This document shows, one piece after another, positions 1 to 64,000 of a stretch of DNA of 64,000 nucleotides (positions within the stretch are counted from its first letter, which is position 1; each line of letters begins with the position of its first letter). The notes beneath the pieces were generated by a model, which searched no databases, was not told the DNA's origin, and was given only the letters and a program-made list of their open reading frames with translations. The stretch lies in the IMG/VR virus record IMGVR_UViG_3300025121_000017; one strand, given 5' to 3'. Origin of the DNA: an uncultured virus (IMG/VR IMGVR_UViG_3300025121_000017) (Duplodnaviria; Heunggongvirae; Uroviricota; Caudoviricetes). Made by a program: the position numbers and the translations under genes.

Positions 1-61
1 CGATGAGGACACCGCGAGGAAGATACGCGCCGCGTGGGGCAGTCAGACGAAGATCAAGAAG

Positions 62-3000
62 GTGGCGATGGAGCACGCGCGCGCCGCAGGGGCCGCCGGA
101 CTCTTTGGCATGCCGGAGGCGCAATTCTACTCGAGGGCTCGCGCCTACATGGAGTCCGGGAAGATTCCCACGCTCGCCGTAGAGAAAGAGATGCCGTTCA
201 GCGAGTCACTGGCGCGCAAGGAGGCCGCTCGAAAGGAATGGGTGGCGTCCACTACCGCAGCGTTCCACGCGGGAAAACCTGTGCCGTTCACGCACTTAAA
301 CTCCGCGCAGGAAACGCGGAAGCTCCCAAAAGAGCTGGCGCGGACCATGGGCCACGCGGACTATGTCAAGCGGATGACTGATCGTCACGGCGCGTCCGCT
401 GACGTCGCGAGCCAGGTGTGGGCACAAGAGCACCCTGGCGTGCCCCTGTCTGCCGCTCCGACGCAAGAAGACGCCCTCCGCAGTATGTCCGATGAGGAGC
501 TCGACGCCGCGGTGATCGACGCGTACCAGGCGGACCCTGATTCTGCGCGTGAAGAGACCCGTGCGCTGTTCGCGGAGTCGGATCGGCGGCACGCGATGCA
601 CAAGGGCCGCGACACCTCCTCAGAGCCTCGCGACGCACACGGGCGGTGGACCGAAGTCGCCTCCCACGCCGAGCGCCACGGCGACCTCAAATACACTCAT
701 TACTCCACCCGAGACGGCTCCCTGCAGCCCGATCGCGGTCCAGCTCTGCGCGTCGGGGTGTCCCACGTCAACGAAGCGGTAGAGCGGGGCCACATCGAGC
801 CCTACATCGGAGACGGCTACGAGATCGGCGGCTCCGTCCGGTACAGACACGCGACACCGGACAGCTCAACCCGGCAGGAGCGCGCAGAACGGGGCACGCT
901 GCTGGCACTGGCAGACTTCCACGCGAGGGAGGTGCAGAAGCACGAGGAACGGTGGGGCGCGAGTGAGACGTACCGTCCGGCCATTCATCGGAGCCAGGTG
1001 CTCAACTCGGGACTGGCGAGCGCTAAGACGCTCGAGAAGCTGGAGAAGCGGGGGTTGATCGAGGGGAACACGACGCGGACCACGCACAGCGAACTGAGGA
1101 AAATGGCGAACACGTTCGGGAAGTGGAACGGGACGAAGTCGTATGAGAGCAGCGAGACGATCTACCGGATGACGCCGAGGGGGCTGGAGGAGGCGGAGAA
1201 GTTGCGGGGAGAGAAAAATGCGGAGAAGGGGGTACAGCCTCACGACGTAGAGGACGAGAACCGCGACCGAGGCGGCAAGTTCTCGACGACGGAAGGACGC
1301 ACCGAAGAGGGTCCCGATGCTGCGCAGGTGTCCAACTGGATTCACGATCAAGGGTCCAAGGAGGTCAAGCACCCCGGACTCAAGCCCACAGAGATTGGAG
1401 AGCATGGTGCGACGTTCAGAACTGGCCATCCGGTCGACGTGCACTACCATCGCAACACTGAGAAAGCGCCCAAGGCGAAGCACCTGACCCAAGATTTCGG
1501 GCAGGCAATCGAACCTTCTGGACGCTATATGCTGCACGACCACGATCGAGGCGCGCCTGCGTTTCCGGGGTGGGAGAAGGGAAAAGTGCAGTTCAAGAAT
1601 CCCATCGTACTCGAGCACGGCACTACGACGTCCGAGCCCCATGGGTGGAAGGCGCGCTTATCGGCCGCGTTTGGCGGTAAGAAGGGCAAGGCATTGTCCA
1701 AGGCTATCGCGGAGCGCGGACACGACGGAATCGTCACAGTAGAGGAGTACCAGCATGCGGGAAAGACGCATCGGAATACGTCCGAGATTGTAGATTTGAC
1801 ACACCTTCAGGCTCGCGGCATGGATAAGGGTAGCTACGCAGAACGTCGATCCTGGCTTCAGCAGGCAGCGGGACGCCCCGTTGTGGTAGAATCCGACGCC
1901 GAGAAAGGCCGCCGCCTCGACCCCGACTCCATAGCCGGCTGGCGCACGAATCCCGAAACCCACACCATCTTCCCCGTCACGGAGTCTCAAGCCAAAGAGC
2001 ATCCCGTCTCTAACCCTGCGCTTCACCGGCAGATTGTCACCTCAGTCGCGCGCCACGCCACCGGCACTCACGGCGGGGACCACACCAAAACTGATCGCGA
2101 GGCGGTGAAGGTGCTCGGCACGCACGAGGTCCGCCGCATCGCTGAGGAACGCGGACACTCCGCCCGCGCCGCCGGACTGGGAGAGGAGAACGAGCGCGAT
2201 CGGAAAGTCCGGCTCCTGAAGGCCCCGGCCTACGTCCGGCGGAGCCTCGAGGGAGCCACTGACCGCCACGTCACTCAGGCCCTCGACGGCGAGGATATGC
2301 GCAAGCAACGGAAGCTGATCAAGGATCCGTCTGACGTGCCTCGCCAGGCGTTTATCAGCTACAGCCACGGGCGGCTCGCGGACGAGTCGGGGGAAATTCC
2401 GGATGACAAGCGCGCGCTGCTGGGTACGGCTGGGGAGCGGCACCGGGAAGCGGTTAAGAAACGCATTGCGGCGGGGCAGGAAGTGAGCCCGGACGTGATG
2501 GAGGACTACCCGGAGCTCAAAGGTAAGGCTCAGGCACCGCTTAAGGCGACAGACATGAGCGCATCCGGCGACTGGCAGTGGGGCAACGATACACCTGCGT
2601 GGTCAAAGACGGGGCGTGCCGACTACTTCATCTTCCGGCGGGGAACGAACGGCACGGAGTATCTTGAAGATAAAGCGGGACGACGGCGCACGTGGAAGGA
2701 TCAGGACGCAGTTAAGGATGCCCTGCAGAAGGTTAAAGAAACGGACGCGGGGGTTGAGCACAAATTGTCTGAGGGGGCAAAGCGTGCGCTACGTAGAGCT
2801 GCCGCACACGATGCTCCCGGCGCGTTCAACAAAGCCGTGGAGTCTGGCCAGTGGACACCGGAGGCTGCGAAGTACGCCCTGGGGGAGGACGGAGCGGCTA
2901 TTGCGTACGCGCTGGACGAGCTGGAGGAAGGCATCGGGGGTGGTCCGGGGGATAGGGAGGCTACGGCGCGGGAGCTGGGAGAGCTCAAAAAGAAGATCGA

Positions 3001-5101
3001 GCCGCTGGTCGGCAGTAAAAATGTCATTGACAAATCGAGCGCGCGGAGTAAAGTAGAAAGTGAACCTGAGCGGAGCACTTCTATGCCGAACTTTACTCCC
3101 GATCAGCAGGCACAGCTTGACGCCAAAGACGCCGAGCACAAGGCAGCCCGCGCCGAGCGTTCAGCACAGTCCCGAGCTGAGTCAGCCCCGCACACGGCCC
3201 ACTTCACCGACGACGCGGTGCTCGGTCACGTCGCCAAGGTCTACGCCGACTATCGCGCAGCACGCGAGCACGGCAAGCGTCCAGAGCCGGTGCTTACGGC
3301 GTCCGCAGTCGTTGACGGGCTCAAATCCGTTCCGAGTGCGTATCGGCCCGAGGTGCTGGCGCACGTGGACGCGGCATTAGAGCGGCTGCACCGGGCGGGG
3401 AAGCTGGAGAGGAGTCAGGCGCTGAGGGACGGGCGGGAGGTTCATGCGTATGAGCCGGCGGAGCAGACTGATCCGGAACCGCCGAAGCCTACAGGAGGCC
3501 CACGCCCCGACTCAGCCCACGTCCGGGACCTTACCAACCTGCGGCACCCCTTCGACGCGACGGGCAAGCATCGCGACGTCAACGTTTCCTCGCTCCGCGC
3601 CGCCTCTGCCAAACTCCGCGCCAAGGGTGACGCTGACTCCATTCAGCGTGCAGGCGACATCGACGCAGAGGCGGGACGCCGCGATCGTACAGCCGCCGCC
3701 GTGGCCCAGGGTATCCCGGACGTGGGCGAGCTGCGTGAACGAGTGGATCGGCATGCGGGACGCGACAAGACACAGCTCCACTTCGGAGACATCGCGGGCA
3801 AGCACAAGATCGGCGATAAGGTTGTATCGCGCGGGACAGTGCATACGATTGAAGGACTCGGGCAAGAGTTCACGGGACGGGATGGGCAGAAGCGTAATTA
3901 TTATTACGTCGGGGACCTGTCAGCGGCGGAGCAGAAGGCGAGAGTAAATGAGCTGCATGGAGCGCAGGACGCGCCTAAGCCGTCCGCCTGGACCGACCAG
4001 CATCGTCAACTTGCAAAGGAGCGCTGGCTCGACCCCGACGTCCACACCGCACTAGGCGGGCACGCCTCCCATATCTCACCTGAGAATCGCGCAGCGGTCC
4101 AGGCAAATGCCCCAGACCTGTTGGCGCAGCACGAGCAGCACCTGAAGCGTGCTGCGTTGCTTCGCGACAAAGCCCCGCACGAAATGAGTGAGGCGGAGTT
4201 TGTGGACGCGCACACCGATCCCGACTTCGCCCGTATTCTAGGGCGAGACGGGCACGGGGAGAAGTACGGACGTGCGCTCACCGCCGTGTGGACACCGGAG
4301 AAACATGCGCAGTGGGAGGCGGAGGCTGAGAAGAAAGCGCCTGCATGGTCCGGCACTCGCGTGACGCGTGAAGAAGGGGAAGCGCGGAATTTGAGCAAGA
4401 ATAAGGCGTATTATGTGGCGATGCACCGGGATATGAGCGCGGCGGCGCGCCCGGCACCGGAAGTCACCCGCGCCAAACTCGAGCAAACCTCCAGCCGCTC
4501 CAAAGTCGACTACCACGCCGTAGCCGCTGACGTAACCGCGCGCCTCCACGCAGCCGGGCGCAAGAACCACCGCTTCATCTACGACCCTGGCATCGGCCAG
4601 GGCATGAACGGCATGGCCTTCCAAGTCTATCAGTCCCCCGGACGCGCCGCGAAGCACGAGTGGTTCCATGAAGACCCGAAGATGCACTTCAGCCGGCATG
4701 ACGATGTCGGCACGGCTTCAGACCTGGTCAGAGGCGTCATCCGCGAGCACACTTCCCGCGCGCAAGCTTCAACGGGCGGTGCGGTCAAGTATAAAGTTCC
4801 GGACCACGTAGCAGGCGAGCTCGACGCCTATGAGGGTGAGCCGCACGAGACGCTGGAAGACAGCGAACGGGCTAAGGACCCGGACCGTGGCGAATTCGTG
4901 AAGAGTTACAGGTCTGGCGAATGGACGCCTGCCGCTGCGCGCTATGCGCTCCGAAAGGACACCGGGGGCATTGACAACGCCATCGGGCTGATCGAGGAAC
5001 GCACGTATGAGCGGGACCCGGAGGAGAAGCTGCTCAACGCGAAGAAGATCCGCGGCCTGAAGGCGCTCAAGGATAAGCTCCGTCCGCTGCTCGAAAAATG
5101 A
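62..5101 (+). CDS. Giant modular (polyvalent-like) protein, probably virion-internal; may extend 5' of the window. Contains an ADP-ribosyltransferase-like segment at ~1410-1800
   Basis: 1679-aa ORF. Repeated xxKG motifs, two followed by RDxxG[RK][WF] (MHKG..PRDAHGRWT, AEKG..NRDRGGKFS); duplicated WTPxAAxYAL module; VxxDYPEL module; KNP...GHDGIV...EIV segment reminiscent of ART domains. Confidence 0.7.
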   Translation: MAMEHARAAGAAGLFGMPEAQFYSRARAYMESGKIPTLAVEKEMPFSESLARKEAARKEWVASTTAAFHAGKPVPFTHLNSAQETRKLPKELARTMGHADYVKRMTDRHGASADVASQVWAQEHPGVPLSAAPTQEDALRSMSDEELDAAVIDAYQADPDSAREETRALFAESDRRHAMHKGRDTSSEPRDAHGRWTEVASHAERHGDLKYTHYSTRDGSLQPDRGPALRVGVSHVNEAVERGHIEPYIGDGYEIGGSVRYRHATPDSSTRQERAERGTLLALADFHAREVQKHEERWGASETYRPAIHRSQVLNSGLASAKTLEKLEKRGLIEGNTTRTTHSELRKMANTFGKWNGTKSYESSETIYRMTPRGLEEAEKLRGEKNAEKGVQPHDVEDENRDRGGKFSTTEGRTEEGPDAAQVSNWIHDQGSKEVKHPGLKPTEIGEHGATFRTGHPVDVHYHRNTEKAPKAKHLTQDFGQAIEPSGRYMLHDHDRGAPAFPGWEKGKVQFKNPIVLEHGTTTSEPHGWKARLSAAFGGKKGKALSKAIAERGHDGIVTVEEYQHAGKTHRNTSEIVDLTHLQARGMDKGSYAERRSWLQQAAGRPVVVESDAEKGRRLDPDSIAGWRTNPETHTIFPVTESQAKEHPVSNPALHRQIVTSVARHATGTHGGDHTKTDREAVKVLGTHEVRRIAEERGHSARAAGLGEENERDRKVRLLKAPAYVRRSLEGATDRHVTQALDGEDMRKQRKLIKDPSDVPRQAFISYSHGRLADESGEIPDDKRALLGTAGERHREAVKKRIAAGQEVSPDVMEDYPELKGKAQAPLKATDMSASGDWQWGNDTPAWSKTGRADYFIFRRGTNGTEYLEDKAGRRRTWKDQDAVKDALQKVKETDAGVEHKLSEGAKRALRRAAAHDAPGAFNKAVESGQWTPEAAKYALGEDGAAIAYALDELEEGIGGGPGDREATARELGELKKKIEPLVGSKNVIDKSSARSKVESEPERSTSMPNFTPDQQAQLDAKDAEHKAARAERSAQSRAESAPHTAHFTDDAVLGHVAKVYADYRAAREHGKRPEPVLTASAVVDGLKSVPSAYRPEVLAHVDAALERLHRAGKLERSQALRDGREVHAYEPAEQTDPEPPKPTGGPRPDSAHVRDLTNLRHPFDATGKHRDVNVSSLRAASAKLRAKGDADSIQRAGDIDAEAGRRDRTAAAVAQGIPDVGELRERVDRHAGRDKTQLHFGDIAGKHKIGDKVVSRGTVHTIEGLGQEFTGRDGQKRNYYYVGDLSAAEQKARVNELHGAQDAPKPSAWTDQHRQLAKERWLDPDVHTALGGHASHISPENRAAVQANAPDLLAQHEQHLKRAALLRDKAPHEMSEAEFVDAHTDPDFARILGRDGHGEKYGRALTAVWTPEKHAQWEAEAEKKAPAWSGTRVTREEGEARNLSKNKAYYVAMHRDMSAAARPAPEVTRAKLEQTSSRSKVDYHAVAADVTARLHAAGRKNHRFIYDPGIGQGMNGMAFQVYQSPGRAAKHEWFHEDPKMHFSRHDDVGTASDLVRGVIREHTSRAQASTGGAVKYKVPDHVAGELDAYEGEPHETLEDSERAKDPDRGEFVKSYRSGEWTPAAARYALRKDTGGIDNAIGLIEERTYERDPEEKLLNAKKIRGLKALKDKLRPLLEK
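3021..3054 (+). promoter_or_regulatory. Internal sigma70-type promoter with palindromic box, inside ORF 62-5101
   Basis: ATGTCATTGACAA; TTGACA(3027)-N16-TAAAGT; followed by AACCTGA, CGGAG and an in-frame ATG at 3083. Confidence 0.6.
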
Positions 5102-5124
5102 TAGCCATCGTTTATCTGCCAAAC

Positions 5125-5160
5125 TGTCATTGACATCCCGCTCTACTTTCCGTACATCTT
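5125..5160 (+). promoter_or_regulatory. Promoter with TGTCATTGACAT box
   Basis: TGTCATTGACAT at 5125-5136, upstream of the KH gene; -10 element weak. Confidence 0.6.
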
Positions 5161-5290
5161 AATCAGCACATCCAGCCACTGCTTGTTACTTTTCGCGTGG
5201 TCGCGGCTGGACGACCGCGCCAGAACCGCATGTGCATTGCGCGACTCGATGCGCCGCCAGGCTCACCGCTGTCGTGTCCGGGAGAGACGT

Positions 5291-5560
5291 ATGATTGCAG
5301 CGCAGCCCACTCTGAGTGACGTTGGAACCTTATTGCTGACCATTATTCAGGCCCTGGTGGACCATCCGGACCAGGTCCAGATTAGGGAGCTCGAAGGCGC
5401 GCAGGCTACCGTGCTCGAGGTTCAGGTGGCAAAGTCGGACCACGGGAAGATCGTGGGGCGGAAGGGGCGCACAGCGAATGCGATCCGGGAGATCCTGTGT
5501 GATCTGGGAGGGAAGCGGCAGCGGCGGTACTTGCTCGAGATACTTGAAAACAGAGAGTAG
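5291..5560 (+). CDS. khpA: KhpA-like single KH-domain RNA-binding protein
   Basis: ALVDHPDQV...VLEVQVAKSDHGKIVGRKGRTANAIREIL...LEILE; GxxG KH loop; GGAGAG before ATG 5291. Confidence 0.85.
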   Translation: MIAAQPTLSDVGTLLLTIIQALVDHPDQVQIRELEGAQATVLEVQVAKSDHGKIVGRKGRTANAIREILCDLGGKRQRRYLLEILENRE

Positions 5561-5563
5561 ATC

Positions 5564-5596
5564 GTCATTGACATTAAGATGATCCTCGCCTATCCT
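5564..5596 (+). promoter_or_regulatory. Promoter with GTCATTGACAT box
   Basis: TTGACA(5568)-N17-TATCCT. Confidence 0.7.
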
Positions 5597-5640
5597 ATCT
5601 CTTGATTCCTTTATCCACTGCTAATTTTGAGGTCGACACG

Positions 5641-6033
5641 ATGGCTACTTTACCCCTCGCCCAAACTCTCGCAGCCGCAATCGCAGTGGGACCAGCCACA
5701 GACGATCGGCTCGAGGAACTCCTCCACGTCTTCCAAACTGCGAATGCGGAGGACCGCGCACTGCGCAAGCGGCGCGTCGCGCTGTACCGACCGGTCCGGG
5801 ACGCCGTGGAGCGCAAGTTGCGGAGGCGCGGGGTCTTCGCGGACATTACCGTTGAGTCCATTCCGCTGGTCGGCGCGAGTCGTTCTTGTGTAAAGATCTC
5901 TGCGACGTGGGCCGCCAACCTGCGCGGGGATAGTGTGACGCTGGCACTGCGGGATCCGCAGACGGAGAAGGACGTCGAGGCGTTCGTTGCCAGGATGGTT
6001 CGTGTCGTTGGCGCGGTCGAGGAAGGGCAGTGA
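5641..6033 (+). CDS. Hypothetical protein
   Basis: GAGGT RBS before ATG 5641; GTGA overlap with the next gene. Confidence 0.65.
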   Translation: MATLPLAQTLAAAIAVGPATDDRLEELLHVFQTANAEDRALRKRRVALYRPVRDAVERKLRRRGVFADITVESIPLVGASRSCVKISATWAANLRGDSVTLALRDPQTEKDVEAFVARMVRVVGAVEEGQ

Positions 6034-6506
6034 GCGATCTAACCCACACGATCCTCTCTTCGTGGAATAGACTCGGACACATTCCGCTGAGCGCAGCAGT
6101 CGATGTCTTCCGTGCAGCAGTTCCGGACGTAGAATTCGCGCCGTTCGATACGGTTGAGGTGGCTATTCCGGTATCCAGGACTCCGCTCTTCACGCTCGAC
6201 CCGGCGCTGGCTGCGATGTCGCGTCCTGCTATTGAACGACTAACAGCCAAACTGGTCCCTTACCTTTTCGACGGATGGCCGGTGCTCGCTGTCTACGTGC
6301 CGGAGGTACACCGCGTCATCGTCCGAGCGGGTACACTGCCGGAGAAGGACGGGCCGGCGCTCGCTGCGCTGTTGGCCCTGGGCTATCTACAGCCAATAAC
6401 ACTGACGCTGCCTCAGCGAGTTTACCTCAACGTCTGTTTGGCGGAAGGTGCCGATAGGGTACGTCGAGGGTCTGTGTCTCTGGCGGAGAGGGTGCCGCGC
6501 CCATGA
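6030..6506 (+). CDS. Hypothetical protein
   Basis: Translationally coupled (GTGA/ATGA overlaps). Confidence 0.65.
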   Translation: MSDLTHTILSSWNRLGHIPLSAAVDVFRAAVPDVEFAPFDTVEVAIPVSRTPLFTLDPALAAMSRPAIERLTAKLVPYLFDGWPVLAVYVPEVHRVIVRAGTLPEKDGPALAALLALGYLQPITLTLPQRVYLNVCLAEGADRVRRGSVSLAERVPRP

Positions 6507-6949
6507 CTGCACTCCGTTGCGGTGACCCCCGCATCCTCATCCTCCGCTGCGGCGGGTTCTGCCCTGCCGAAGCCTACGGACGCGTCAATGGGCACTCTTT
6601 CTACCTCAAGGCGCGTGACATGCTCCTGGTCATGGTCGCGGACGACCCGGACGCCGACTACGAAGCGATCGAGACGAGCTTCCACGTCGGCGAGGAGTAC
6701 ATCGAACCGGATGGCTGGGAGATCGATCTGCGGAACGACCCCCGCGTGGCGCACCTGGGGAGCACCGTGGGCGAAGCTGAGCTTGCGGAGCTGGAGCCGG
6801 TTACGCAGGCGTTGGTTCGGATGAGTCCGCGTTACTTCGGGTATTTGAGCCAGGAGGAGCTGCACGAGGTTGTGAAGATCGCGTGTGAGGACTATTTGGC
6901 GGGCGGGGACCTGGCTGCGCGTGGGTGGGAAAGGATCGAGACGTGCTAG
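6503..6949 (+). CDS. Hypothetical protein
   Basis: Coupled ORF; CPxEAYGxVNGxxFYxKAR motif. Confidence 0.65.
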   Translation: MTALRCGDPRILILRCGGFCPAEAYGRVNGHSFYLKARDMLLVMVADDPDADYEAIETSFHVGEEYIEPDGWEIDLRNDPRVAHLGSTVGEAELAELEPVTQALVRMSPRYFGYLSQEELHEVVKIACEDYLAGGDLAARGWERIETC

Positions 6950-7440
6950 CTATTACTTCTCAGCTTGAGCGGGACGCCGCTGTTCTAGCTGTCGAACGCC
7001 ACGGCGCGCAGCTTTATGGCGCGGTGCCTTACACCGTACACCTTGCCGACGTGCGCAGGCTTCTGGCGTCTTTCCACTGGACGGGGTCGCTACTCGTCGC
7101 TGCATGGCTTCACGACGTCCTTGAGGACACGGACACGACTCGAGAGGAGCTACGCGACCGGTTTGGCGCTGAGGTGGAAGGCCTCGTCTGGACCGTGAGT
7201 GGATTTGGCACGAATCGCAAGGCGCGGAACGCTGATGCCTGGACCAAAGTTGCCGCGTACGGGCAGGACGCTGCAACACTGAAGCTGGCGGATCGTGTCG
7301 CGAACGTAAGTAGCGCTCGCTCAACTCGACCTGATCTCTTCAGAATGTACCAGCGCGAACAGGGCCAGTTTCGAGCAGCTATCTGTCCGCTAGGGGATGG
7401 GGCGCTATGGGAATTGTTGGATGAGTTGCTGCGCGCATAA
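6943..7440 (+). CDS. HD-domain small alarmone hydrolase (SpoT/MESH1-like)
   Basis: HGAQ..PYTVHL, AAWLHDVLEDT, FGxEV, KLADRVAN motifs. Confidence 0.85.
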   Translation: MLAITSQLERDAAVLAVERHGAQLYGAVPYTVHLADVRRLLASFHWTGSLLVAAWLHDVLEDTDTTREELRDRFGAEVEGLVWTVSGFGTNRKARNADAWTKVAAYGQDAATLKLADRVANVSSARSTRPDLFRMYQREQGQFRAAICPLGDGALWELLDELLRA

Positions 7441-7444
7441 AAAT

Positions 7445-7478
7445 TGTCATTGACATTTAAACTCCACTCCTGTATTCT
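7445..7478 (+). promoter_or_regulatory. Promoter with TGTCATTGACAT box
   Basis: TTGACA(7450)-N17-TATTCT, then AACCTGA, CGGAG, ATG 7511. Confidence 0.75.
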
Positions 7479-7510
7479 CTGTGCATAACCTGATCGCACG
7501 GAGCAACCCC

Positions 7511-7918
7511 ATGACGCATCCCGAGTTCACCGCAGCATTTCGAATCGTAACCGGCACCAACACTCGCACCGACCCAGCATTCCTTACGGCGGTCCAGGCA
7601 GCGTATCGCTCCGAAGAGTACAGCGAGTATCTCGTCAAGGACGGCGAGAGCCAGCTGTCCAATCACGTCCGCTTCGTCGTGTGGGTTTCTCAGACACCGG
7701 GCGGGAAAGCGACACTGGAGCGAGAACTGCGCGTGGCTGAGTCGGCCCGCGCGGAGAAGCTCGATTACCTGGCGAAGTTGAAGCTTGAAATGACGCTGCT
7801 TCGGATGGAGCTCGGGCTCGAGGCGGAGATGACGTTGAAGGATTTCAGGACCGAGTCGCTGCGGAATGAGCTGGAGCGGCGGGAGCTAAGCGACGTGCGT
7901 CAAGCAGGTGCGCGATGA
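7511..7918 (+). CDS. Hypothetical coiled-coil protein
   Basis: ORF after promoter/RBS; ATGA overlap downstream. Confidence 0.65.
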   Translation: MTHPEFTAAFRIVTGTNTRTDPAFLTAVQAAYRSEEYSEYLVKDGESQLSNHVRFVVWVSQTPGGKATLERELRVAESARAEKLDYLAKLKLEMTLLRMELGLEAEMTLKDFRTESLRNELERRELSDVRQAGAR

Positions 7919-8256
7919 AACTTCGCTGCCGAGAACATGGGTACGCAATGCCATGCGTGTTCTGCCTGCCAAGCGTGTTCTCTGCGCGGGTCGGACTAAC
8001 CGAATCAGGACGGCTCATCCCGCGCGTGGTGCACGTCACGTTGTCAGTCCGGAGGGGCGGCGCAGTGACGCTCGCGCGGGAGGACGGCACGCTCGTCCAG
8101 CTGAAGTTCTCGAAGCGGGACGGTAACGTGCACCCGTACCAGGGGCGGTTCTCGCTTGGTGGAAGATTGTTTCAAGCGAGCCTGAAAGACGCCGAAATCA
8201 TCACGCGGCACATACGGGAGCAATGCGGGTTCGCGCCTCTAGGAGCGACTGCATGA
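7915..8256 (+). CDS. Hypothetical protein
   Basis: Coupled ORF. Confidence 0.55.
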   Translation: MKLRCREHGYAMPCVFCLPSVFSARVGLTESGRLIPRVVHVTLSVRRGGAVTLAREDGTLVQLKFSKRDGNVHPYQGRFSLGGRLFQASLKDAEIITRHIREQCGFAPLGATA

Positions 8257-8462
8257 CAGAAGATGATGCCAGAACGGCGTATACGGTAGGTTTTGACCTT
8301 GGCCTCGCTGGAACTGACACGGCGACGCTGCGCGCTGCCCTGTCAGGTAAAGCGCTGCTGTACGCCAAGGCAGGGTGGGCAGACGGTGAATGGCAACGTA
8401 AGAGCGGAGAGCCGTCTTTTGAGTTCGACACGGATGACTTCAACGAGGGAGAGGAGAATTGA
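8253..8462 (+). CDS. Hypothetical protein
   Basis: ATGA overlap with the upstream gene; acidic C-terminus. Confidence 0.55.
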   Translation: MTEDDARTAYTVGFDLGLAGTDTATLRAALSGKALLYAKAGWADGEWQRKSGEPSFEFDTDDFNEGEEN

Positions 8463-8857
8463 TGCTACCGCCTCATTGGGAAGATGTAACCGCCAAACTG
8501 CTAGCCGACATCTCAGCGCCCGGCTCCACCGTCCGGTGTGGCAATCGACGCGCCATCCTGACCTACAAGACAGCGCACAAAGATCGAGCTCGTTGGACTG
8601 CTACGCAAGAGCTCGTCTTCAACAAGATCCCCGCGGACGGTTGGCACATGGGCTACGTGTCCCGAGCGCTTGGCTACGCCCATGTCGTGGATCGTCTACC
8701 GACTCGCGAGCGACAAGCGCTGCATGGACTCATGGCTGCGGGGCACGTCCGGGTTTATTTCGTGCCGGAAGGTACGGATGAAGAGGACGCGCGGCGAGAT
8801 TCGCCGTTTGGGTATATGACACATCACTACCGAATTGTCCGGAGCAGCGTAGAATGA
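8459..8857 (+). CDS. Hypothetical protein
   Basis: GAGGAG RBS; coupled to the next gene. Confidence 0.6.
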   Translation: MMLPPHWEDVTAKLLADISAPGSTVRCGNRRAILTYKTAHKDRARWTATQELVFNKIPADGWHMGYVSRALGYAHVVDRLPTRERQALHGLMAAGHVRVYFVPEGTDEEDARRDSPFGYMTHHYRIVRSSVE

Positions 8858-9897
8858 CGACATGGACACCCCGAGAATGCATGGCCCTCTTGCACCAACC
8901 CCTCCCGGTCCGCAGTGAGGAAGAGTGGAACGTGGCTATGCGCATCCGCGCGCAAGCCGCTAAGGCGACAGGGAAGTTCCTTAAAGCACAGGACGCGGGG
9001 AAGCTGGCGATACTCGAGACAGCTCAGCGCGTCGATCCGACTGTGACGCTGGACGGGCTTATGGAGCGCGTCGACGTTCAGGAGCGGCTCAACCTCATCG
9101 TGGCGCGAGACGAGGTGCTGTCCGGAACGCACCCGTGCCGTCACTGGTTCCTCGAAGCGGACATGGCGGAGACGTTTTGGACGCTCGACACGGACGACAT
9201 GCCGATCGAGAGGATAAACCTTTCAGATATGATCTTCTTTCGCCTGTGGGTCAAGGTGGTGAACCCGCTCGCTGCTCCGGGACATGTCGCGCAGATCTAT
9301 TTCGGCAAGCGCGGTTCACTGGCGCACATCGTCTGCTACTCAAGGAGCGGACCCAACGGCGGGATGAAACCGATGCCTGGACAGCTAGATTTCTTCGGTT
9401 GTACTACGGTGCGCGCGGCCGTGGCGCGCCACCTGCACACATATAGAAGCCTGCTTGACGAAGAAGCGCATTTCATGCTCACTCGAGCTGTCCGCCTGTG
9501 CGTCAACTCGTACCTCTACTCCACCAGCTCGGACCCGGATATCCTGCGCCAATTGAACCCCGAGTACGACCGCCTCCGAGAGAAGGCCAGTCGTCTACCC
9601 AAAGGCGACTCCATGCGCAAAAAGCTCGAGACGAAGCTCCGCGACATTCCGCGTGACGAATGGGACGTCTTCCGCCTGCGAACGCTGGCGAGACGCGAGT
9701 CGGACGCCCAGATTGACGCCGCTGCGGCTGATCAGTGCTCCGCAGAAGGCGCACGAGTCGTTGGAGCTCACGACGTCCGGGAGCACTGGCGGTGGCAGGC
9801 GTGCGGCGCGGGTTGGTCCGATCACAAGCTGGTGCTCGTGCCGAGGCACAGGAGAGGGGATGAACGGAAGGTTATAGCGCACAGAATGACGCGTTGA
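8854..9897 (+). CDS. Hypothetical phage protein with C-terminal HxVRxHWR motif
   Basis: 347-aa ORF; HDVREHWRWQACG...PRHRRG tail. Confidence 0.7.
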   Translation: MTTWTPRECMALLHQPLPVRSEEEWNVAMRIRAQAAKATGKFLKAQDAGKLAILETAQRVDPTVTLDGLMERVDVQERLNLIVARDEVLSGTHPCRHWFLEADMAETFWTLDTDDMPIERINLSDMIFFRLWVKVVNPLAAPGHVAQIYFGKRGSLAHIVCYSRSGPNGGMKPMPGQLDFFGCTTVRAAVARHLHTYRSLLDEEAHFMLTRAVRLCVNSYLYSTSSDPDILRQLNPEYDRLREKASRLPKGDSMRKKLETKLRDIPRDEWDVFRLRTLARRESDAQIDAAAADQCSAEGARVVGAHDVREHWRWQACGAGWSDHKLVLVPRHRRGDERKVIAHRMTR

Positions 9898-9965
9898 GAT
9901 GTTACGCACAGGAGGCCCAACTTAGTCCTTGCTACCCTACGCAAATATATGCTAATGTGTGTTCC

Positions 9966-10208
9966 ATGATTATATTTTCACTCGGTAAGGCTGCAGCCTA
10001 CTTAGGTAAGCATCCACAGACGCTTCAACGTTGGGATCGAGACGGTACTCTCCGCGCAGGACGGTTACCGTCCGGTAGGCGGGTTTACACGCAGGCACAG
10101 CTCGACGCGTGCATTACGGAAGAGAATCCTGAAAGTCCGCCTAAGGACCTGTTGGCGAGGGTAGAGGAGTTGGAGAAGAAGATGGCAGCGCTGGAGGGGA
10201 AGAAGTGA
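9966..10208 (+). CDS. tnpA: IS607 TnpA remnant: MerR-like HTH plus coiled coil, no serine-recombinase catalytic domain
   Basis: SLGKAAAYLGKHPQTLQRWDRDG..GRRVY; only 80 aa; GTGA overlap with tnpB. Confidence 0.75.
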   Translation: MIIFSLGKAAAYLGKHPQTLQRWDRDGTLRAGRLPSGRRVYTQAQLDACITEENPESPPKDLLARVEELEKKMAALEGKK

Positions 10209-11320
10209 TCCGTGCGCATAAGATCAAGCTGAACCCGACTCCGGAGCAGGAGATCTACTTCCGCAAGGCATGCGGCTGCTCCCGCCTTGCGTTCAACTGG
10301 ATGCTGGCGGAGTGGAAGAAGAGGTATGAGTCCGGAGAGAAGTCAACCGCGATAAGCATGACGAAAGCCTTTCGATCCGTGAAGGGTGAGCTGTTTCCGT
10401 TTATGGCAGAAGTGACGAAGTGCGTGGTGGACGGTGCTCGGATCGATATCGGCAGTGCCTTCTCCAACTTCTTCCGAGAGGCCAAGTCCGGCAAGGTAGG
10501 CTATCCCAAGTTCAAATCAAAGCATCGTTCCAAGCCTGCCTTCTATCTGGCGAATGACAAGTTCTCAGTCGATAAACATATCTTGCACGTCCCCAAGCTA
10601 GGTCCCGTCAATATAACTGAACCCCTCCGACTAACCGGCAAGATCCTCTCCGGACGGATCAGCTTCAAAGCGGGTTACTGGTGGGTGGCGATCCAGGTTG
10701 AGTTACCCGATCTGTCCGCCGCAGCCCACACGGGACCAGCGATCGGCGTCGACCTCGGCTTGAAAGAGCTGGCAGTCTGCTCGGATGGGAGACGTTTCCC
10801 GAATCCGAAGCATCTGCAAACCGGCTTGAGGAAGATAAAATCCCTATCCCGCTCCCTAAGCAGGAAAGTTCAAGGCAGCGCGAACTGGCTGAAAGCCAAG
10901 GCTAAACTCGCGCGTGCTCATTACAGGATCGCCTGCAAGCGATCCGATGCGATCCATAAGATGACGACTGAGCTGAGCCGATCTGCCAGCCTGATCGGCA
11001 TGGAGGATCTGAACGTTAAAGATATGGTCCAGAACAGGAGACGGGCACGGTCCATTTCGGATGCCGTCTGGGGTGAAATCAAACGCCAACTCCTTTACAA
11101 AGTACCCGATCGGGTTGTCGAGATTGATCGCTGGTTTCCTTCGAGCAGGCTTTGCGGTGCCTGCGGGGTGGTCAACCAGGACCTAACTCTGGCGGATCGG
11201 ACCTGGACGTGCCCCTGCGGGAGAGAGCATGACCGCGATCTGAACGCTTCAGTTAACATACGTGACGAGGCGATCCGAATTTTGAAGCTGGTCCCGGTAG
11301 TGGCTACCTCGGGACTTTAA
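10205..11320 (+). CDS. tnpB: RNA-guided endonuclease TnpB, copy 1
   Basis: RuvC-I GVDLG, RuvC-II MEDL, Zn finger CxxC..CxC, RuvC-III DRDLNA all intact. Confidence 0.95.
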   Translation: MIRAHKIKLNPTPEQEIYFRKACGCSRLAFNWMLAEWKKRYESGEKSTAISMTKAFRSVKGELFPFMAEVTKCVVDGARIDIGSAFSNFFREAKSGKVGYPKFKSKHRSKPAFYLANDKFSVDKHILHVPKLGPVNITEPLRLTGKILSGRISFKAGYWWVAIQVELPDLSAAAHTGPAIGVDLGLKELAVCSDGRRFPNPKHLQTGLRKIKSLSRSLSRKVQGSANWLKAKAKLARAHYRIACKRSDAIHKMTTELSRSASLIGMEDLNVKDMVQNRRRARSISDAVWGEIKRQLLYKVPDRVVEIDRWFPSSRLCGACGVVNQDLTLADRTWTCPCGREHDRDLNASVNIRDEAIRILKLVPVVATSGL

Positions 11321-11430
11321 AACGTCTGTGGAGGGATCAGTGCACTGGGCTGACCCTGAGAAGCAGGAATTGAAGCGTGCTCATATGGTTGGGCACGTGG
11401 AGAGTAGCAGGGCTTCCTCGTGCAGCGCGT
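11291..11430 (+). ncRNA. TnpB omegaRNA 1; scaffold ends 11410, guide GGCTTCCTCGTGCAGCGCGT
   Basis: Hairpins GTCCCG..CGGGAC and GTGCTCA..TGGGCAC; similarity to the other copies stops at GTAGCAG; 5' end uncertain. Confidence 0.75.
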
Positions 11431-11574
11431 GCTGGACACCGGAGAAGGCGCGCGGGACTCGTTGGTCAAGCTCGTAGGCGAGCTGGCGAGGCTTGACCGG
11501 GGTGAGACGGAAGGGCTGACTGCGGTTATCCCGTGCGCGCCGACGACAAGAAGAGCATAATCTTCGTTGAATAA

Positions 11575-11609
11575 ATGTCATTGACATTTTAAAGCGACTC
11601 GGCTAGTCT
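11575..11609 (+). promoter_or_regulatory. Promoter with ATGTCATTGACAT box
   Basis: TTGACA(11581)-N17-TAGTCT, then AACCTGA and GGAGG. Confidence 0.75.
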
Positions 11610-11633
11610 TGTGCTTGAACCTGAGGCGGAGGA

Positions 11634-11915
11634 GTGACTATGGCAGAATCCACGGCAGACAAAGTACGGCGCGAAGGTATCCGAATGCACTGGCGTGCGA
11701 CTCCAGCCATGCTAGCTGCGGTTAAGGGAGGCCCAGTGGGTAAGTCTGGACGTCCTGTACATCTGGAGACTTACGAGATGTACGAGTGGAACGGCTACAT
11801 CTGGCAGTTCCTGCCGGACGGAACGTTCAACGGTTGGCTGTGTGCGGCGAGCCTGGCGGAACAGTTCGGGTTGGCCAAGGCTGAAGGTGCTGCAGAGCGA
11901 AAGGAGCGCTTGTGA
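11634..11915 (+). CDS. Hypothetical protein
   Basis: Strong RBS GGAGGAG; coupled to the next gene. Confidence 0.65.
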   Translation: MTMAESTADKVRREGIRMHWRATPAMLAAVKGGPVGKSGRPVHLETYEMYEWNGYIWQFLPDGTFNGWLCAASLAEQFGLAKAEGAAERKERL

Positions 11916-12139
11916 GCGTCACGACTGCCAAGAATAAGAAGACAGCCGTAGTCGTGTGCGGCGGTCCCCGCGTAACCGGTTGCGGCGCAACGTCATCAGC
12001 GTATCCTGTAGGACGTTGCGCGCCGGACCTGGACGCGAGCGAGGCATCGGAGAAGGACGGATGGAGCTTCGATTGTGACGTCTGGGCTATGATGCTCGGG
12101 CACTCAAATCTGTGTCCGAACTGCACGCAGCCGAAGTAA
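11912..12139 (+). CDS. Small Cys-rich (putative zinc-binding) protein
   Basis: C..CG and CPNC motifs; GTGA overlap. Confidence 0.55.
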   Translation: MSVTTAKNKKTAVVVCGGPRVTGCGATSSAYPVGRCAPDLDASEASEKDGWSFDCDVWAMMLGHSNLCPNCTQPK

Positions 12140-12149
12140 GGTAATAGAC

Positions 12150-13568
12150 GTGACTACCACCGCCCTCATCCCCCGCACCACCGTAACCGAGATCTGCGCC
12201 CAACGCGACGCCGCCATGTCCGCGATGCGCCGTGCCGCCGATGCCATGTCTTCCGGCAGCACCCTGGCCGAGCAGTCCTACCACTTCGCACAGCTCGCCC
12301 ACGGCGGCGCAACCTTCACGCTCGCGGACCGGAGCAAGTCCGCCGCTTACAAGCGCCTCTTCGAGTCTATTGACCCGGCTGCGTCGCTCGAGGCATATCG
12401 CCAGCAAGTCGACGCCCGGGTGTGGATGAACCTCCTGGCTCTGACCGGCATGGATGCCATGATGGACCGGACCGCCAAGGATGAGCTGTACAAGCAGCTA
12501 TGCGGGAGCGTCCCGGAAGTTACTGAAGACACGGTCTACGCCACGCTCGAGGGGCTGAGGCGTGACGCCTACCTGATCTTTCAGCGGGGACTCGCGCGGG
12601 CCTTCATCGACCTGGATCGGCGTTTCCGCTCGCACGACGCGTTCAAGCTCGGCGCGCGCATCATTCTGACGAGAGTGTTCAACGATTGGGGCAGTTGGAA
12701 CTCTTACAACGGAACACGCGAGACGATCTGCGACGTTGAGCGCGTCTTTGCCGTCCTGGACGGCAACAAACCTGATCCGCGTGGACTCATCGACGCAATC
12801 GACGCTGGGCGCGGGCGTGGCCTCAACCCGAGGCAGTCGGTCACGGAGTCGAGCTATTTCCGCATAAAGACCTACATGAACGGCAACGCGCATCTTTGGT
12901 TCACAGAAGATGCCCTGGTCACCAAAGCCAATCAGGTACTCGCCGACTACTATGGGGAGGTGCTGCCGGACGGCGTGCCGGATGACGTAACTGATCGCGA
13001 CATCCGGGAAAAGTCCACCGCGCTATGCAAGGACCTGAGCTTCTACCCGACACCCGACGCAGTTATTAGGAAGCTGTTGGCGGAGGTGCACATTGACGCC
13101 GAGAGTCATGTACTCGAGCCGTCTGCTGGGGACGGAAGCATCGTCCGTGCGCTGTTGGCAAAAGGCGCGCGAGTTGACGCCGTTGAAGTGGAGCCAGGAC
13201 GCGTGAGAGCTCTGCAGGAGCTGGAGCGCGGGGACCGGCGATTGACCGTCACCCACGCCAACTTTCTGACCATGCCGCCGCGTCCAGTATACAGCCATGT
13301 CGTTATGAACCCGCCTTTCTACGGTGTTCATTTTATGCAGCACGTGATGCGCGCGTATGAGTTCTTGAGGCCAGGAGGCAAGCTCGTGGCTGTGCTGCCC
13401 GCTTCGGTTGAGTTCAACGAGAGTAAGCAGCACGACGCGTTTCGCAAGTGGGCTAAGAAGCACAGTGAACGCTACAGCCAGCTTTTCACGGACCTGCCGG
13501 CTGAGTCTTTCGCTGCGGCGGGGACTCGTATCAATACTGTGTACATTTTGCTCCACAAGGGGCGCTAG
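12150..13568 (+). CDS. DUF4942-type N-terminus fused to an amino-methyltransferase (adenine DNA MTase-like)
   Basis: FYPTP, VLEPSAGDG (motif I), VMNPPF (motif IV); N-terminal YMNGNAHLWF motif. Confidence 0.85.
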   Translation: MTTTALIPRTTVTEICAQRDAAMSAMRRAADAMSSGSTLAEQSYHFAQLAHGGATFTLADRSKSAAYKRLFESIDPAASLEAYRQQVDARVWMNLLALTGMDAMMDRTAKDELYKQLCGSVPEVTEDTVYATLEGLRRDAYLIFQRGLARAFIDLDRRFRSHDAFKLGARIILTRVFNDWGSWNSYNGTRETICDVERVFAVLDGNKPDPRGLIDAIDAGRGRGLNPRQSVTESSYFRIKTYMNGNAHLWFTEDALVTKANQVLADYYGEVLPDGVPDDVTDRDIREKSTALCKDLSFYPTPDAVIRKLLAEVHIDAESHVLEPSAGDGSIVRALLAKGARVDAVEVEPGRVRALQELERGDRRLTVTHANFLTMPPRPVYSHVVMNPPFYGVHFMQHVMRAYEFLRPGGKLVAVLPASVEFNESKQHDAFRKWAKKHSERYSQLFTDLPAESFAAAGTRINTVYILLHKGR

Positions 13569-13578
13569 GAACACACAC

Positions 13579-14163
13579 ATGGCAATCGACTTCTCAAAAC
13601 TCCTTTCTCTGGACACCAAGCAACGCCTCAACCGCGAAGCCGCGACCCGCGCCTACTACCGCGCACTGACCAACGCGGAGCTCGCGTCCGAGGCCTCCTA
13701 CTACCTCGGCAATTGTAGCCGCGACGGACTCGCGTCCGGCCAGATGGGCGACCACTACGACGCCACGATGCGGCACGCGGTGCTGCCGGAGCTCATGCGC
13801 CGGGTCGCCGTCGCTGGCGGTGAGGGTGACTGTCCGCACTGCGAGACGCGGCATCCGGCGCCGTCGAAGTTTAAACAGCACGCGACCATGTTCTGCCCGC
13901 CGGAGCGGGGTGGAGACCGCCACGTGGCTCCGCACCCGTGGGCCAGGTGGAGCGCGGAGCAGCTGACGGACACGAGCGCGGAGAATTGGGACACCGATCG
14001 TCTGTGGATCGTTCAGCGCGAGAAGTTCTGCTGGCGGGTGGAGCGGCTGACTCGATCGCGCGTGGAGCTGGATGAGACGGGGAAGGTTAACCAGGTGCTG
14101 TGGGCTGTGCCGTTTATTGCGCCGTACCCGAGTGTGCATACGTGGGCATGCCTCAATGGATGA
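13579..14163 (+). CDS. Hypothetical protein (CxxC)
   Basis: AGGA RBS, ATG 13579. Confidence 0.6.
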   Translation: MAIDFSKLLSLDTKQRLNREAATRAYYRALTNAELASEASYYLGNCSRDGLASGQMGDHYDATMRHAVLPELMRRVAVAGGEGDCPHCETRHPAPSKFKQHATMFCPPERGGDRHVAPHPWARWSAEQLTDTSAENWDTDRLWIVQREKFCWRVERLTRSRVELDETGKVNQVLWAVPFIAPYPSVHTWACLNG

Positions 14164-14506
14164 TCTGACACATAGGGAACAAGGCGCGGGCGGCGCTCGC
14201 CGCGCTGAGAGGAGTGACGCCATGACCCCTACGAACGTCGTGGATAGCCTCCACGCCTGTTTGGCTTTCTCGCCACGCGACTGGGGCGCAAACAAGCGCG
14301 ACGCCTGGCTATGGGGCATCATCTGCGGGTGGGACGCCGAGAGTCTCGACGAGCTCAGGGTGCGCTTCCGGTGGAGCGCTGCGGAAGTAGCACGCCTGCG
14401 GAAGCTGCGGCAGAATTCGTCACGATTGGGCGTCAGATCGAAGCACGCTCCGTTGAGATGCGTCCTGACGCGGGTCCGCAGTAAATTTATCGCAAAATGT
14501 CATTGA
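14156..14506 (+). CDS. Hypothetical protein
   Basis: RDWxxxxRDAWLWGIxxGW motif; start may be 14222. Confidence 0.55.
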   Translation: MDDLTHREQGAGGARRAERSDAMTPTNVVDSLHACLAFSPRDWGANKRDAWLWGIICGWDAESLDELRVRFRWSAAEVARLRKLRQNSSRLGVRSKHAPLRCVLTRVRSKFIAKCH

Positions 14507-14531
14507 CATTCCATTCCGCCCATAGTAATCT
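14497..14531 (+). promoter_or_regulatory. Promoter with ATGTCATTGACAT box
   Basis: TTGACA(14503)-N17-TAATCT, then AACCTGA, CGGAG, ATG 14564. Confidence 0.75.
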
Positions 14532-14563
14532 CTGTTCATCAACCTGAACGAACGGAGCGCACC

Positions 14564-16042
14564 ATGGACACACTGACCCGCGACGAGCTGACATTCAAAA
14601 TCCTCCGCAGCAAGCTTCCCCGCGCACAGGAGCTCGCCGCCAAGCTCGGCCTCGAGCTGGAAGTCGGGGACATTGATGAGATACGCCTCGCGGCTTCTAT
14701 TTACGAGCAACAGAACGACTGCTGCGCTCCGTCGTACGACCGCCTGCCCGCTGGTATTCAGCGGTGGGCGCACGATCTCGCGGAGGCGCATTGCATTATC
14801 ACCGCCCACGCTCCGCGCTCCGAATGGTCCGTTGTGGCCATCGCGGATCGGTCAGAGGGCGCGCCGATGTTTCACGCCATCGACCCGACGATCCCTTACT
14901 GGACATCGGAGCGCATGGACGCGGTCAACTTCGGACGCTGCGACGAGTGCGGTGTCCAGTCGCGGCGCAACAAGGTCTTTATCGTGGCGCGGGACACCAT
15001 GGCAGCGGAGGGCCAGCCGCACGGAAGCGATGTCGTTGAAGTTGAGGACGGCAAGCGCTGGGTCTACACCCGCCAGATTGGCGGCACGTGCGCCAAGCAC
15101 CTCAACCTGGCCAAGAAGGTCCGGGACCTGCTCGACGGGTTCCAGTCCTTCCTGTCTGGGCTGAGCAACGACGAAGACGAGGACGGTTGGGGCAGCTTCG
15201 GTTCCTCAGGCGTCCCGACTTACTGCCTGCCTCTTGTGCTCCTCTTCGCGGAGGAGACAATCGGCTTCGAGGGCTATGTGTCGCGCAAGTCGTCCGAAGT
15301 CACCGGGCGCATGACGACGGCGCAGCAGGTTCGCGCCGCAGTGTGTGACGCGAAAGGCAAGCTTGCAAAAGAGCTCCGCGCCACTGAGCAGTGGAAGCGA
15401 GCGCTGGCCCGGTCGGAAGCTGGCGAGGGCGAGGCCCTGGCGGCGGAGATCGTGTCCTGGCTTGACGCACAGTCCGATGACAGTTTCCATCGGAACATCC
15501 GGACGGCTTTCACGTCTCAAGCGGAACGCTACATCGGACTGGTCGTCTTTGCCGTCGCCGAGATTCGGAACTGGCGGCTCGAGATCGAGGCTCGCAAGCG
15601 CAAGGCTGAGCCGAAGTGCTACGTGCACGTTGAGACGTCGCTGGATGACGTGCTCGCTGCGTGCGAGCTGAGCGCCGCGGAGCTGGGGGAGTTGCTGGGG
15701 CACGAGTTGACGGGGAAGGTCAAGGCACCTGCACGCAAGGCACTGGCCAAGGTGCTGCCGGGTGTCTGGACGCTTATTGCGCGGGCGAGCTGGGACAGTC
15801 AGTTCGGCTGGCAGGATATGCTTCAACTCGAGCGCGCGGACGGCTCGCGTGTCAAGTGGATAACTGGCAGCCTGGACAGCGACACCAGCTGGCAGAAGGG
15901 TGACAGGTATCTTGTCCTGGCGGCGTCGCTCGGCGAGGATATGGGTGCGCACGAGAAATACGGGGTTCAGGGGCGGAAGATCTCTCGCGCCTGGATCGTG
16001 CCTGTCCCGGTTAAGAATGTGGAGGTGTCGGATGCAGCGTAA
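14564..16042 (+). CDS. Hypothetical protein with CxxC...C Zn-binding motif and possible C-terminal OB-like region
   Basis: 492 aa; RCDECG..RR..F..IGGTCA. Confidence 0.7.
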   Translation: MDTLTRDELTFKILRSKLPRAQELAAKLGLELEVGDIDEIRLAASIYEQQNDCCAPSYDRLPAGIQRWAHDLAEAHCIITAHAPRSEWSVVAIADRSEGAPMFHAIDPTIPYWTSERMDAVNFGRCDECGVQSRRNKVFIVARDTMAAEGQPHGSDVVEVEDGKRWVYTRQIGGTCAKHLNLAKKVRDLLDGFQSFLSGLSNDEDEDGWGSFGSSGVPTYCLPLVLLFAEETIGFEGYVSRKSSEVTGRMTTAQQVRAAVCDAKGKLAKELRATEQWKRALARSEAGEGEALAAEIVSWLDAQSDDSFHRNIRTAFTSQAERYIGLVVFAVAEIRNWRLEIEARKRKAEPKCYVHVETSLDDVLAACELSAAELGELLGHELTGKVKAPARKALAKVLPGVWTLIARASWDSQFGWQDMLQLERADGSRVKWITGSLDSDTSWQKGDRYLVLAASLGEDMGAHEKYGVQGRKISRAWIVPVPVKNVEVSDAA

Positions 16043-16531
16043 CGAGTTGGGTCACCCGGAGCGGCGTCCGGGTGAGGTGTTCCTGGCAATCACGAGGCAG
16101 CTTACCTGCCTCCGTTCTTAACGGCACGTGCCGGAGTTCGCGCTTACTGTGTGGACGGGAGTCCGTACCCGTGCCAGCAAGAGTCAGGCATCGTGCCTTT
16201 ATTTGTCGCAGCAGCTGAGGCGCGTGTCTGCTGGGAGGTGCGAGCGACGCAGTCCCCGTCCCCGCCGCTGGCGGAGTATCTGCGCGAGCAGATCGCTTCG
16301 CTTGACACCTTGGCACAGGAGGGCGCCCGTGAAACGATACGTCTCTACAACTGTTCAAGTTCGATACTTCCCCGCGCGGCAAGGAAAGATGGAACGTATC
16401 CTGGTCAAGGCAGGCGAGTTCGCCGAGACGCTCTACCCGGATACGCATCGCGCATTTGCGTCGTTCAAACAGCTTCTAGCTGGGCGGGAGTCCGTGTCCG
16501 TTCCAGGCTTCGTCGGGCGCAACGGCATTGA
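16032..16531 (+). pseudogene. Frameshifted hypothetical gene (break near 16087)
   Basis: MQRNELGHPERRPGEVFL.. continues in the other frame as NHEAAYLPPFLTARAGVRAYCVDG..PLFV; GGAGGT RBS before 16032. Confidence 0.5.
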
Positions 16532-16689
16532 GATAGGCGAAAGATGATGCATTTAGCTTTACTCCACGGCGGTCCTCTCGGGCTGTGCATCGCAGACATT
16601 GCACTGCTCGTGCAGCTGAGCAGCGCGACGCTACCCTACATCGCTCATTTCATCGCAGGACTGGTGCTCCTGCTCCGAAAGGTGCTCGC

Positions 16690-17187
16690 GTGATTCTGCC
16701 AATCATCAAACCGCCGGATCCGATCCTCTCTCGCGAAGCCGTCCCGGTACTTCCGGGTCAGGACATCTCCGCTCTCATCCGGGACATGATCGACACTCTG
16801 CGCGCCTCCCCGGGCGGCGTGGGGCTTGCTGCGCCGCAGGTGGGGCACAAGCTACGCGTCATTGTTGTCGACCCGACTGGAGGGCGAGAGCCTGCTCGTG
16901 TAATGATCAACCCAGAGATCGTGACGACGTGGGGCGGTGGCATAGCTGAAGCGGAAATGTGCCTTTCATTACCCCTGATTCGGCACACCGTCGAGCGCGC
17001 ATCTTTCGTCACGGTGCGGTATACTGATGCTGAGCACCAGCTCGTTGAGCGAGACTGCTCCGTTTGGGAATCTCGCATCGTTCAACACGAGGTCGACCAC
17101 CTGAATGGGCGAACCCTGCTCATGCACATGAAACCCATGGCGCGAGCTCGCGCGCTCGAGACGATCCGCCTCGGCAGGAAGGTGTAA
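16690..17187 (+). CDS. def: Peptide deformylase
   Basis: GVGLAAPQVG, EMCLSLP, QHEVDHLNG signature motifs. Confidence 0.95.
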   Translation: MILPIIKPPDPILSREAVPVLPGQDISALIRDMIDTLRASPGGVGLAAPQVGHKLRVIVVDPTGGREPARVMINPEIVTTWGGGIAEAEMCLSLPLIRHTVERASFVTVRYTDAEHQLVERDCSVWESRIVQHEVDHLNGRTLLMHMKPMARARALETIRLGRKV

Positions 17188-17188
17188 A

Positions 17189-17437
17189 ATGGCGACCGAC
17201 CTATCCCCACAAGAGCGCGACTACCTCTATGCCCTCGCGTGTAGTGGACCCCAGCGCGTGTTACGCTCCAGCCTATCCGACACGACAAAGACGCTCGCGC
17301 GGCTCGGGTACGTGCACATATACCCGGTCCAGGGGCGCGGGACATCCGCGGCAGACGACGCCTTGATCAGTGCCAGCGAGCAGGCGATGCAGGCTCTCGA
17401 AGCTGCACGCGACGCTGCCTCGCCGCTATCGAGGTAA
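17189..17437 (+). CDS. Hypothetical protein
   Basis: ORF directly after def. Confidence 0.55.
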   Translation: MATDLSPQERDYLYALACSGPQRVLRSSLSDTTKTLARLGYVHIYPVQGRGTSAADDALISASEQAMQALEAARDAASPLSR

Positions 17438-17443
17438 CCGCGC

Positions 17444-17842
17444 ATCAACCCCGACATCCATTCGCCACGCCTCCCGGCGCACATCTCGCCTATCCCATGC
17501 CCCCGCCGCACTGGCCGGAAGCGCCCCGGGGCTGCGCGCGGGTCTTATGTCTGCGATGGGTGCGGTGGGGCTTACCACGCATATCGCTGCCCGGATATCC
17601 CCGCGCAGGGGCGCTTCAGCTGGGCCAGGCGTGAGCTTGAGACATGGCAGGCAGGGGAGCGCCCGTTCACGTCGGAGTGGTTTTGGAGCAGCGGCACCGT
17701 ACCTCGAGGGCGATCGACGCTGCTGTGGTATTTGAAGGTACGCAAGCTCGCGGCGTTTGTAGAGGAACATCGTGGATGCGGAGAAACGAACTTTGACGAT
17801 GAGACGTGGGAAGCGACGCTAGCGCTTATGCACGCCACGTAA
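17444..17842 (+). CDS. Probable Cys/His-containing protein missed by the ORF track (ATC start or read-through)
   Basis: Open frame from TAA 17437 to TAA 17842; GAGGT 8 nt before ATC; CDGCGG..H..RC, HRGC. Confidence 0.45.
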   Translation: MNPDIHSPRLPAHISPIPCPRRTGRKRPGAARGSYVCDGCGGAYHAYRCPDIPAQGRFSWARRELETWQAGERPFTSEWFWSSGTVPRGRSTLLWYLKVRKLAAFVEEHRGCGETNFDDETWEATLALMHAT

Positions 17843-17920
17843 CGCCATTGCTATTGCAGAGTCCGCAGATAGCCGCTACAATCGCTTGACATATTTTACC
17901 GCAGCATAGGAGGCTTCCCC

Positions 17921-20788
17921 GTGTCCGACGAAAAGCAGAAGTTTGTTACCCTCGGAGAGGGTGAGGACCGCCACGTCGTGCCGGTCGGGCCGGACGGTAA
18001 ACTACGCGGCGATCCTCCGCCGCACATCGCCGCACTGATCCACGCTGGGACGAAGGACCCCGCAAAGAAAGCCGCGTGGGCTGAGAAGTTGGAAAAGCCC
18101 GCTGCGGACCACTCCGCTCACCGGGAAGCCGTACTCAAGCACCTCGAGTCTTCCAAGACTGCCACCGCACACGAGGCCGACATCGGCGGGAAGAAGGTGA
18201 AGCTCACCCCCGGCGAGATGCGCTTGACGCAGGCTGCCGGTGTGCACGCACGCCCGTGGATCGCGTCAAGCGAGTGTGTTCCGGACGTGCATGTCCGAGA
18301 GTCCTTCACGCGGGAGCAAGGCAGCCGGTCTGGGCGAGGGCGCACGAATTGGACGCTGCAAGAGCGTGCGCCGGAAGAAGCACAAAAGCCGGCCGCTGAC
18401 CCCCGCGTCACGTCCGCTGTCGAGGCAGAGTCCGGCGTGAGATTCGGGCGGCGCAACGTGGCCAGAGCAGAGGAGCAGCTCACTGCACGTAAAGCCGATG
18501 CGGATAGGCTCGCGACTGTGCTCGCCGGAGCCAAGGGCACGCACCTGGAAAGCGGGCACAAGCACCCGCACAAGATGGCGCTGGCCATGGTCGCCGCCGC
18601 TGCGAGAGAACTGGACGATGAGCGTGCCAAGCTCGAGGATACGTTGGCATCCAAGACGCGTATGCACTCGGCTATCTTTCGGGGCAAGGACCGGGGCGAA
18701 GAGATCGTCCGGCAGGCTCGGGAGATTAAGGACCCGGCGGAACGGGAGAAATTCTTGAGGGACGCGAGGGAGAGGAGCGGCAGCTCTGGCGTGGAGGAAG
18801 CGGTGGATGCGGAGCTTGCGCAGAGCGGCACGGCTATGCCAGCCCCAAGCGCATTCTCCTCCGCCGGTATCAAAGACCTCCAGGAGCTGTCCGAGACCAT
18901 CCAGGCCCGCGGCAAGCGGCACGGCCCCTCTACAGCTCGAGACGTAGCAGAATCCAACACGGACGCCGTCGATGACGCCCTCGCCGACATCCACAAAGAC
19001 GCACGCCGTCAGGGCGTTGACCCGCACGCCTTTACCGCGCATCACCTGGGCGAACACGGCCCCGTGCTGGCGAAACACTACCCGGATAAGTTCCCAGGGA
19101 TCGCACCTGCCAGCGACTCGGCCCCGGCGGCAAAGCCTCCCGCCCCGGTGGACCACAAGGTCTCGAGCATGGACGCCTCGAAGCTTGCCGAGCACCATGC
19201 CGCGCTGCTCGAGGAACAGCGCAAGCTGACACAACGAGAGCGCCTCGGAACCGCAAAGGCGAGCGACCGCGACAGACAAGCTCAGCTGGTCCACGAGATA
19301 GCAGACGCTGGAGGCGAAAAACACCGACGGGCGAAAGAAGCTGTGCAGACCGCGGAACGGGCTGCGCACGCCAAGGATGCGCAAGAAAAGCAGCGGTGGG
19401 GCTCCCTGTCCGAGGCGGAGCGCCAGGCCATTGTGAGCGCTGGCGGGACACGGTCTGACTGGAGAACGCGTGAGCAGCGCCGCCACGATGATAACGCGTC
19501 CTACCTCTCAAAAGAGCTGGAACGCCAGCAGGCCAGGATGGATCGGACGAAGGATCCGGAGAGTCGAGCGGAGTACGCGCCAGGGCTGGAGCAGGCGAGA
19601 CAGGATGCGCAGAGTCACTTGAGCAAGCCGCGTCCGGAGGCGCCGGCTGAGATTCATGCGGCGCAACAGCGGCACCCGGGGAGTGTGCCGGACCACGAGG
19701 CGGCGCTGCGCGCGATTCGGGAGAAGCATGGGCTGGGGAGTGCGCCGGACGACTGGCACACGTTCGCGGCGAAGCACCCCGACGTCGCTGGTCAAATCTC
19801 CGACGTGCTCCAGGGACATCCTCAACGCAAGGTGCAGATGAGCCTTATGGCCCGCGCCCACCAAAAGCACGGGGAGGAGCAGAAAGAGTGGGACAAGCTG
19901 GTCACTCGGACGCCTTTCGAACATAAAACGTTCCGAGCGCCTACCACAACGAAGTCCGCCGTTGATCTCCACGGTGCCGCATACGGAGGCCTCGTCGCGC
20001 ATAAAGACGACGCGGGCGACTGGGCCGTGTCGCATCTGGGATCGGGGTTGCGGCTCAATCAAGCGCCGCTCGAGTCGGAGCAGACAGCGAAGCGTGGATT
20101 ACTCGCGGCGCACGGGTTGGCTGCGCGCGACGCGCAATCGTCGGTGGACTGGACAAAGGCGAACGTCACTAAAGAGCCTGGGTTCAAGCGCGTGGCGCAG
20201 GACATTGAGGCGTCGGTGCACGCGCCGAGTGACTGGGCGCACTATGCGGCGAATGAGGGGCTGCACTGGGGGAATCGAGGGGGCGCTGCCGACGTGCTTA
20301 AGCGTGGGCAGGACGCCGCACCTGCCGCACCTGCCGCACCTAGTCCGGCAGAAGCCTATCACGCAGCCGACGAGGCGTGGTACAAGGCCAACGCCCGCCA
20401 TCGGAAGCGCTTTCAGCTTGACGACCGGTCCCATAACACGCTCGCAGGAACGCATGGGCATAAAGAGTCGGAGGCGAAGGTACACGCGTTAGCGCAACAC
20501 GCAGAGGCCCTGCGGGAGAAGGCCGGTATCCCGAGCCCCTACTACGCCAATACTGCGCATCGTGCGACGGCTGAGCTGGCCCCACGCGTAGAGCGCAAGC
20601 TGGACGAGAAAGCGAGAGACGCCCGGAAGCACGCAGAGACACTCGCGAAGATGATCAAAGAATATGGCGCGGGAAATTCTGGCGGAAAGGCTGCCCACGA
20701 GATTGAGTCAGACTTTGGCGTGAGCGCCAGGCTTAGGACGAAGTTCCCGGACCTGTTCGCCGCGGAACCGCACTCTAGCTCCCAATAA
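17921..20788 (+). CDS. Large modular protein, paralogous at the N-terminus to 43340-45163
   Basis: 955 aa; AGGAGG RBS; N-terminus DEKQKFVTLGEGEDRHVVPVGPDGKL.. shared with the 43340 protein. Confidence 0.75.
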   Translation: MSDEKQKFVTLGEGEDRHVVPVGPDGKLRGDPPPHIAALIHAGTKDPAKKAAWAEKLEKPAADHSAHREAVLKHLESSKTATAHEADIGGKKVKLTPGEMRLTQAAGVHARPWIASSECVPDVHVRESFTREQGSRSGRGRTNWTLQERAPEEAQKPAADPRVTSAVEAESGVRFGRRNVARAEEQLTARKADADRLATVLAGAKGTHLESGHKHPHKMALAMVAAAARELDDERAKLEDTLASKTRMHSAIFRGKDRGEEIVRQAREIKDPAEREKFLRDARERSGSSGVEEAVDAELAQSGTAMPAPSAFSSAGIKDLQELSETIQARGKRHGPSTARDVAESNTDAVDDALADIHKDARRQGVDPHAFTAHHLGEHGPVLAKHYPDKFPGIAPASDSAPAAKPPAPVDHKVSSMDASKLAEHHAALLEEQRKLTQRERLGTAKASDRDRQAQLVHEIADAGGEKHRRAKEAVQTAERAAHAKDAQEKQRWGSLSEAERQAIVSAGGTRSDWRTREQRRHDDNASYLSKELERQQARMDRTKDPESRAEYAPGLEQARQDAQSHLSKPRPEAPAEIHAAQQRHPGSVPDHEAALRAIREKHGLGSAPDDWHTFAAKHPDVAGQISDVLQGHPQRKVQMSLMARAHQKHGEEQKEWDKLVTRTPFEHKTFRAPTTTKSAVDLHGAAYGGLVAHKDDAGDWAVSHLGSGLRLNQAPLESEQTAKRGLLAAHGLAARDAQSSVDWTKANVTKEPGFKRVAQDIEASVHAPSDWAHYAANEGLHWGNRGGAADVLKRGQDAAPAAPAAPSPAEAYHAADEAWYKANARHRKRFQLDDRSHNTLAGTHGHKESEAKVHALAQHAEALREKAGIPSPYYANTAHRATAELAPRVERKLDEKARDARKHAETLAKMIKEYGAGNSGGKAAHEIESDFGVSARLRTKFPDLFAAEPHSSSQ

Positions 20789-22056
20789 TATACACATTTG
20801 TCCGCAAACACTGGTATAATGCATACATCCCAATCGTCCGAGGTATCCCCCAGCATGCATCGCGCCCACAAAATCCGCCTCAACCCGGCCCCCGATCAGG
20901 AGGTCTACTTCCGCAAGGCCTGCGGCACGGCTCGTTTCGCCTTCAACTGGGGGCGTGCCAGGTGGGAGGAAGCGTACAAGGCTGGGAATAAGCCATCCGC
21001 TCTCGGACTGAAGAAAGCGTTCAACGCCTTCAAAAAGGATCTCCCCTGGATCTATGAAGTGACTAAATGCGCAGCAGAGGGAGCATTCACTGACCTGGGC
21101 AGTGCTTTCTCCAACTTCTTCCGGGAAGCCAACTCCGGCAAAGTCGGCTATCCTAAGTTCAAGTCAAAGCACAAAAGTAAACCCGCATTCTATCTCTCGA
21201 ACGATGCTTTCTCTGTTAACGCACACACCCTCCGCATCCCCAAGCTCGGCCCGGTCAACATGACCGAATCGCTCCGCTTTACAGGCAAGATCCTGTCCGG
21301 ACGGATTAGCTTTAAGGCTGGCTACTGGTGGATATCGATCCAGGTTGAGTTACCTGATCCCGTCCCCGTTCCCAGCACAGGGCCAGCCATCGGCATCGAT
21401 CTTGGCCTGAAAGAACTGGCGGTCTGCTCGGACGGAAGACGTTTCCCGAATCCGAGGCACCTTCAGGCTGGTCTGAGGAAATTACGATCTCTGTCCCGTT
21501 CTCTGAGTAGGAAGGTCAAAGGCAGCGCAAACTGGCTGAAAGCCAAGGCTAAGCTCGCGCGTGTCCATTATCGGATCGCCTGCAAGCGATCCGATGCGAT
21601 CCATAAGATGACGACGGAGCTTGCACGTACGGCAAGCCTGATCGGTCTGGAAGATCTCAATGTTCGCGGCATGCTCCAGCACAGGAAACTGGCCCGATCC
21701 ATCTCGGATGCAGTCTGGGGAGAGGCCAAACGTCAGCTCGGCTATAAAGCTCCCGATCGGATCGTGGAGATCGACCGCTGGTTTCCCTCGAGCAGACTGT
21801 GTAGGTTCTGCGGGACGATCAACGATCAGCTTACGCTGGCGGATCGGACATGGACTTGTGTCTGCGGAGTGAAACACGATCGTGATTGGAACGCCTCGAT
21901 CAACATCAGGGATGAAGCGATCCGAATTTTGAGTCAAGTCCCGGTGATGGCTATGTCGGGACTTTAATGCGCCTGTGGAGGGATCAGTGCTCGAGGCTGC
22001 CCCGATGAAGCAGGAATTGAAGCATACTTACTTTTTGAGTATGTAGAGAGTAGCAG
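20779..22056 (+). mobile_element. TnpB-only IS607-type cassette, copy 2
   Basis: No tnpA; extended -10 TGGTATAAT (20812-20820); right end GAGAGTAGCAG; left junction inferred after CTAG (20775-20778). Confidence 0.7.
20855..21967 (+). CDS. tnpB: RNA-guided endonuclease TnpB, copy 2
   Basis: GIDLG, LEDL, CxxC/CxC, DRDWNA intact. Confidence 0.95.
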   Translation: MHRAHKIRLNPAPDQEVYFRKACGTARFAFNWGRARWEEAYKAGNKPSALGLKKAFNAFKKDLPWIYEVTKCAAEGAFTDLGSAFSNFFREANSGKVGYPKFKSKHKSKPAFYLSNDAFSVNAHTLRIPKLGPVNMTESLRFTGKILSGRISFKAGYWWISIQVELPDPVPVPSTGPAIGIDLGLKELAVCSDGRRFPNPRHLQAGLRKLRSLSRSLSRKVKGSANWLKAKAKLARVHYRIACKRSDAIHKMTTELARTASLIGLEDLNVRGMLQHRKLARSISDAVWGEAKRQLGYKAPDRIVEIDRWFPSSRLCRFCGTINDQLTLADRTWTCVCGVKHDRDWNASINIRDEAIRILSQVPVMAMSGL

Positions 22057-22076
22057 ATGACGCCGGAAGAGTACGT
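21938..22076 (+). ncRNA. TnpB omegaRNA 2; scaffold ends 22056, guide ATGACGCCGGAAGAGTACGT
   Basis: Conserved scaffold; terminal hairpin CATACTTA..TGAGTATG has compensatory changes relative to copies 1 and 3. Confidence 0.75.
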
Positions 22077-22326
22077 TAGCCACAAGCGAGACGTTTCGCA
22101 GCGTGCACACGAACACCAGGTCCGCCGCGCCGAAGCCGGGGAGCTTCACGGGGGCGACTGGACGGAATACCGTCCGTACAAATCACGCGCAGACGCTCTG
22201 CGGCAAATACGCCCAGAAGCACTGGACGAAAAGGCCATCCGACGCGAGCACATGGAGCACGTTAACCGAGCTCGTGTTCAGGGGAGATCACTCCGTCCGG
22301 AGGTTGCCCAGGCATACGGGCTGTAA
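22057..22326 (+). CDS. Small protein resembling a module of the giant proteins
   Basis: MTPEEY..H..HV..A..G...PEV..Y resembles HRxxV..G..V.PDV.xDYP modules. Confidence 0.6.
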   Translation: MTPEEYVSHKRDVSQRAHEHQVRRAEAGELHGGDWTEYRPYKSRADALRQIRPEALDEKAIRREHMEHVNRARVQGRSLRPEVAQAYGL

Positions 22327-22417
22327 TTCTCACACTGCCCGCACAATTCTCTTGCCGTCACGCCCAACTACACGTTAAGCTCAGCATTAGCATTAATTTT
22401 AGCCACTAAGGAGCTGT

Positions 22418-22642
22418 GTGGTGCCGAAGAGCGTTGTGTGCAAAGCGTGTGGGTACTTCCTCCTGATCGCCCGAAAAGAGGGGGGTTACCATTTCCCGGG
22501 TACCAAACATGTGGTTTTTGGCGCGGATGGGACCATCGGGACGTTGCACAAGTGCAAGCAGGCGAAAGAGGTCCAAATTATTGCAGGCCTCTCCTGGAGC
22601 GACGGCGCCGAAAAAGTGCAGGACGCGTCACAAATACGTTGA
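22418..22642 (+). CDS. Small putative Zn-ribbon protein
   Basis: AAGGAG RBS; CKACG...HKC. Confidence 0.5.
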   Translation: MVPKSVVCKACGYFLLIARKEGGYHFPGTKHVVFGADGTIGTLHKCKQAKEVQIIAGLSWSDGAEKVQDASQIR

Positions 22643-22708
22643 CGGCAGAGGCCGTCTTGTCGTAGTGTGGTATCACACGGTTTTGAACCGATAATATAGG
22701 CCGATTCG

Positions 22709-23779
22709 ATGGCCGCGAGCACCTTCCCTAGCCGGAGGACCGTTCGCGGCCATTTGTGTTTCAGGCGTCCAGTATGGCCGATTCGATGGCCGGACACACC
22801 TTGCTTCTGCACGCGTGTGTCCGGCCATTTTTGTTTTAGGCACGAGCACGTGTGTGGATGCGCTGAGGGGACCGACGCTGAGAGCTGTGCCTGCGTAGAA
22901 GCGGAAGCGCCCGGCGGCCCCGTGCTCCTGTCTCCGCTGGAAAAAGGCGTGACGACGTTCACGCGCAGCGGGCACGGTTGGGCGACGACAGCCGGCGTGC
23001 TCCGGGACGGGAAAATCCTCCCGACGTTCGACCGTGAAGGCGAACGGATGCTCGCCGCGGAGCATAAGGGCGGAATCGACGTTTCGCAGCTGGTCCCGTT
23101 CGGTTTCCTGAACGACTCGCACCGAGCAGTGCCTGCACCTGGCGCGGGCTGCCCCGGACGGTGCACGAAAGACAAGCCGGACCCGAGCTGCGGTGTTCAC
23201 GGCGGCAAGCGCTGGTCCGTGCTAGTCGGGATCATAGACTCGATAGAGTATGTCGGGCCAGAGCACCCGCTGGCGCTGCGCGACGGGAAAGTCGGGTGGT
23301 ACGACCACTTCCACTTTTTCGACGCAGCGGATCCGGCTAGCTGGCGCAACCCGGATGGCACGCCGCGAAAGCGAATGCTCCGGGACGGCACGGTAACGGA
23401 CATCCCGGTCGAACCGACGCCAGAGGAGCTCAAGCGCGCAGACGCGCTGTGGAAGCTCGGTCTCGAGTTACAGGCCGAGGGGCGGACCATCGGGCAGTCG
23501 ATCCAGGGGCGCGAGACCGCCGTTCCCTGTGAAGGCGGCAAGTGTATCCTGCGCGCTCGAGTGTACCAGATCGCAGCGATTGAATTTCCCCACAACCCCG
23601 ACGCAACTGTCGAGGGGCTTGGGGCAGAGATGGCAAAGGGCGAGTCGGCGCACGTGGCGCGCCTCGCCAACAGACTCTTACGGGAGCCCACGATTCGGGC
23701 TCGTTTCAACGTACGGACCCCGGAGGCAGCGCTGAGAGCAGCGCGGCGACTCCTGCGAGAGGAAAGCATTCATGGCTGA
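22709..23779 (+). CDS. Putative prohead (capsid maturation) protease
   Basis: Position before scaffold and capsid; GFLNDSH, SIQG and P.NP.A motifs resemble SPO1/Twort-like proteases; ends with an EMAKG segment. Confidence 0.65.
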   Translation: MAASTFPSRRTVRGHLCFRRPVWPIRWPDTPCFCTRVSGHFCFRHEHVCGCAEGTDAESCACVEAEAPGGPVLLSPLEKGVTTFTRSGHGWATTAGVLRDGKILPTFDREGERMLAAEHKGGIDVSQLVPFGFLNDSHRAVPAPGAGCPGRCTKDKPDPSCGVHGGKRWSVLVGIIDSIEYVGPEHPLALRDGKVGWYDHFHFFDAADPASWRNPDGTPRKRMLRDGTVTDIPVEPTPEELKRADALWKLGLELQAEGRTIGQSIQGRETAVPCEGGKCILRARVYQIAAIEFPHNPDATVEGLGAEMAKGESAHVARLANRLLREPTIRARFNVRTPEAALRAARRLLREESIHG

Positions 23780-24902
23780 CGCAAACGACACGCAGACTCC
23801 GGACATCGACGGAATGGTGGATACCCTCCGCGGCTCGAGCGCCGACACTGCTGTCCTCAAATTTGCCGAAAAGCAGATGGACGAGCAGCGTTCTTGGTTC
23901 GGCCAGATCGTCGATAAGTTCATGGCAAAGGGGGACAAGCCCTCGGCTCTCCGCCCCGACCCGGACAATGACGGCGACCGCGATTATCCGCCCGGTACCA
24001 GCCTCGACACGGACGGCGACAGCATGCCGCAGCGCGGCGCGGGCCACCTCATGAAGGGCATGATGTGCAAGGGCGAGGAGTGCGGGTTTAAGACCCCCAT
24101 GCACAAAGGCCACCCTCACTTCGGCGCGAGACGCGCTCCGGCAGAGGAGGTTTGCAAGGGTATGCACTGCCCGCGTTGCGGACAGAAGACCGTCGCGCCG
24201 ATCATGCTGAAGGGCGAGGAGGAGATGGATGCTCCCGACGACGCCGACATGGGCAAGGGCCTCCAGCACGCTGACATCGACCACGCCGTGCAGACTGTGC
24301 GGCGCGGAGCCGACGCTGCGATGCATGCCTCTGAGGCCATCCCCGGAATCGCGGACGCCATCCTGGACATGCAGGACATGATCAAGGGCCTGGTGGAGCA
24401 GATTGAGACGCTGAGCACCACGCCCCTCGAAGAGCGCCTGAACGCCATCGAAGCGAATATGGACAAAGGCCTTGAGTTCCAGGCTGCGACGCTGGACCAG
24501 TTCGAGGCGTATGCGCTCGTCCAGGATGGGCTTAAGGGTGCCTTCGACGAGCAGAGCGAGATGCTTAAGGGGCTCGAAATGCACGTCGGCGAGACAGCCG
24601 AGCTGATCAAGGGCATCGAGCCCAGAACGCCGCGGGGTGCGGGGCCGGCTGACCGATCTTCGTTCGACCGGGCCGCGCAGAACATCCGGGCAGGCTTACC
24701 GAAGCCGGGAGCGGCTGCAACCGACGCCGAGATGAATAAGGGGGCTGAGGGCGGCGAGAATAGTCTGAGCCGCGCGGAGCTCGACCGAGGCGTCGCCTTG
24801 AAACTTATCTCGGCAGCCGACGTGCGGGGGTATGAGCTGGGGCTTGATCTTCCCAACGGGTTCGGGCGGGACGTAACGCTGTTCCGCCGCAAGATCGCGT
24901 GA
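23772..24902 (+). CDS. Capsid scaffolding-like protein
   Basis: Acidic coiled coil between protease and capsid, with ~13 xxKG motifs. Confidence 0.65.
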   Translation: MADANDTQTPDIDGMVDTLRGSSADTAVLKFAEKQMDEQRSWFGQIVDKFMAKGDKPSALRPDPDNDGDRDYPPGTSLDTDGDSMPQRGAGHLMKGMMCKGEECGFKTPMHKGHPHFGARRAPAEEVCKGMHCPRCGQKTVAPIMLKGEEEMDAPDDADMGKGLQHADIDHAVQTVRRGADAAMHASEAIPGIADAILDMQDMIKGLVEQIETLSTTPLEERLNAIEANMDKGLEFQAATLDQFEAYALVQDGLKGAFDEQSEMLKGLEMHVGETAELIKGIEPRTPRGAGPADRSSFDRAAQNIRAGLPKPGAAATDAEMNKGAEGGENSLSRAELDRGVALKLISAADVRGYELGLDLPNGFGRDVTLFRRKIA

Positions 24903-24972
24903 TTCAAAGGCGCCTCGCCTCAAGGGCAGGCATTGAGAAAGTTCAGTCCACAACAGAGGTGAGGCAGCGCGC

Positions 24973-26682
24973 ATGAGTATTCCATACGCAGAGCAGGTGG
25001 TTCGTAACATCGCCGCGACCGGCGATTATTTCACCAATCAAGCCGCGGCGCGACGACGCTACAACGAACTGGCGGACCGCTACAAGGATCGTCCGGCAGT
25101 CCTGGACGAGCTCAGCCGCGAGCTCGAGACCGAGATGGCGAAGGGCGTCGCGGCCATCGGCCTCGGCGACATCGGCTCTTCGATCCCCCAGGACCTGGAC
25201 CCGGTCTACCGGTCCCTCGACGCGAAAAACGAGGGGTACGGGCGCAACATGATCCTGCGTGCCATCCCGAAGATCCAGGGGCACGCCCGCAGCCACGAGT
25301 ATGTGCTGCAGACCTCGACCGGACTCGGACGCACCAGCGGCTATGCGAGTGAGTACGGGGTCGGAAACTTCCTGCGTCCGTCGCAGGTCAAGCTGACTTC
25401 GGCCCCGAAGTGGCTGAAGCTCATGTACATGCGGAGCCGCAGCGCCGATGACGTTCGGTCGATCGGCGACTTCTCGGAGCCGCAGACTCGCCTCAACCTG
25501 CGACGCCTGATGAGCGGCGCGCTCATCTGGGGCGACACCCGGACGCAGCTCAACGGCGCGGACGGCCTGGGTCCGAAGGGGATCCTTCAACTCATCGAAG
25601 ACGGTACCAACGGGACTGACCTCACTCGCACCGACGCCTACAACCCCAACGGGCGCGGGCACGTGTGGGACTGGAAGGGACAGGGACCCTCGCTCGAGTT
25701 GGTCCGGCAGGGACCCCGCGAGCTCTTCAGCATGTGGGGCTCGGCGAGCAACCTGGCCATGTTCATGCCGAACAGGGCAATCTCCGGGATTGAGGCGTTG
25801 AACGACGCCAATCGGCGCGGTATGTCCGCGTTCGACTTCATGATCCAGGGCCAGTCTGTGACGGCGGTGACCGTCAACGGGAACGCAATCCCCTACATCC
25901 CCGAAGAGGACCTGAGTCCGTTCGGGCAGAATGCGCCGCGCGGGTTTTACCAGACCGCCAACGCTCCCGAGGGCGCTCCGACGGGCGCGCCGACGTGCAC
26001 ACCGACCCTGCAGAACGAGGGGACGACCGACAGCCTCACCTACGGGTTGTGGGATTCCAACCCGTACGGCGGCAACAGCGCCAACAGCGTGCGCTACGTC
26101 GTGACCTACTTCGACGAGAACGACGCGGAGTCGCAGGGCACGCTGACCGGCGCAACCTCGGTGACCGGTAACGGCACCAAGGAAATGAAACTCGTCATCA
26201 CCGGTGTTCCGGCCAACGCGACCCGCATCCGTATCTACCGGTACGACAGCCAGTTCGGCACGCTCCAGGGCATCTCGAGCCCCGCCGCGACCAACGCGTG
26301 CTGGGTGATGGACGCGGCGCCTCCGGGAGACGGGTCGTCCGTGACGGTGATCGATCACAACCTGCAGAGGCCCTATTGTGGTACGGGCATCATCATGGGT
26401 ATCCAGTCGGAAGTGCTGCCGTACCTCACCGGACGGCAGGTGTTCGACCAGGCGGTCCGCGAGAACCAGTTCGAGGGGGTCATGCCCTTCGTGAGCGAGG
26501 ACCAGCTCAGCCAGTGGACGGAGAACACCATCCGTGAGGTGTACGTCGGACCGACCATGTTCACCAACTTGTTGGCGAACACGATGGACACCCGACTGCA
26601 CTACATGATCGGGTGCTGGCGGAGTGTGGAGATCACGAACCCATTCCTCTGCGGGATTCTGAAGAATATCCCGCTGACCTGA
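24973..26682 (+). CDS. Major capsid protein, with propeptide and an inserted beta-rich domain
   Basis: Gene order; N-terminal EMAKG then PQDLD; xWGD...DG motif; followed by a strong hairpin. Confidence 0.75.
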   Translation: MSIPYAEQVVRNIAATGDYFTNQAAARRRYNELADRYKDRPAVLDELSRELETEMAKGVAAIGLGDIGSSIPQDLDPVYRSLDAKNEGYGRNMILRAIPKIQGHARSHEYVLQTSTGLGRTSGYASEYGVGNFLRPSQVKLTSAPKWLKLMYMRSRSADDVRSIGDFSEPQTRLNLRRLMSGALIWGDTRTQLNGADGLGPKGILQLIEDGTNGTDLTRTDAYNPNGRGHVWDWKGQGPSLELVRQGPRELFSMWGSASNLAMFMPNRAISGIEALNDANRRGMSAFDFMIQGQSVTAVTVNGNAIPYIPEEDLSPFGQNAPRGFYQTANAPEGAPTGAPTCTPTLQNEGTTDSLTYGLWDSNPYGGNSANSVRYVVTYFDENDAESQGTLTGATSVTGNGTKEMKLVITGVPANATRIRIYRYDSQFGTLQGISSPAATNACWVMDAAPPGDGSSVTVIDHNLQRPYCGTGIIMGIQSEVLPYLTGRQVFDQAVRENQFEGVMPFVSEDQLSQWTENTIREVYVGPTMFTNLLANTMDTRLHYMIGCWRSVEITNPFLCGILKNIPLT

Positions 26683-26699
26683 TCCAGGCGGTAACACAG

Positions 26700-26731
26700 T
26701 GACGCCGCTCCCCGGGAGAGGAGCGGCGTCA
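26700..26731 (+). terminator. Stem-loop after the capsid gene
   Basis: TGACGCCGCTCC-N8-GGAGCGGCGTCA, 12-bp stem, no poly-U. Confidence 0.55.
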
Positions 26732-26760
26732 TACGCTCAATGTAAATCGGGAGAAGCTAC

Positions 26761-27354
26761 ATGCGAGTTCGTAACATAGCCGTGCCGGCCAATGCCAAAG
26801 AAGACACCCTGAGTCTTGATAATCTTGTCCTGACATTCACCGTGATCGACAAGATCGGATATTCCCAGGTCATCCCGCCGGAGTACGAGGCCGACGTTCG
26901 CGAGTGGATTGCCAACATCGAGGCGCATACGCATGCGTCCGTGGGCGGTGCCGTGCGTCCCTATGCCGCGATTGTCGGTGACGACGACGTCCCGCAGCCT
27001 GCACGGCCCATGCGTCCGCTGGAGCTTGCGATCAAGGCCTACGCGGAACTGGATAAGCAGGACCGTGTGCGGTTCGGGGCACATTACCGAATCGGGGATG
27101 TCAGCCAGGCGGAAGACGCGCTCGCGGCGGTGGAGCAGGAGCTCGCGCAGGTGCTGGCGAAGGTTGGCAAGGACTCGCTGGAGGAGCCTGTGCGCGCCGT
27201 CACCCCCGACTATGCACAGAGCGGTGCAGCCATCGCCCTTCTGCGCGAGAAGAAGGCGACCAAGCCGGACGCAGTGGCCAAGCACCTGAAGGCTGCGGGC
27301 CTCCCGGAGGCCACGCCCGAGCAGATCGGGCAACTTTTGAAGCTGGTCGCGTAA
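26761..27354 (+). CDS. Hypothetical protein (head module)
   Basis: GGAG RBS, 197 aa. Confidence 0.7.
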   Translation: MRVRNIAVPANAKEDTLSLDNLVLTFTVIDKIGYSQVIPPEYEADVREWIANIEAHTHASVGGAVRPYAAIVGDDDVPQPARPMRPLELAIKAYAELDKQDRVRFGAHYRIGDVSQAEDALAAVEQELAQVLAKVGKDSLEEPVRAVTPDYAQSGAAIALLREKKATKPDAVAKHLKAAGLPEATPEQIGQLLKLVA

Positions 27355-27419
27355 GCACACTGCGCCCGGCGTGACGTTTCTATCAATCGACCGGCACGCC
27401 CGGTCTGGAGGTTTTCATC

Positions 27420-27956
27420 ATGTCAGTGGCAGCGCGAGATACTTCTTCGTTTTTCCCGGCCGGCGAGTCCAGAGAGCACAGCTCGTCCTTCGGGGCGGAC
27501 ATCGGCTTTCTGTGCGCGTCACTGCCGGACCTCCGGACCTGGCTGGCCGCCGAGCGTGATCAGGACGTGATGCTGATGGCGCAGGCGGACCTCGCCTACA
27601 ACGACGCATCCGTCCACACCGCCTACTTTGAGGCGCGGCGCCCGATGGAGATCGGCGCCGTAATCTTCCCGGGCGGTACGGTGCCGGGAGGCTTCTCCGC
27701 CCTCACCGCCGAGATTCGAGTGACTCGAGGGGACGCCTCCGAAGCCTCCGGAATGAACGGAGACACTCCGGTCAGCATCTACGCCGGGACCCGCGTCGTC
27801 ATGTCGGTCGAGAGCGACACGAGCCTGGCGGATTCGGCCCAGCTCTGGTACCTCGACACGGGCGACAAGGTGCGGATCAAGGTCGTACCGACCGGCACGT
27901 CCGCGACCATGGCCGCGACTCAGCTTCAGTTCCAACTGATCGTCCGGGAACGGTAA
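27420..27956 (+). CDS. Putative virion structural protein
   Basis: GGAGG RBS; beta-rich C-terminus (LDTGDKVRIKV). Confidence 0.65.
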   Translation: MSVAARDTSSFFPAGESREHSSSFGADIGFLCASLPDLRTWLAAERDQDVMLMAQADLAYNDASVHTAYFEARRPMEIGAVIFPGGTVPGGFSALTAEIRVTRGDASEASGMNGDTPVSIYAGTRVVMSVESDTSLADSAQLWYLDTGDKVRIKVVPTGTSATMAATQLQFQLIVRER

Positions 27957-27962
27957 GCATCA

Positions 27963-28925
27963 ATGTCACTGGACCTGGGGCTCTCATGCGCCGTCGAAGA
28001 CCTCCTCGACGTACGGCAGTTCCGGCACGACTTCCTCTTCGGAACCGTGCTCGGGACAACCGTACGTGACGGAGACTTCGCCGCCGCATGGAGCCGCTGG
28101 ACGGTGCCAACTGAATCGCTGCCGTGCCCGAAGACGGCGCAGCAAGCCATGCAGCTGCTCAATGAAGCGCTCTGGGGGAACGTCCCAGACAGCGTCATCG
28201 CTGCGCACCTGGCCATGCACACAGACCGCCTCGCGACGCAGACGGGCATCCGCCTCCAGCTGCGTCGCGTAGCCATGTCGCCGATTGATGACGACACCGG
28301 GCAGTATGACGAGCTACGCCCGCGCGCGCCGTGGGTGGGCACGAACGCCATCGGGGGTGTGATTCGGATCGAGCTCCCTGGGCCGGTGATCTCTGTCGGA
28401 CGGGTACGGGCGATTGCGGCGGACGGGACGGTCTCCTGGACGGTGCAGGGGAGCAACGTCACGATCATTGACAGGCGCGGCGGGCTGATCGAGCTGGGAG
28501 CCGGGGTAGACACGACCGCGCCGATCGCGTCCCCGTCCGAGACGCTCGTGCGTGGAGCGTCGAACCTGTTCAGCTCGGCGCTGCGCTTCAACATGCTTGA
28601 CACTGTACCGGGCGTCTGGGCAGTCGAGTACGTCACTGGGCCAGTCTGGGACGGGCGTGCAGGACGACTCCCGCTGTCAATTAAATTCCAGGTGTGGTGT
28701 CAGGCTGCGAAATTCCTGCTGGCGCTGCATTCGAATGTGACAACGAAGGGTGTCTCGAGTCAGAATCGCAGCGTTGACGGGATCAGCAACAGTATTTCGC
28801 TCACGAACAGCGCGACGAGCGACATCAACGCTGCGCTCGAGACCATTCTGGACAAGTTCGGTGAGCTGGTGGATACCAAGATGCTCGCGCGCCGTATGCG
28901 GGGGCTGCCGTGTCGGGCATTTTAA
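27963..28925 (+). CDS. Putative head-tail adaptor
   Basis: Gene order; EYVTG, GVSSQNRSVDGISNSIS motif typical of SPO1-like adaptors. Confidence 0.6.
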   Translation: MSLDLGLSCAVEDLLDVRQFRHDFLFGTVLGTTVRDGDFAAAWSRWTVPTESLPCPKTAQQAMQLLNEALWGNVPDSVIAAHLAMHTDRLATQTGIRLQLRRVAMSPIDDDTGQYDELRPRAPWVGTNAIGGVIRIELPGPVISVGRVRAIAADGTVSWTVQGSNVTIIDRRGGLIELGAGVDTTAPIASPSETLVRGASNLFSSALRFNMLDTVPGVWAVEYVTGPVWDGRAGRLPLSIKFQVWCQAAKFLLALHSNVTTKGVSSQNRSVDGISNSISLTNSATSDINAALETILDKFGELVDTKMLARRMRGLPCRAF

Positions 28926-28938
28926 GAGGTGACGTATA

Positions 28939-29193
28939 GTGAGCGCTACCGACGACCTAAACCAAGCGATTCACCTCGCGGCGGAACTTCAGACCGACCC
29001 ACTGTTCCGCGCGGCAGCTGAGCTGTCTCGTGCCGCAAAGAGCCTGGCGCGCGTCGTCGAACTCGAGGCTCACGCGCTTGCAGTTGCCCCGGACGTCGCG
29101 TGTGCGCACGACTTGGAACGCCTCAGCGGAACTCTTCGCCAGTGCCTCGAGACGGTTGCCTGGCTCGAGACTAACGTAGGGCGGCACGGATGA
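28939..29193 (+). CDS. Hypothetical protein
   Basis: GAGGT RBS; coupled. Confidence 0.5.
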   Translation: MSATDDLNQAIHLAAELQTDPLFRAAAELSRAAKSLARVVELEAHALAVAPDVACAHDLERLSGTLRQCLETVAWLETNVGRHG

Positions 29194-30077
29194 TGGAGCT
29201 GCCGCCCCTCCCAGGCTTGCGCGATTTCGTCGGACGCCCGGGACTATCGTCTGCCGCGTTTCGGCGCGTGGACGCTGACGCAAGCGGCGCAGACGACACG
29301 ATCGCGACGTTCGGCACGACGGCAGACTACTGGCGCGCCGTAGTTTGCCCGTGCTCCCGGACGGACACGGGGCGCGCACGTCGGAGCTGTCCGCTGTGCC
29401 TTGGGGCCACGTACGTGTACCCGCCGGACATGCGCTGCTTTGGGATCAAGATCCTGTTCGGCGCGCAGCAGCAGGACCGCAAGAGCGACCCTGCAGGTGG
29501 GCGTGACGTAGGCTCAGTATCTGCGACTTTCCCGGCGGAGGTTGCACCTCAACGCGGGGATCTGGTACTTCCGCGTGGGCAGACGCACTTCGTGGACGAG
29601 GTGCTTGTCCGGGGGAAGAACCCGCTGGCCGACGCGATTGCTTCACGCAGGCGCAGCGACCTGGTGGACGCGGGCGGGGGTGACGCGCCGGATGACTCCC
29701 TGCGCTACCCGACCGTGCAGAGTGTGTCGGGCGTGTGGGGCTGGAACCCGGAAGCCGTCGTAGAGATTCTCGCCAGTTGGGGGCGTACGTCTCTCGCGGG
29801 ACTGATGCCGGGACAGCTGGAACGGGTCTACGGGGTCGGCATGCCCCGGTTGCTCGGCTGGGAAGTCGTGGACGGAAACCTGATACGCTGGCAGCGTGGG
29901 CAGGGTCCGGAGTTGGGGAGCACCTACACCGTGAAGTACGAAGCGCAGGCAGTCTACTGCATCGTGGAGGACCCTGGTTACCGGGCGGACGGGGATAAGC
30001 GGTTACAGCGCAAGCCGGCGAAGCTGATTCGGTATGACGCTGTGGGCCACGATGAGCGGTTGCGGGGGATCGGATGA
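29190..30077 (+). CDS. Putative neck/head-closure protein
   Basis: WRAVVCPC...CPLCLG Zn motif; gene order. Confidence 0.6.
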   Translation: MMELPPLPGLRDFVGRPGLSSAAFRRVDADASGADDTIATFGTTADYWRAVVCPCSRTDTGRARRSCPLCLGATYVYPPDMRCFGIKILFGAQQQDRKSDPAGGRDVGSVSATFPAEVAPQRGDLVLPRGQTHFVDEVLVRGKNPLADAIASRRRSDLVDAGGGDAPDDSLRYPTVQSVSGVWGWNPEAVVEILASWGRTSLAGLMPGQLERVYGVGMPRLLGWEVVDGNLIRWQRGQGPELGSTYTVKYEAQAVYCIVEDPGYRADGDKRLQRKPAKLIRYDAVGHDERLRGIG

Positions 30078-30691
30078 TTCGACTCCGTCTCGACACCAGC
30101 AAAGGCATCTCCGTCATCCGCGCCGCACTCGAGCGCAAGATGCTCGCGTCCGGGCGCAAGATTGCACGTACCTGGGGCAGTGTCGCGGAGGCCTCCGGTG
30201 CGCCGAAGAATTATGTAGCCGGCGCGCGCGCTGCGGACGTTGCGATAACGGAGTCGACCGACGAAGGCGAAGCGATTCGAGTCGCTGTCACCATCACGCA
30301 CGCGACGCCCGGCTCGAAGTATGTGGACACGGGGCACGAGGCTTACCGTCTCCCTGAAGTGTATCACTGGCCGACGCCGAAGACGAAGATCAGCAAGTCC
30401 GGGCGCATGTACTTGACGATCCCACTGCCGATCGCAACGGCAAGCATCCCGCGGACGATCTTGCGGCGGGCGCGCGCACTCCACAAAGTGGGTAAGCGCG
30501 TCAGAAATTCGACCGTCCCCGCGCAGTTCAAGGGTCTGTTCCGCGGTGCGAAGAGCTGGGGTGTGTTTCGCACGATGCGTCCGGACTCGCCCGGCTGGCA
30601 GATCCCCGCTAAGGAGGGGCTGCGGATCGTAGACAAGGTCCGGAAGCTGATCGCGGACGCTCCGGCGGATGTTATCGGCGGTGAAGCGTGA
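30074..30691 (+). CDS. Putative neck protein
   Basis: YLTIPL, FRTM..DSPGWQIPA motifs; gene order. Confidence 0.55.
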   Translation: MIRLRLDTSKGISVIRAALERKMLASGRKIARTWGSVAEASGAPKNYVAGARAADVAITESTDEGEAIRVAVTITHATPGSKYVDTGHEAYRLPEVYHWPTPKTKISKSGRMYLTIPLPIATASIPRTILRRARALHKVGKRVRNSTVPAQFKGLFRGAKSWGVFRTMRPDSPGWQIPAKEGLRIVDKVRKLIADAPADVIGGEA

Positions 30692-31380
30692 GCGGCGCGC
30701 CGGCTGGGTCCGGCGGTGAATTCGACCTGGAGACACTGCGTCAGCTGTTGTTTGAGGAGCTGGCGGTGCTGGCGGGAGATGACGGACGGCTGCGCTCAGT
30801 GTACGCGCGGCACGACGAGATTCCGCTCAACCGGCGAGACGACGCTTCCGCGTACCTTGACGAACGCATACAGGCGCTGCGACGTCTCGCGCAGTTCGGA
30901 GCAAGGCGTAACGGCGACGGAGTCAACATCTACGCGGCCACGCCGGACACGCAGCGCCAGCAGCCGTGTATCAGCATCGACTACTCCGGCACGTCCGCGG
31001 AAGTCGAGGCCATGCTCGGCGACACGGTGCACGAGGAATGGGTGCAGGTTGACGGTAAAACGTACCTGGCCCGGACCATGGGCAGCCACCAGCGGCGCAG
31101 CGTCGCGGTGCAGATCCTGGCCGAGTCGTACGATGACACCTGGACTCTCTATCGCGCCGTGAAAGACATCCTCGAGCGGTCCCGCGGGCGCTTGTCCGAC
31201 GTCGGCGTGCACGACGTGAAGCTCACGGAAACCCCACCTGAGACGATGCGGGCGGACGACGATATGCGCAACTTGTCGGCACAGCTTGACATCGACCTGA
31301 GCTGGTGCAGGAGGTCGACTGAGCTGCAAGGGCCGTGGCCTACTTCAGTAATTTTTGTCAACACAGGCGAGGCGGAATAG
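30688..31380 (+). CDS. Putative tail completion/terminator protein
   Basis: Immediately before the sheath; PCISI motif. Confidence 0.55.
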   Translation: MSGAPAGSGGEFDLETLRQLLFEELAVLAGDDGRLRSVYARHDEIPLNRRDDASAYLDERIQALRRLAQFGARRNGDGVNIYAATPDTQRQQPCISIDYSGTSAEVEAMLGDTVHEEWVQVDGKTYLARTMGSHQRRSVAVQILAESYDDTWTLYRAVKDILERSRGRLSDVGVHDVKLTETPPETMRADDDMRNLSAQLDIDLSWCRRSTELQGPWPTSVIFVNTGEAE

Positions 31381-31381
31381 C

Positions 31382-33187
31382 ATGCCAGACTACAAACTGA
31401 TCAATGGCCAGACGATTTCCGTCCCGGGTATCGCGGAGCTTAACGAGACGGTCATCCTCAACGAGCCCGGCCCCACGCCCGCGTTTGCGGTGCCTGTGCT
31501 CGTCGGCGACGCACCGTCCGGGATTCCGTACAACTTCGACTCGCTCAAGATGACGTCCGAGACTGCTCTGGGACCGTTCCGGATGCAGCGCACCGACCCT
31601 GTCGTGCACGATACCTGGGGATATGGGTCTGACGTAGCCGTGGCGTTCCGGAACGCGCAGGAAGCTGGACTGCCGATGGCGTTCATCACGACCACGGCGG
31701 CGCTGACGCGATCTAAGGTGGTCGTCACGAGCGCAGGTCCGGTGAACCAGTTCACGCTTTATTCACGGCTGTTCGGCGCACCCGGGCGGCATCACAAGGT
31801 CAAGTTTGCGACCGACATCCTCACCATTTCGCCTGTTCTGCGTTACGCGATGTTGTCCGTGGCGGTCACCACCACGACCACGCGCGTCTACGTGACCGGA
31901 GCCGACCCCAACACCAGTCCGATCGCGTGGATGGCGCCTGGGCAGACCGTGTATCTGGGTGACTCGGATACTGCGGACTTCGCGGTCGTTGTGGACGAGG
32001 TTGGGCGTGAGCTCGACACCAATGGGCAGTGGAAATACTACTTCGACTTGACGGGGGCAGCGGGAACCGCGGTCGAGATCAGCACGAAATACGGCATGGT
32101 CATCCTGTACGGTGACGATGAAATCAGCCCGACCTTCCTCACGGGAGAGGGGCAGAAAGTCATCGACTGGGTCAACAACAACTCGAAGGTGCTCGGCGCG
32201 GAAAAGCACGCGGACTTCACGGGCGCGCTGCCGATTGACGTCGTGAGCGCGACGCCGATTAAGGACCTGAGCACGACCTGGGGCACCATCACGAACGGCG
32301 TGTCGCCGGCCAGCACCAGCTCGGACTGGTCGACATTCTTCACGAATTATAAAGCGACGTACTGGGACCAGTTCCGGAGCCTCTTCGGTCTGGTACCGCG
32401 AGTGCACCTGTTGCTGACGTCTGACGCGACCGTGCACGGATACGCCAGAGCCTTCGCGGTCGACAGACGCAAGAACGTCGCGAGCGGCTCGAGGCCGGTG
32501 TCCATTCTGCTCGGTGCGGCGTTCACGGACACATCTACAAGCGCGTCGAACAGCACGAACTCGGCCTATCGTGCGCGCGCGCTGAATCACCAGGACGTCG
32601 GGCTCTTCGGTGGGCAGTTTGAGCGCTTGCCTGCTTACCTGAGCCTGGCTGCATACGCCTTCGGGCAGCTGGTGAACGGGGGCTCTCTCTACAGCATCAC
32701 CCGTAAGGCCATCCGAGCGACCGGCGGCGAAGTGACGAAGCTGTGGGACGAGACCAACACGGGGGAGCTGACCACGCTGATCAAGGCGGGCGTCATCACC
32801 TACATGTTGAGTCCGACGACTCCGCCGGTGTGGCAGTTCACGTCCGGGGTGAACACGAACCAGGACCGCACGACGGCGTGGTCGTCCGCGACGAACTCGA
32901 CTTGCATGATGGCTGCTCGAAACAGCATCGACGAATTCAACGCCGGGCTGCTGTCTCTGCTTGACGCCTACAGCGGTAAGACCGGCGTGGCTGCGTCTGA
33001 CCTGGGCGCAGCTCTGTACGCCTATGCGGTCCAGCAGCGAGATAACCGCCGGATTATCAGCGATTTCGGGGATCCAGTCTTTGAGGAGAGCGCGAACGAA
33101 GCCGCGTGGCGCTTGGTCACTTTTCCGCTCACTCCGGTGCCTGAGACTCTCTACATCGGCGTAAACATTAACATTTTCGTGGGGTGA
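31382..33187 (+). CDS. Tail sheath protein
   Basis: ~600 aa; N-terminal PG motif, LIKAGVIT, C-terminal PV..LYI.V.I; followed by the tube gene. Confidence 0.8.
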   Translation: MPDYKLINGQTISVPGIAELNETVILNEPGPTPAFAVPVLVGDAPSGIPYNFDSLKMTSETALGPFRMQRTDPVVHDTWGYGSDVAVAFRNAQEAGLPMAFITTTAALTRSKVVVTSAGPVNQFTLYSRLFGAPGRHHKVKFATDILTISPVLRYAMLSVAVTTTTTRVYVTGADPNTSPIAWMAPGQTVYLGDSDTADFAVVVDEVGRELDTNGQWKYYFDLTGAAGTAVEISTKYGMVILYGDDEISPTFLTGEGQKVIDWVNNNSKVLGAEKHADFTGALPIDVVSATPIKDLSTTWGTITNGVSPASTSSDWSTFFTNYKATYWDQFRSLFGLVPRVHLLLTSDATVHGYARAFAVDRRKNVASGSRPVSILLGAAFTDTSTSASNSTNSAYRARALNHQDVGLFGGQFERLPAYLSLAAYAFGQLVNGGSLYSITRKAIRATGGEVTKLWDETNTGELTTLIKAGVITYMLSPTTPPVWQFTSGVNTNQDRTTAWSSATNSTCMMAARNSIDEFNAGLLSLLDAYSGKTGVAASDLGAALYAYAVQQRDNRRIISDFGDPVFEESANEAAWRLVTFPLTPVPETLYIGVNINIFVG

Positions 33188-33190
33188 GCC

Positions 33191-33697
33191 GTGGCTCTGA
33201 AGTATTCGGCGCTCAAAAAGACGCCTAAGTTCGACGACGTGATGGCCGGTGCCATCGTGGGCGTGCGGTTCATCCTGGCGGACGACCCTGCGGTAAGTTT
33301 CATCGGGGTTGATCGGGGGACAGGGGGCATCTCCGGGTTCACCGTGAGCCAGCAGATCGAAGCTCTGCCGGTCGAGTCCGTGGGCACGCGTCTCGCGGAC
33401 CAGATCGTGCGCGGACGATTCTCCGGTACCGCGAGCGTAAACGGCTTCTTCTCCCTGCGTAAGGGAGACGAGTTCGTCCCGGACAGCGAGACGTTCACGA
33501 ACCTGCAGTGGCACTGCTACCGCTACCAGACAGAAGGCTCCGCCAAAGGGGTGCCGTTCGACGCGGTAACGTACTGGACCATCGCGAGTTGCACCATTCC
33601 GCAGGGCGCGCGCGGCCTCGTGACATTCGAGATGTCCGGGCCATTCATCGAGCGCCTGCGCGGCGAACGCGCGGCGAAACGGTTCGGCGTCTATTAA
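33191..33697 (+). CDS. Tail tube protein
   Basis: 168-aa beta-rich ORF after the sheath; PVESVG motif. Confidence 0.7.
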   Translation: MALKYSALKKTPKFDDVMAGAIVGVRFILADDPAVSFIGVDRGTGGISGFTVSQQIEALPVESVGTRLADQIVRGRFSGTASVNGFFSLRKGDEFVPDSETFTNLQWHCYRYQTEGSAKGVPFDAVTYWTIASCTIPQGARGLVTFEMSGPFIERLRGERAAKRFGVY

Positions 33698-33719
33698 GCC
33701 TTCGCTTGCTCCGAACGAA

Positions 33720-33749
33720 ACGAAGCCAGGTTGCGCAACTTGGCTTCGT
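33720..33749 (+). terminator. Stem-loop after the tube gene
   Basis: ACGAAGCCAGGTTGCGCAACTTGGCTTCGT near-perfect inverted repeat. Confidence 0.5.
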
Positions 33750-33835
33750 CTTGCGCGCCCGGTTCTCCCGTCGGGCCTTCGGGGTAGGCGATTTATCGTT
33801 CTAACGGGAGACACGCGCTGGGAGGCGCGCTATTT

Positions 33836-34588
33836 ATGTCTGAATCCATCCAGTTCACTGTCCCTCTTCCCGCTCCAAAGAAACACCCCGAACTCAAGTT
33901 CTTAGGCGCGAACGGGCGCCCGTCCGCTGAACCGTTCCAGCTCACGCTCCGCCTCCCTGACATCCTCGACGCGCAGAACATCACGCGGAGCCTGTGCGAG
34001 CTGGCTGCGCGGCTGCAGAGCGACGGAGAGCCGGACCCGTTGGCGCATGCCGACATGCTCGCCGGACGCGACATGCTCGCCGCGCAGCTGCGCCACGGCG
34101 TCGCTGAGATGCTGTACCCTGAGCACACGCGGCAGGCGGGCGCGGACAAGCTGACCAACTTCAGCATCGGGGCCGGCGTGGCTCTGGTGCATCAGATCGC
34201 AGCCGGTAGGGTATTTCGTCGCGACGTCGAGCGCCTCCTCGCAGACACCAACGACGCTGCTGATCCGAAAGACGCGCTGTCCGAGGCTGACTTTCCGCTG
34301 GCAGTCGACGCGGTGCACGCCCGGTTCGAGTCCGCCGCAATGGAGACAGACCAAGCGTCCCGGCGACGCCTCTTCGCCACACGCAACGAGGTCGACAGTA
34401 TCGACGCGCAGCTCGAGGCGTTGGAGCGCTGTGCTCGTTGGAGCGTGCTGTCCACGCTCATGCCTCCGGAGTGGCGACGCCTGGATCACTGCCCTGGCTG
34501 GCAGGCATACGGCGTGGAGATCGTGACTGCGTGGCGCCTGGCGGAGGATGCCGCACTTCGGGATTTCACGACGCCCTCCGCCTCCTAA
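33836..34588 (+). CDS. Tail assembly chaperone (short form)
   Basis: Between tube and tape measure; overlapping -1 frame ORF follows. Confidence 0.6.
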   Translation: MSESIQFTVPLPAPKKHPELKFLGANGRPSAEPFQLTLRLPDILDAQNITRSLCELAARLQSDGEPDPLAHADMLAGRDMLAAQLRHGVAEMLYPEHTRQAGADKLTNFSIGAGVALVHQIAAGRVFRRDVERLLADTNDAADPKDALSEADFPLAVDAVHARFESAAMETDQASRRRLFATRNEVDSIDAQLEALERCARWSVLSTLMPPEWRRLDHCPGWQAYGVEIVTAWRLAEDAALRDFTTPSAS

Positions 34589-34953
34589 CCGGGGGACGGG
34601 AGGGCCGTGGGCAACCTGAGCCGTTGGTGCTGCGCCTGGCGCGGGAAGAGGCCGGACAGCTCAAGACGGCGTGGCGGCTCAAGTACAATTATGGGCCGTC
34701 CGATGCGCGCTACACGAGCATGACGGAGACGGGCATCCTGTTCGACCTGCTTGTGCTGCGGGAACACGATCGTCTGGTGAATCGCGCGGCGGACCCGACG
34801 GCGGCACTCGACGAGGCGATGCAGGATGAGGAGTTCGCGGAAGATGCGTTTGCGCGGGCGGAGTCCAGCGCGCTGGCGGTGGAGGTAACGCCGCCTTCCT
34901 GGGCAGGAGACGATTCTCGGACGGGGACTGTGTCTTATACGGATGAAGGGTAG
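34561..34953 (+). CDS. Tail assembly chaperone, -1 frameshift extension
   Basis: -1 frame ORF without an RBS/ATG at its 5' part; G GAT TTC at 34561; W..KY..P.D.RY..MT motif. Confidence 0.5.
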   Translation, partial: GFHDALRLLTGGREGRGQPEPLVLRLAREEAGQLKTAWRLKYNYGPSDARYTSMTETGILFDLLVLREHDRLVNRAADPTAALDEAMQDEEFAEDAFARAESSALAVEVTPPSWAGDDSRTGTVSYTDEG

Positions 34954-34959
34954 GCGGCA

Positions 34960-37479
34960 GTGAGCGACGATCGCAGCGAAATCAAAATTGTAGCGGAGCT
35001 CGACGCCGCGCAAGTCGCTCGTACGATCGAGGCCGGGAATCGTGCGGCTGCGCAGAGTGTTGCGTCCGGAGCTGCTGGCGGGCGTGGAAGGAAGGGGAGT
35101 CGGGCGGAACAGGCGGAAGCGCCGGTACCGCTCATTTCCCGCTATGCGCCGCGGGCTAGAACTGCGGCTGGGCGTACAATAGACGCTGAAGAAAATTGGG
35201 AGCTTCCCTGGGAGGGCGAAGGGGGTTTAGGGGCGCCTGCAGCTGTCACACCTCGTGGCGCGCCGCCGATAGTGGACCCTGAAAAAGAAGCGGCATTACT
35301 CAAAGCACAGCATAAGTATTGGAACCCCACACTCTGGAAGATGGTGTGGACCGAAGATGCTGGCAAGCCTCCTGAGCCCCAAGAACCCGTTGCGCCGCGA
35401 ATTAACAGAGGGGAGCAGGGGTACCATACCGCCAATCCAATGGCGGATAACGCGCAAGGCAGAGGAGAGAAACAAGGCGACGCACCAAAAATAGAAGGCG
35501 AAAAAGAACAGGCATGGCTTCGTGCGGCGAGTGTGTATCATGCACGATCGTATGCCCCTGCGTCCGCCGCGTCTGACGGAGAGGGAGAAGACGAGTCCGG
35601 CCCGTCTTACGTCCCTCACCGTCCAGGCGCGCGCTGGCGCCTCAATGCCTTCGGTGCCACTGCCTTCCGCGCCGGGCTGGCCCCTATCGCTGTCGGCATG
35701 CACTTCGGCTTAGCCGCCGCCTTGAGCCCGTTCCGAATCGCAGCCGCTGCACGGCAGGCGGGCGGGTTTGGCAACCTGAGCGTGGCCGACGCCTCCTCAG
35801 CCGCGTTCGGTGACGTCCGCCGTAATCTCGGCACGCAAGCTGACCTCATCGGGCAGGGAGCCTCACAGACCGTCTCGCGGCAGCGCGTCAAAACTTCCGA
35901 TGATGACGAGGGGGACGGCGAAGACGACGCCAACCCAGAAGAGCGCCGCCATCGCGAGATGATGAGCGCGATGAAGAAGTACGGCGGACAGGGTGCCAAC
36001 CTGACGCGTAACGTCGCGATGGGGGCCGTCGGATACGGGATCGGCTCCAGCATCATGGGCTTCTTTTCAGAGGCCTCCCAGCAGTACATCCAGCACGCTG
36101 CGACGCTTCGCCAGCTCAAGCAGACCTATCGAGAATTTGGGGCAGAGGCAACGAGTGTCGGACGCAGCATCGGCTACGTGACTGAGGAGACGTCGAAGCT
36201 TGTCGGGGCGATCGGCACGCAAACGAACAGTGTCACGAGCACCAGGTTCATGCAGTATGCGGGGTTTGCGCGGCAGTACGGGCTCGAGGATACCGAAGTC
36301 GCAGGTACAGTTGGTAAGATCAGCCGATTGTCCGGCGGGCACTTCTTCCAGGCGTCCGAGGGACAGCTGAGCTCTGCGCAGCGTCAGCTGGGCATGACGC
36401 GCGCGCAGGCGCAGCGGCAGAGCTCGTCAATCTCACTCCTGGGGATTCACGCGGCGGCTGAGGCGTCCGGCATGGGCCAGGGCCGTTTCGGTGAGTACAT
36501 GCAGACACTCTCCTCTGCGGCGGAAGCGCAATTCCACGCGACAGGAGAGGTCAACTCAGGCGCGATGTTCGCGACGAAGTTCGGCGGCATGGTGTTTGGG
36601 CAGGACTCGGAGCGCGGGCGCGGTGAGTCTGGGCTCAGCTTCGCGCAAGGCGCGGGACGGATGATGTCCGGCGACAGCTCGCAAGCCATGCGCGTCTACA
36701 TGATGCGCGCGCTGAATTATGGCAAGGCCGGCGGGCCTGGCATGATCGAGATGGACAAGCAGCTCGAGGCCGGCATCACGGACCCCAAGAACGCTGCGGC
36801 TTTCTTCGGACGGATCCGGCAGACGACGTCTGGCATGTCCGCAGAGAACCGGAAGTTCACCGCCTACATGATGCTGAAAGACGACGCAAAAAAGAGCGGG
36901 TTGAACGCATCGGGGCTCGAGGCACTGGTGGACGCGGGGTTCGACGACGCCAAATTCGCCCAGATGCAAGAGTTTGCGGAGGACCCTGACAAGGCCATGG
37001 AGGCGAATTTTAGCGCAGAGGGGCTGAACAAGGGGGCGTTTAAGGCGGGTGGGTTCGGTGAGGTGGGGCGGCGCAAGACAACGTTGGCGGAAGCGCGGAA
37101 GGTGCAGCTCGAGTCAATGAAAGAGGGGGTTGGCGCCGAAGTCACCGGGATCATGGTGACGCTCGGCAACACCATGAAGAACCTTGGTGGCGCTTTTAGC
37201 GATCTCTTCAAAGGCATCTCCGGGCAGCGACCGTTGCAAGCGTTGCAAGGCCTCGCGACATCCGCCGAACGCGCGTCCGAGACTCTTGAAATGCTCTCCG
37301 CTACGTCTGCCGGACAGTACGCGACGAAAGGCGTCACGGGTGTCCTGGGTGAGTTCTGGGACGAGTTCGGCGTCCGCCGGATGTGGAACGCGCAGCACCC
37401 GACGACAGGCACGATCCGCACGCGAAAAAATCCCGCTAAACACCCGCCCACTGCCGGTGCTGGGGGCGGTAACCGATGA
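34960..37479 (+). CDS. Tape measure protein
   Basis: 839-aa Ala/Gly/Met-rich helical protein after the chaperones. Confidence 0.7.
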   Translation: MSDDRSEIKIVAELDAAQVARTIEAGNRAAAQSVASGAAGGRGRKGSRAEQAEAPVPLISRYAPRARTAAGRTIDAEENWELPWEGEGGLGAPAAVTPRGAPPIVDPEKEAALLKAQHKYWNPTLWKMVWTEDAGKPPEPQEPVAPRINRGEQGYHTANPMADNAQGRGEKQGDAPKIEGEKEQAWLRAASVYHARSYAPASAASDGEGEDESGPSYVPHRPGARWRLNAFGATAFRAGLAPIAVGMHFGLAAALSPFRIAAAARQAGGFGNLSVADASSAAFGDVRRNLGTQADLIGQGASQTVSRQRVKTSDDDEGDGEDDANPEERRHREMMSAMKKYGGQGANLTRNVAMGAVGYGIGSSIMGFFSEASQQYIQHAATLRQLKQTYREFGAEATSVGRSIGYVTEETSKLVGAIGTQTNSVTSTRFMQYAGFARQYGLEDTEVAGTVGKISRLSGGHFFQASEGQLSSAQRQLGMTRAQAQRQSSSISLLGIHAAAEASGMGQGRFGEYMQTLSSAAEAQFHATGEVNSGAMFATKFGGMVFGQDSERGRGESGLSFAQGAGRMMSGDSSQAMRVYMMRALNYGKAGGPGMIEMDKQLEAGITDPKNAAAFFGRIRQTTSGMSAENRKFTAYMMLKDDAKKSGLNASGLEALVDAGFDDAKFAQMQEFAEDPDKAMEANFSAEGLNKGAFKAGGFGEVGRRKTTLAEARKVQLESMKEGVGAEVTGIMVTLGNTMKNLGGAFSDLFKGISGQRPLQALQGLATSAERASETLEMLSATSAGQYATKGVTGVLGEFWDEFGVRRMWNAQHPTTGTIRTRKNPAKHPPTAGAGGGNR

Positions 37480-39023
37480 CAATGCGCGCCGAACACTCCG
37501 GCACCACCTTCGAGTCCGGAGCCCCCCACGTCACCGTCTGGACAGGCTTCGACGGACTCCGCAAGATGGAGATCGGTGGGGACGGTCTGCGCCTCAGCAC
37601 GTCGAAATCGATCAGCGGCACGACGGGCCAGTTTACCCTCGAGCTGCTCCCTCGAGACGGCATTGGACTGACTGAGAAGGCTATTCGCTCCGGCGCGGAG
37701 CGACTACCGCTGTACCTGTCCGCCATTGCGCCCAACACGCCGATCTCGATCGGATTCGAGCGAGAGGGCGGCGTCATGCTGGGGCTGGTGCGGTCCTGCG
37801 ATTGGACGACATTCGCGGTCGGCGACAAGCTCCAGGACGGCATCACGATCACAGGCACTGACTTCGGGCACATGCTCGACGACCACATCTTGCAGATGCA
37901 GGTCTCGACGGCGGACCATGCACGCTGGACGGAAGCGATCAAATCGGTGTTGGGGCCAGACGCGCCGATTCTCAAAGAGCTGGTCGGCGCGGAAGGGCCG
38001 GTGAACGCAGCGGGGGAGCGGTCGCTCGAGGGTGTGACGGTGCAGGCGGTGGCGGAATACTGCCTCAAGCGTGTAGCTGGAATGCGTGTGCCGGTGCTGC
38101 GTCAGGCCTTCGGCGGACGCGGCTACATCGGCGACTTCACCGAAGTCCGGGCGAGCTCATTCGACGGGGACCTGGTGTACAAGACGGGACTCTTCACGCA
38201 GGAGACAACCGTCTCGGGCTATCTACAGGAGATCCTCGACAAGGACTTCTACGAGTTTCGCATGGACACCCTGCCTCCGGACGCGGCCAAGGGACGCAAC
38301 GTCGCGCGTCCGGTGCTGGTGATCCGTCCGAAGCCTTTCGACGAGGAAGCGTTCCAGAACGTTTCGCTGTGGCCACCCACGCCGCGCACTTCGGTGTCCT
38401 CCTGGGAGCGGCTCACCACTATGCTGGACAAAGACCGGCACCACCAGGTCGACCGAGGCCATGTCGTGGGACAGGTGCGGCTCGGGCGCAGCCGTGACGA
38501 GGCCTTCAGCTTTTACACTGTGCAGAATAACAACGAGCTGGGCTTCACCAGCTCTAACGCCTCGAGCGGCGCAGCGTTCCCGCTCTACGACCTGTACAAC
38601 GGCACCCGGTTCATCACGCAGCGTTACGACAGCCGCTGCTCCCAGGTGGCGGCGGACCCGAAGAAGAAATCGTTTGAGTCACTCATCGGGCAGTCGCTGG
38701 GCGTCAGGCGCAACCGCCTGCACTGCTGGTACCGCGCCAATCCGGACTTTGTCACTGGGTCGCTTCGCGTCCGTGGCAAGGACAGTTATCGAGTTGGGGA
38801 CCCGGTGTGGATCCCGTGGCTGCCGGATCCGCTGACGGGCAGGCCTGGCATCCGCGCCTATTGCACCGCAGTGAACCATGAGTGGTCGTTCGGCGGAGGG
38901 TACGCTTGCACGCTTAGTTTGAGCCGTGGCCATGGTCCGGGATTTTGGGAGCAGCATGTTAGACAAGTTAAATCTGCGATGCCACTGTCACTACTCAAAG
39001 GTTGGGTAAGCGCCGATAGATAG
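37476..39023 (+). CDS. Putative baseplate hub protein; last 23 codons supplied by the TnpB cassette
   Basis: TSKSI...GQFTLEL, ITITGTDFG, C-terminal GSLRVRG..YRVGD..Y.TAVNHEW..L.RG hub pattern. Confidence 0.7.
   Translation: MTMRAEHSGTTFESGAPHVTVWTGFDGLRKMEIGGDGLRLSTSKSISGTTGQFTLELLPRDGIGLTEKAIRSGAERLPLYLSAIAPNTPISIGFEREGGVMLGLVRSCDWTTFAVGDKLQDGITITGTDFGHMLDDHILQMQVSTADHARWTEAIKSVLGPDAPILKELVGAEGPVNAAGERSLEGVTVQAVAEYCLKRVAGMRVPVLRQAFGGRGYIGDFTEVRASSFDGDLVYKTGLFTQETTVSGYLQEILDKDFYEFRMDTLPPDAAKGRNVARPVLVIRPKPFDEEAFQNVSLWPPTPRTSVSSWERLTTMLDKDRHHQVDRGHVVGQVRLGRSRDEAFSFYTVQNNNELGFTSSNASSGAAFPLYDLYNGTRFITQRYDSRCSQVAADPKKKSFESLIGQSLGVRRNRLHCWYRANPDFVTGSLRVRGKDSYRVGDPVWIPWLPDPLTGRPGIRAYCTAVNHEWSFGGGYACTLSLSRGHGPGFWEQHVRQVKSAMPLSLLKGWVSADR
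38952..39023 (+). repeat. Recoded direct repeat, copy A (translated): QHVRQVKSAMPLSLLKGWVSADR*
   Basis: Codon-by-codon alignment with 40309-40380: 23/72 nt differ, 22/23 aa identical. Confidence 0.95.
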
Positions 39024-39101
39024 CATTCACTGCGCAGAAACGCATGCAGCTATGCCCCATATTTGCTATAATACAAGTCCACTGTCGGAGTATTTATTCG
39101 C

Positions 39102-40217
39102 ATGATCCGCGCCCACAAAATCCGCCTCAACCCAACCCCCGATCAGGAGGTCTACTTCCGCAAGGCGTGCGGCTGCTCCCGCCTTGCGTTCAACTGGATG
39201 CTGGCGGAGTGGAAACGGGTGTATGAGTCCGGAGAGAAGCCAAATGCGCTGCGCATGACGAAAGCCTTTCGATCCGTGAAGGGTGAGATCTTTCCGTTCA
39301 TGGCGGAAGTGACGAAGTGCGTGGTGGATGGAGCGAAGATCGATATTGGGTCCGCCTTCTCCAACTTCTTCCGGGAGGCCAAGTCCGGCAAGATCGGCTA
39401 CCCCAAGTTCAAGTCTAAGCATAAGAGCAAGCCGTCCTTCTACCTGGCGAATGACAAGTTTTCAGTCGACAAACATATTCTGCACGTTCCCAAGCTCGGC
39501 CCCGTCAACATGACTGAACCTCTCCGCTTTGCCGGAAAGATCCTCTCCGGACGGGTCAGCTTCAAGTCGGGCTACTGGTGGGTATCGATCCAGGTTGAGA
39601 TGCTCGGTCTGCCTGCAACCTTTCGCACGGGTCCAGCGATTGGCGTCGACCTGGGCCTGAAAGAATTGGCAGTCTGCTCGGACGGGAGACGTTTCCCGAA
39701 CCCGAGGCACCTCCAGGCTGGCATAAGGAAGATAAGATCCCTATCTCGAGCGCTTGCGCGGAAGATCAAAGGCAGCGCGAACTGGCTGAAAGCCAAGGCC
39801 AAGCTCGCGCGCGCCCATTATCGAATCGCCTGCAGGAGATCCGATGCGATCCATAAGATGACGACTGAGCTTGCACGAGGGGCAAGCCTGATCGGGTTGG
39901 AAGACTTGAACGTCAAAGGCATGCTCCAGAACAGGAGACTGGCCCGGTCTATCTCGGATGCCGTCTGGGGTGAGATCAAACGTCAGCTCCTCTATAAAGC
40001 ACCTGATCGGGTCGTGCAGATCGATCGGTGGTTCCCCTCGAGCCGGCGCTGCAGGCTCTGCGGTACGATCAACGCGGATCTTACGCTGGCGGATCGGGCC
40101 TGGGTGTGCGCTTGCGGGGTGGAACATGATCGCGATTTGAACGCCTCGATCAATATCAGGGATGAAACGATTCGTTTAATGCAACTGGTCCCGGTGATGG
40201 CTATGTCGGGACTTTAA
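39102..40217 (+). CDS. tnpB: RNA-guided endonuclease TnpB, copy 3
   Basis: GVDLG, LEDL, CxxC/CxC, DRDLNA intact. Confidence 0.95.
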   Translation: MIRAHKIRLNPTPDQEVYFRKACGCSRLAFNWMLAEWKRVYESGEKPNALRMTKAFRSVKGEIFPFMAEVTKCVVDGAKIDIGSAFSNFFREAKSGKIGYPKFKSKHKSKPSFYLANDKFSVDKHILHVPKLGPVNMTEPLRFAGKILSGRVSFKSGYWWVSIQVEMLGLPATFRTGPAIGVDLGLKELAVCSDGRRFPNPRHLQAGIRKIRSLSRALARKIKGSANWLKAKAKLARAHYRIACRRSDAIHKMTTELARGASLIGLEDLNVKGMLQNRRLARSISDAVWGEIKRQLLYKAPDRVVQIDRWFPSSRRCRLCGTINADLTLADRAWVCACGVEHDRDLNASINIRDETIRLMQLVPVMAMSGL

Positions 40218-40328
40218 ACACGCCTGTGGAGGGATCGGTGCACTGGGCCGGCTCGAGGAAGCAGGAATTGAAGCGTGCACATATGCTTGGGCACGCGGAG
40301 AGTAGCAGCAACACGTGAGGCAGGTCAA
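40188..40328 (+). ncRNA. TnpB omegaRNA 3; scaffold ends 40308, guide CAACACGTGAGGCAGGTCAA
   Basis: Conserved scaffold and hairpins as in copies 1 and 2. Confidence 0.75.
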
Positions 40329-40380
40329 GGCTGCGATGCCGCTATCGCTGCTGAAGGGCTGGGTTTCAGCGGACAGATGA
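40309..40380 (+). repeat. Direct repeat, copy B (presumed original gene end and guide source): QHVRQVKAAMPLSLLKGWVSADR*
   Basis: Starts exactly at the scaffold/guide boundary and ends at TGA. Confidence 0.95.
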
Positions 40381-40828
40381 CGCCAGCGGGCCACTTGCCG
40401 CCCGCGAGACTCAGGATAAACCCAGGCGAGTCGGCTTCAATGCGCAAGAACACAGCGAGCTGCCGCGCAGTCTGCTTTGAAGGACTGGTCTGGCCTTTGA
40501 TCAGCTGGGTAATTGCGCTGGGGGAAATCTGCATCGCGTTTGCGAGCTTCGCGCGTGTCAGCCCGAAAATATCGAGCAGGTACTTGAGCTGATTGCCCAG
40601 GACAACGCCCTGAGTCTCGAGCACCCAGTCGCAGAACAGGCGGGCCTGAGCGCGGGAGATGCGTTCGGCTTCGCCGGGCTTGAGCGCGCGGTACTTTTCT
40701 GAGTCGAGGATCTCGACCGTACACTCGTCGACCCCAAGCGGCGTGTTTAGAACGAAGTCGTCAATGATCCTCCAGCGTAAGGCTGAAACTGGCACGGCGA
40801 CAAATTCCTCTGAATGGTCTATACTCAT
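40325..40828 (-). CDS. XRE-family HTH regulator (antitoxin-like architecture)
   Basis: LKYLLDIFGLTRAKLANAMQISPSAITQLIKGQTSPS; GGAG before ATG 40828. Confidence 0.75.
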   Translation of the reverse strand: MSIDHSEEFVAVPVSALRWRIIDDFVLNTPLGVDECTVEILDSEKYRALKPGEAERISRAQARLFCDWVLETQGVVLGNQLKYLLDIFGLTRAKLANAMQISPSAITQLIKGQTSPSKQTARQLAVFLRIEADSPGFILSLAGGKWPAGVICPLKPSPSAAIAASQP

Positions 40829-40914
40829 AGCGGACTCCACGTGGCGTGCAACAGCAGTTAAGTAGCTTAAATTATGCGCGAGCGAGTCAACTACGTCAAC
40901 TCTTTTGGTGAGCC

Positions 40915-41613
40915 TTGGACGACCGCGGACACGAATCAGGCATCCCTTACAGCTCCCGCGGCGGCTACGCAGGCCCTCAGGCCGGCTACCTCGAGCGCCG
41001 CGGTGACGGCGTGTACCTGGTCGTGCGCGGCGGCGGGAACACCGTCGTGCCCTACGGCCCGGGGACGTTCCTCGTGGCCAGGCCCTACGGGACCAACATA
41101 GAGCCGCGCGCCGGCACACGAGACACCGCCGGACACTGGACCATTGAGCCTGAGCCGGTGCTGGTCGACTATGTGACGGGGTACGCGGGGAAGCCGATCG
41201 TCATCGGTACCTGTCGTGTGCTCGAAGATGACACGCTGGACAGCCCGAGCGACCCGGATCGCGTGGCGGCGCGGTTCACTGCGTTGAGCCGCCCGCCCGG
41301 GACAGAGCTGGGGAGTGTGCTGGTCGAGCTGTGCGCCAACGGGACCGGGGATATAACCATCACAGCCACTGGAAACGTCACGCTGAACGCGTCCGGCATG
41401 GTTCACCTGGGCGGCGACCCTGCAGATGACTTTGTAGCGCTGGCAACGTCGGTACGGGCAGAGGTTACGACCTTGCGCGACTATGTCGCGACGTTAGTGC
41501 TCCCCGTGGCCACGACGGGTACAGCTGCAGCGCAGACGGGTACGGCAGGCCCACCGGCTGTACCCCCCGCAGTGGTGGGGAGCGTGGCGGCTAGCAAAGT
41601 GAAGGCTACCTGA
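40915..41613 (+). CDS. Putative baseplate spike/assembly (gpV-like) protein
   Basis: PVLVDYV.G..GKPIVIG OB-like motif, beta-repeat ITITATGNVTLNA, VHLGG; start uncertain. Confidence 0.6.
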   Translation: MDDRGHESGIPYSSRGGYAGPQAGYLERRGDGVYLVVRGGGNTVVPYGPGTFLVARPYGTNIEPRAGTRDTAGHWTIEPEPVLVDYVTGYAGKPIVIGTCRVLEDDTLDSPSDPDRVAARFTALSRPPGTELGSVLVELCANGTGDITITATGNVTLNASGMVHLGGDPADDFVALATSVRAEVTTLRDYVATLVLPVATTGTAAAQTGTAGPPAVPPAVVGSVAASKVKAT

Positions 41614-43343
41614 TGGCAACGATCCCTCCACTTTTTGAAGTCGGTATATTGCGCCGCGTACCGAGCCTCCCGCACCTCTTCCGCGCGGAAACGCTGCTCG
41701 TGTTCCCGCTGCTGCCAGGGCCGTCGTCGATCTCTTGGTCTGACCCGCCACGTGATGACGTTCAGCAGGCTCCAGGAGGGTCGACTCACACGAAGGGCGG
41801 GCGCGGGCTCGCTTCGTGTCAGATATCCGGGACGTTCGGCGTCGCGGTTCGGGCCTTTGGAATGGTGTCAGGCACAGGACCCGAACGACTCAAGCGGTTT
41901 CGCAACGAGGTGGTGGCCCTGTCGTCTGCCGTGGACCGCGACGAGATCGAGGAAGTGGTGCGGGACGCTGCGCTGGGCGTGACAGGGGCGGCGTCTGACA
42001 TCGGCGTCCAGTTGGGCAACGTTCTGGCGCGAAAGCTCGCCGACTTCGACCCGGCGAACCACGTCACCTACTGCAACTTCTACGACTTCATGAACCGGCG
42101 GTTCCACCGGATCGGTAAGGTCGACCTGCGGCACAGCCTCCAGGCGCGCGGCGGCGGCGCGGTCGAGATGCAGACCTATCAGTTAAGCTTCGTGGCGTAC
42201 GGCACGCCCATCGTGGATGAGACGGGACGTGTCTGGCCCAAGGCGATCCAGGGTCTCTGCGACATCCTGCCGACGTGGCAGCGCGTCAACGACACGGTCA
42301 GCTCGACCACGTTAACCGCCGCGATCGAGAACGCGTCAGTCATCCTCGACAGCACGCTCGCAACGCCTCTGCTGGCCAGCATTTCTGCGGTCTCCGCGCA
42401 AGTAGAATCGTTGACGTCGCTGGCCAGTGGTGCGATACTGGTCGACAATACGGGCCTGTCGTCGCTGCTGGGCACGTGCGAGTCGTTGGGTTCGCAGCTC
42501 AAGGTGATGGCAGAGACACTGTCCGGCAGCGAGGACGCCTACGCGCCAGACCCGACGACGTCAGAAATCGACTGGTCCGCAGAGCTGAGCGAACCGGTCC
42601 TGGACACGTACACCACGGCGAAGGGGCTGTACGAGGCTGCGGGCTCACTGGACTTCCAGCGGATCAGCGGGCGCTTTCTGGGCATGGCGGACGATGAGTA
42701 CGCCGCGTTCCTGGCGGCGGGAGGCCAGGCCGGCGGGGCGTCCCCTACGGTCCGGAGCACGGTTGACCACGTCGTAACGGTCCTGGACACACCAGAAGCC
42801 ATCGCGGCGCGCTACGGGCTCGGCTGGGTCGATATCGTCCGGGTGAACCGCCTGGCCAGCGATCAGGTTGTTCCGGGAGCTGTGCTGAAGATCCCGCGCA
42901 CCCGGACCTGGGGCACGCTGGGGATCGACGGGCTGCCGGTGTTCGGGAGCCACGTCGGCGACGGCGCCCTGGGGCGAGATATCAAGCTGCCGATGGCTGC
43001 GGACGCGTACGGGCGGCTCGAGACGGTGCAGGGGTTGGCGTGCCTGGAGCAGGGCACGACACTGCGCCAGTATGGCCTGGCCGAGCAGGTGCTGGACGGG
43101 ACGGACGGGATACCGCCTGAGGGGAAGGCCGGCATCGTGTCGGTCAAGACGCGGTTGGTGTTCGCGCAGGACCCGCGGGTGCGGGACGTCCGGGTGACGG
43201 CGACGGCATCTGCTAATAGTGCGTCGCTGGCGCTGGATGTGCAGCTGCGGACGATTAATGGAGTGGCCGGCAGATTGTCGGCGCAGGATACGACGGCGGC
43301 TGTTTGGGACGCTGTTGTTTGGGATGGATTTTCGTGGGCATGA
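41613..43343 (+). CDS. LysM-containing baseplate protein with a gp25-like C-terminus
   Basis: HVVTVLDTPEAIAARYG..WVDIVRVN..PGAVLKIP LysM; GRDI; QDPRV motif. Confidence 0.7.
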   Translation: MATIPPLFEVGILRRVPSLPHLFRAETLLVFPLLPGPSSISWSDPPRDDVQQAPGGSTHTKGGRGLASCQISGTFGVAVRAFGMVSGTGPERLKRFRNEVVALSSAVDRDEIEEVVRDAALGVTGAASDIGVQLGNVLARKLADFDPANHVTYCNFYDFMNRRFHRIGKVDLRHSLQARGGGAVEMQTYQLSFVAYGTPIVDETGRVWPKAIQGLCDILPTWQRVNDTVSSTTLTAAIENASVILDSTLATPLLASISAVSAQVESLTSLASGAILVDNTGLSSLLGTCESLGSQLKVMAETLSGSEDAYAPDPTTSEIDWSAELSEPVLDTYTTAKGLYEAAGSLDFQRISGRFLGMADDEYAAFLAAGGQAGGASPTVRSTVDHVVTVLDTPEAIAARYGLGWVDIVRVNRLASDQVVPGAVLKIPRTRTWGTLGIDGLPVFGSHVGDGALGRDIKLPMAADAYGRLETVQGLACLEQGTTLRQYGLAEQVLDGTDGIPPEGKAGIVSVKTRLVFAQDPRVRDVRVTATASANSASLALDVQLRTINGVAGRLSAQDTTAAVWDAVVWDGFSWA

Positions 43344-45163
43344 GGCAAGATATGGACCAGCTTAGCGGACTTGAACGTATGCGCGCAATCCTCGAGAGCC
43401 AGATGGATAAGGGCGACGAGAAGCAGCGCTTTATCACGCTCGGCGAAGGCGAGTCCCGGCATGTGGTCCCGGTCGGTGCGGACGGGAAGCTGCACGGGAA
43501 TCCTCCGCCGCATATCGCGCAGAAGATCCATGATGGTACGAAAGACCCGGAGAAGAAGGCGGCGTGGGCGGGGAAGCTGGGACACGATGCCCCCAAGCAG
43601 CGCGAGAAGTGGGAACTCAACCGGGAGGAGTTCGAAAAGGCACACCCGGACGAGAGTTACGATAAAGAGATAAACCGCGCCGCTTTACTGGGCCATATCC
43701 CGTATGAGCATGCCGACAAACATAGCAGGCTGGACAGCACTGGGAACAAGCATTTCTGGGCCAAAACGCGCGCGGAAGTGGAGCAAGACGGCAAGGATGC
43801 TGTTCGGCGCGCCAAGGGTGAGAGAACAGACATCAACAAGCTAAACCCATCCCGTGAGTTTTCTCCACAACGTCAGCGAAATATGAGTGCAGTAGCGAAA
43901 CGCGATATCGAGCATACTGAGCAACACCATCGTGGGCTGCTGGACGTGCATAGAGACCGAGTCGCGGAAGCGCTTGAAAGCGGCAAGTCTGTCCCGGACG
44001 ATGTATTGAAGGATTATCCTGAGCTCCAACGGGATGCCTCACCAAAGGCCGGCGCGCGCCACGATTCTGCCGACATGTCCGACGACGACCTGCCCGCCGC
44101 ACTCGACTCGCACGTGTCCGACCTCCGCAAGAAACACGAGACAGAGGCGGACGACCGCACACCTCAAGCCAAGGTACTGGACATGCGCAGGCGGTTCAAT
44201 ACTCCTTTGGACTCTTCCGCTCCGCTAGCCATCTACAACGGCAAAGCAGTGGACATGGGTTACATCGCGGATCCTAAGAAGCAATTTAACATGGCAGCGA
44301 TGCGCATCCAGGACAACGGAGCTGAAGGCCACGTCGTGACGGCCAAAGGTGAAGTGTATAAGATAGGGCGCTCCACACGGACCGCGAAACGCCTCACAGG
44401 TGAAGAGGCCGATACTGTCCTAGATTCTGCGTCCACGACCGTGCCCAAGGGGGAAGAGAAGCAACACGTCGTCCCCTTTGGATCGGACGGGAAGCTGTAT
44501 GGAGACCCGCCGCCACCTGCACAGAGGGAAGCTGCGCGCCAAGGTGCGGGTGCGGGTGCGGCGTCGCCTGACCCACAAGGGGATCGTCACGCCATGCTGC
44601 GTGCTCATCTTGCGGCGAGACGCTCTAACGGCGAACAGAAGGCGGACGAGGCAGCCGTCGTCAATGGTCCACATAAGCTTGAGTCCGGCGCGTTGTACCA
44701 GCTTTCAAACTTTACGTCCGGGCGCCTCGAATCATCCCCTGCGAAGGGGTGGGAACTCAAGGATGAGATGAGCGGTAAGACTTTGATATCTGCGCACAGC
44801 GGCTGGGAGATGGCACATGCCATGCATGAGCGCGGCGCACGCAAAGTCGCTAATCCGCCCGATGACAGCAAAGACTACCTTTTACGCGTCGAGCACGCGA
44901 AGGCCCGTGAAGCGGAAGCACAGGGTGCGCCTGATCACCCGAAACTTAGTCGTATCGCCAGCATGAACGGGATACCGCTGCACGACGTACGCGAAGAGTA
45001 CCGCCATGCAATACGAGAGCACGGGAAAGAACAAGCAAACGCTATGGTAGACAGCACACACCGCACCAGCGTGAAGATGCGACTCCTGAACGATGAGCAC
45101 GTGCATGCGGAGGATCTGGCGGGATACCCTGACCTAGCGGAAAAACACGGCAAGCCGTCCTGA
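43340..45163 (+). CDS. Modular protein paralogous to 17921-20788, inserted in the baseplate module
   Basis: MDKG then DEKQRFITLGEGESRHVVPVGADGKL..; second partial copy of this motif; two VPxDVLxDYPEL-type modules. Confidence 0.75.
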   Translation: MRQDMDQLSGLERMRAILESQMDKGDEKQRFITLGEGESRHVVPVGADGKLHGNPPPHIAQKIHDGTKDPEKKAAWAGKLGHDAPKQREKWELNREEFEKAHPDESYDKEINRAALLGHIPYEHADKHSRLDSTGNKHFWAKTRAEVEQDGKDAVRRAKGERTDINKLNPSREFSPQRQRNMSAVAKRDIEHTEQHHRGLLDVHRDRVAEALESGKSVPDDVLKDYPELQRDASPKAGARHDSADMSDDDLPAALDSHVSDLRKKHETEADDRTPQAKVLDMRRRFNTPLDSSAPLAIYNGKAVDMGYIADPKKQFNMAAMRIQDNGAEGHVVTAKGEVYKIGRSTRTAKRLTGEEADTVLDSASTTVPKGEEKQHVVPFGSDGKLYGDPPPPAQREAARQGAGAGAASPDPQGDRHAMLRAHLAARRSNGEQKADEAAVVNGPHKLESGALYQLSNFTSGRLESSPAKGWELKDEMSGKTLISAHSGWEMAHAMHERGARKVANPPDDSKDYLLRVEHAKAREAEAQGAPDHPKLSRIASMNGIPLHDVREEYRHAIREHGKEQANAMVDSTHRTSVKMRLLNDEHVHAEDLAGYPDLAEKHGKPS

Positions 45164-45172
45164 GGTTTATCC

Positions 45173-46588
45173 ATGCCCTTCGAACTCTTCGACGAAACCC
45201 AACGCACCCAGGACGTCGTCCTGCGCCAGCTCCGCACCACGAGCTCCGTGACCTACTACGGCCCCAACAGCGTAGCCCTGGCCGATGCGGAGGCTGCCAG
45301 CGCCGCTGCGAGTCGTGGCGAGGCCCACGCAGAGGAGGCGTACCGTCGCAGCTTCTTGAAAGCCTCGTACGGCGCATACCTCGCGGACCTGGCAGAGATG
45401 GAGGGTGTCCCGGTCGCGGACCCGGAGCGCTCGGGCGCCTATGTCGTGTTCGTCCCCGAAGTCTCTTACGTGTCGGCGATCTCCGGCGCAGGCCCCTACA
45501 CGCTGACGATCTCAGGCTTCGAAAGTTGGCAGGCGGGAGACGCTTTCCGCATCAAGGGCGCGGACGACACCGAGACCACCACAATCGCGACCGTGATCGG
45601 GCCGACGTCCGTGACGGTCGCCGCGCTCACAAACGCCGCCGCGTACATCGCAGACATCGCGGCAGGCGACGCTGTGCGGCTCCTCTTCCGGGCCACGGTC
45701 CCGGCTGACTCGGTCGTGTCGTTCCAAGGTGGTGCGGTTTTCGGGACCATCGCAGCAGTCACGACGGGTGATGCGAACCCGCTCCTCGCGGGCGAGGGCA
45801 CCGCTCTGTCCCTGGTCGACAAGGCCTGGTGCGAGTGCTCGGCTGCCGGATCCGCGGGCAACGTCGCGCGCATGACGGCGACGGGCGTGACGACGGGTGC
45901 GGGGGCCACGATTCGAGGCGTCAACCGTGTCTTCAATCCGATGGCTGCGACGGGCGGTAGCGACACCCCGCCGGACGGGCAGATCAAGTATCTGGTCGCT
46001 CACGCCGGCAATGCCACTGGCCAGGCGACGGCTCGAGGTATTGAAGCGCTCTGCCGTCAGGGGAACTCCAGGGTCATCCGCGCGTTCCTCTCTTCCACGT
46101 CGGCGCTGAGCACGATCAGCGTGCTGACCATGCCCAGCAACGCCACGACACCGTTGACATCGACCGAGAAGAGCGACCTGGGCATGTTCCTTGAGGAGTA
46201 CGGCGCGCCGGGCATTACGTGGTCCGTGGGGGACGTGGACACGGTCTCGCTCGAGGTTTACGCTGCGCTTACGCTGGTGCCAGGGCCTACCGGGGAGACG
46301 TCAGAAGGGCGGCGGGCTCGACTGCGCTCGGCGTGGTCCCGCATCGCGTCCGTGGTCGCGAACTACATCGACGCGACGCGCTGGCCGCTGGCGCAGACGG
46401 TGAGCCGGTCGACGTTGCTGGAGCTTGTGCTGGCGGATCGGGAGGTGACGGCGGTGGACACGGTTTCGTTTCTGCCGGCTGCAGATTTGACGGTTGCATC
46501 GACGGAGCTGCCGGCTTTTACGAGTTTGAGTCTGGTGGACTCGAGCACGAGCTATGCTTGGGGTGACGACATCGAGCAGGTGTACTAA
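45173..46588 (+). CDS. Baseplate J-like (wedge) protein
   Basis: A.G.YL..LA, CSAAGSAGN, V.NP.AATGGSD, AT..GIE motifs. Confidence 0.8.
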   Translation: MPFELFDETQRTQDVVLRQLRTTSSVTYYGPNSVALADAEAASAAASRGEAHAEEAYRRSFLKASYGAYLADLAEMEGVPVADPERSGAYVVFVPEVSYVSAISGAGPYTLTISGFESWQAGDAFRIKGADDTETTTIATVIGPTSVTVAALTNAAAYIADIAAGDAVRLLFRATVPADSVVSFQGGAVFGTIAAVTTGDANPLLAGEGTALSLVDKAWCECSAAGSAGNVARMTATGVTTGAGATIRGVNRVFNPMAATGGSDTPPDGQIKYLVAHAGNATGQATARGIEALCRQGNSRVIRAFLSSTSALSTISVLTMPSNATTPLTSTEKSDLGMFLEEYGAPGITWSVGDVDTVSLEVYAALTLVPGPTGETSEGRRARLRSAWSRIASVVANYIDATRWPLAQTVSRSTLLELVLADREVTAVDTVSFLPAADLTVASTELPAFTSLSLVDSSTSYAWGDDIEQVY

Positions 46589-46609
46589 ATCCAACATAAG
46601 GATGAGCGG

Positions 46610-47173
46610 ATGAGTGAGTACCAGTGCTTCATGGTCGAAGAGACCAAGCAGAAGTGGCACAGCTACACCAGGTTCGAGAAAGGTCCCTGTGCGGTTCATG
46701 GTGAATACCACTCCGCGACACGGTACGTGGACGACACGCCCGATGACCTGGCACCGGGTATCGAGGAGGCCATGATGCCGGCGACGTGCAAGTGTGGGCA
46801 TGCCTTCGGTCCACACAGCGGCAGCACTAGCGCTGGTCAGTGGTACCGAGACCCGCGCGACGGGAGCACGTTCAGGCACATCGCTCAGGCTCCGGCAGGC
46901 GCGATGTGGTATGCGCCCTATCTGCTCGAGCATGGGCGGTGGTCGCTCTCGCCGGAGTACATCCGGGACCACGAGGGAAAGCGTCCTCCGGTGGTAGTGC
47001 AACTGCCAGCAGGGGGCGCCTGGTGCGTGGATGAGCAGTTCCGATCAGACGGCAAGCTGGCCGGGAAGGGATGGACTGTCACCGGCGAGGTGCCCTTGCT
47101 CACTGCCCGCCCATCCATTCTTACGCCACGGTACCACGGATGGCTGACCGATGGCGTGTTGAGGCGTTGCTGA
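46610..47173 (+). CDS. DUF6527-like protein
   Basis: C-terminal WTVTG...LTARPSI..YHGWLTDG. Confidence 0.6.
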   Translation: MSEYQCFMVEETKQKWHSYTRFEKGPCAVHGEYHSATRYVDDTPDDLAPGIEEAMMPATCKCGHAFGPHSGSTSAGQWYRDPRDGSTFRHIAQAPAGAMWYAPYLLEHGRWSLSPEYIRDHEGKRPPVVVQLPAGGAWCVDEQFRSDGKLAGKGWTVTGEVPLLTARPSILTPRYHGWLTDGVLRRC

Positions 47174-47511
47174 TGAGCAAACCACTGACCACGCTCAACC
47201 CAAAATGGATCAACAGCATGGACGGTCGATCAGGCGTTGGCATCCGCTTTCGGTGTCCCTGCTGCGATGGGAGGTGTGTGCTCGCCGTGCTCTTCATCAA
47301 TCCGCTCGACGGCGGGCCGGCTGTACCGGCAGGAACCTCGATTATGGGCGAGAACCAGGGACGGCGCTGGAGCCGGACCGGGGAGACATTCGAGACACTG
47401 ACGACCACGCCTTCCATTGATGCTTCCTCGCCCTCCTATGACGAGGATGGGAAGGAAGTCCCTGACTCGAAGCACTGGCACGGGTTCATCGCGGACGGGG
47501 AAGCACGATAA
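47173..47511 (+). CDS. DUF6527-like protein
   Basis: FRCPCC, WSRTGETFETLTTTPSI...HWHGFIADG. Confidence 0.65.
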   Translation: MSKPLTTLNPKWINSMDGRSGVGIRFRCPCCDGRCVLAVLFINPLDGGPAVPAGTSIMGENQGRRWSRTGETFETLTTTPSIDASSPSYDEDGKEVPDSKHWHGFIADGEAR

Positions 47512-47954
47512 TGGAGGACTCAGCCCAAAAGTCACCTGAACCGGGCTACGACGCCTTTCGTCAGCGTTTCCGGCGCAATGCCAATAGCCTCGCAGCTCGG
47601 TACGGTGCTCACGTCTTGCTGGTCGGAGGTGCGCTCGAGGATGAGGAGCCTCGAGACTACGACGTGCGCATCGTTCTCCCTGACACCGAGTTCCGTCGAC
47701 TATACGGCGCTATGCCGTACAAGAGTCGGCCCGCATCGGCGCTCTTCGACTTCGAACCATGGGAATGGCTCCGAGCCTATGACAGCCTCAAGCAGAGCCG
47801 TCTAATGTCTGAGCGCATGAGTGTCCCGGTGGACCTCCAGATCCAAGCTGCGAGCGAGACTCGAGCCTACGAGGGAAAGCCCGCTGTACAGCTCGACACC
47901 GCACCCGAGTGGGTACTGTCCGCCGGACGTCCACGTGAAATGGCGGTGCCATAG
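47511..47954 (+). CDS. Minimal nucleotidyltransferase (Pol beta superfamily)-like protein
   Basis: LLVGGAL..RDYDVRIVL...VDLQIQ (hG[GS]..DxD..D). Confidence 0.65.
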   Translation: MEDSAQKSPEPGYDAFRQRFRRNANSLAARYGAHVLLVGGALEDEEPRDYDVRIVLPDTEFRRLYGAMPYKSRPASALFDFEPWEWLRAYDSLKQSRLMSERMSVPVDLQIQAASETRAYEGKPAVQLDTAPEWVLSAGRPREMAVP

Positions 47955-49897
47955 TGTCCACTCGATCCTACACCTACTCCCACTTCGACACCGACGATGC
48001 TCCAACCCCAGGCGGCGGCTCCATCTCAACAGCCACGTCCGGCTGGCTCCTCACGAACGCCTGGGTCACGGATCAGGTGGTTTCGACGGATCTGACCGGC
48101 ACCGCCTCCCGGACCAGCGATGACATCGAGATCCAGGTTGACTTCGCGTCGATCGATTCGGCGAGCCCGGCCGGCGGCATCGGCATCGTTCTTGCGGACG
48201 GCGCCTATGCCATCGGCCTCTCGATCGGCACGTCCCTCGCCTGGGTCGACCCGTCCGACATGACGACTGAGATCGCCTGGGACTGGCCAGCCAGCGCCTT
48301 CCCCTGGCAGGCTCGGCACGTGGTCCGGCTGCGCAAAGTCGGCTCGGGACGCTGGACACTCCACATCGACGGGGCGCCTATTGCGGAGGCCCCGTACCTG
48401 CTGGCCATCGCGGACGACCAACCGGCTTACTACCGCATCGGACTGCTGCCAGGCGCCTCGAGCGGCACGTGCACCGTCACCTCCTTTGAAGTGGGCTGCA
48501 ACGTCTGCGTGGCGCCGATCGAGGATGTGGAGCGCTACCGGCTGGGCCTGCCTGCGGGTATCCGCGCCAACTGGAACAGCATCGCGCGAGGACGCGCCGT
48601 CGCGATGATCGGAGCCGTCCGGCGAAGCTACCTCATGCACGAGGAGGCACCGAAGCTGCGCGGCTGCGATCGAATTCGACTCGACGCATCCACGCTTAGC
48701 TCGGATACGCTCGACGGCGTCGAGTGGACGCAGGGCGCGGATCTCGACGTGGAAGGCGTGCGCAACCGGCTGCGCCTGAGCACCGCGGTGTCCGGGTTCG
48801 CTTCCTACGCCTGGCCAACGACTGCGCCCGCGCAGGTGGAGCGCGTAGTATCCGGGACATTCGTGCTGCGTGGCGCGCCTTCGGTCGGGGCGGACGGTGA
48901 CACGGGATTCACCATCCTACTGGACGACGCAACGCGACTGATCGCGGCTGGCCTCTACCGATTCGGCACGGCGGGGTACGGCTGGCGGTTCGGCTACACG
49001 TCGACCAAGCCTGGCAACGACCCGCGCCCTGTCCGGGCTGACGTGCCTCACAAGGTGGAGCTGCGTGCGACAACGGATCACGCGCTGCTAGTCGTGAACG
49101 GGGCGGTCGTGGACCGCATGCCCTACTCGAGCTTCGGTGCTTCACCTGGCACCTACGATGACACCGCGGCTGTCGGCTGGCAACGCGCGCCCGGGAGCGA
49201 CGTCTACGTGGACGTCGAGGGCATCACAGCGACACGCTACCTGAGTGACCTGTCGTCCAGGCCTCACCTGCGGCAGGTCGCTGCGGAGAAGACGATGTTC
49301 GCGTCCGGCGCCGAACGCGCAGACGAGCTCAGAGCCTGGCTGGACCGTCGGGCGGCAACGATGCGCCTTCGGGGCACGACGGCGGGTATCCGAGCTGAGG
49401 CGAGGCGCATGGGAGCTTCGGCACACGCGTTCGTGTCCGAGGAGAGCACGCCGGCCATGTGGGTGCTCGACGTGACCTTCCCGGACGTGACGCCGATCTG
49501 GCTGGACCTGGACGGGAGTATTCTCGACATCTACGTTGAGGCCGGGAACCTGGGGCCGAACTGGTCAGCGGGCAGACTCTGCGAGCTCCTCGCGGCGTAC
49601 CTGACGCCGGTGAGCGTGCTCGAGCGGCGGTATCACGTGTGCATCACAACGCCGTTGACGGCTACCGCGACGGCTGGGTCGAGCGTGGCACTGGCGGTCT
49701 CGAGCACGAGAGGCTTCGCAGTGGGGCAGGATGTGAGCGTAGTGAACTATGATCGGTCGAGCCGGAGTGATGGGACGGTGACGGCGGTGGGGGCTACAAC
49801 GGTGACGATTGATGAGCTGGACGCGACGTTTACGCATGTGGTGGCGACGCCTAATTATTTGAGGTGTGAGCTCGCGGATACGATGACGTTGAGGTAG
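47954..49897 (+). CDS. Baseplate/tail structural protein
   Basis: 647 aa; lectin-like beta segments; RLRGT..GI wedge-like motif. Confidence 0.6.
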   Translation: MSTRSYTYSHFDTDDAPTPGGGSISTATSGWLLTNAWVTDQVVSTDLTGTASRTSDDIEIQVDFASIDSASPAGGIGIVLADGAYAIGLSIGTSLAWVDPSDMTTEIAWDWPASAFPWQARHVVRLRKVGSGRWTLHIDGAPIAEAPYLLAIADDQPAYYRIGLLPGASSGTCTVTSFEVGCNVCVAPIEDVERYRLGLPAGIRANWNSIARGRAVAMIGAVRRSYLMHEEAPKLRGCDRIRLDASTLSSDTLDGVEWTQGADLDVEGVRNRLRLSTAVSGFASYAWPTTAPAQVERVVSGTFVLRGAPSVGADGDTGFTILLDDATRLIAAGLYRFGTAGYGWRFGYTSTKPGNDPRPVRADVPHKVELRATTDHALLVVNGAVVDRMPYSSFGASPGTYDDTAAVGWQRAPGSDVYVDVEGITATRYLSDLSSRPHLRQVAAEKTMFASGAERADELRAWLDRRAATMRLRGTTAGIRAEARRMGASAHAFVSEESTPAMWVLDVTFPDVTPIWLDLDGSILDIYVEAGNLGPNWSAGRLCELLAAYLTPVSVLERRYHVCITTPLTATATAGSSVALAVSSTRGFAVGQDVSVVNYDRSSRSDGTVTAVGATTVTIDELDATFTHVVATPNYLRCELADTMTLR

Positions 49898-49904
49898 GGG
49901 CTCC

Positions 49905-50276
49905 TCACTTCATCATGCATCCCATCGGCATCCATTTCTCCCCGGCTTCAAATCTGGCGATCTGCGCGCGGACCTTCTCGATGTCCATCCCGGAATACTC
50001 GCAGAAGATAAGGTGAGGCTCCGCCTTGCCGGACTTCGTGCAGTGGGCGGGCACTACCGCGTTACCCCACATGCTGTAGATGGCAACCACGTCCAGGGAC
50101 GGACGGCACTCCCACACGCCCAGCGCGACCTGGACCTTGCGAGTCAACTCCCGCTGGACGCGTGCCTGCTCACGTCGCCACGTGCCCCTCGCAGCATTAG
50201 TGGAGGGAAGGAACTCACCGCCCCGATAGAATTCGCCGTTCCGTCCGACTTCGCCACCTTTGCTTGCACGCGCCAT
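49905..50276 (-). CDS. Hypothetical phage protein
   Basis: RAxKGGExGxNGEFYxGGxFLP N-terminus; own promoter and RBS. Confidence 0.7.
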   Translation of the reverse strand: MARASKGGEVGRNGEFYRGGEFLPSTNAARGTWRREQARVQRELTRKVQVALGVWECRPSLDVVAIYSMWGNAVVPAHCTKSGKAEPHLIFCEYSGMDIEKVRAQIARFEAGEKWMPMGCMMK

Positions 50277-50314
50277 GCCCGTCTCCGTTCGTTGCGTTAA
50301 CCGTTGATGAGAAG

Positions 50315-50349
50315 ACTGTACCAGACGGCTGTAGAAATGTCAATGACAT
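50315..50349 (-). promoter_or_regulatory. Promoter with ATGTCATTGACAT box
   Basis: Minus strand TTGACA-N17-TACAGT. Confidence 0.75.
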
Positions 50350-50432
50350 TTTATTGGCTTGCTTGGATCAGTTGGATCGGCTGGGCGAGGTGATGTGGAG
50401 GATCATGTGGAGGGCAGAGGCAGGGGTAGGGC

Positions 50433-50846
50433 CTACAGCTCCGCCAGCAGCGCCCGCAGCTCGTCGACCGATTTCCCCTTCATAACCTCATCCTCTTTAT
50501 CCGCGATGAGCGCCATGATCTGCCGCTTCTTCTGCGTATCCGCCGCCTTCTTCTCCGCTTGCTCCGCTTCCGCCTGGCGCACCTCGATGACGTAAAGGAC
50601 GATGTCGAACTTGAGTCGGGTTGCCTCGTCCACGGCGGAGGCCTTCTTCACGAAGCTTTTGTTACCGGTCTCCTCGAGCTGCTTGTTCAGCCCGATCGCG
50701 ATGTCGTCCAGGTTCGCGGGCTTGGCCCGGCTCGCCGGAGTGTACTCGACACTCAGGGGCAGGTCCCAAAGATCCTCGACGGACAGGAGACCCTGCGGGG
50801 TGGAAAAACGAAGCTTCAACCGACTGGCTTTGATGAACGCTTGCAT
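50433..50846 (-). CDS. Phage coiled-coil protein
   Basis: ASRLKLRF...GLLSVEDLWDL motif; AAGGA RBS. Confidence 0.75.
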   Translation of the reverse strand: MQAFIKASRLKLRFSTPQGLLSVEDLWDLPLSVEYTPASRAKPANLDDIAIGLNKQLEETGNKSFVKKASAVDEATRLKFDIVLYVIEVRQAEAEQAEKKAADTQKKRQIMALIADKEDEVMKGKSVDELRALLAEL

Positions 50847-50879
50847 GATGCTTTCCTTTCAGTGTGTGCGTGTGGTGCT

Positions 50880-52889
50880 TCAGAAAGTGATCTTAACCAT
50901 CCGGGTAAACGACCCGGTAACCCGAACCGTGACGCTGTTGCGCTGGGTGGATGAGAACCCCAACCCGCTGAGCTGGCGATCGGACGCCTCGGTCCGCATC
51001 CGACTACCGACAAGCTCCATGGCCTTGCGGTGCGCTTCAAGCTCACCCTTCAGGAACTCGTTGTAAAACCCTCGAGCTGTGCCGTCATTCTTGGCGCCGC
51101 TGAGGATGAAGAAGTAATGCTTGTTGCCGACGCCCTGCTCTCCCCAGTGATTCGGCGACAAGGTAAGCAGGCTGACCGGGTGGAACGTCTGCGTCTTGAG
51201 GCCCCATACTTCCCGGACGGCCTGGGATGACTCGAGCTGCGGCACGACCTTGACTCCCTCCGGGCCGACGTGGAGCTCTGCGCCCTGAACACGGTCACCC
51301 GTCCGCAGCGCCTTCGGGTAGGAGAAGCTGTGCACGGTCCCCAGGATGTCTATCTCCGCTTCGAAACCGACGTTGACGGACTGCCGCTGGGCGAACTGGT
51401 GCACGTACAGCTTGTACGTTCCGTGGCGCATCGTCTGGGTCGACGCGTAGACGATGTTCTCGCACGGGTCCGGGCGGATGCCGTCCATGCCGTTCGCGTC
51501 GACGTCGAGCACTCCGCCGCAAGCGGACCTGCGGGCGCTATAGCATATGTGCCCGCCGCCCGGCTCCTCCATGTGGAAGTCCAGGTCATCCGTATTGTGC
51601 CACGCGAGCCGGCAGCAGACATCTCCCTCCACGTTGCCGCCCGCCTTCTTCACCCGCTCGCGGATCGAGTCCGCGACGTCTCCCGCATACGACCAGGCAA
51701 ACGCGTTGTCCCACTTGAAGAGCGTGGGAGCGGTCATGTCGCCCGGCGCGGTCAGGGACACCAGGTTGCCGCCGTGCCTGTTCTCGAGCAGAACCTCGAG
51801 CCGCTGCGCGGTCGGCAGCACGTTGCGCAGGAAATCCTCGATCCCCATCTCCTGGACGCCGCCGAGGCTCTGGGCGTTCTGTCCCCGCACCGGCAGGTCG
51901 TCAAAGACGTCGCCTCCCAACTTCACCCGCGTGCTACGGTCCGCGAAGAGCACGTCGGTGGCCCGGACGTCCTCCGACACGGCGAAGCGCCGCTCCAGGG
52001 CTCCCAGGAGACCCAGCTCGTCCAGGGTCGTGCGCGCGGCGTCACGCATCTTCGGGGTGATGAGCGCAGTCGGCCTCTTGTAGTTGGTGCCGCTCACCTT
52101 GTTCTCGAAGGACTGCACCGCGGACTCGAGCGGCACACCCTCGGACAGATCGCAGAGCAAGGTACCGATCACGTCGCTCCGCACACGGCACGCCCATGCC
52201 CTTGACCCCTGGACGCAGCCCCACACGAAGAGATCGCGCGCATCGTTCGTGCGCAGAAGATCGTACTCCGCCTTGAGCTGCTTGAAGGCGCCGACCAGCG
52301 CCTGCTTTTCCGCACCGCGGTAGAGACCGTTCTGCGCGATTAGGTCGCTCACCGTCTCGATCGCGTCAACCGTGATCTCCCGCAGCGCCCGCAGCAGAAC
52401 GTCGTGCGAGGCGCGAGCATCGGACAGCTTGGCCCCGAGCTGCACGCCGCCGACGACACGCTCGCGCGGGAGCTGCAGGTGGAAGTGGTCCCAGATCTGC
52501 ACCCGGTCCGTGAGCTGCTCGTGGCTGCGATCAGTGCCGATCGACGCCTCCGTCTCGAGGAAGATGTTCTCGATCGGGGCCGCGCGGACGTGAGCCGCCA
52601 GGGCGTCCGCCACCGCCTGGAACGCGGGATCCCCTGCCTGTACGTCCCAGAGCGAGACGATCTGGCCGTCTCGGATCGCAACGATGCCGCCGATGCGCCG
52701 GACGAAGTTGCGGCAGCAGGAGCAGTCGTGCTCGGTGCGCTGGCGGAACATCGGGTTCGTTCCCGGCGGGAACGAGGCGAGGTAGAGCTCCCAAAGGCGA
52801 TCGGGGTCGACCTGGACGCGGTAGAGGGGCAGAGTCTTCATCTCGTTGAATTGGCGCTGGACGGCGAGTTTGAAGTCGCGGAAGTTCAT
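50880..52889 (-). CDS. Large phage protein of unknown function
   Basis: 669 aa; HDCSCCRNF, NYKRP, DLDFH..LDVD..ENI motifs; GAGGAG RBS. Confidence 0.8.
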   Translation of the reverse strand: MNFRDFKLAVQRQFNEMKTLPLYRVQVDPDRLWELYLASFPPGTNPMFRQRTEHDCSCCRNFVRRIGGIVAIRDGQIVSLWDVQAGDPAFQAVADALAAHVRAAPIENIFLETEASIGTDRSHEQLTDRVQIWDHFHLQLPRERVVGGVQLGAKLSDARASHDVLLRALREITVDAIETVSDLIAQNGLYRGAEKQALVGAFKQLKAEYDLLRTNDARDLFVWGCVQGSRAWACRVRSDVIGTLLCDLSEGVPLESAVQSFENKVSGTNYKRPTALITPKMRDAARTTLDELGLLGALERRFAVSEDVRATDVLFADRSTRVKLGGDVFDDLPVRGQNAQSLGGVQEMGIEDFLRNVLPTAQRLEVLLENRHGGNLVSLTAPGDMTAPTLFKWDNAFAWSYAGDVADSIRERVKKAGGNVEGDVCCRLAWHNTDDLDFHMEEPGGGHICYSARRSACGGVLDVDANGMDGIRPDPCENIVYASTQTMRHGTYKLYVHQFAQRQSVNVGFEAEIDILGTVHSFSYPKALRTGDRVQGAELHVGPEGVKVVPQLESSQAVREVWGLKTQTFHPVSLLTLSPNHWGEQGVGNKHYFFILSGAKNDGTARGFYNEFLKGELEAHRKAMELVGSRMRTEASDRQLSGLGFSSTQRNSVTVRVTGSFTRMVKITF

Positions 52890-52957
52890 GGCGTTCTCCT
52901 CGTGCGAGTGTGGATAAAAGTGACATGCGGATACCGGTTCGCATGTCGACAGTCAAG

Positions 52958-52992
52958 GTTATAGATGAGTGGAGGGATAATGTCAATGACAT
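52958..52992 (-). promoter_or_regulatory. Promoter with ATGTCATTGACAT box
   Basis: Minus strand TTGACA-N17-TATAAC. Confidence 0.8.
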
Positions 52993-53025
52993 TTTTTTGA
53001 GATATGTGCAGATTCTTTGGACGGG

Positions 53026-54552
53026 CTAGACTGATGCGTAGAAAGCCAGTTGTCGCTTACGGGGCATGGCTGCGACTGGGTCTGCGCAGATATCGTTGCC
53101 TCCCGCCCACAGAATCGCGCGTCGGATGTAGCGGTCCCAAGCCTCAAAGCCCGGAAAGGGTGCCGGGTAGATGGACGCGTCCTGTCCGTAAAGAATATAG
53201 GATCGCAGAAGGGTCAGCGCGAAGAAGAGGATCGGACCGCGGATGACAGGCATAGCTAGTCGTTCGAACATCTCGTCTTCGCCGCCTTGCCCTGGGTACT
53301 TCGTTCCTCTTTTTGCGGGAACCATCTGTGTATAAAGTGCAGTTGCCCCGACGGCGGGCAACGCCAGCAAGTGCTCTTCGAGTCCGGTAATCACCACCTT
53401 CCGCTCTGCCTGCTGCAGTAAGTTGATCACACTTGTGTCTGCCGCGTGAGCTCCGTCGAGCAGAAACGTCCTCATGTCGCCGAAAGGATCGTACTTGAGG
53501 TAGGCGCTCATTTCAGCTCGCAAGTTCTCAGGCGTCTCGCGCAAGAAAGGTGCTCCGCACGGGATCCCCATTGCTGCCACGTACGGCACTTGTGCGCAGA
53601 GTGACTTGCCGCTCGGGGACGGTCCCCCGATAACGGTAGCCGGGGATTGAAACCCGAGCCCCGGTCCAGCGATGTGCTCGAGCACCTGCGCCACGAGGTA
53701 ATCGTGCGCAGTGTCCGCTGTCATCGACGTGTAGACGAAGCGAGGCAATGCCGCGCGAAGATGGTCTAGTGCAGTATAGGCATCCGTGCGCGTACAGGCT
53801 TGGACAGGCGCGATGTGCGGTGCGATTTCTTTGATGTCCAGGTAGAAGGCAGAGGCCGCGTCGTAGCCATGTGCGGCAATGACCCGGCCAGCGGAGTCGA
53901 TGGTAGGGTGGCGTAGCACCGAATCGATGCGGCGGATGCCGTGGGTAGGGTCACGCTGGATCTGCCGTATAAGGGGCGCGGGGAGCGGATAAACATCCCA
54001 CGGAGCGGGAGGGCCGGAAGAGCGCGACTTGGCGAGGCATGCGACGTCCAGGACCGCGTTGCTGATCTCAGCTGGCCCTGCATCGTACAAACGAGGGCGG
54101 GAGGTATCGCACAGCTGGGTGTAGACAACCCTCCCGTGCTTGACGAACAGCCCATCGGACCCCGCGAGCAAACCTTGGACTTCTCGGCTCAGTTCGCCAA
54201 CTCGCCCCGGGGAGTAGACAAGATTGGGTCTAATCGGGAGGGACGCTACGTACTCAAGGAATGCCGCGACGTCCGGCGTGAGTTTACGGGGGCGACACTT
54301 CTTCGGCTTCGGCGTGAAGCCGGGCAGCTTGACCTCTCGCACTCCTTTCCCGCTGTTGCACGGCTGGCAGGCGGTGATCAGGTTGGCAAGCGTAGATGCC
54401 CCGCCTCGCGCAACGGCGAGGATATGGTCCACGTGCAGCACCACGTCCGGGGCGGACGCCCCGCAGTAGCGACATGTGAAGTTGTCGCGGGATAGGATCT
54501 CGAAGCGCAAGGTGCGCGAAATCGGTTCGCGCTCGTGGTGACGGCGGCGCAT
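53026..54552 (-). CDS. HNH endonuclease fused to a degenerate primase/helicase-like P-loop region
   Basis: LRFEILSRDNFTCRYCG..LHVDHI..GG...NLITACQPCNSGKG; later GYD..Y, GPSPSGKS, FEAWDRYIR..ILW. Confidence 0.75.
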   Translation of the reverse strand: MRRRHHEREPISRTLRFEILSRDNFTCRYCGASAPDVVLHVDHILAVARGGASTLANLITACQPCNSGKGVREVKLPGFTPKPKKCRPRKLTPDVAAFLEYVASLPIRPNLVYSPGRVGELSREVQGLLAGSDGLFVKHGRVVYTQLCDTSRPRLYDAGPAEISNAVLDVACLAKSRSSGPPAPWDVYPLPAPLIRQIQRDPTHGIRRIDSVLRHPTIDSAGRVIAAHGYDAASAFYLDIKEIAPHIAPVQACTRTDAYTALDHLRAALPRFVYTSMTADTAHDYLVAQVLEHIAGPGLGFQSPATVIGGPSPSGKSLCAQVPYVAAMGIPCGAPFLRETPENLRAEMSAYLKYDPFGDMRTFLLDGAHAADTSVINLLQQAERKVVITGLEEHLLALPAVGATALYTQMVPAKRGTKYPGQGGEDEMFERLAMPVIRGPILFFALTLLRSYILYGQDASIYPAPFPGFEAWDRYIRRAILWAGGNDICADPVAAMPRKRQLAFYASV

Positions 54553-54555
54553 GTG

Positions 54556-54891
54556 CTACTCCTGGCTCTCGAGCCACTTCTCAACATCCACCCGCTTGAA
54601 CCGCATGGACTGGTTAACGCGGCGACAGGGGAGCTGCTGCGCGTAAACGGCTGCGTAAACATCCTGCCGCGCCAAAGACGAGCGTAGCACAACGACATCC
54701 GCAACGGACAGCATGGACTCGTCCGGGAAGGTGTCTGCGCGGACCCAGGTGCGCCCGTGCGCTTCCAGGCTGGGGACGTGGCCTGGGAATTCGGGCGGCA
54801 GCCGGATCGCGCGGTAAAGCGTGTTGCGGTGAACTGAAGCGCGGACGGCGGCTTCGTCCACGGTGATTAGGCGAACTTCGGTCTTTGACAT
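54556..54891 (-). CDS. Tandem excisionase-like (HTH_17) DNA-binding protein
   Basis: ITVDEAAVRASVHRNTLYRAI and LSVADV...VYAAV..LPC..RFKRVDVEKWLE; GGAGG RBS. Confidence 0.7.
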   Translation of the reverse strand: MSKTEVRLITVDEAAVRASVHRNTLYRAIRLPPEFPGHVPSLEAHGRTWVRADTFPDESMLSVADVVVLRSSLARQDVYAAVYAQQLPCRRVNQSMRFKRVDVEKWLESQE

Positions 54892-55004
54892 AGATCCTCC
54901 AATTGTAGGCATTGATTGGAGTTTAGCATAAAAGACGTGAAGCTGTCGAGGGTTTTGTGGTGCATTTGTTGTGCGTCTGTGGGGCACGCCTCCGCTCCAC
55001 TCGG

Positions 55005-55415
55005 CGCGTTACACAAGGCCGCTGTTGCGTGTCGTTTTGTAGACTACCGCCCTCTAGGCCAGCTACCTACTCAATAGTCAATTTACCCATAAACTGATAG
55101 TAAATACCATTAGTTAGCCCACACCCACCCGAGGCCGATCGGCACATCAGCGTTACACTGTTACACCGTTACACCTGTTACCGGAAACATTTTCCAATAA
55201 AAGGAAGAAAATTGAAACGACCCCTCGGGGCGGACCTGTTACAAAAAATTCCCTGAGTATGGAAAATCTCCGTTAGGCCAGGTGTAACGGTGTAACGGAT
55301 AGGCAAACTCGCTTGCATCTCGGACAAATACCTAATAAATGCAATAGCTTGCACTTGCGAGGATATCTGTCAATTCAGATGTAACGCGGGCATCGGCGGA
55401 GGTAGTGTAACGCTC
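55005..55415. repeat. GTTACAC/GTGTAAC iteron cluster, putative replication origin
   Basis: GTTACACTGTTACACCGTTACACCTGTTACC at ~55152-55182, inverted GTGTAACGGTGTAACG at ~55282, more copies at ~55007, 55237, 55380, 55405; A-tracts between; directly downstream of the helicase gene. Confidence 0.6.
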
Positions 55416-55422
55416 GGGAAGG

Positions 55423-57423
55423 CTAAAACGGGAAGGCATCGGCAGAAGACTGCCCGGACGCGGGGGTCTCTGCGCTTGGCGTGGGGTCTGCCGCGGCGGG
55501 TGCGCCTTGTGGCCTCCACCACGGGCGGAATGTCCGCCCAACCGGCGCATGCAGGTAGCGCGCGTGCTGCTCTTTGGAGCGCATGGGGCGATTGTCCCAG
55601 CCCATCCGCCGCAGCATGGTGGTAATGTTCTTGCCGAACATGGTGCCCGGACTCCACGTATTTTGCTCACCCTTGCGGGCGAACGCGTTCTCGACGATCA
55701 CTTCGAGCGGGATGTGGTCGCAGTCTTCCCAGTCTCTGGCGCGGAAGACAGGTCGGTCAAGCCATGTCCGAAGTACAGCTTCCTCGTAGTTGTCCTCAAC
55801 CTCGTGCTGCGCCTGCACGTCGATGAGCTGCTGCGCCAGCTCTTCATGCCGCTGCCGGTCGACCCACCAGATTGCGCCTGCAATGTAGAGTTTTACCGCT
55901 GCGGCCCAGATCAAGTCCCGTTCCTGGGCGATAGCGTGCGTATCAATCGATCGATTCTTGTCCCATCCTACGCCGCAAGACACCACAAGAAACCTGCTGA
56001 TCTCTCCCCGGACAGAGTCGTCGTTGAGCACGGCTAGGGGGTTCATCGTACCGAAGATCGCGAACTGGCGCTCGACGTCAACAGCGTGCCGTGCGTATGC
56101 GGGGCGGAACTTGTCTTTGTGTTTCGAGATGAATTGCTTGCACTGCTGTGCGGACGCGCGCCACTTCAATGCTTGATCAAACTCGGGGTACTCGCCAAGC
56201 CACTTGCCTGCTAGCACCTCAATGGCTTTTTTCGTATCGCTGAAGTCGATGTGCTCCTCGGACACCCAAGACCTGTCTGGGGACAAAGCCTGAATGAGTG
56301 AGGATTTCCCAAGATTGCTCCGCCCTTGAAGCACTACCATTTGCTTCACCATGCACCCGGGACCGTGCGTGATGTTGATAGCGCTCGCGTCAGGTCGCCG
56401 GTACTCGAGTCCATACGACTTGGGGTTTTGCCTGTCCATTGCGGCGGGCAGAACGCGAGCCACGGCAGACAGCAGCATTACACGCGACTTGGCCTGCGTC
56501 ACCTCGGGGTGCTCGACTTCCTTACCAGTCTCCGTGTCTATGGACGCGTCACGTGCCCCACAATGCCGCTCAAGGAAGCCGTAGACGAGCGCTTCCGCGT
56601 CCGACGTAGACATTGCGTGCCCGTGGCGCTTGTAGACAGCGGCGAGATACTTGCGCACAGGGTGATAGGTCCAGCGGCGAGCCTCCGTCGAGAGAGCGCG
56701 CTCTACCATTCCTTCGGACACGTCAAGCATGTCATACTGGTGCTGCAGGAACTGCACTACAGGGGTGTAGTCGTGCTCAGTGACGTGCCGGTCGGTGGCG
56801 CGTTCATTAGCCTGCCCCAGGTCATGGAGTCCCGTGGCCTTCGCTAAACGGATTGGCTCCAGCACTACGATCTGGTGGCTGAGCTCGTTAAGGGCTATCT
56901 TGCCTTTGAATTCCTCCGACTCCGCGAAGATGATCTCAAGGTTCCGCGCGTCGCTTGAGTATCGGGTGATGCCATCGCGTCCTTTGCGTGTCTTCAGCTT
57001 CTTGACCCACTCCCCGCGGGAGCCGGACCGAAGACCAGGCTTGTGTTGAGCGGCTAGAGTCTGGCGGTACATGGCACACCGGTCCCGAAATCGCTGCTTC
57101 GCCTCTTGGCACAGCGCGGACGCAAGCGCTTTTTGCTCGCGATGCGTTTCTCGTATTGCGGTCAGCTCTACGTCGAGCTCGGTGGCCCATACTGCGGCTT
57201 GCTCTTCGAACGAGAGCATAGCGCCGTTCGGAGTGCCTCGAGCGGCTCCTCCGGACGATGCTGACGGATCGACCACGGTGTCCTCCATGTGGACGCACTT
57301 TGCCTCAATGGGCTTGGTTTGACTTAGCGGAATGGGAGCAGACTGGACATGCTGTAAGCGCTGCGCGACGTGCTGCCGCGAGATTGAAATGAGTCTAGCT
57401 GAGCTCGGATCGATTGTCACCAA
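55423..57423 (-). CDS. VapE (virulence-associated E)-type primase-associated helicase; start may be 57288
   Basis: YHPVRKYL, PGC...VVLQGRSNLGKSS, FRPAYAR...RQ..IFGTMN, RDLIWAAAV. Confidence 0.85.
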   Translation of the reverse strand: MVTIDPSSARLISISRQHVAQRLQHVQSAPIPLSQTKPIEAKCVHMEDTVVDPSASSGGAARGTPNGAMLSFEEQAAVWATELDVELTAIRETHREQKALASALCQEAKQRFRDRCAMYRQTLAAQHKPGLRSGSRGEWVKKLKTRKGRDGITRYSSDARNLEIIFAESEEFKGKIALNELSHQIVVLEPIRLAKATGLHDLGQANERATDRHVTEHDYTPVVQFLQHQYDMLDVSEGMVERALSTEARRWTYHPVRKYLAAVYKRHGHAMSTSDAEALVYGFLERHCGARDASIDTETGKEVEHPEVTQAKSRVMLLSAVARVLPAAMDRQNPKSYGLEYRRPDASAINITHGPGCMVKQMVVLQGRSNLGKSSLIQALSPDRSWVSEEHIDFSDTKKAIEVLAGKWLGEYPEFDQALKWRASAQQCKQFISKHKDKFRPAYARHAVDVERQFAIFGTMNPLAVLNDDSVRGEISRFLVVSCGVGWDKNRSIDTHAIAQERDLIWAAAVKLYIAGAIWWVDRQRHEELAQQLIDVQAQHEVEDNYEEAVLRTWLDRPVFRARDWEDCDHIPLEVIVENAFARKGEQNTWSPGTMFGKNITTMLRRMGWDNRPMRSKEQHARYLHAPVGRTFRPWWRPQGAPAAADPTPSAETPASGQSSADAFPF

Positions 57424-57460
57424 AATTCTTAGAATAAAGTGCAGCGATTACGGTAAGTTA

Positions 57461-57471
57461 GTCAATGACAT
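57461..57471 (-). promoter_or_regulatory. ATGTCATTGAC box upstream of the helicase gene
   Basis: GTCAATGACAT on the + strand; -35 reads TTGACT. Confidence 0.55.
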
Positions 57472-57520
57472 TTTTCTGGCGGTCCGGGTTCGCGCGAGCG
57501 CGCGATTTGTGAAACTTTTA

Positions 57521-57549
57521 TTGCCACTAAGCGCCGGGGGTGCTACACT
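57521..57549 (+). promoter_or_regulatory. sigma70-like promoter of a candidate sRNA
   Basis: TTGCCA-N17-TACACT with extended TG. Confidence 0.55.
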
Positions 57550-57555
57550 GTCTTG

Positions 57556-57633
57556 GTCCCTCCATGCACTCCCCGCCTTTATATGCTGTAAGTGTGAACA
57601 GCCCCCGCATCTCGGTGCGGGGGCTGTTTTTTT
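57556..57633 (+). ncRNA. Candidate ~80-nt small RNA
   Basis: Short span between a promoter and an intrinsic terminator; contains no complete ORF. Confidence 0.45.
57597..57633 (+). terminator. Rho-independent terminator
   Basis: AACAGCCCCCGCA-TCTCGG-TGCGGGGGCTGTT followed by a T-run. Confidence 0.85.
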
Positions 57634-57698
57634 ATTCACCAATCCATGCTACAATCCGCCTACTTATACTTCCCCTTACTTACTCCACGAGGTATTCC

Positions 57699-59621
57699 AT
57701 GTCCCAACTCACCTCCTCCGGCCTAAAATACAAAGCCAGCACCACCACCAACCTCAAGCTCGGCCACGACGAGCTCTCCTGGCTCCAATACGAAAATGAC
57801 GAACGCATCCGCCTGGACCGCCTCGGCACCTTCGCCCGGACCGGCCTCGTCATCAACCGTCGCTCCGGTGGCCAACTCGAAGACGACTGGATCGTCGCCG
57901 AAGACGGCAGCAACGCCGGCTACCTGGTCCTGGGCACAAGCTCCCTCGGGCAGCAGGTCGCCGTCGACCCGGACGGCTACGTGCTCCGCGTCTCCGGGCA
58001 GCACCGCCCCTACACACTGGTCCCGCCGAAGACGCTCTCCCTCGTCGTCCCCAACGATGGCACCTGGCGCACGCTCGTCATGCGCCGCGCCACGACAGCC
58101 TACGAGCCGGGCACGCTGGCGTTTACGAACGCGAACGCTGGGCTTGTCGGCACCAGCACCACCCTGACGCGCTACGCGGGCTCTGGCGAGGGCGGAGCGC
58201 ACGGAACCTACGTCAAGATCGACCCCGCGGACCAGGCGACGCTGGGAGCCTCCGACGGCGGGCAGGGTGCGGGTGTCTGGGAGCTCCTGAGTGTCGCCTC
58301 GGACACCGGCGCGACGATGGGACGCAACGCCACTGCCACGGCGTCCGGCGTGCCGTTCTCGATCGCGGGGAGCTATCACGCAGCGGAGCCGGCGTCGAGC
58401 GTCCGGGACGTGCACCTCAGGCCTGCTATTACGTTCGAGCTAGTCACACGGACGAGACTGCCTTCGAATGATGACATCGTGCTGGCGGACGTGCAGCGGT
58501 CCGGCGGGGTAATGGCGATTATCGACAGGCGGGAGTGTAGCCTGGCGTATGGGAAGAAGGGGGAGGGGGTGCAAGGGGCAGAGGCGGCTCCGGTGCTTCA
58601 GATAGCGGAGGCCGGTGGGCTGTCCATTGTGTCTACCGTCGTTTTCGAGTCCGACGCAGCGACACCCCTAGCCTTCTCGATGGCTGAGACAGACGATCAG
58701 CAGATTCTGTGCGTCCGCGCAAAGGCCACGATCGTAGCGTGTCGGCTCTACAACCCGCGCTCTGGCGTTCTCGGGACGCTGACCACGATCGCCACCACGA
58801 CCGCCACGTCCGGGGCTTCAATCCTTCGCGTACCGGTGAGCGACGGCACGTACCGGCACCTGTGCTTCTACGACGACCAGGACGTGATCTACTTCAAGGC
58901 GAGCACGGACAGCGGCGCAACCTGGGGGGCTGCCACGACGGTGTGGGACGTGAGCGCCGTCGCTGGCCCGCCGACGCTGCGGCAGCCGTTTGCGCTCCTG
59001 CTACGGAGCCACCGGCTCGCGGTGATGGCTGCATATGATGATGGGACATCGGTCGCGAAAGTCGTGGTGTCGGACACGTACGGGGCGAGCTGGTCCACCA
59101 ATTCGAATGAGGGGTGGGCTGTGACTTCGGTTGCGGCGATCAGCGAACCTGCGATGGTGCAGGACCCGGTGACGGGTTGGGTGTGGGTGTCGGTTGAGTA
59201 TAACGACCTGATCCAAACAATCGCAGTGACACCTGTTTTAGACGAAACGTTGACGGGGGAGGTAACCGCTGTTGGCGTGGCTTTAGCCAAAGACGCTGAT
59301 AATAGCTCGCAGTCTGGCCCTGGAGCGATGTTTCTGAATGAAGCAGGTCAGATCGCTGTATTCTACGGAGAGTATGACAGCGGGAACACAGATACGTTTC
59401 TTCACGCGGCGCGCGTCGGCGCGGAAGACCTAGGAGGGGCTGCGGTGGACGCTCGGCAGTACACCAATAGGCGCTTTCGCATATTATACACAGAAACAGA
59501 TCAGAAAAAACCACACGCGTGCACGCTGACCACACGAGACGGCGGTCGCTGGCTTGGCTATTTTGATGCGGTGGGTGCGGCGAACTTCACTGGAGAACTT
59601 ATGCCGATACTGTTACGCTGA
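57699..59621 (+). CDS. Tail appendage/receptor-binding-like protein with Asp-box (BNR) beta-propeller
   Basis: STDSGATW and SDTYGASW Asp boxes; IVLADV....IIDRR N-terminal tail motif; TGCTACAAT promoter and GAGGT RBS. Confidence 0.65.
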   Translation: MSQLTSSGLKYKASTTTNLKLGHDELSWLQYENDERIRLDRLGTFARTGLVINRRSGGQLEDDWIVAEDGSNAGYLVLGTSSLGQQVAVDPDGYVLRVSGQHRPYTLVPPKTLSLVVPNDGTWRTLVMRRATTAYEPGTLAFTNANAGLVGTSTTLTRYAGSGEGGAHGTYVKIDPADQATLGASDGGQGAGVWELLSVASDTGATMGRNATATASGVPFSIAGSYHAAEPASSVRDVHLRPAITFELVTRTRLPSNDDIVLADVQRSGGVMAIIDRRECSLAYGKKGEGVQGAEAAPVLQIAEAGGLSIVSTVVFESDAATPLAFSMAETDDQQILCVRAKATIVACRLYNPRSGVLGTLTTIATTTATSGASILRVPVSDGTYRHLCFYDDQDVIYFKASTDSGATWGAATTVWDVSAVAGPPTLRQPFALLLRSHRLAVMAAYDDGTSVAKVVVSDTYGASWSTNSNEGWAVTSVAAISEPAMVQDPVTGWVWVSVEYNDLIQTIAVTPVLDETLTGEVTAVGVALAKDADNSSQSGPGAMFLNEAGQIAVFYGEYDSGNTDTFLHAARVGAEDLGGAAVDARQYTNRRFRILYTETDQKKPHACTLTTRDGGRWLGYFDAVGAANFTGELMPILLR

Positions 59622-60514
59622 TACGTTTCCGCCAGATCCGGCGCTTCAGTCTGGAGATTTGCGTCGGTAGAGATGGGTATGCTTATGTCGCAATCCTCAT
59701 CCCTGATACTATCACAGTCGTTGTCGTCCCCATCGCATATCTCTGGGGCACCCGGATAGGTATCAGCCCCGCTATACCCAGGATCATCTCGGTCGTTACA
59801 GTCGCCATTGGCGATAGAATACCCGTCCCCGTCAGCGTCATCAGTGTCCATGTAGTCCTCGTCAATCGACCCATCACAGTCATTATCTATGCCGTCTCCG
59901 ATTTCGTTAGCACCTGGGTACACGTAGAAAGAATAGTCGTTGCAGTCGCCGTCTTCCTCGGTTTGCCCGTCTCCGTCATCGTCCGTGTAAATCGTGTGAT
60001 TGTCGATCTGCCAATCGCAATCGTTGTCGATACCATCCACCGGATCCCCCACACCTGGATGTATCTCCGGATCTTGGTCGTTACAATCCGTCTTCACGCG
60101 CGAGTATCCAAGCGGAGGATCGCACGACTTAACCGTCACTGTGGTCAGTTCACTCCCGTACGTGTCCGCGTCCGCGTCGATGTAGTAGAGGTAGTAATCC
60201 CCGCCCACATCCGTCCCGCCGTCGCAGTTATCGTCCACATCGTTACAGATCTCATCCGCCCCCGGATTGACGTCCGCGTCCGCGTCATCGCAGTCGTACT
60301 TGCTCGAGTATCCGTCCCCGTCCGCGTCCTCCGCCCCAGATGTGTCGTCGCCGTCGCCGTCCCCGGGCGCCACAGTAGGCTCAGGCGTGCCGTCCCCGGG
60401 AACGGAGGACGGGTCTCCGTCGTCGTCATCCTCATAGTCCTCTCCGCTACATCCACCCGCGGTGAGTGTCAGCAACATAGCGATAATAAGTCCAAACCTG
60501 CGTGTCTGTGTCAT
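59558..60514 (-). CDS. Lipoprotein with repeated DxDGDG..DCxD..PGA.EICDG.DNDCD (MopE-like metal-binding) repeats
   Basis: Signal peptide ending AGGC; four Cys/Asp repeats. Confidence 0.8.
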   Translation of the reverse strand: MTQTRRFGLIIAMLLTLTAGGCSGEDYEDDDDGDPSSVPGDGTPEPTVAPGDGDGDDTSGAEDADGDGYSSKYDCDDADADVNPGADEICNDVDDNCDGGTDVGGDYYLYYIDADADTYGSELTTVTVKSCDPPLGYSRVKTDCNDQDPEIHPGVGDPVDGIDNDCDWQIDNHTIYTDDDGDGQTEEDGDCNDYSFYVYPGANEIGDGIDNDCDGSIDEDYMDTDDADGDGYSIANGDCNDRDDPGYSGADTYPGAPEICDGDDNDCDSIRDEDCDISIPISTDANLQTEAPDLAETYQRNSIGISSPVKFAAPTASK

Positions 60515-60580
60515 AAAGTGGCCCTGTCTGTACCAGTTGTTGTGCGTTGAATGCACCGGACGAGTCCGATGCTCTCGTTG

Positions 60581-60612
60581 AGTTTAGCTTGGCAAGTGAG
60601 GAAATGTCAATG
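60581..60612 (-). promoter_or_regulatory. Promoter with a degenerate box
   Basis: Minus strand CATTGACAT; TTGACA-N18-TAAACT. Confidence 0.55.
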
Positions 60613-60629
60613 CAAGTCTAACCTGGAAC

Positions 60630-61634
60630 TTAAGGTAGCTCGACGAGCTCATCTTGCGCCGCACTCACATCTACGTCGGCTGCGTCGGCCCCGAGTAGGA
60701 GGCCGATCGTGTGGCTGTCGTTGACGCCGTCGAGGTTAATGTCGTAGTCCGGTGCACCCTGCGCCTCTAGTGTCTCGTCGACCTCCGCTAGAATGGCTTC
60801 CGTGTCAAGTTCCTCAAGTCCTTCTACGTGGGCACGTATGTCAAGCAGGGCGTAGTTGACCCACGAGAGCACGTCTTCGGTCAGGACAGCGCCTCCACTC
60901 GCGATGTTGGTCATCCTCGCGGGCGAGTACGTGTCGGTTACTGTCTTTCCGGCGTGCAGCACCATAGAAATAGGACGCGTGGTCTCATTTCCGTACGCGT
61001 CCAGCGCTGCCAGGTAAAGAGTGAGCGTCACGCTCCCAGGCCCGAAAGTCGTGTGCCCGTCCGGGATGAAGCTGCTCGTGCTCTGCGCTCCCAGCGAAGC
61101 TTCCAGCGTCCAGGACTCTCCGCTAGGTTGCCCAGCGTACCAATTCAAGTCCACTGCAGCGCCGTCTCCGCTGAATTCAAGGACATAGTTGACCTGGCCT
61201 GCGGCGACGGGACTGTACACCGCAGCGGCAAGCGCCTCGCTGGACAGCTCCCGGTCGAGGACTGCCTGCGCATCAAGAAATATCGTGTCCCCGCAGAGTG
61301 TAGGGGATCCGGGCTCGCACTCGTCCCCGAATGGTAAATCACCGGATTTCAACGTCGCTTCGATAGACTCGAGGGCGATAGAATGCGCCAGGTCAAGTGT
61401 GTCCCCGATGCGGTTGTCGACGGACCCGTCATCGTCAAGATCTACTCCTGAAGCGGAGTCGCTCAGCTCGACCGAGAAGACGTGAAGGTAATCATGGATC
61501 GGCGTTGGGACGGGAGACGCCTCCGCGATTGGGGTTGAGGAGGGGCTGTCGTCGTCTCCATCCTCTTCTCCGCTGCAACCGGCGAGAGAAACCAACAGCA
61601 CGATACTACACATGAATCGGCTCAACAGAGACAT
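60630..61634 (-). CDS. Acidic lipoprotein
   Basis: LAGC lipobox; GVDLDDDGSVDN motif; AGGAG RBS. Confidence 0.75.
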   Translation of the reverse strand: MSLLSRFMCSIVLLVSLAGCSGEEDGDDDSPSSTPIAEASPVPTPIHDYLHVFSVELSDSASGVDLDDDGSVDNRIGDTLDLAHSIALESIEATLKSGDLPFGDECEPGSPTLCGDTIFLDAQAVLDRELSSEALAAAVYSPVAAGQVNYVLEFSGDGAAVDLNWYAGQPSGESWTLEASLGAQSTSSFIPDGHTTFGPGSVTLTLYLAALDAYGNETTRPISMVLHAGKTVTDTYSPARMTNIASGGAVLTEDVLSWVNYALLDIRAHVEGLEELDTEAILAEVDETLEAQGAPDYDINLDGVNDSHTIGLLLGADAADVDVSAAQDELVELP

Positions 61635-61670
61635 ACTGTCACTCCTATTAACATTTGACTAAATGGAACC

Positions 61671-62141
61671 TCACGGCAGCGCGCTTGGCTCTTCCGGCGG
61701 ATCAATCTCGAGCCGCCGCTCGATCTCTTCCCGTAGCCAGGCCGGCACATCAACCCCGCCGTCCGCGCGCCTCTCTGTGCACCAACATTCGTGGACATTA
61801 TCCCAAAGCTGATGCCCAGCGCCAGTATCCCGCCAGACGTACCGCCGGGGCTCTCGCTCCGTAGGTGTCATCCAGAGAGACGCTGGCGTGTACCAAAGCC
61901 ACGGACGCTCGTGAAAGGGCTGTCCCGCTCCACTCGTTTCAGTGGCGACCAGCAACATAGGCATGGTTCGGCGCAAAGAGCTGGCCGTGCGCAGCACGAA
62001 TACCGAAGCGTGGTGAAGGTCTGGTCGCTCGTCCCAGACTCGGTTCAGGTGCGGCACGGCATCCTCGTGCGGGGTGAGTGCGGCGAGGACGGTGCCGTGT
62101 TGTCCGGTAGAGCGGTGGACGACTGTGCAGCCAGGCTTCAT
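61671..62141 (-). CDS. Hypothetical protein
   Basis: ATGA-coupled to the exonuclease gene. Confidence 0.55.
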   Translation of the reverse strand: MKPGCTVVHRSTGQHGTVLAALTPHEDAVPHLNRVWDERPDLHHASVFVLRTASSLRRTMPMLLVATETSGAGQPFHERPWLWYTPASLWMTPTEREPRRYVWRDTGAGHQLWDNVHECWCTERRADGGVDVPAWLREEIERRLEIDPPEEPSALP

Positions 62142-63046
62142 GTGCGCTGCTCCTCGCTGAGGGGGATGTCCAGCCCGTCCTCAAGACTCACGAGCCAGTA
62201 CGTTTCTCGGATCGTTTCCTGCACCGCCTTCAGCGCCGCCACGTCCCCGCACTCCCGCTTGTCACATTTTGGAGCCCGCGCCGGATGACACATGCTCGCT
62301 CCGGACCTGGCCAGCGCCTTCAGCGTAGCCTCTGACAGCCTCCGCCACTGCACTTTCCCGTGCAAACAGTCTCTGACCAGCTCCGGATACTCCATCAACG
62401 CCGCGTCCGCGACCTTCTCCCCAACACCTGGCAGCCCCCGAATATTATCCCCCGCATCGCCCCGCAGCGCCTTCCGGTGCGTGTGGGCTGTCGCCGCGTG
62501 CTGCCCGCGGATGTCCACCGTCACCGGGTCACACAGCGCCCCGTCACGCGGGTGCAGCTGGTGCACGGTCCCACAGACGAGCTGGTGAAGGTCCCGGTCC
62601 TCAGAGATGATGAGCACGCGCTGATTCTGGGCGCGCAGCTGCCGGACCAGGGACGCGATCACGTCGTCGGCCTCGTAGTCTCGCTCGACAGGTTGGGCAT
62701 AGCCGCGAAGCTTGGCGGTGCGGTAGACGGCGTGCATGGCGGCACGGAGCTCCGGGTCTTTGGCCGCGCGGCCAAATTTGTAACACGGGTGAAGTGCGCG
62801 GCGGCTGGCGCGGTTGTCGGCACCGTCCCAGGTGAGCACGACTCGAGCGGCGGAGTAGCGCTCGAGGACCGGGTCGAGCTTTGACCAGACGAGGGTTGAG
62901 ACTTCCTTCGCGCGGGCCGGGCCAGGCGCGGGAGGCACCATTGCGTGGGCGGGGTGAGTGACGCCGTTGCCGTCGATGAGGATGACGTCGTAAGTCTCGT
63001 GTGTGCTGCTGGACATGGCGGCGAGCAGGTCGTCGATGGAATCCAT
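62138..63046 (-). CDS. 5'-3' exonuclease / flap endonuclease (PolI N-terminal-like)
   Basis: LIDGN, TWDG, YK.GR, YEADDVIA, SEDRDLHQL, LRGDAGDNIRGLPGVGEK.A. Confidence 0.92.
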   Translation of the reverse strand: MDSIDDLLAAMSSSTHETYDVILIDGNGVTHPAHAMVPPAPGPARAKEVSTLVWSKLDPVLERYSAARVVLTWDGADNRASRRALHPCYKFGRAAKDPELRAAMHAVYRTAKLRGYAQPVERDYEADDVIASLVRQLRAQNQRVLIISEDRDLHQLVCGTVHQLHPRDGALCDPVTVDIRGQHAATAHTHRKALRGDAGDNIRGLPGVGEKVADAALMEYPELVRDCLHGKVQWRRLSEATLKALARSGASMCHPARAPKCDKRECGDVAALKAVQETIRETYWLVSLEDGLDIPLSEEQRT

Positions 63047-63264
63047 TACTTCGTGTCCTTCTTCAGAAATTCAAGTGCCCGCGCTACGGCGCAGTCGTCC
63101 GCGTGCGGAGGCACTTTACAGCGGTAAGCGACCACACCGCACTCATAGCAGAAATTGCTTTCGTTGTCCTCGGCATCGTGCGAGAATTGCGCCACTTCGA
63201 GGAAGTCAGTCAGCGCCTCGAGTATTGCCAGCGCCTGTTGCGCGCGGTCGTTGCTCACGGTCAT
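63046..63264 (-). CDS. Small Cys/His protein
   Basis: CYECG...HADDC; coupled to both neighbours. Confidence 0.55.
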   Translation of the reverse strand: MTVSNDRAQQALAILEALTDFLEVAQFSHDAEDNESNFCYECGVVAYRCKVPPHADDCAVARALEFLKKDTK

Positions 63265-63662
63265 CCTCCACAAATCCAGTGTAGGATCCCATCTCGCCCC
63301 CGCACCGCGTTATCCAGTTCATACTCCGGACGCTCCCCTGGCCTATAAAGCGCCCACATCTCCCCCTCCGGGTGTGCCACACAAACCCGCGCCCCATCCG
63401 GATCCCGCGCGCAGATCGCCCGGACAAACTCATCCTGCGCAGCCCGCCTCGGACTTCCAAAAAGCGCGAGCCAACCGATCCGCTCCGGCAGCGTCTTCCG
63501 GCTCCACATCTTGAACTCGAGCCAGCAGTGCCGCCCGGACGCGGATAGGAAGTAACGATCCGGGACACCGGTCTGGTACAGCGAGCCCGCGAGCACCTGC
63601 GTCTTGCAGCCTCGCTTCTCCGCCGCGGCGGAGAAGGCGCGTGTGGCTTCGGATTCGGTCAT
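63261..63662 (-). CDS. PD-(D/E)xK nuclease, VRR-NUC/Holliday-junction resolvase-like
   Basis: MTES...GVPD...WLEFK...Q. Confidence 0.75.
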   Translation of the reverse strand: MTESEATRAFSAAAEKRGCKTQVLAGSLYQTGVPDRYFLSASGRHCWLEFKMWSRKTLPERIGWLALFGSPRRAAQDEFVRAICARDPDGARVCVAHPEGEMWALYRPGERPEYELDNAVRGRDGILHWICGG

Positions 63663-64000
63663 CGCAGCGCCTCCGGCACCGACTCTGCCAGCTCCACGGC
63701 GCGGCGAACTTCCTCCCGCTCCAGGTCCACCTGATGTGCTAGCTGCTGCAAGTAGACCGGGGCTTCGTTCCAGCGAACCGCCTCAAGCGTTGAGACGCAT
63801 CGCCCGCGAGAGCCAGGCCCTTGTGCTGACGTGCGGCAGGCACGAAGGGCAGCCTGTCGCGTTGCCGCCGTAAATGTCCCGGACACGCTGACGTTGCGCC
63901 CCTTAGCGTCACGCGCGCGTCTGCCGCGCCGACGGTAGTACACGATCCAACGTCCGACTTCAGGCGCAGTTTGCATAGTCCCCTCCAGCCTCATCCACAA
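63659..64000 (-). CDS. Hypothetical protein, possibly 5'-partial
   Basis: ATGA-coupled to the nuclease gene; runs to the window edge. Confidence 0.5.
   Translation of the reverse strand: MWMRLEGTMQTAPEVGRWIVYYRRRGRRARDAKGRNVSVSGTFTAATRQAALRACRTSAQGPGSRGRCVSTLEAVRWNEAPVYLQQLAHQVDLEREEVRRAVELAESVPEALR

Follow-up and report, generated by a model that had tools for sequence, protein, structure and literature searches.

Diverged IS607-lineage TnpB–omegaRNA cassettes without a transposase in a large groundwater phage

The 64-kb window, that is, the whole stretch of DNA analysed here, belongs to a large uncultured groundwater phage represented by a contig of ~185 kb (184,768 bp). It carries three intact tnpB genes on the plus strand: copy 1 at 10205..11320 (371 aa, GTG start), copy 2 at 20855..21967 (370 aa, ATG start) and copy 3 at 39102..40217 (371 aa), all of them intergenic and in the same orientation as the structural genes. 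Their identification relies on Pfam domains and alignment. Each protein combines HTH_OrfB_IS605, OrfB_IS605 (RuvC) and a Cas12f1-like_TNB zinc ribbon (per-domain E values of 1e-12 to 1e-30, scores exceeding the Pfam cut-offs), and amino-acid identity to copy 1 amounts to 75% for copy 2 and 84% for copy 3. We placed the copy-2 start at the ATG at 20855 and not at the TTG of the longest ORF (20798), because residue 20 of the latter is where the Pfam HTH starts, in agreement with the alignment. GC3 of the three genes is 0.66-0.73, near or under the lowest value (0.68) among 22 genes of the phage, whose mean is 0.77; the cassettes are thus not fully ameliorated. Two further TnpB paralogs (P0003 and P0004), missed by the first-pass annotation of this DNA, lie beyond the window on the same contig and bring the total to at least five.

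The RuvC acidic triad (D183, E267, D343) is invariant in all six aligned proteins and aligns with acidic residues of the TnpBs of ISDra2 (8BF8, E 7.6e-61) and ISFba1 (8IAZ, E 1.4e-49). For the latter, Ren et al. 2024 (PMC11061315) give the active site as D194/E290/D371, from which the chain numbering in our alignment is shifted by a few residues. The zinc-finger cysteines (C317, C320, C336, C338) form a CxxC...CxC arrangement in all five phage paralogs. Among the other 115 listed relatives, the second knuckle was scored by pattern as CxxC in 62 and as CxxxxC in two, the pattern having missed 51, of which the four printed ones are CxxC by eye. Domain order, acidic residues and the CxxC...CxC finger are shared with ISFba1 TnpB, an active enzyme. 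By sequence, the phage TnpBs are nevertheless nearer to ISDra2 TnpB, the best natural solved homologue (8BF8, 8EXA, 8H1J), to which they can be aligned over residues 3-357, with conservation of the GVDxG, E and DRD motifs; they end ~40 aa before the 408-aa ISDra2 protein and relatives of 413-415 aa. Judged from sequence, these TnpBs would perform RNA-guided, TAM-dependent cleavage.

Every tnpB has a conserved 3' scaffold ending in ...GAGAGTAGCAG at 11410, 22056 and 40308, respectively. The copy-1 scaffold (11286..11410, the modelled 3' 125 nt; covariance model score 144.4 bits) spans the tnpB stop codon and extends to the element's right end, where homology between copies stops; its counterparts lie at 21933..22056 (134.2 bits) and 40183..40308 (140.7 bits), all on the plus strand. 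The model matched 52 times in 86 sources, and only three of these matches fall within the window. It describes a fold of four helices, with compensatory, both-sided changes at 27 of 32 pairs across 44 distinct relatives, which bears out the pairing-preserving changes in the terminal hairpin noted at first pass (e.g. GTGCTCA/TGGGCAC, GCGTGC/GCACGC). Paired cells reached 91.2%, versus 71.8% in shuffled and 36-57% in slid alignments, and none of 500 shuffles attained the observed values, although fitting the alignment to the model biases it towards the structure. In the 5' hairpin, pair 158-165 is G-C in copy 1 and in the nearest outside relative, L008, but A-U in copies 2 and 3, both sides having changed, in keeping with the earlier remark that the latter two have this hairpin in common. 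An Rfam scan at the gathering threshold returned no matches in the window, and a tRNA scan of it found nothing. The copy-2 core (21972-22016) resembles RAGATH-18 (RF03064) below threshold (29.1 bits versus a gathering score of 44.9, E 0.11), a likeness limited to the conserved scaffold core, and copies 1 and 3 were not listed for this family at E<=5. A guide-RNA scaffold at the 3' end with a CCUGUGGAG...GAUGAAGCAGGAA core is likewise what IS607/RAGATH-18-derived reRNA systems have. Thus, the three catalytically intact TnpBs with omegaRNAs proposed at first pass were all recovered, by domains, acidic residues and scaffolds.

As in ISDra2, the guide would derive from the right-end flank. With a length taken from the literature, the guides are predicted, by position from the right end, at 11411..11430, 22057..22076 and 40309..40328 (plus strand). 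A GTG at 11420, inside the first, opens a 46-codon ORF; the second starts exactly at the ATG of an 89-codon ORF (22057-22326); and the third lies over and just past the 40325-40327 stop codon of an HTH_3 gene that converges on it from the minus strand. When the 64 kb were compared with 16-nt windows of the guides, the best other matches had two to four mismatches (one with two, the rest three or four) and none followed a canonical TAM.

A trace of a transposase gene remains at copy 1 only. The ORF at 9966..10208 (plus strand, 80 aa; Pfam HTH_17/MerR) retains nothing of an IS607 serine recombinase but its MerR-type HTH; the catalytic domain is gone, and the stop of the ORF overlaps the copy-1 tnpB start by 4 nt. 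Forty of 48 residues are identical to the N-terminal part of L008 TnpA, which is complete with 202 aa (dN 0.137, dS 2.99 over 48 codons). Searching the window by tblastn with the TnpAs of eight relatives gave a single match, to the N-terminal HTH at 9954-10181, and no similarity to the Resolvase domain, and none of the 49 other window ORFs had a transposase or recombinase Pfam domain; no tnpA was found at copies 2 and 3. The statement that the window holds no complete transposase therefore stands, whereas the first-pass span of 10205 to 40308 took in the three cassettes but missed the HTH remnant just left of its start. Among metagenomic relatives, a Resolvase domain is encoded by 33 of the 70 ORFs upstream of tnpB, the majority of which also have a MerR HTH, a length of ~200 aa and an overlap with the tnpB start. 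Together with the match to L008 TnpA, the G-rich left flanks and the RAGATH-18-like core, these TnpAs place the family, by sequence criteria, in IS607. ISDra2, in contrast, is accompanied by a Y1/HUH TnpA and an AT-rich TAM, according to a 2026 review (PMC13565253), whereas the relatives of the phage TnpBs have serine recombinases and a G-rich TAM. Since the Resolvase catalytic domain is absent, the copies belong to the IS607 lineage but are not autonomous IS607 elements, and it is close to certain that the three loci are tnpA-less TnpB–omegaRNA cassettes of that lineage. They differ from ISFba1 in this lack of tnpA, in scoring below the RAGATH-18 threshold and in their residence in a phage, where they form a set of five diverged paralogs.

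The left flank of copy 1 carries AGGAGG (9910..9915, plus strand), a canonical IS607 TAM that is also Shine-Dalgarno-like. It aligns with AGGAGG, GGGAGG and AAGGAG at the left junctions of three relatives (L011, L015 and L012, respectively), and relatives have A(A)GGAGG or GGGAG to the left of the element, like copy 1. Ren et al. 2024 (PMC11061315) report AGGAG/GAGGG as TAMs of IS607 TnpBs, which cut next to them, and find that a single TAM change of any kind abolished cutting by ISFba1. Of the three window copies, only the first is preceded by a canonical TAM; the corresponding position of copy 2 reads CGGAAC, and the left end of copy 3 is not alignable. At the right, all copies finish in ...GCAG (copy 1 in ...GCAGG). 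Donor flanks may drift once insertion is done.

Downstream of this TAM, the copy-1 left end (9916..9965, plus strand) aligns with those of L008, L011, L015 and L012 and contains TTGCTA (9929-9934) and a TG-extended TAATGT (9950-9958) in a promoter-like arrangement with 18 nt of spacer, a stretch that a consensus promoter scanner did not call. The copy-2 left end (20769..20854, plus strand, start approximate) has a GCACTCTAGCTC motif that aligns with the L008 left end and a TG-extended -10, TGGTATAAT, at 20812-20820, within a TACACA-18-TATAAT promoter (10/12, with TG). At copy 3, a TG-extended -10, TGCTATAAT (39064..39072, plus strand), lies 29 nt upstream of tnpB, the left boundary falling somewhere between 39024 and 39063. 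Of these promoters, the consensus promoter/terminator scanner, whose counts were not above those of shuffles, called that of copy 2 only; it missed the copy-3 -10 because there is no -35. Even so, TGNTATAAT occurs just twice in the 64 kb, at 20812-20820 and 39064-39072 (chance expectation 0.17), each time ~30-35 nt upstream of a tnpB start, in line with the earlier view that copies 2 and 3 have their own extended -10 promoters. We rejected the reading of these TGnTATAAT boxes as ordinary phage promoters, given that there is no other occurrence in the 64 kb. Besides, the GGAG/GAGG 13 nt upstream of the copy-2 and copy-3 starts was discarded as a true left boundary, the element-specific promoters lying further upstream.

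Purifying selection on both the TnpB proteins and the omegaRNA is supported. Pairwise dN/dS among the three tnpBs is 0.14-0.19, hence not near 1, at dS 0.75-1.25 (NG86), dS being near saturation (up to 1.8 by YN00) and the pairwise ratio including the time before tnpA loss; terminal-branch values, three-point estimates from pairwise distances, are ~0.11, 0.17 and 0.25. Post-stop scaffold identity between copies is 74-87%, versus 53-67% at third codon positions. The first-pass annotation had placed this selection after the loss of tnpA. Selection itself is borne out for protein and RNA; its timing can only be inferred, as a pairwise dN/dS sums over everything that has happened since the copies diverged. 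Copies 2 and 3 have the tnpA-less promoter–tnpB layout in common despite 23% divergence in DNA, which suggests that the loss is old. These data bear on the idea that the cassettes are decaying relics, their ORFs open only through recent tnpA loss and their nuclease and RNA now functionless. The decay of tnpA and the degenerate TAMs at copies 2 and 3 would fit such relics. Yet all five paralogs have retained full-length ORFs at dS of ~0.75-1.8 between copies, the dN/dS values are low on terminal branches too, the non-coding scaffold is conserved beyond synonymous sites, hairpin changes between copies are compensatory, and the loss of tnpA is probably old; we consider relics highly improbable.

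The copies are mosaic. Over nucleotides 1-400, copies 1 and 3 are 83-89% identical, as opposed to 55-74% to copy 2, and from ~nucleotide 660 on, the closest pair is usually copies 2 and 3, which also have a C-terminal VPVMAMSGL in common (VPVVATSGL in copy 1). This agrees with the first-pass description of the two halves, and the phylogenetic signal does switch along the gene: at informative sites, the maximum chi-square of 30.3 was reached by none of 2000 permutations (2 of 2000 with third positions only), in a three-sequence recombination test whose signal could be mimicked by region-specific rate shifts. Among the five paralogs, too, nearest-neighbour relations change along the protein. Taken together, the patterns support recombination among the copies. 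All five group together in a single clade (100/99), to which P0006 is sister.

A further possibility is that the cassettes are non-autonomous IS607 derivatives still mobilised by a TnpA acting in trans, with TnpB engaged in classical restorative homing after excision. Such a TnpA could be encoded beside the paralogs outside the window (the DNA around P0003 and P0004 lies beyond the 64 kb), in another phage region or by a host IS607. Copy 1, with its canonical TAM, a left end alignable to autonomous relatives and a right end in ...CAGG, speaks for this, as does the autonomy of about half of the relatives, and restorative homing has been reported for IS607 (Zedaveinyte et al. 2024, as cited in PMC13565253). 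Against it, the near-identical copies expected from recent transposition are not seen, DNA identity being 81% even in the closest pair. Moreover, the copy-3 left end is unalignable, copy 2 lacks a canonical TAM, and among 185,579 species genomes even the best cellular relatives reach an identity of just 51-52%. As to a full IS607 serine recombinase elsewhere in the genome, protein searches returned none on the ~185-kb contig, a weak negative: the contig had no member among the best 120 of 3124 TnpA homologues, and searching the copy-1 HTH against longer proteins gave only L008 TnpA. On balance, we regard mobilisation in trans as unlikely.

As the best explanation, to which we assign about an even chance in its entirety, at least five diverged, transposase-less IS607 TnpB–omegaRNA cassettes persist in this phage via homing. 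One ancestral IS607 element would have spread inside the phage lineage while its tnpA was functional. Later decay of tnpA would have left just the HTH at copy 1, whereas in the other two window copies tnpB directly follows the left-end promoter. Each cassette would yield TnpB and an RNA whose scaffold overlaps the tnpB end and whose last ~16-20 nt would be copied from the DNA right of the element. The ribonucleoprotein would cut genomes in which the TAM is directly followed by this flank, i.e. the unoccupied allele in a co-infecting relative, and repair off the occupied genome could carry the cassette and its neighbours across, in a TnpA-independent, 'non-restorative' homing or marker exclusion. 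Expression, cleavage and homing are steps that we infer, and the homing reading is plausible.

The database searches bear on this reading through the alleles and relatives they covered. GenBank phages gave no DNA match for 10000-22000 and none for the capsid-like protein, their best TnpB relative being 40% identical. IMG/VR, queried with copy 3, the tail protein at 37476-39020 and the capsid-like protein, returned no close relative, and TnpB relatives there are at most 53% identical. A metagenome scan yielded only L007, a 2-kb piece identical to the copy-1 locus, then L008 at 60% and others at ~50%. The same arrangement was assembled in four of four groundwater runs from two studies, which may include the source sample, with run contigs bridging the copy-2 right and copy-3 left junctions. 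No joint across any cassette was present in the contigs of these runs, a result silent on rare empty alleles, since contigs drop rare variants. Three long joints, from 22006 to 40258, 40047 to 21938 and 40308 to 20501, were rejected as paralog artefacts, because they all stem from a single contig of 9974 nt that extends from copy 1 to copy 2 and had been wrongly placed on copy 3. As GenBank phages, IMG/VR and the run contigs contained no empty site, polymorphism or related phage, homing is without direct support; the first-pass proposal of maintenance by homing or inter-phage competition thus found neither an empty allele nor a related phage behind it, and a canonical TAM at copy 1 only.

Alternatively, the phage may have domesticated the nucleases, be it for killing competitors without self-copying, for degrading host or plasmid DNA, or for recombination at module boundaries. 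At the sequence level this looks the same as homing, and the long retention of cassettes in one phage lineage, their own promoters and their intergenic placement, co-oriented with the structural genes, at all three window loci would suit it. Phage-borne TnpB derivatives with host-directed roles do exist, namely the TldR repressors of prophages (described by Wiegand et al.), which resemble the present cassettes in pairing a TnpB relative with a guide RNA. However, TldRs are nuclease-dead and have retargeted guides, whereas the phage TnpBs retain their catalytic residues and would be guided by the adjacent phage DNA, with no sign of retargeting; they are not TldR members. With the other guide matches imperfect and lacking a canonical TAM, domestication appears improbable.

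Homing as such is not a new idea, and the cassettes are a further instance of known TnpB systems. In the 2026 review (PMC13565253), non-restorative homing into co-infecting phages and plasmids is already proposed and TnpA-independent spread of IS605 among plasmids is described; the latter gene drive has been shown experimentally (Mears et al. 2025, cited therein), the phage case being theoretical there. The persistence proposed here is alike in dispensing with the transposase, in the unoccupied allele being cut and in the occupied one serving as repair template; unlike the plasmid case, the phage cassettes are known from sequence and come without a filled/empty pair. The free-standing homing endonucleases Seg and Mob of T-even phages, summarised in the same review, are likewise small nuclease genes between conserved phage genes, and like them the cassettes would be expected to favour their own and their neighbours' inheritance in co-infection. 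Recognition, however, would be by RNA guide and TAM instead of by protein, and the two are not homologous.

More tentatively, a virulent-type large phage lineage might, without any transposase, have long kept its at least five separately evolving cassettes (dS ~1) as RNA-guided gene drives between co-infecting phages, with the AGGAG TAM doubling as Shine-Dalgarno sequence and the guide lying over the translation start. With such a double role of the TAM in this IS607 clade, elements would land between ribosome-binding site and start codon. We consider this extended reading possible but doubtful; if true, a guide over the translation-initiation region would be aimed at sequence in which the victim could hardly afford mutations.

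In summary, the cassettes are selfish elements of an ordinary kind, which probably owe their persistence to the cutting of rival genomes without the cassette. They leave the knowledge of how TnpB systems work unchanged. Self-maintenance of TnpB without a transposase is under test on plasmids and has for phages only been proposed so far, and the present work adds a natural case: five diverged, intact and recombining pairs of nuclease and guide RNA in one genome without a transposase. Besides, it provides a compact (370-371 aa), high-GC clade of IS607-type TnpBs with defined guide-RNA ends.

The three tnpB genes of the window (copy 1, 10205-11320; copy 2, 20855-21967; copy 3, 39102-40217) lie on the same strand, share 75-84% of their protein and 74-81% of their DNA sequence in pairwise comparisons, and each encode the HTH_OrfB_IS605, OrfB_IS605 and Cas12f1-like_TNB domains. 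For copy 2, the TTG start at 20798 given in the ORF listing was rejected as over-extended, since the alignment of the family, like the Pfam HTH match, starts only at the ATG at 20855. Among natural homologues of solved structure, the best matches are ISDra2 TnpB (E 7.6e-61) and, from IS607, ISFba1 TnpB (8IAZ, E 1.4e-49), with whose acidic motif residues D183, E267 and D343 align. The second zinc knuckle (C336-x-C338) is CxC in all five TnpB paralogs of this phage and CxxC in the majority of the 115 other relatives listed. This does not constitute a defect, because the solved, active ISFba1 enzyme also has CxC.

Similarity between the copies at the DNA level ends abruptly after ...GAGAGTAGCAG, at 11410, 22056 and 40308, respectively, the positions at which the elements terminate on the right. 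The ~125 nt leading up to them fold into four helices: one across the stop codon, a nested pair with the core CCUGUGGAG...GAAGCAGGAA, and the terminal hairpin. The core corresponds to RAGATH-18, the Rfam family described as the guide RNA of IS607 TnpBs (PMC13565253, PMC11061315), although a match was listed for copy 2 only, and this below threshold (29.1 bits vs 44.9). A covariance model built from the three copies and L008, the nearest relative from outside this phage, retrieved 52 matches in 86 sources, all located at tnpB 3' ends; in the window these were the three expected scaffolds and no others. Across 44 distinct scaffold sequences, 91.2% of cells pair, compared with 71.8% upon shuffling and 36-57% upon sliding, and both sides have changed at 27 of 32 pairs, values reached by none of 500 shuffles, although fitting the alignment to this model biases the result toward the structure. 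The covariation of the omegaRNAs claimed in the first-pass annotation is thereby upheld, as are the hairpin changes quoted there: in the terminal stem, copies 1 and 3 differ from copy 2 in two G-C/A-U exchanges as well as in wobble changes, and in the first helix a G-C pair (copy 1, L008) is replaced by A-U (copies 2 and 3), which coincides with VMAM in place of VVAT in the protein. Besides, the TAA stops of the phage TnpBs (11318-11320, 21965-21967 and 40215-40217) sit inside helix 1, whereas in relatives of 413-415 aa the reading frame continues through the scaffold (...VPVVASSGQKFACGAE...), which suggests that TnpBs of this clade can do without the C-terminal ~40 aa. P0004, one of two phage paralogs outside the window, has 381 aa and extends 10 residues beyond the phage TnpB stop.

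Among the metagenomic relatives, many of them near-identical and hence not independent, 33 of 70 ORFs just upstream of tnpB contain a Resolvase domain. Most of these ORFs additionally encode a MerR-type HTH, have a length of about 200 aa and run into the start of tnpB, an arrangement typical of IS607. L008, whose TnpB is 60% identical, encodes a full TnpA of 202 aa. In front of copy 1, an 80-aa ORF (9966-10208) matches the first 48 residues of this TnpA at 83%; it has kept the HTH and lost everything after it, and its stop lies in a 4-nt overlap with the start of tnpB, just as in L008. The TnpA of L008 is also the only longer protein found to be similar to this HTH. No tnpA at all precedes copies 2 and 3, tblastn with eight TnpAs detected no other TnpA similarity in the window, and none of the 49 other window ORFs bears a transposase or recombinase domain, in line with the earlier statement that the window lacks a complete transposase. 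Nor did the best 120 out of 3124 TnpA homologues include any from the 184,768-bp contig. No cellular relative exceeded 52% identity when one genome per species was searched. One ~50% relative has, immediately before tnpB, an ORF (L025:212-1099) with a weak LAGLIDADG_3 match in the place of a TnpA. We regard it as secure that the cassettes are tnpA-less TnpB-omegaRNA units of IS607 lineage.

As for the left ends, relatives with several copies in differing contexts have A(A)GGAGG or GGGAG at their left junctions, in agreement with the published IS607 target-adjacent motifs (TAMs) AGGAG/GAGGG (PMC11061315). At the aligned position, copy 1 has AGGAGG (9910-9915) and copy 2 CGGAAC, while the left end of copy 3 is not alignable. 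The putative promoter element TGNTATAAT occurs only twice in the 64 kb (chance expectation 0.17), 29-34 nt before the start codons of copies 2 and 3, and its surroundings align weakly with the promoter at the left end of copy 1 and L008. No secondary guide targets were found in the window.

Purifying selection on both nuclease and RNA, as initially proposed, is borne out. NG86 dN/dS amounts to 0.142 (copies 1 and 2), 0.144 (copies 1 and 3) and 0.185 (copies 2 and 3) at dS 0.75-1.25, YN00 yields 0.09-0.15 for the same pairs, and the 90 nt of scaffold downstream of the stop are 74-87% identical between copies as against 53-67% at third codon positions. The proposed recombination between copies likewise holds: the closest pair shifts from copies 1 and 3 over roughly the first 400 nt to copies 2 and 3 over most of the last 450 nt, with a maximum chi-square of 30.3 at informative sites that none of 2000 permutations reached (2 of 2000 with third positions only). 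The two further paralogs on the same longest contig in the protein database (P0003, 80%; P0004, 78%) form one clade with the three copies (100/99), to which the protein P0006 is sister, and nearest-neighbour relations among all five vary from segment to segment. GC3 of the tnpB genes (0.66-0.73) equals or falls slightly below the lowest values among 22 phage genes (mean 0.77). That protein and RNA have both been under purifying selection, with exchange between copies, is secure. The intactness of five ORFs at dS around 1, together with the tnpA-less layout shared by the diverged copies 2 and 3, hints that selection may also have acted since the loss of tnpA.

The window belongs to a novel tailed phage of large size and high GC (about 62%), with PHROG and Pfam matches to tail, baseplate, lysin, helicase-primase, exonuclease, HNH endonuclease and peptide deformylase (16585-17187, +; Pfam E 6.5e-41) and only a weak match to a major head protein. 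None of 50,697 GenBank phage records matched its DNA, and neither this nor further relative searches recovered a related phage; its TnpB proteins are reported on contigs of up to 184,768 bp. Amid replication genes (53026-54552, -) is encoded a 508-aa protein that carries an HNH endonuclease domain at its N-terminus and may be a free-standing homing endonuclease of the same phage. Shortly downstream of cassette 1 lies the gene of a DUF4942 protein (12150-13568, +), whose methyltransferase-domain matches are weak and below threshold, PHROG methyltransferase families matching more strongly; a 1679-aa ORF (62-5101, +) has no Pfam or PHROG match. Window DNA was present in six groundwater-metagenome runs from two studies (97-99% of sampled words), among which the source sample may be included. 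In four runs no contigs joined across any cassette, apparent joints being paralog artefacts. One contig of run X5 omits 589 nt (36098-36688) inside an 839-aa gene (34960-37479); with a depth of 37.9 vs about 194 and a flank of just 25 nt, this may be either an artefact or a deletion present in a minority of genomes.

The covariance-model matches (loci L008-L086) gave 37 distinct right-end junctions. In 27 of them a downstream ORF starts 1-12 nt after the right end, counting starts within 15 nt downstream and ORFs of at least 50 codons (at least 25 if running off the locus end), compared with a rate of 23% (1733/7400) for positions drawn at random from these loci. Of the ten junctions without a nearby start, about six are matches whose true right end lies further on. 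The predicted guide of copy 2 begins at an ATG (22057-22059), and copy 1 is flanked by AGGAGG on the left and, at a distance of 10 nt, by a GTG on the right (11411-11422). With a start codon on the right and a Shine-Dalgarno-like AGGAG(G) TAM on the left, elements of this IS607 clade appear to be inserted such that the ribosome-binding site of a gene lies on one side and its start codon on the other, and the predicted guide would then cover the translation-initiation region. Neither full-text literature searches nor term look-ups in the article PMC11061315 itself yielded a published mention of such a placement. The most economical mechanism of persistence would be that the cassettes cut unoccupied alleles of co-infecting relatives, which matches published proposals; that copies 2 and 3 lack a canonical TAM speaks against it, or at least leaves a gap.

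Follow-up and report, generated by a model that had tools for sequence, protein, structure and literature searches.

A transposase-less TnpB cassette in a phage baseplate-hub gene, carrying a recoded 3' end of that gene, as a candidate home-and-rescue homing element

The gene for the predicted baseplate hub of an uncultured tailed phage known solely from metagenomes (Caudoviricetes; IMG/VR record IMGVR_UViG_3300025121_000017) is interrupted 72 nt before its stop codon by an IS607-type TnpB/omegaRNA cassette without a transposase. Its last 23 codons occur twice, once on either side of the nuclease: a copy in foreign codon usage completes the reading frame at the left end of the cassette, and a native-looking copy begins at the first base beyond its right end. 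The cassette is, in our view, best read as a natural home-and-rescue homing cassette, a reading to which we would give a probability of about 0.6; from this anatomy we infer that the displaced copy is used as a guide, that TnpB cleaves cassette-free alleles and homes into them, and that the translated copy arrived with the cassette. The stretch of DNA analysed, here called the window, is 64,000 nucleotides long and covers only a portion of the genome; a contig of record, 184,768 bases long, encodes the same hub protein.

The hub gene and its two tails

The interrupted gene (37476..39023, plus strand) encodes 515 amino acids and consists of a native body, up to 38951, and a tail that belongs to the cassette. 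The protein matches PHROG 1015, a tail protein, and the Foldseek matches of its AF2 model (pLDDT 66, pTM 0.71) are the phi812 baseplate (2e-14), the Mu gp44 hub 1wru (1e-9), VgrG chains and T4 gp27; judged by this modelled fold, the gene is that of an essential baseplate hub of the gp27/Mu gp44/VgrG type. Homologues are 510-528 amino acids long and keep the tail, the interrupted reading frame being of matching length. All nine full-length homologues span the tail region, with GWxSADR at the very end of the five closest; in a homologue of 61 % overall identity only about 10 of the 23 tail residues are identical.

The two copies of the tail lie on the plus strand at 38952..39023 (copy A) and 40309..40380 (copy B), with the coordinates and letters given by an earlier reading made from the DNA alone (the sequence-only reading), and our recount agrees with its tally: the peptides are identical at 22 of 23 residues, and 20 of 24 codons and 23 of 72 bases are different. 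Third codon positions hold 19 of the 23 base differences, the remainder comprising one Ser/Ala replacement, a switch between serine codon boxes (AGC vs TCA) and the stop codons, TAG in A and TGA in B. When the tail peptide was searched against the window with tblastn, copy B was the top match (E = 4e-12; next match, E = 0.78); between the two DNA copies blastn-short returned only a 10-nt exact match, and no identical run exceeds 10 nt. Copy A is in frame with the 515-residue ORF, and with its nearly unchanged peptide the gene appears, in sequence, to have been rescued. The conserved right-end motif ...GAGAGTAGCAG has its last base at 40308, and copy B begins at the next one; a TAG two codons upstream of B closes its frame and it is untranslated, its first 20 nt or so (40309-40328) being the presumed guide. 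A convergent ORF for an HTH regulator (40325..41119, minus strand; Pfam HTH_3, PHROG transcriptional regulators), which is a neighbour outside the cassette, overlaps copy B by 56 nt at its 3' end. The two copies of the duplication begin exactly at the element boundaries, one at the presumed TAM (left) and the other at the conserved right end, and both junctions are found with 0 differences in contigs from three of three sequencing runs (X1, X3 and X5, from two studies), one of which may be the source of the window itself.

The codon usage of copy A is foreign to the gene that it completes. GC3 is 0.80 in the hub body, 0.71 in copy B and 0.375 in copy A, falling abruptly in the last 72-nt block of the gene. 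The CAI of copy A (0.331) is below that of all 2610 comparison segments (2610/2610; 23 codons each, taken from 24 genes of the window), and that of copy B is native-like, at their 10th percentile. Since B is native-like and A lies below every segment, we take A to have been brought by the cassette and B to be the displaced native tail. The backbone shared with a relative of about 89 % identity (X7, record 30) takes in 40324-40380, the last 57 nt of B, which together with codon usage supports the same assignment in the sequence-only reading; the tails of cassette-free homologues are likewise GC-rich with a TGA stop. Copy B is thus probably native, a status that rests on codon usage, contiguity with the backbone and the sharing of 40324 onward with X7, because no cassette-free allele is close enough for a comparison base by base. 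None was found in the phage record collection, in viral_contigs, in metagenome_contigs or in a search for short C-terminal hub fragments, the last of which returned nothing, and the closest cassette-free homologues are only 61 % and 55 % identical. The window has no match in the phage record collection, and the hub protein has no relative in viral_contigs; the scan of metagenome_contigs returned only distant hub relatives (best identity 61 %), the lineage of the window being absent from it. The joint expected of a cassette-free site (38951 to 40309) was not among the 15 of 29 contig joints listed, contigs being a test for the empty site that drops rare variants.

Two degenerate codons are identical between A and B, where 5.9 would be expected if recoding were uniform (P = 0.03) and 8.0 if it followed host usage (P = 0.001); when the recoding model is AT-biased, the codon differences show no significant excess (P = 0.077). 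It might be argued that copy A is itself the native tail, its odd codon usage the product of local signals, and that copy B is the leftover of an unrelated duplication, or that the whole arrangement is an assembly chimera. A is after all the copy that is translated, and its AT-rich stretch lies just upstream of a promoter-like TGCTATAAT and could be locally constrained. However, a duplication that starts exactly at the TAM and at the conserved right end, a CAI below every comparison segment and the B-like tails of cassette-free homologues all speak against this account, as do the long error-free contigs that span both junctions in the three runs; it is already disfavoured, and we regard it as very improbable.

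The nuclease, its scaffold and the presumed TAM

The tnpB gene (39102..40217, plus strand; 371 amino acids) is intact. Its product contains the Pfam domains HTH_OrfB_IS605, OrfB_IS605 and Cas12f1-like_TNB (E = 2.7e-16, 2.6e-25 and 4.5e-16), matches solved TnpBs (E = 7.6e-61) and has the complete RuvC triad that had been claimed for it, with D183, E267 and D345 invariant in the alignment; the closest bacterial TnpBs are 50-63 % identical and all reside in one Chloroflexaceae MAG. The reported absence of tnpA also holds, none of the 60 window ORFs having a resolvase or Y1 transposase domain, and of the sister copies T1 alone keeps an 80-residue MerR/HTH_17 ORF like the N-terminus of IS607 TnpA. 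The cassette is a TnpA-less derivative of IS607, not an autonomous IS607. A left-end spacer (39024..39101, plus strand; 45 % G+C) contains an extended -10-like TGCTATAAT at 39064-39072, where sister copy T2 has TGGTATAAT at the matching place, and a GGAG upstream of the tnpB ATG; the TGCTATAAT site was not called by a scan for consensus promoters. Read depth over tnpB is 3-6 times that of its flanks, and there are several such cassettes in the genome. In relative X7 the start of this hub gene directly adjoins the right end of a TnpB element.

The 3' end of tnpB overlaps, and is followed by, the 3' part of an omegaRNA scaffold (40188..40308, plus strand), which is delimited by alignment and covariation and includes a RAGATH-18-like core (40223-40267) and a terminal hairpin (approximately 40273-40296). 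Six related copies (T1-T3, L052, L053 and L056) lose their likeness at 40308, after AGTAGCAG, which places the boundary between scaffold and guide where the sequence-only reading had put it. The listing of sequencing runs that contain the locus included no RNA run. When these six were aligned, 7 of 21 predicted pairs were changed on both sides, and the terminal hairpin covaries in T2. The match to RAGATH-18 scores 24 bits (E = 0.039 in 521 nt), where the gathering score is 44.9, and no Rfam family reaches its gathering threshold anywhere in the window; a 17-nt word from the scaffold has 34 matches in viral_contigs, all of them chance matches without a TnpB.

In TnpB elements generally, the DNA that follows the right end is transcribed as the guide. 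On the left, the cassette starts directly after GGGAG (38947..38951, plus strand), the presumed TAM, which falls within the codons that specify the conserved Trp-Glu in a GFWE motif, the base that precedes copy A being the last of the five. TGGGAG is also present, within the same conserved motif, in the cassette-free homologues L041 and L042. The accessible portion of Ren et al. (PMC11061315) gives AGGAG as the IS607 TnpB TAM in 18 of 22 strains and GAGGG in 4 of 22, and reports for ISFba1 that any single TAM change abolished cutting and that a single mismatch to the guide within positions 1-13 abolishes or impairs it; GGGAG differs from AGGAG at position -5. AGGAG, AGGAG and GGGAG occur in the left flanks of the Chloroflexaceae loci L052-L054, at most about 25 nt upstream of where likeness begins, and T1 has AGGAG 48 nt upstream of its first ORF; no TAM-like motif was found at the left edge of T2. 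These motifs, with the GGGAG beside copy A, favour the predicted TAM of the earlier reading, which had proposed approximately GGAG. The left flank, if joined to copy B, would read as TAM plus target. As that reading also held, copy A appears guide-resistant, having six mismatches to the presumed 20-nt guide (positions 3, 6, 9, 12, 15 and 18), four of them within positions 1-13. Copy B is preceded by AGCAG, not (A/G)GGAG, and the window contains no second site for the guide 20-mer even when 3 mismatches are allowed; the carrier would on these letters be immune to its own guide.

An insertion of the ordinary recombinase type may have produced this arrangement without any homing from phage to phage. 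On such an account an IS607 element with a serine recombinase took the hub tail by aberrant excision in an earlier phage and then inserted at a matching GG-rich site; the cassette would be a passive scar in which TnpB now only lingers or guards, and the recoding of A would reflect the codon usage of the donor. Its topology is the same as that of e14 with icd and icdC (PMC13626634, accessible portion), and IS607 inserts beside G-rich sequence, most members of the family ending in GG (PMC13565253, accessible portion). The MerR/HTH_17 ORF of T1 also speaks for this account, the left-end cores of T3 and T2 start right after a stop codon, which fits an earlier site just downstream of a gene, and the low GC3 of A fits a donor of lower GC, the count of codon differences not being unusual under the AT-biased model. 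Against this, TnpB, its triad and the scaffold have all stayed intact, and identity among three copies is 76-84 %, which argues for continued selection. Synonymous sites look saturated but the peptide is still 22/23 identical, and one would expect more protein differences from a random donor, given the value of about 10/23 for the same tail in the 61 % identical homologue. An explanation of this kind accounts for the origin of A but not for the persistence of the cassette. We consider it unlikely, if a serious candidate, as the whole story; as a first step it is compatible with home-and-rescue homing.

A proposed route of homing and rescue

In proposing how such a cassette might spread, we suggest that its left end replaces the 23 displaced codons with the same peptide, save one Ser/Ala, in a foreign spelling, and that the hub protein would be made whole by this replacement tail. 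The displaced native tail, following the omegaRNA scaffold, would be transcribed as the guide. If a cassette-free relative infected the same cell, TnpB would cut its genome at GGGAG plus native tail, and the break could be repaired from the cassette genome, with the hub body as the left arm and the native tail and the sequence beyond it as the right arm. Repair would copy the rescue tail and the cassette into the cut genome, and genomes left unrepaired or badly repaired would lose an essential gene. The carrier would be safe, in that copy B lacks an adjoining (A/G)GGAG and copy A, although behind the TAM, is mismatched to the guide. With identical runs of at most 10 nt, A and B would also be poor substrates for recombination that deletes the cassette.

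The structural part of the sequence-only reading is supported by these observations; its label of 'cleave-and-rescue' is less apt, since the rescue lies inside the drive at the cut locus, a layout that corresponds to home-and-rescue (PMC7968924, accessible portion). More tentatively, as a claim somewhat more apt to fail than to stand, we suggest that the cassette is a natural, long-lived RNA-guided home-and-rescue drive between co-infecting phages, which employs recoded rescue instead of splicing and in which selection has maximised unlikeness to the target; copy A would have diverged, as far as the protein allows, in evading both its own guide and deleting recombination. If true, recoded rescue would be a third natural route for nucleases into essential genes, beside introns and inteins, and would explain the persistence of transposase-less TnpBs in phage genomes. 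The layout has been thought man-made, and a natural TnpB counterpart would mean that evolution got there first. It offers a testable model for the spread and persistence of orphan TnpBs in phages, and the locus itself supplies matched sites, one presumed sensitive (GGGAG plus B) and one presumed immune (GGGAG plus A), that could be used to study mismatch and TAM rules.

The same anatomy would suit a weapon of exclusion, in which the guide mainly destroys the hub gene of related competitors during co-infection, to the benefit of the carrier phage, and the rescue tail merely permits a guide against the phage's own essential gene. Exclusion between related viruses by nucleases is established for homing endonucleases (PMC13565253 and PMC5871332, accessible portions), and the number of cassettes in the genome with the raised depth of tnpB, as well as the TnpB right end adjoining the start of the hub gene in X7, could be taken in its favour. 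However, a cut genome that is repaired from the carrier always gains the cassette, for which reason killing and homing are inseparable by sequence, and no competitor allele carrying the target was found by the scan of metagenome_contigs or the search for C-terminal fragments. We judge exclusion as the main role to be distinctly improbable.

Home-and-rescue homing suggests a simple rule for screening other genomes, namely to compare the two flanks of tnpB for similarity in translation. Such a screen, which the sequence-only reading had recommended, yielded one distinct and weak look-alike (L083, the same as L138) and no other among 151 other IS607-type TnpB loci. The flanks of L083 are 34 % identical over 76 residues (E = 6e-7), which makes it a weak candidate, and its gene has no cassette-free relative in viral_contigs. 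The ORF-based BLASTP screen took in 154 of 171 sequences, including three window controls, and gave 13 rows at E <= 0.01, five of them at E = 0.004-0.005. Among the candidates set aside, L162 consists of two tRNA-Thr genes of an array and is not a rescue layout, L177 and L078 look like neighbouring paralogues, and L145 has a 33-nt near-identical repeat that does not adjoin the right end. Another flank screen (73 of 78 loci) was dominated by low-complexity, out-of-frame noise. T1 and T2 have no peptide similarity between left and right flanks, and hence no rescue in either sister copy, the flanking 89-residue peptides of T2 being unrelated (score 28; mean after shuffling, 29.7). The rescue layout is seen here once.

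Comparison with known systems

In the literature searched, we found no description of a recoded-rescue layout for TnpB or for a phage IS607 in an essential gene. The sequence-only reading likewise knew of no description of this architecture for TnpB. The idea of an element that carries a substitute 3' end is already known from e14, which occupies icd (PMC13626634, accessible portion). As an element, the cassette resembles the ISFba1-type IS607 TnpB/omegaRNA system, with its RAGATH-18-derived reRNA (Ren et al. 2024; PMC11061315, accessible portion), in having the same TnpB domains and RuvC triad, a scaffold that overlaps the 3' end of tnpB and extends past it, with a CCUGUGGAG...GAAGCAGGAA core, a guide (here predicted) from the DNA past the right end, and (A/G)GGAG at the left. 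It differs in lacking the serine recombinase TnpA, in having GGGAG instead of AGGAG and left ends that are unconserved among the copies, in sitting in a phage structural gene, and in carrying a coding replacement for the segment it displaced.

As a process, the nearest relative is the non-restorative homing of transposons, or TnpB gene drive, described for IS605 elements in plasmids (PMC11870625 and PMC13565253, accessible portions), in which TnpB cuts the element-free site on another replicon, repair copies the element and TnpA is dispensable; the corresponding steps would apply here. In those accounts, as far as their accessible portions go, the elements are not in an essential gene and carry no rescue, whereas the cassette has both features.

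The nearest natural parallel to the layout is prophage e14 in icd, a gene of E. coli that phage 21 likewise occupies. In e14 the gene runs into the element, which provides a substitute 3' end, and the displaced icdC pseudogene lies on the far side (PMC13626634, accessible portion); in the same way, the hub gene continues into the cassette and the displaced native fragment lies beyond it. However, e14 relies on an integrase with an att site, lacks an RNA-guided nuclease directed against the displaced fragment, and has a copy similar enough to that of icd for the two to recombine on excision. At our locus no recombinase was found, and 10 nt is the longest run common to A and B.

IStrons and homing endonucleases borne by introns or inteins likewise occupy essential genes without destroying them (PMC10690162 and PMC13565253, accessible portions). 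They restore the gene by splicing of RNA or protein, whereas the cassette would do so without splicing, by a recoded duplicate segment. This is the plan of engineered drives. HomeR and other recoded-rescue homing drives place an RNA-guided nuclease and its guide in an essential gene, which they restore with a recoded 3' portion that resists the guide, and they target the wild-type allele. The cassette shares this plan with them (PMC7968924, accessible portion), but HomeR is man-made, uses Cas9 and works in diploid insects, whereas the cassette is natural, uses TnpB and would act between the genomes of co-infecting phages.

Two spellings of the hub-gene tail

The sequence-only reading had described a TnpB cassette in a putative baseplate-hub gene whose tail is encoded twice, and both letters and coordinates of this duplication are confirmed: copy A (38952-39023) is the translated tail, in frame with the ORF 37476-39023, and copy B (40309-40380) is a second spelling beyond the right end of the cassette. 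Of the 72 bases, 23 differ between the two, as do 20 of the 24 codons, while their peptides are identical at 22 of 23 residues and their stops are TAG (A) and TGA (B). Third codon positions account for 19 of the base differences; the remainder come from one Ser/Ala replacement, a switch between serine codon boxes (AGC versus TCA) and a change at position 2 of the stop codon. The longest exact run common to A and B is 10 nt, and blastn-short yielded no alignment between them; when the whole window was searched by tblastn with the tail peptide, B was matched at E = 4e-12 and the next match stood at E = 0.78. An in-frame TAG two codons before B rules out its translation as a fusion. Both junctions fall within long contigs, with no differences, in each of three runs from groundwater metagenomes of two studies; one of these runs may be the window's own source. 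A convergent HTH-regulator ORF on the minus strand (40325-41119) overlaps B by 56 nt, so that the coding needs of the opposite strand may constrain part of B.

The hub protein (515 aa) has no family in a Pfam scan, matches PHROG 1015 (tail protein; E = 4.9e-11), and gives an AlphaFold model (nine-sequence alignment, pLDDT 66, pTM 0.71) that resembles baseplate hubs and spikes, including the phi812 baseplate (2e-14) and the Mu gp44 hub (1e-9), as well as VgrG chains and, at 2e-5, T4 gp27. These structural matches bear out the putative hub assignment at fold level, and a baseplate-wedge homologue is encoded downstream. The essentiality of such hubs is established for T4 gp27 and Mu gp44. Nine full-length homologues were compared, with lengths of 510-528 aa and identities of 31-61 %; all nine span the region of the last 23 residues, and the closest five terminate in ...GWxSADR. 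Since homologues extend through the tail, these residues belong to the hub protein. In a relative about 88 % identical, seen in sequencing run X7, the start of this hub gene (37476-37483) is immediately preceded by a TnpB right end (...AGTAGCA plus 3 nt), a different insertion site at the gene's 5' end, as against the 3' end here.

TnpB, its guide scaffold and the ends of the cassette

The ORF 39102-40217 encodes a complete TnpB with three Pfam domains, which matches solved TnpBs at E = 7.6e-61 and keeps the RuvC acidic residues, as had been claimed, D183, E267 and D345 being invariant in the alignment. This copy, T3 (right end 40308), is one of three in the window, the others being T1 (tnpB 10205-11320, right end 11410; 84 % identical to the T3 protein) and T2 (tnpB 20855-21967, right end 22056; 76 %). 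Contigs are 3-6 times as deep over tnpB as over the flanks; the genome therefore has further copies outside the window, the depth suggesting 3-6 related copies. A conserved structured region lies 3' of each window tnpB and terminates in ...GAGAGTAGCAG. In an alignment of these three scaffolds with three from a Chloroflexaceae MAG (TnpBs 50-63 % identical), likeness ends exactly after AGTAGCAG in all six, and seven of 21 predicted pairs keep pairing with changes on both sides. The scaffold core weakly resembles Rfam RAGATH-18 (E = 0.039; 24 bits, where the gathering score is 44.9), and RNAs derived from RAGATH-18 are described in PMC11061315 and PMC13565253 as the guides of IS607-family TnpBs. 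The putative scaffold/guide boundary at 40308/40309 is thus well supported by comparison of the six copies.

The absence of tnpA also held within the window, which covers only a portion of the genome (the hub protein also occurs on a 184,768-base contig): none of the 60 ORFs scanned has a resolvase or Y1 domain. T1 alone has, upstream of tnpB and overlapping its start, an 80-aa MerR/HTH_17 ORF (9966-10208) that resembles the N-terminal domain of IS607 TnpA and is probably a TnpA remnant. A rescue tail was sought in T1 and T2, and neither has one. The closest bacterial TnpBs (50-63 %) are several TnpA-less copies with the same right-end motif in one Chloroflexaceae genome (L052-L054 and L056), a hint at the phage's host lineage and nothing more.

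The left boundary depends on the TAM. For IS607 TnpBs, PMC11061315 gives the TAM as 5'-AGGAG in 18 of 22 strains and GAGGG in four of 22; in ISFba1 every single TAM change abolished cutting, and one guide mismatch within positions 1-13 was enough to abolish cutting or impair it strongly. GGGAG (38947-38951) directly adjoins copy A on its 5' side. An alternative boundary at 39024, after the stop of A, was rejected, the preceding ...GATAG not being TAM-like, and A therefore falls inside the element as the TAM would define it. T1 has AGGAG (9914-9918) in its left flank, 48 nt upstream of its first ORF, and the three Chloroflexaceae copies have AGGAG, AGGAG and GGGAG in theirs, at most about 25 nt from the start of likeness. 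Three points count against the mechanism proposed below: GGGAG differs from the canonical AGGAG; no (A/G)GGAG is found at the left edge of T2, which starts right after the TAA of the gene 17921-20788; and T1 and T2 have no rescue tail. The spacer between A and tnpB (39024-39101) has 45 % G+C and contains TGCTATAAT, at the place where T2 carries TGGTATAAT; a consensus promoter scan called neither.

Both sister copies have peculiarities of their own. The right end of T2 adjoins the ATG of an 89-codon ORF (22057-22326); the nearest GGGAG ends at 20518, 270 nt upstream and at a codon boundary, and 89 codons likewise separate it from the stop of the upstream gene. The two 89-aa flanking peptides were compared and are unrelated. 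At T1, AGGAG joined to the first right-flank base would give AGGAGG, placed eight bases ahead of the GTG start of a 46-codon ORF with high GC3 (11420-11560). The T1 TAM would thus double as the ribosome-binding site of this ORF, and the insertion splits the two. Elsewhere, the window encodes a 1679-aa product without Pfam match (62-5101), a DUF4942/methyltransferase protein (12150-13568), a peptide deformylase (16585-17187), a 508-aa HNH endonuclease protein (53026-54552) and a protein with three MopE-type metal-binding motifs (59558-60556).

Provenance of the two tails and a proposed mechanism

Composition separates the two copies. GC3 is 0.375 in A, 0.71 in B and 0.80 in the hub body, and along the hub gene's final 648 nt GC3 falls abruptly in the 72-nt block at the end. 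The CAI of A (0.331) is lower than in all 2610 comparison windows and that of B (0.560) lies at the 10th percentile; 24 genes of the window supplied both the codon table and, as 23-codon windows, the comparison set. Two cassette-free homologues, L041 (61 %) and L042 (55 %), have TTC TGG GAG at the same place, and their tails, like B, are GC-rich with a TGA stop. Record 30 of run X7 is a contig from an about 89 % identical relative. Its match to the window starts at 40324, extends rightward and does not run on into the right end of T3, which this relative seems to lack at the junction; B's final 57 nt are thus backbone common to both. The match starts exactly at the stop of the HTH-regulator ORF. 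Taken together, codon usage, the fall in GC3, the homologous tails and the shared backbone support B as the displaced native tail and A as the copy that would have arrived with the cassette. A close cassette-free hub allele was found neither in phage records, viral_contigs and metagenome_contigs nor among short C-terminal hub fragments.

At degenerate positions only two codons are identical between A and B. Uniform recoding predicts 5.9 (P of two or fewer = 0.03), recoding by host codon usage 8.0 (P = 0.001) and an AT bias like that of A itself 5.1 (P = 0.077); A and B are at least as unlike as random re-spelling would make them and possibly more so, an excess that is not robust. Because synonymous sites are apparently saturated, even to the serine box switch, yet the peptides agree at 22 of 23 residues, versus about 10 of 23 for the same tail in the 61 % identical homologue, we infer that A has long been constrained by what this hub lineage requires of its protein and did not come recently from a random relative. 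It could plausibly have originated as a hub tail captured by aberrant excision, by analogy with e14/icd.

We propose that the first 16-20 nt of B supply the omegaRNA guide, and that a cassette-free hub allele, in which GGGAG would directly precede the start of B, would be a valid target. Two look-alike sites exist in the carrier genome and neither would be expected to be cut: B is preceded by AGCAG, one base off AGGAG and two off the local GGGAG, and A, behind the real TAM, mismatches the guide at positions 3, 6, 9, 12, 15 and 18. The whole window holds no other guide-like site at up to three mismatches. A cut genome would be repaired from the carrier, with the hub body as left arm and B and the sequence beyond as right arm, thereby copying in A and the cassette. 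The putative TAM falls in the codons of the conserved Trp and Glu in GFWE, and this position, together with a target in an essential gene, would leave fewer resistant alleles. In engineered home-and-rescue drives, likewise, a conserved and essential target site limits such alleles. The observed anatomy supports the structural interpretation first put forward, and we would give roughly six chances in ten to the reading of the locus as a home-and-rescue homing cassette; the original label, 'cleave-and-rescue', is less apt because the rescue is located at the cut locus.

Similar loci and known systems

An ORF-based comparison of left and right flanks covered 154 of 171 sequences with tnpB loci, 151 of them not from the window. 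Only one distinct locus among the 151 resembles the layout; therefore, either the layout is rare or the screen insensitive. The exception, L083 (the same locus as L136, L137 and L138; 1996-2295 and 3704-4075 on a viral contig of 128,867 bases), pairs the tail of its left gene with an ORF fragment after the right end at 34 % identity over 76 aa (E = 6e-7), and roughly 300 nt short of its stop codon the left gene drops in GC3 from 0.79 to 0.33. It is possibly a second, more diverged replaced tail; a cassette-free relative of the gene was sought in viral_contigs and none was found. The left gene has at least 764 aa, the fragment runs in frame from the presumed right end, and the last 16 aa of the pair are about 75 % identical.

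The other matches examined had ordinary explanations, and five weak rows were left out. At L145, a 33-nt direct repeat (210-242 and 2074-2106, 1864 nt apart, one synonymous difference) covers an ORF's final 11 codons plus stop and brackets a TnpB cassette, which has a MerR-HTH ORF like that of T1, plus about 450 nt more. At L177, small ORFs (2081-2389, 103 aa; about 3700-4027, about 105 aa) flank a TnpB cassette, the right one beginning at its right end, and their C-terminal ends are 61 % identical over 23 aa; tandem paralogy is the probable explanation, though the pair could represent the replaced-tail theme at the scale of a whole gene.

What seems new is the combination: a TnpA-less TnpB in an essential phage gene, a synonymously re-spelled rescue, and the displaced original as presumed guide. 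Searches of the literature on recoding with TnpB and on IS607 elements in essential phage genes, in main texts and including the review PMC13565253, did not find this layout in print. Its parts are known singly, and the combination rests on one well-formed instance. IS607-type TnpBs with their reRNAs are familiar, and TnpA-independent homing by TnpB is known in plasmids. The repair we propose would be 'transposon non-restorative homing', as defined in the 2026 review PMC13565253, with rescue added. In the e14/icd system, as PMC13626634 presents it, the element brings a substitute 3' end for its target gene, as the cassette does. Finally, recoded-rescue drives, of which engineered home-and-rescue forms are described in PMC7968924, are so far known only in engineered form, and in its layout the cassette would be their natural counterpart.
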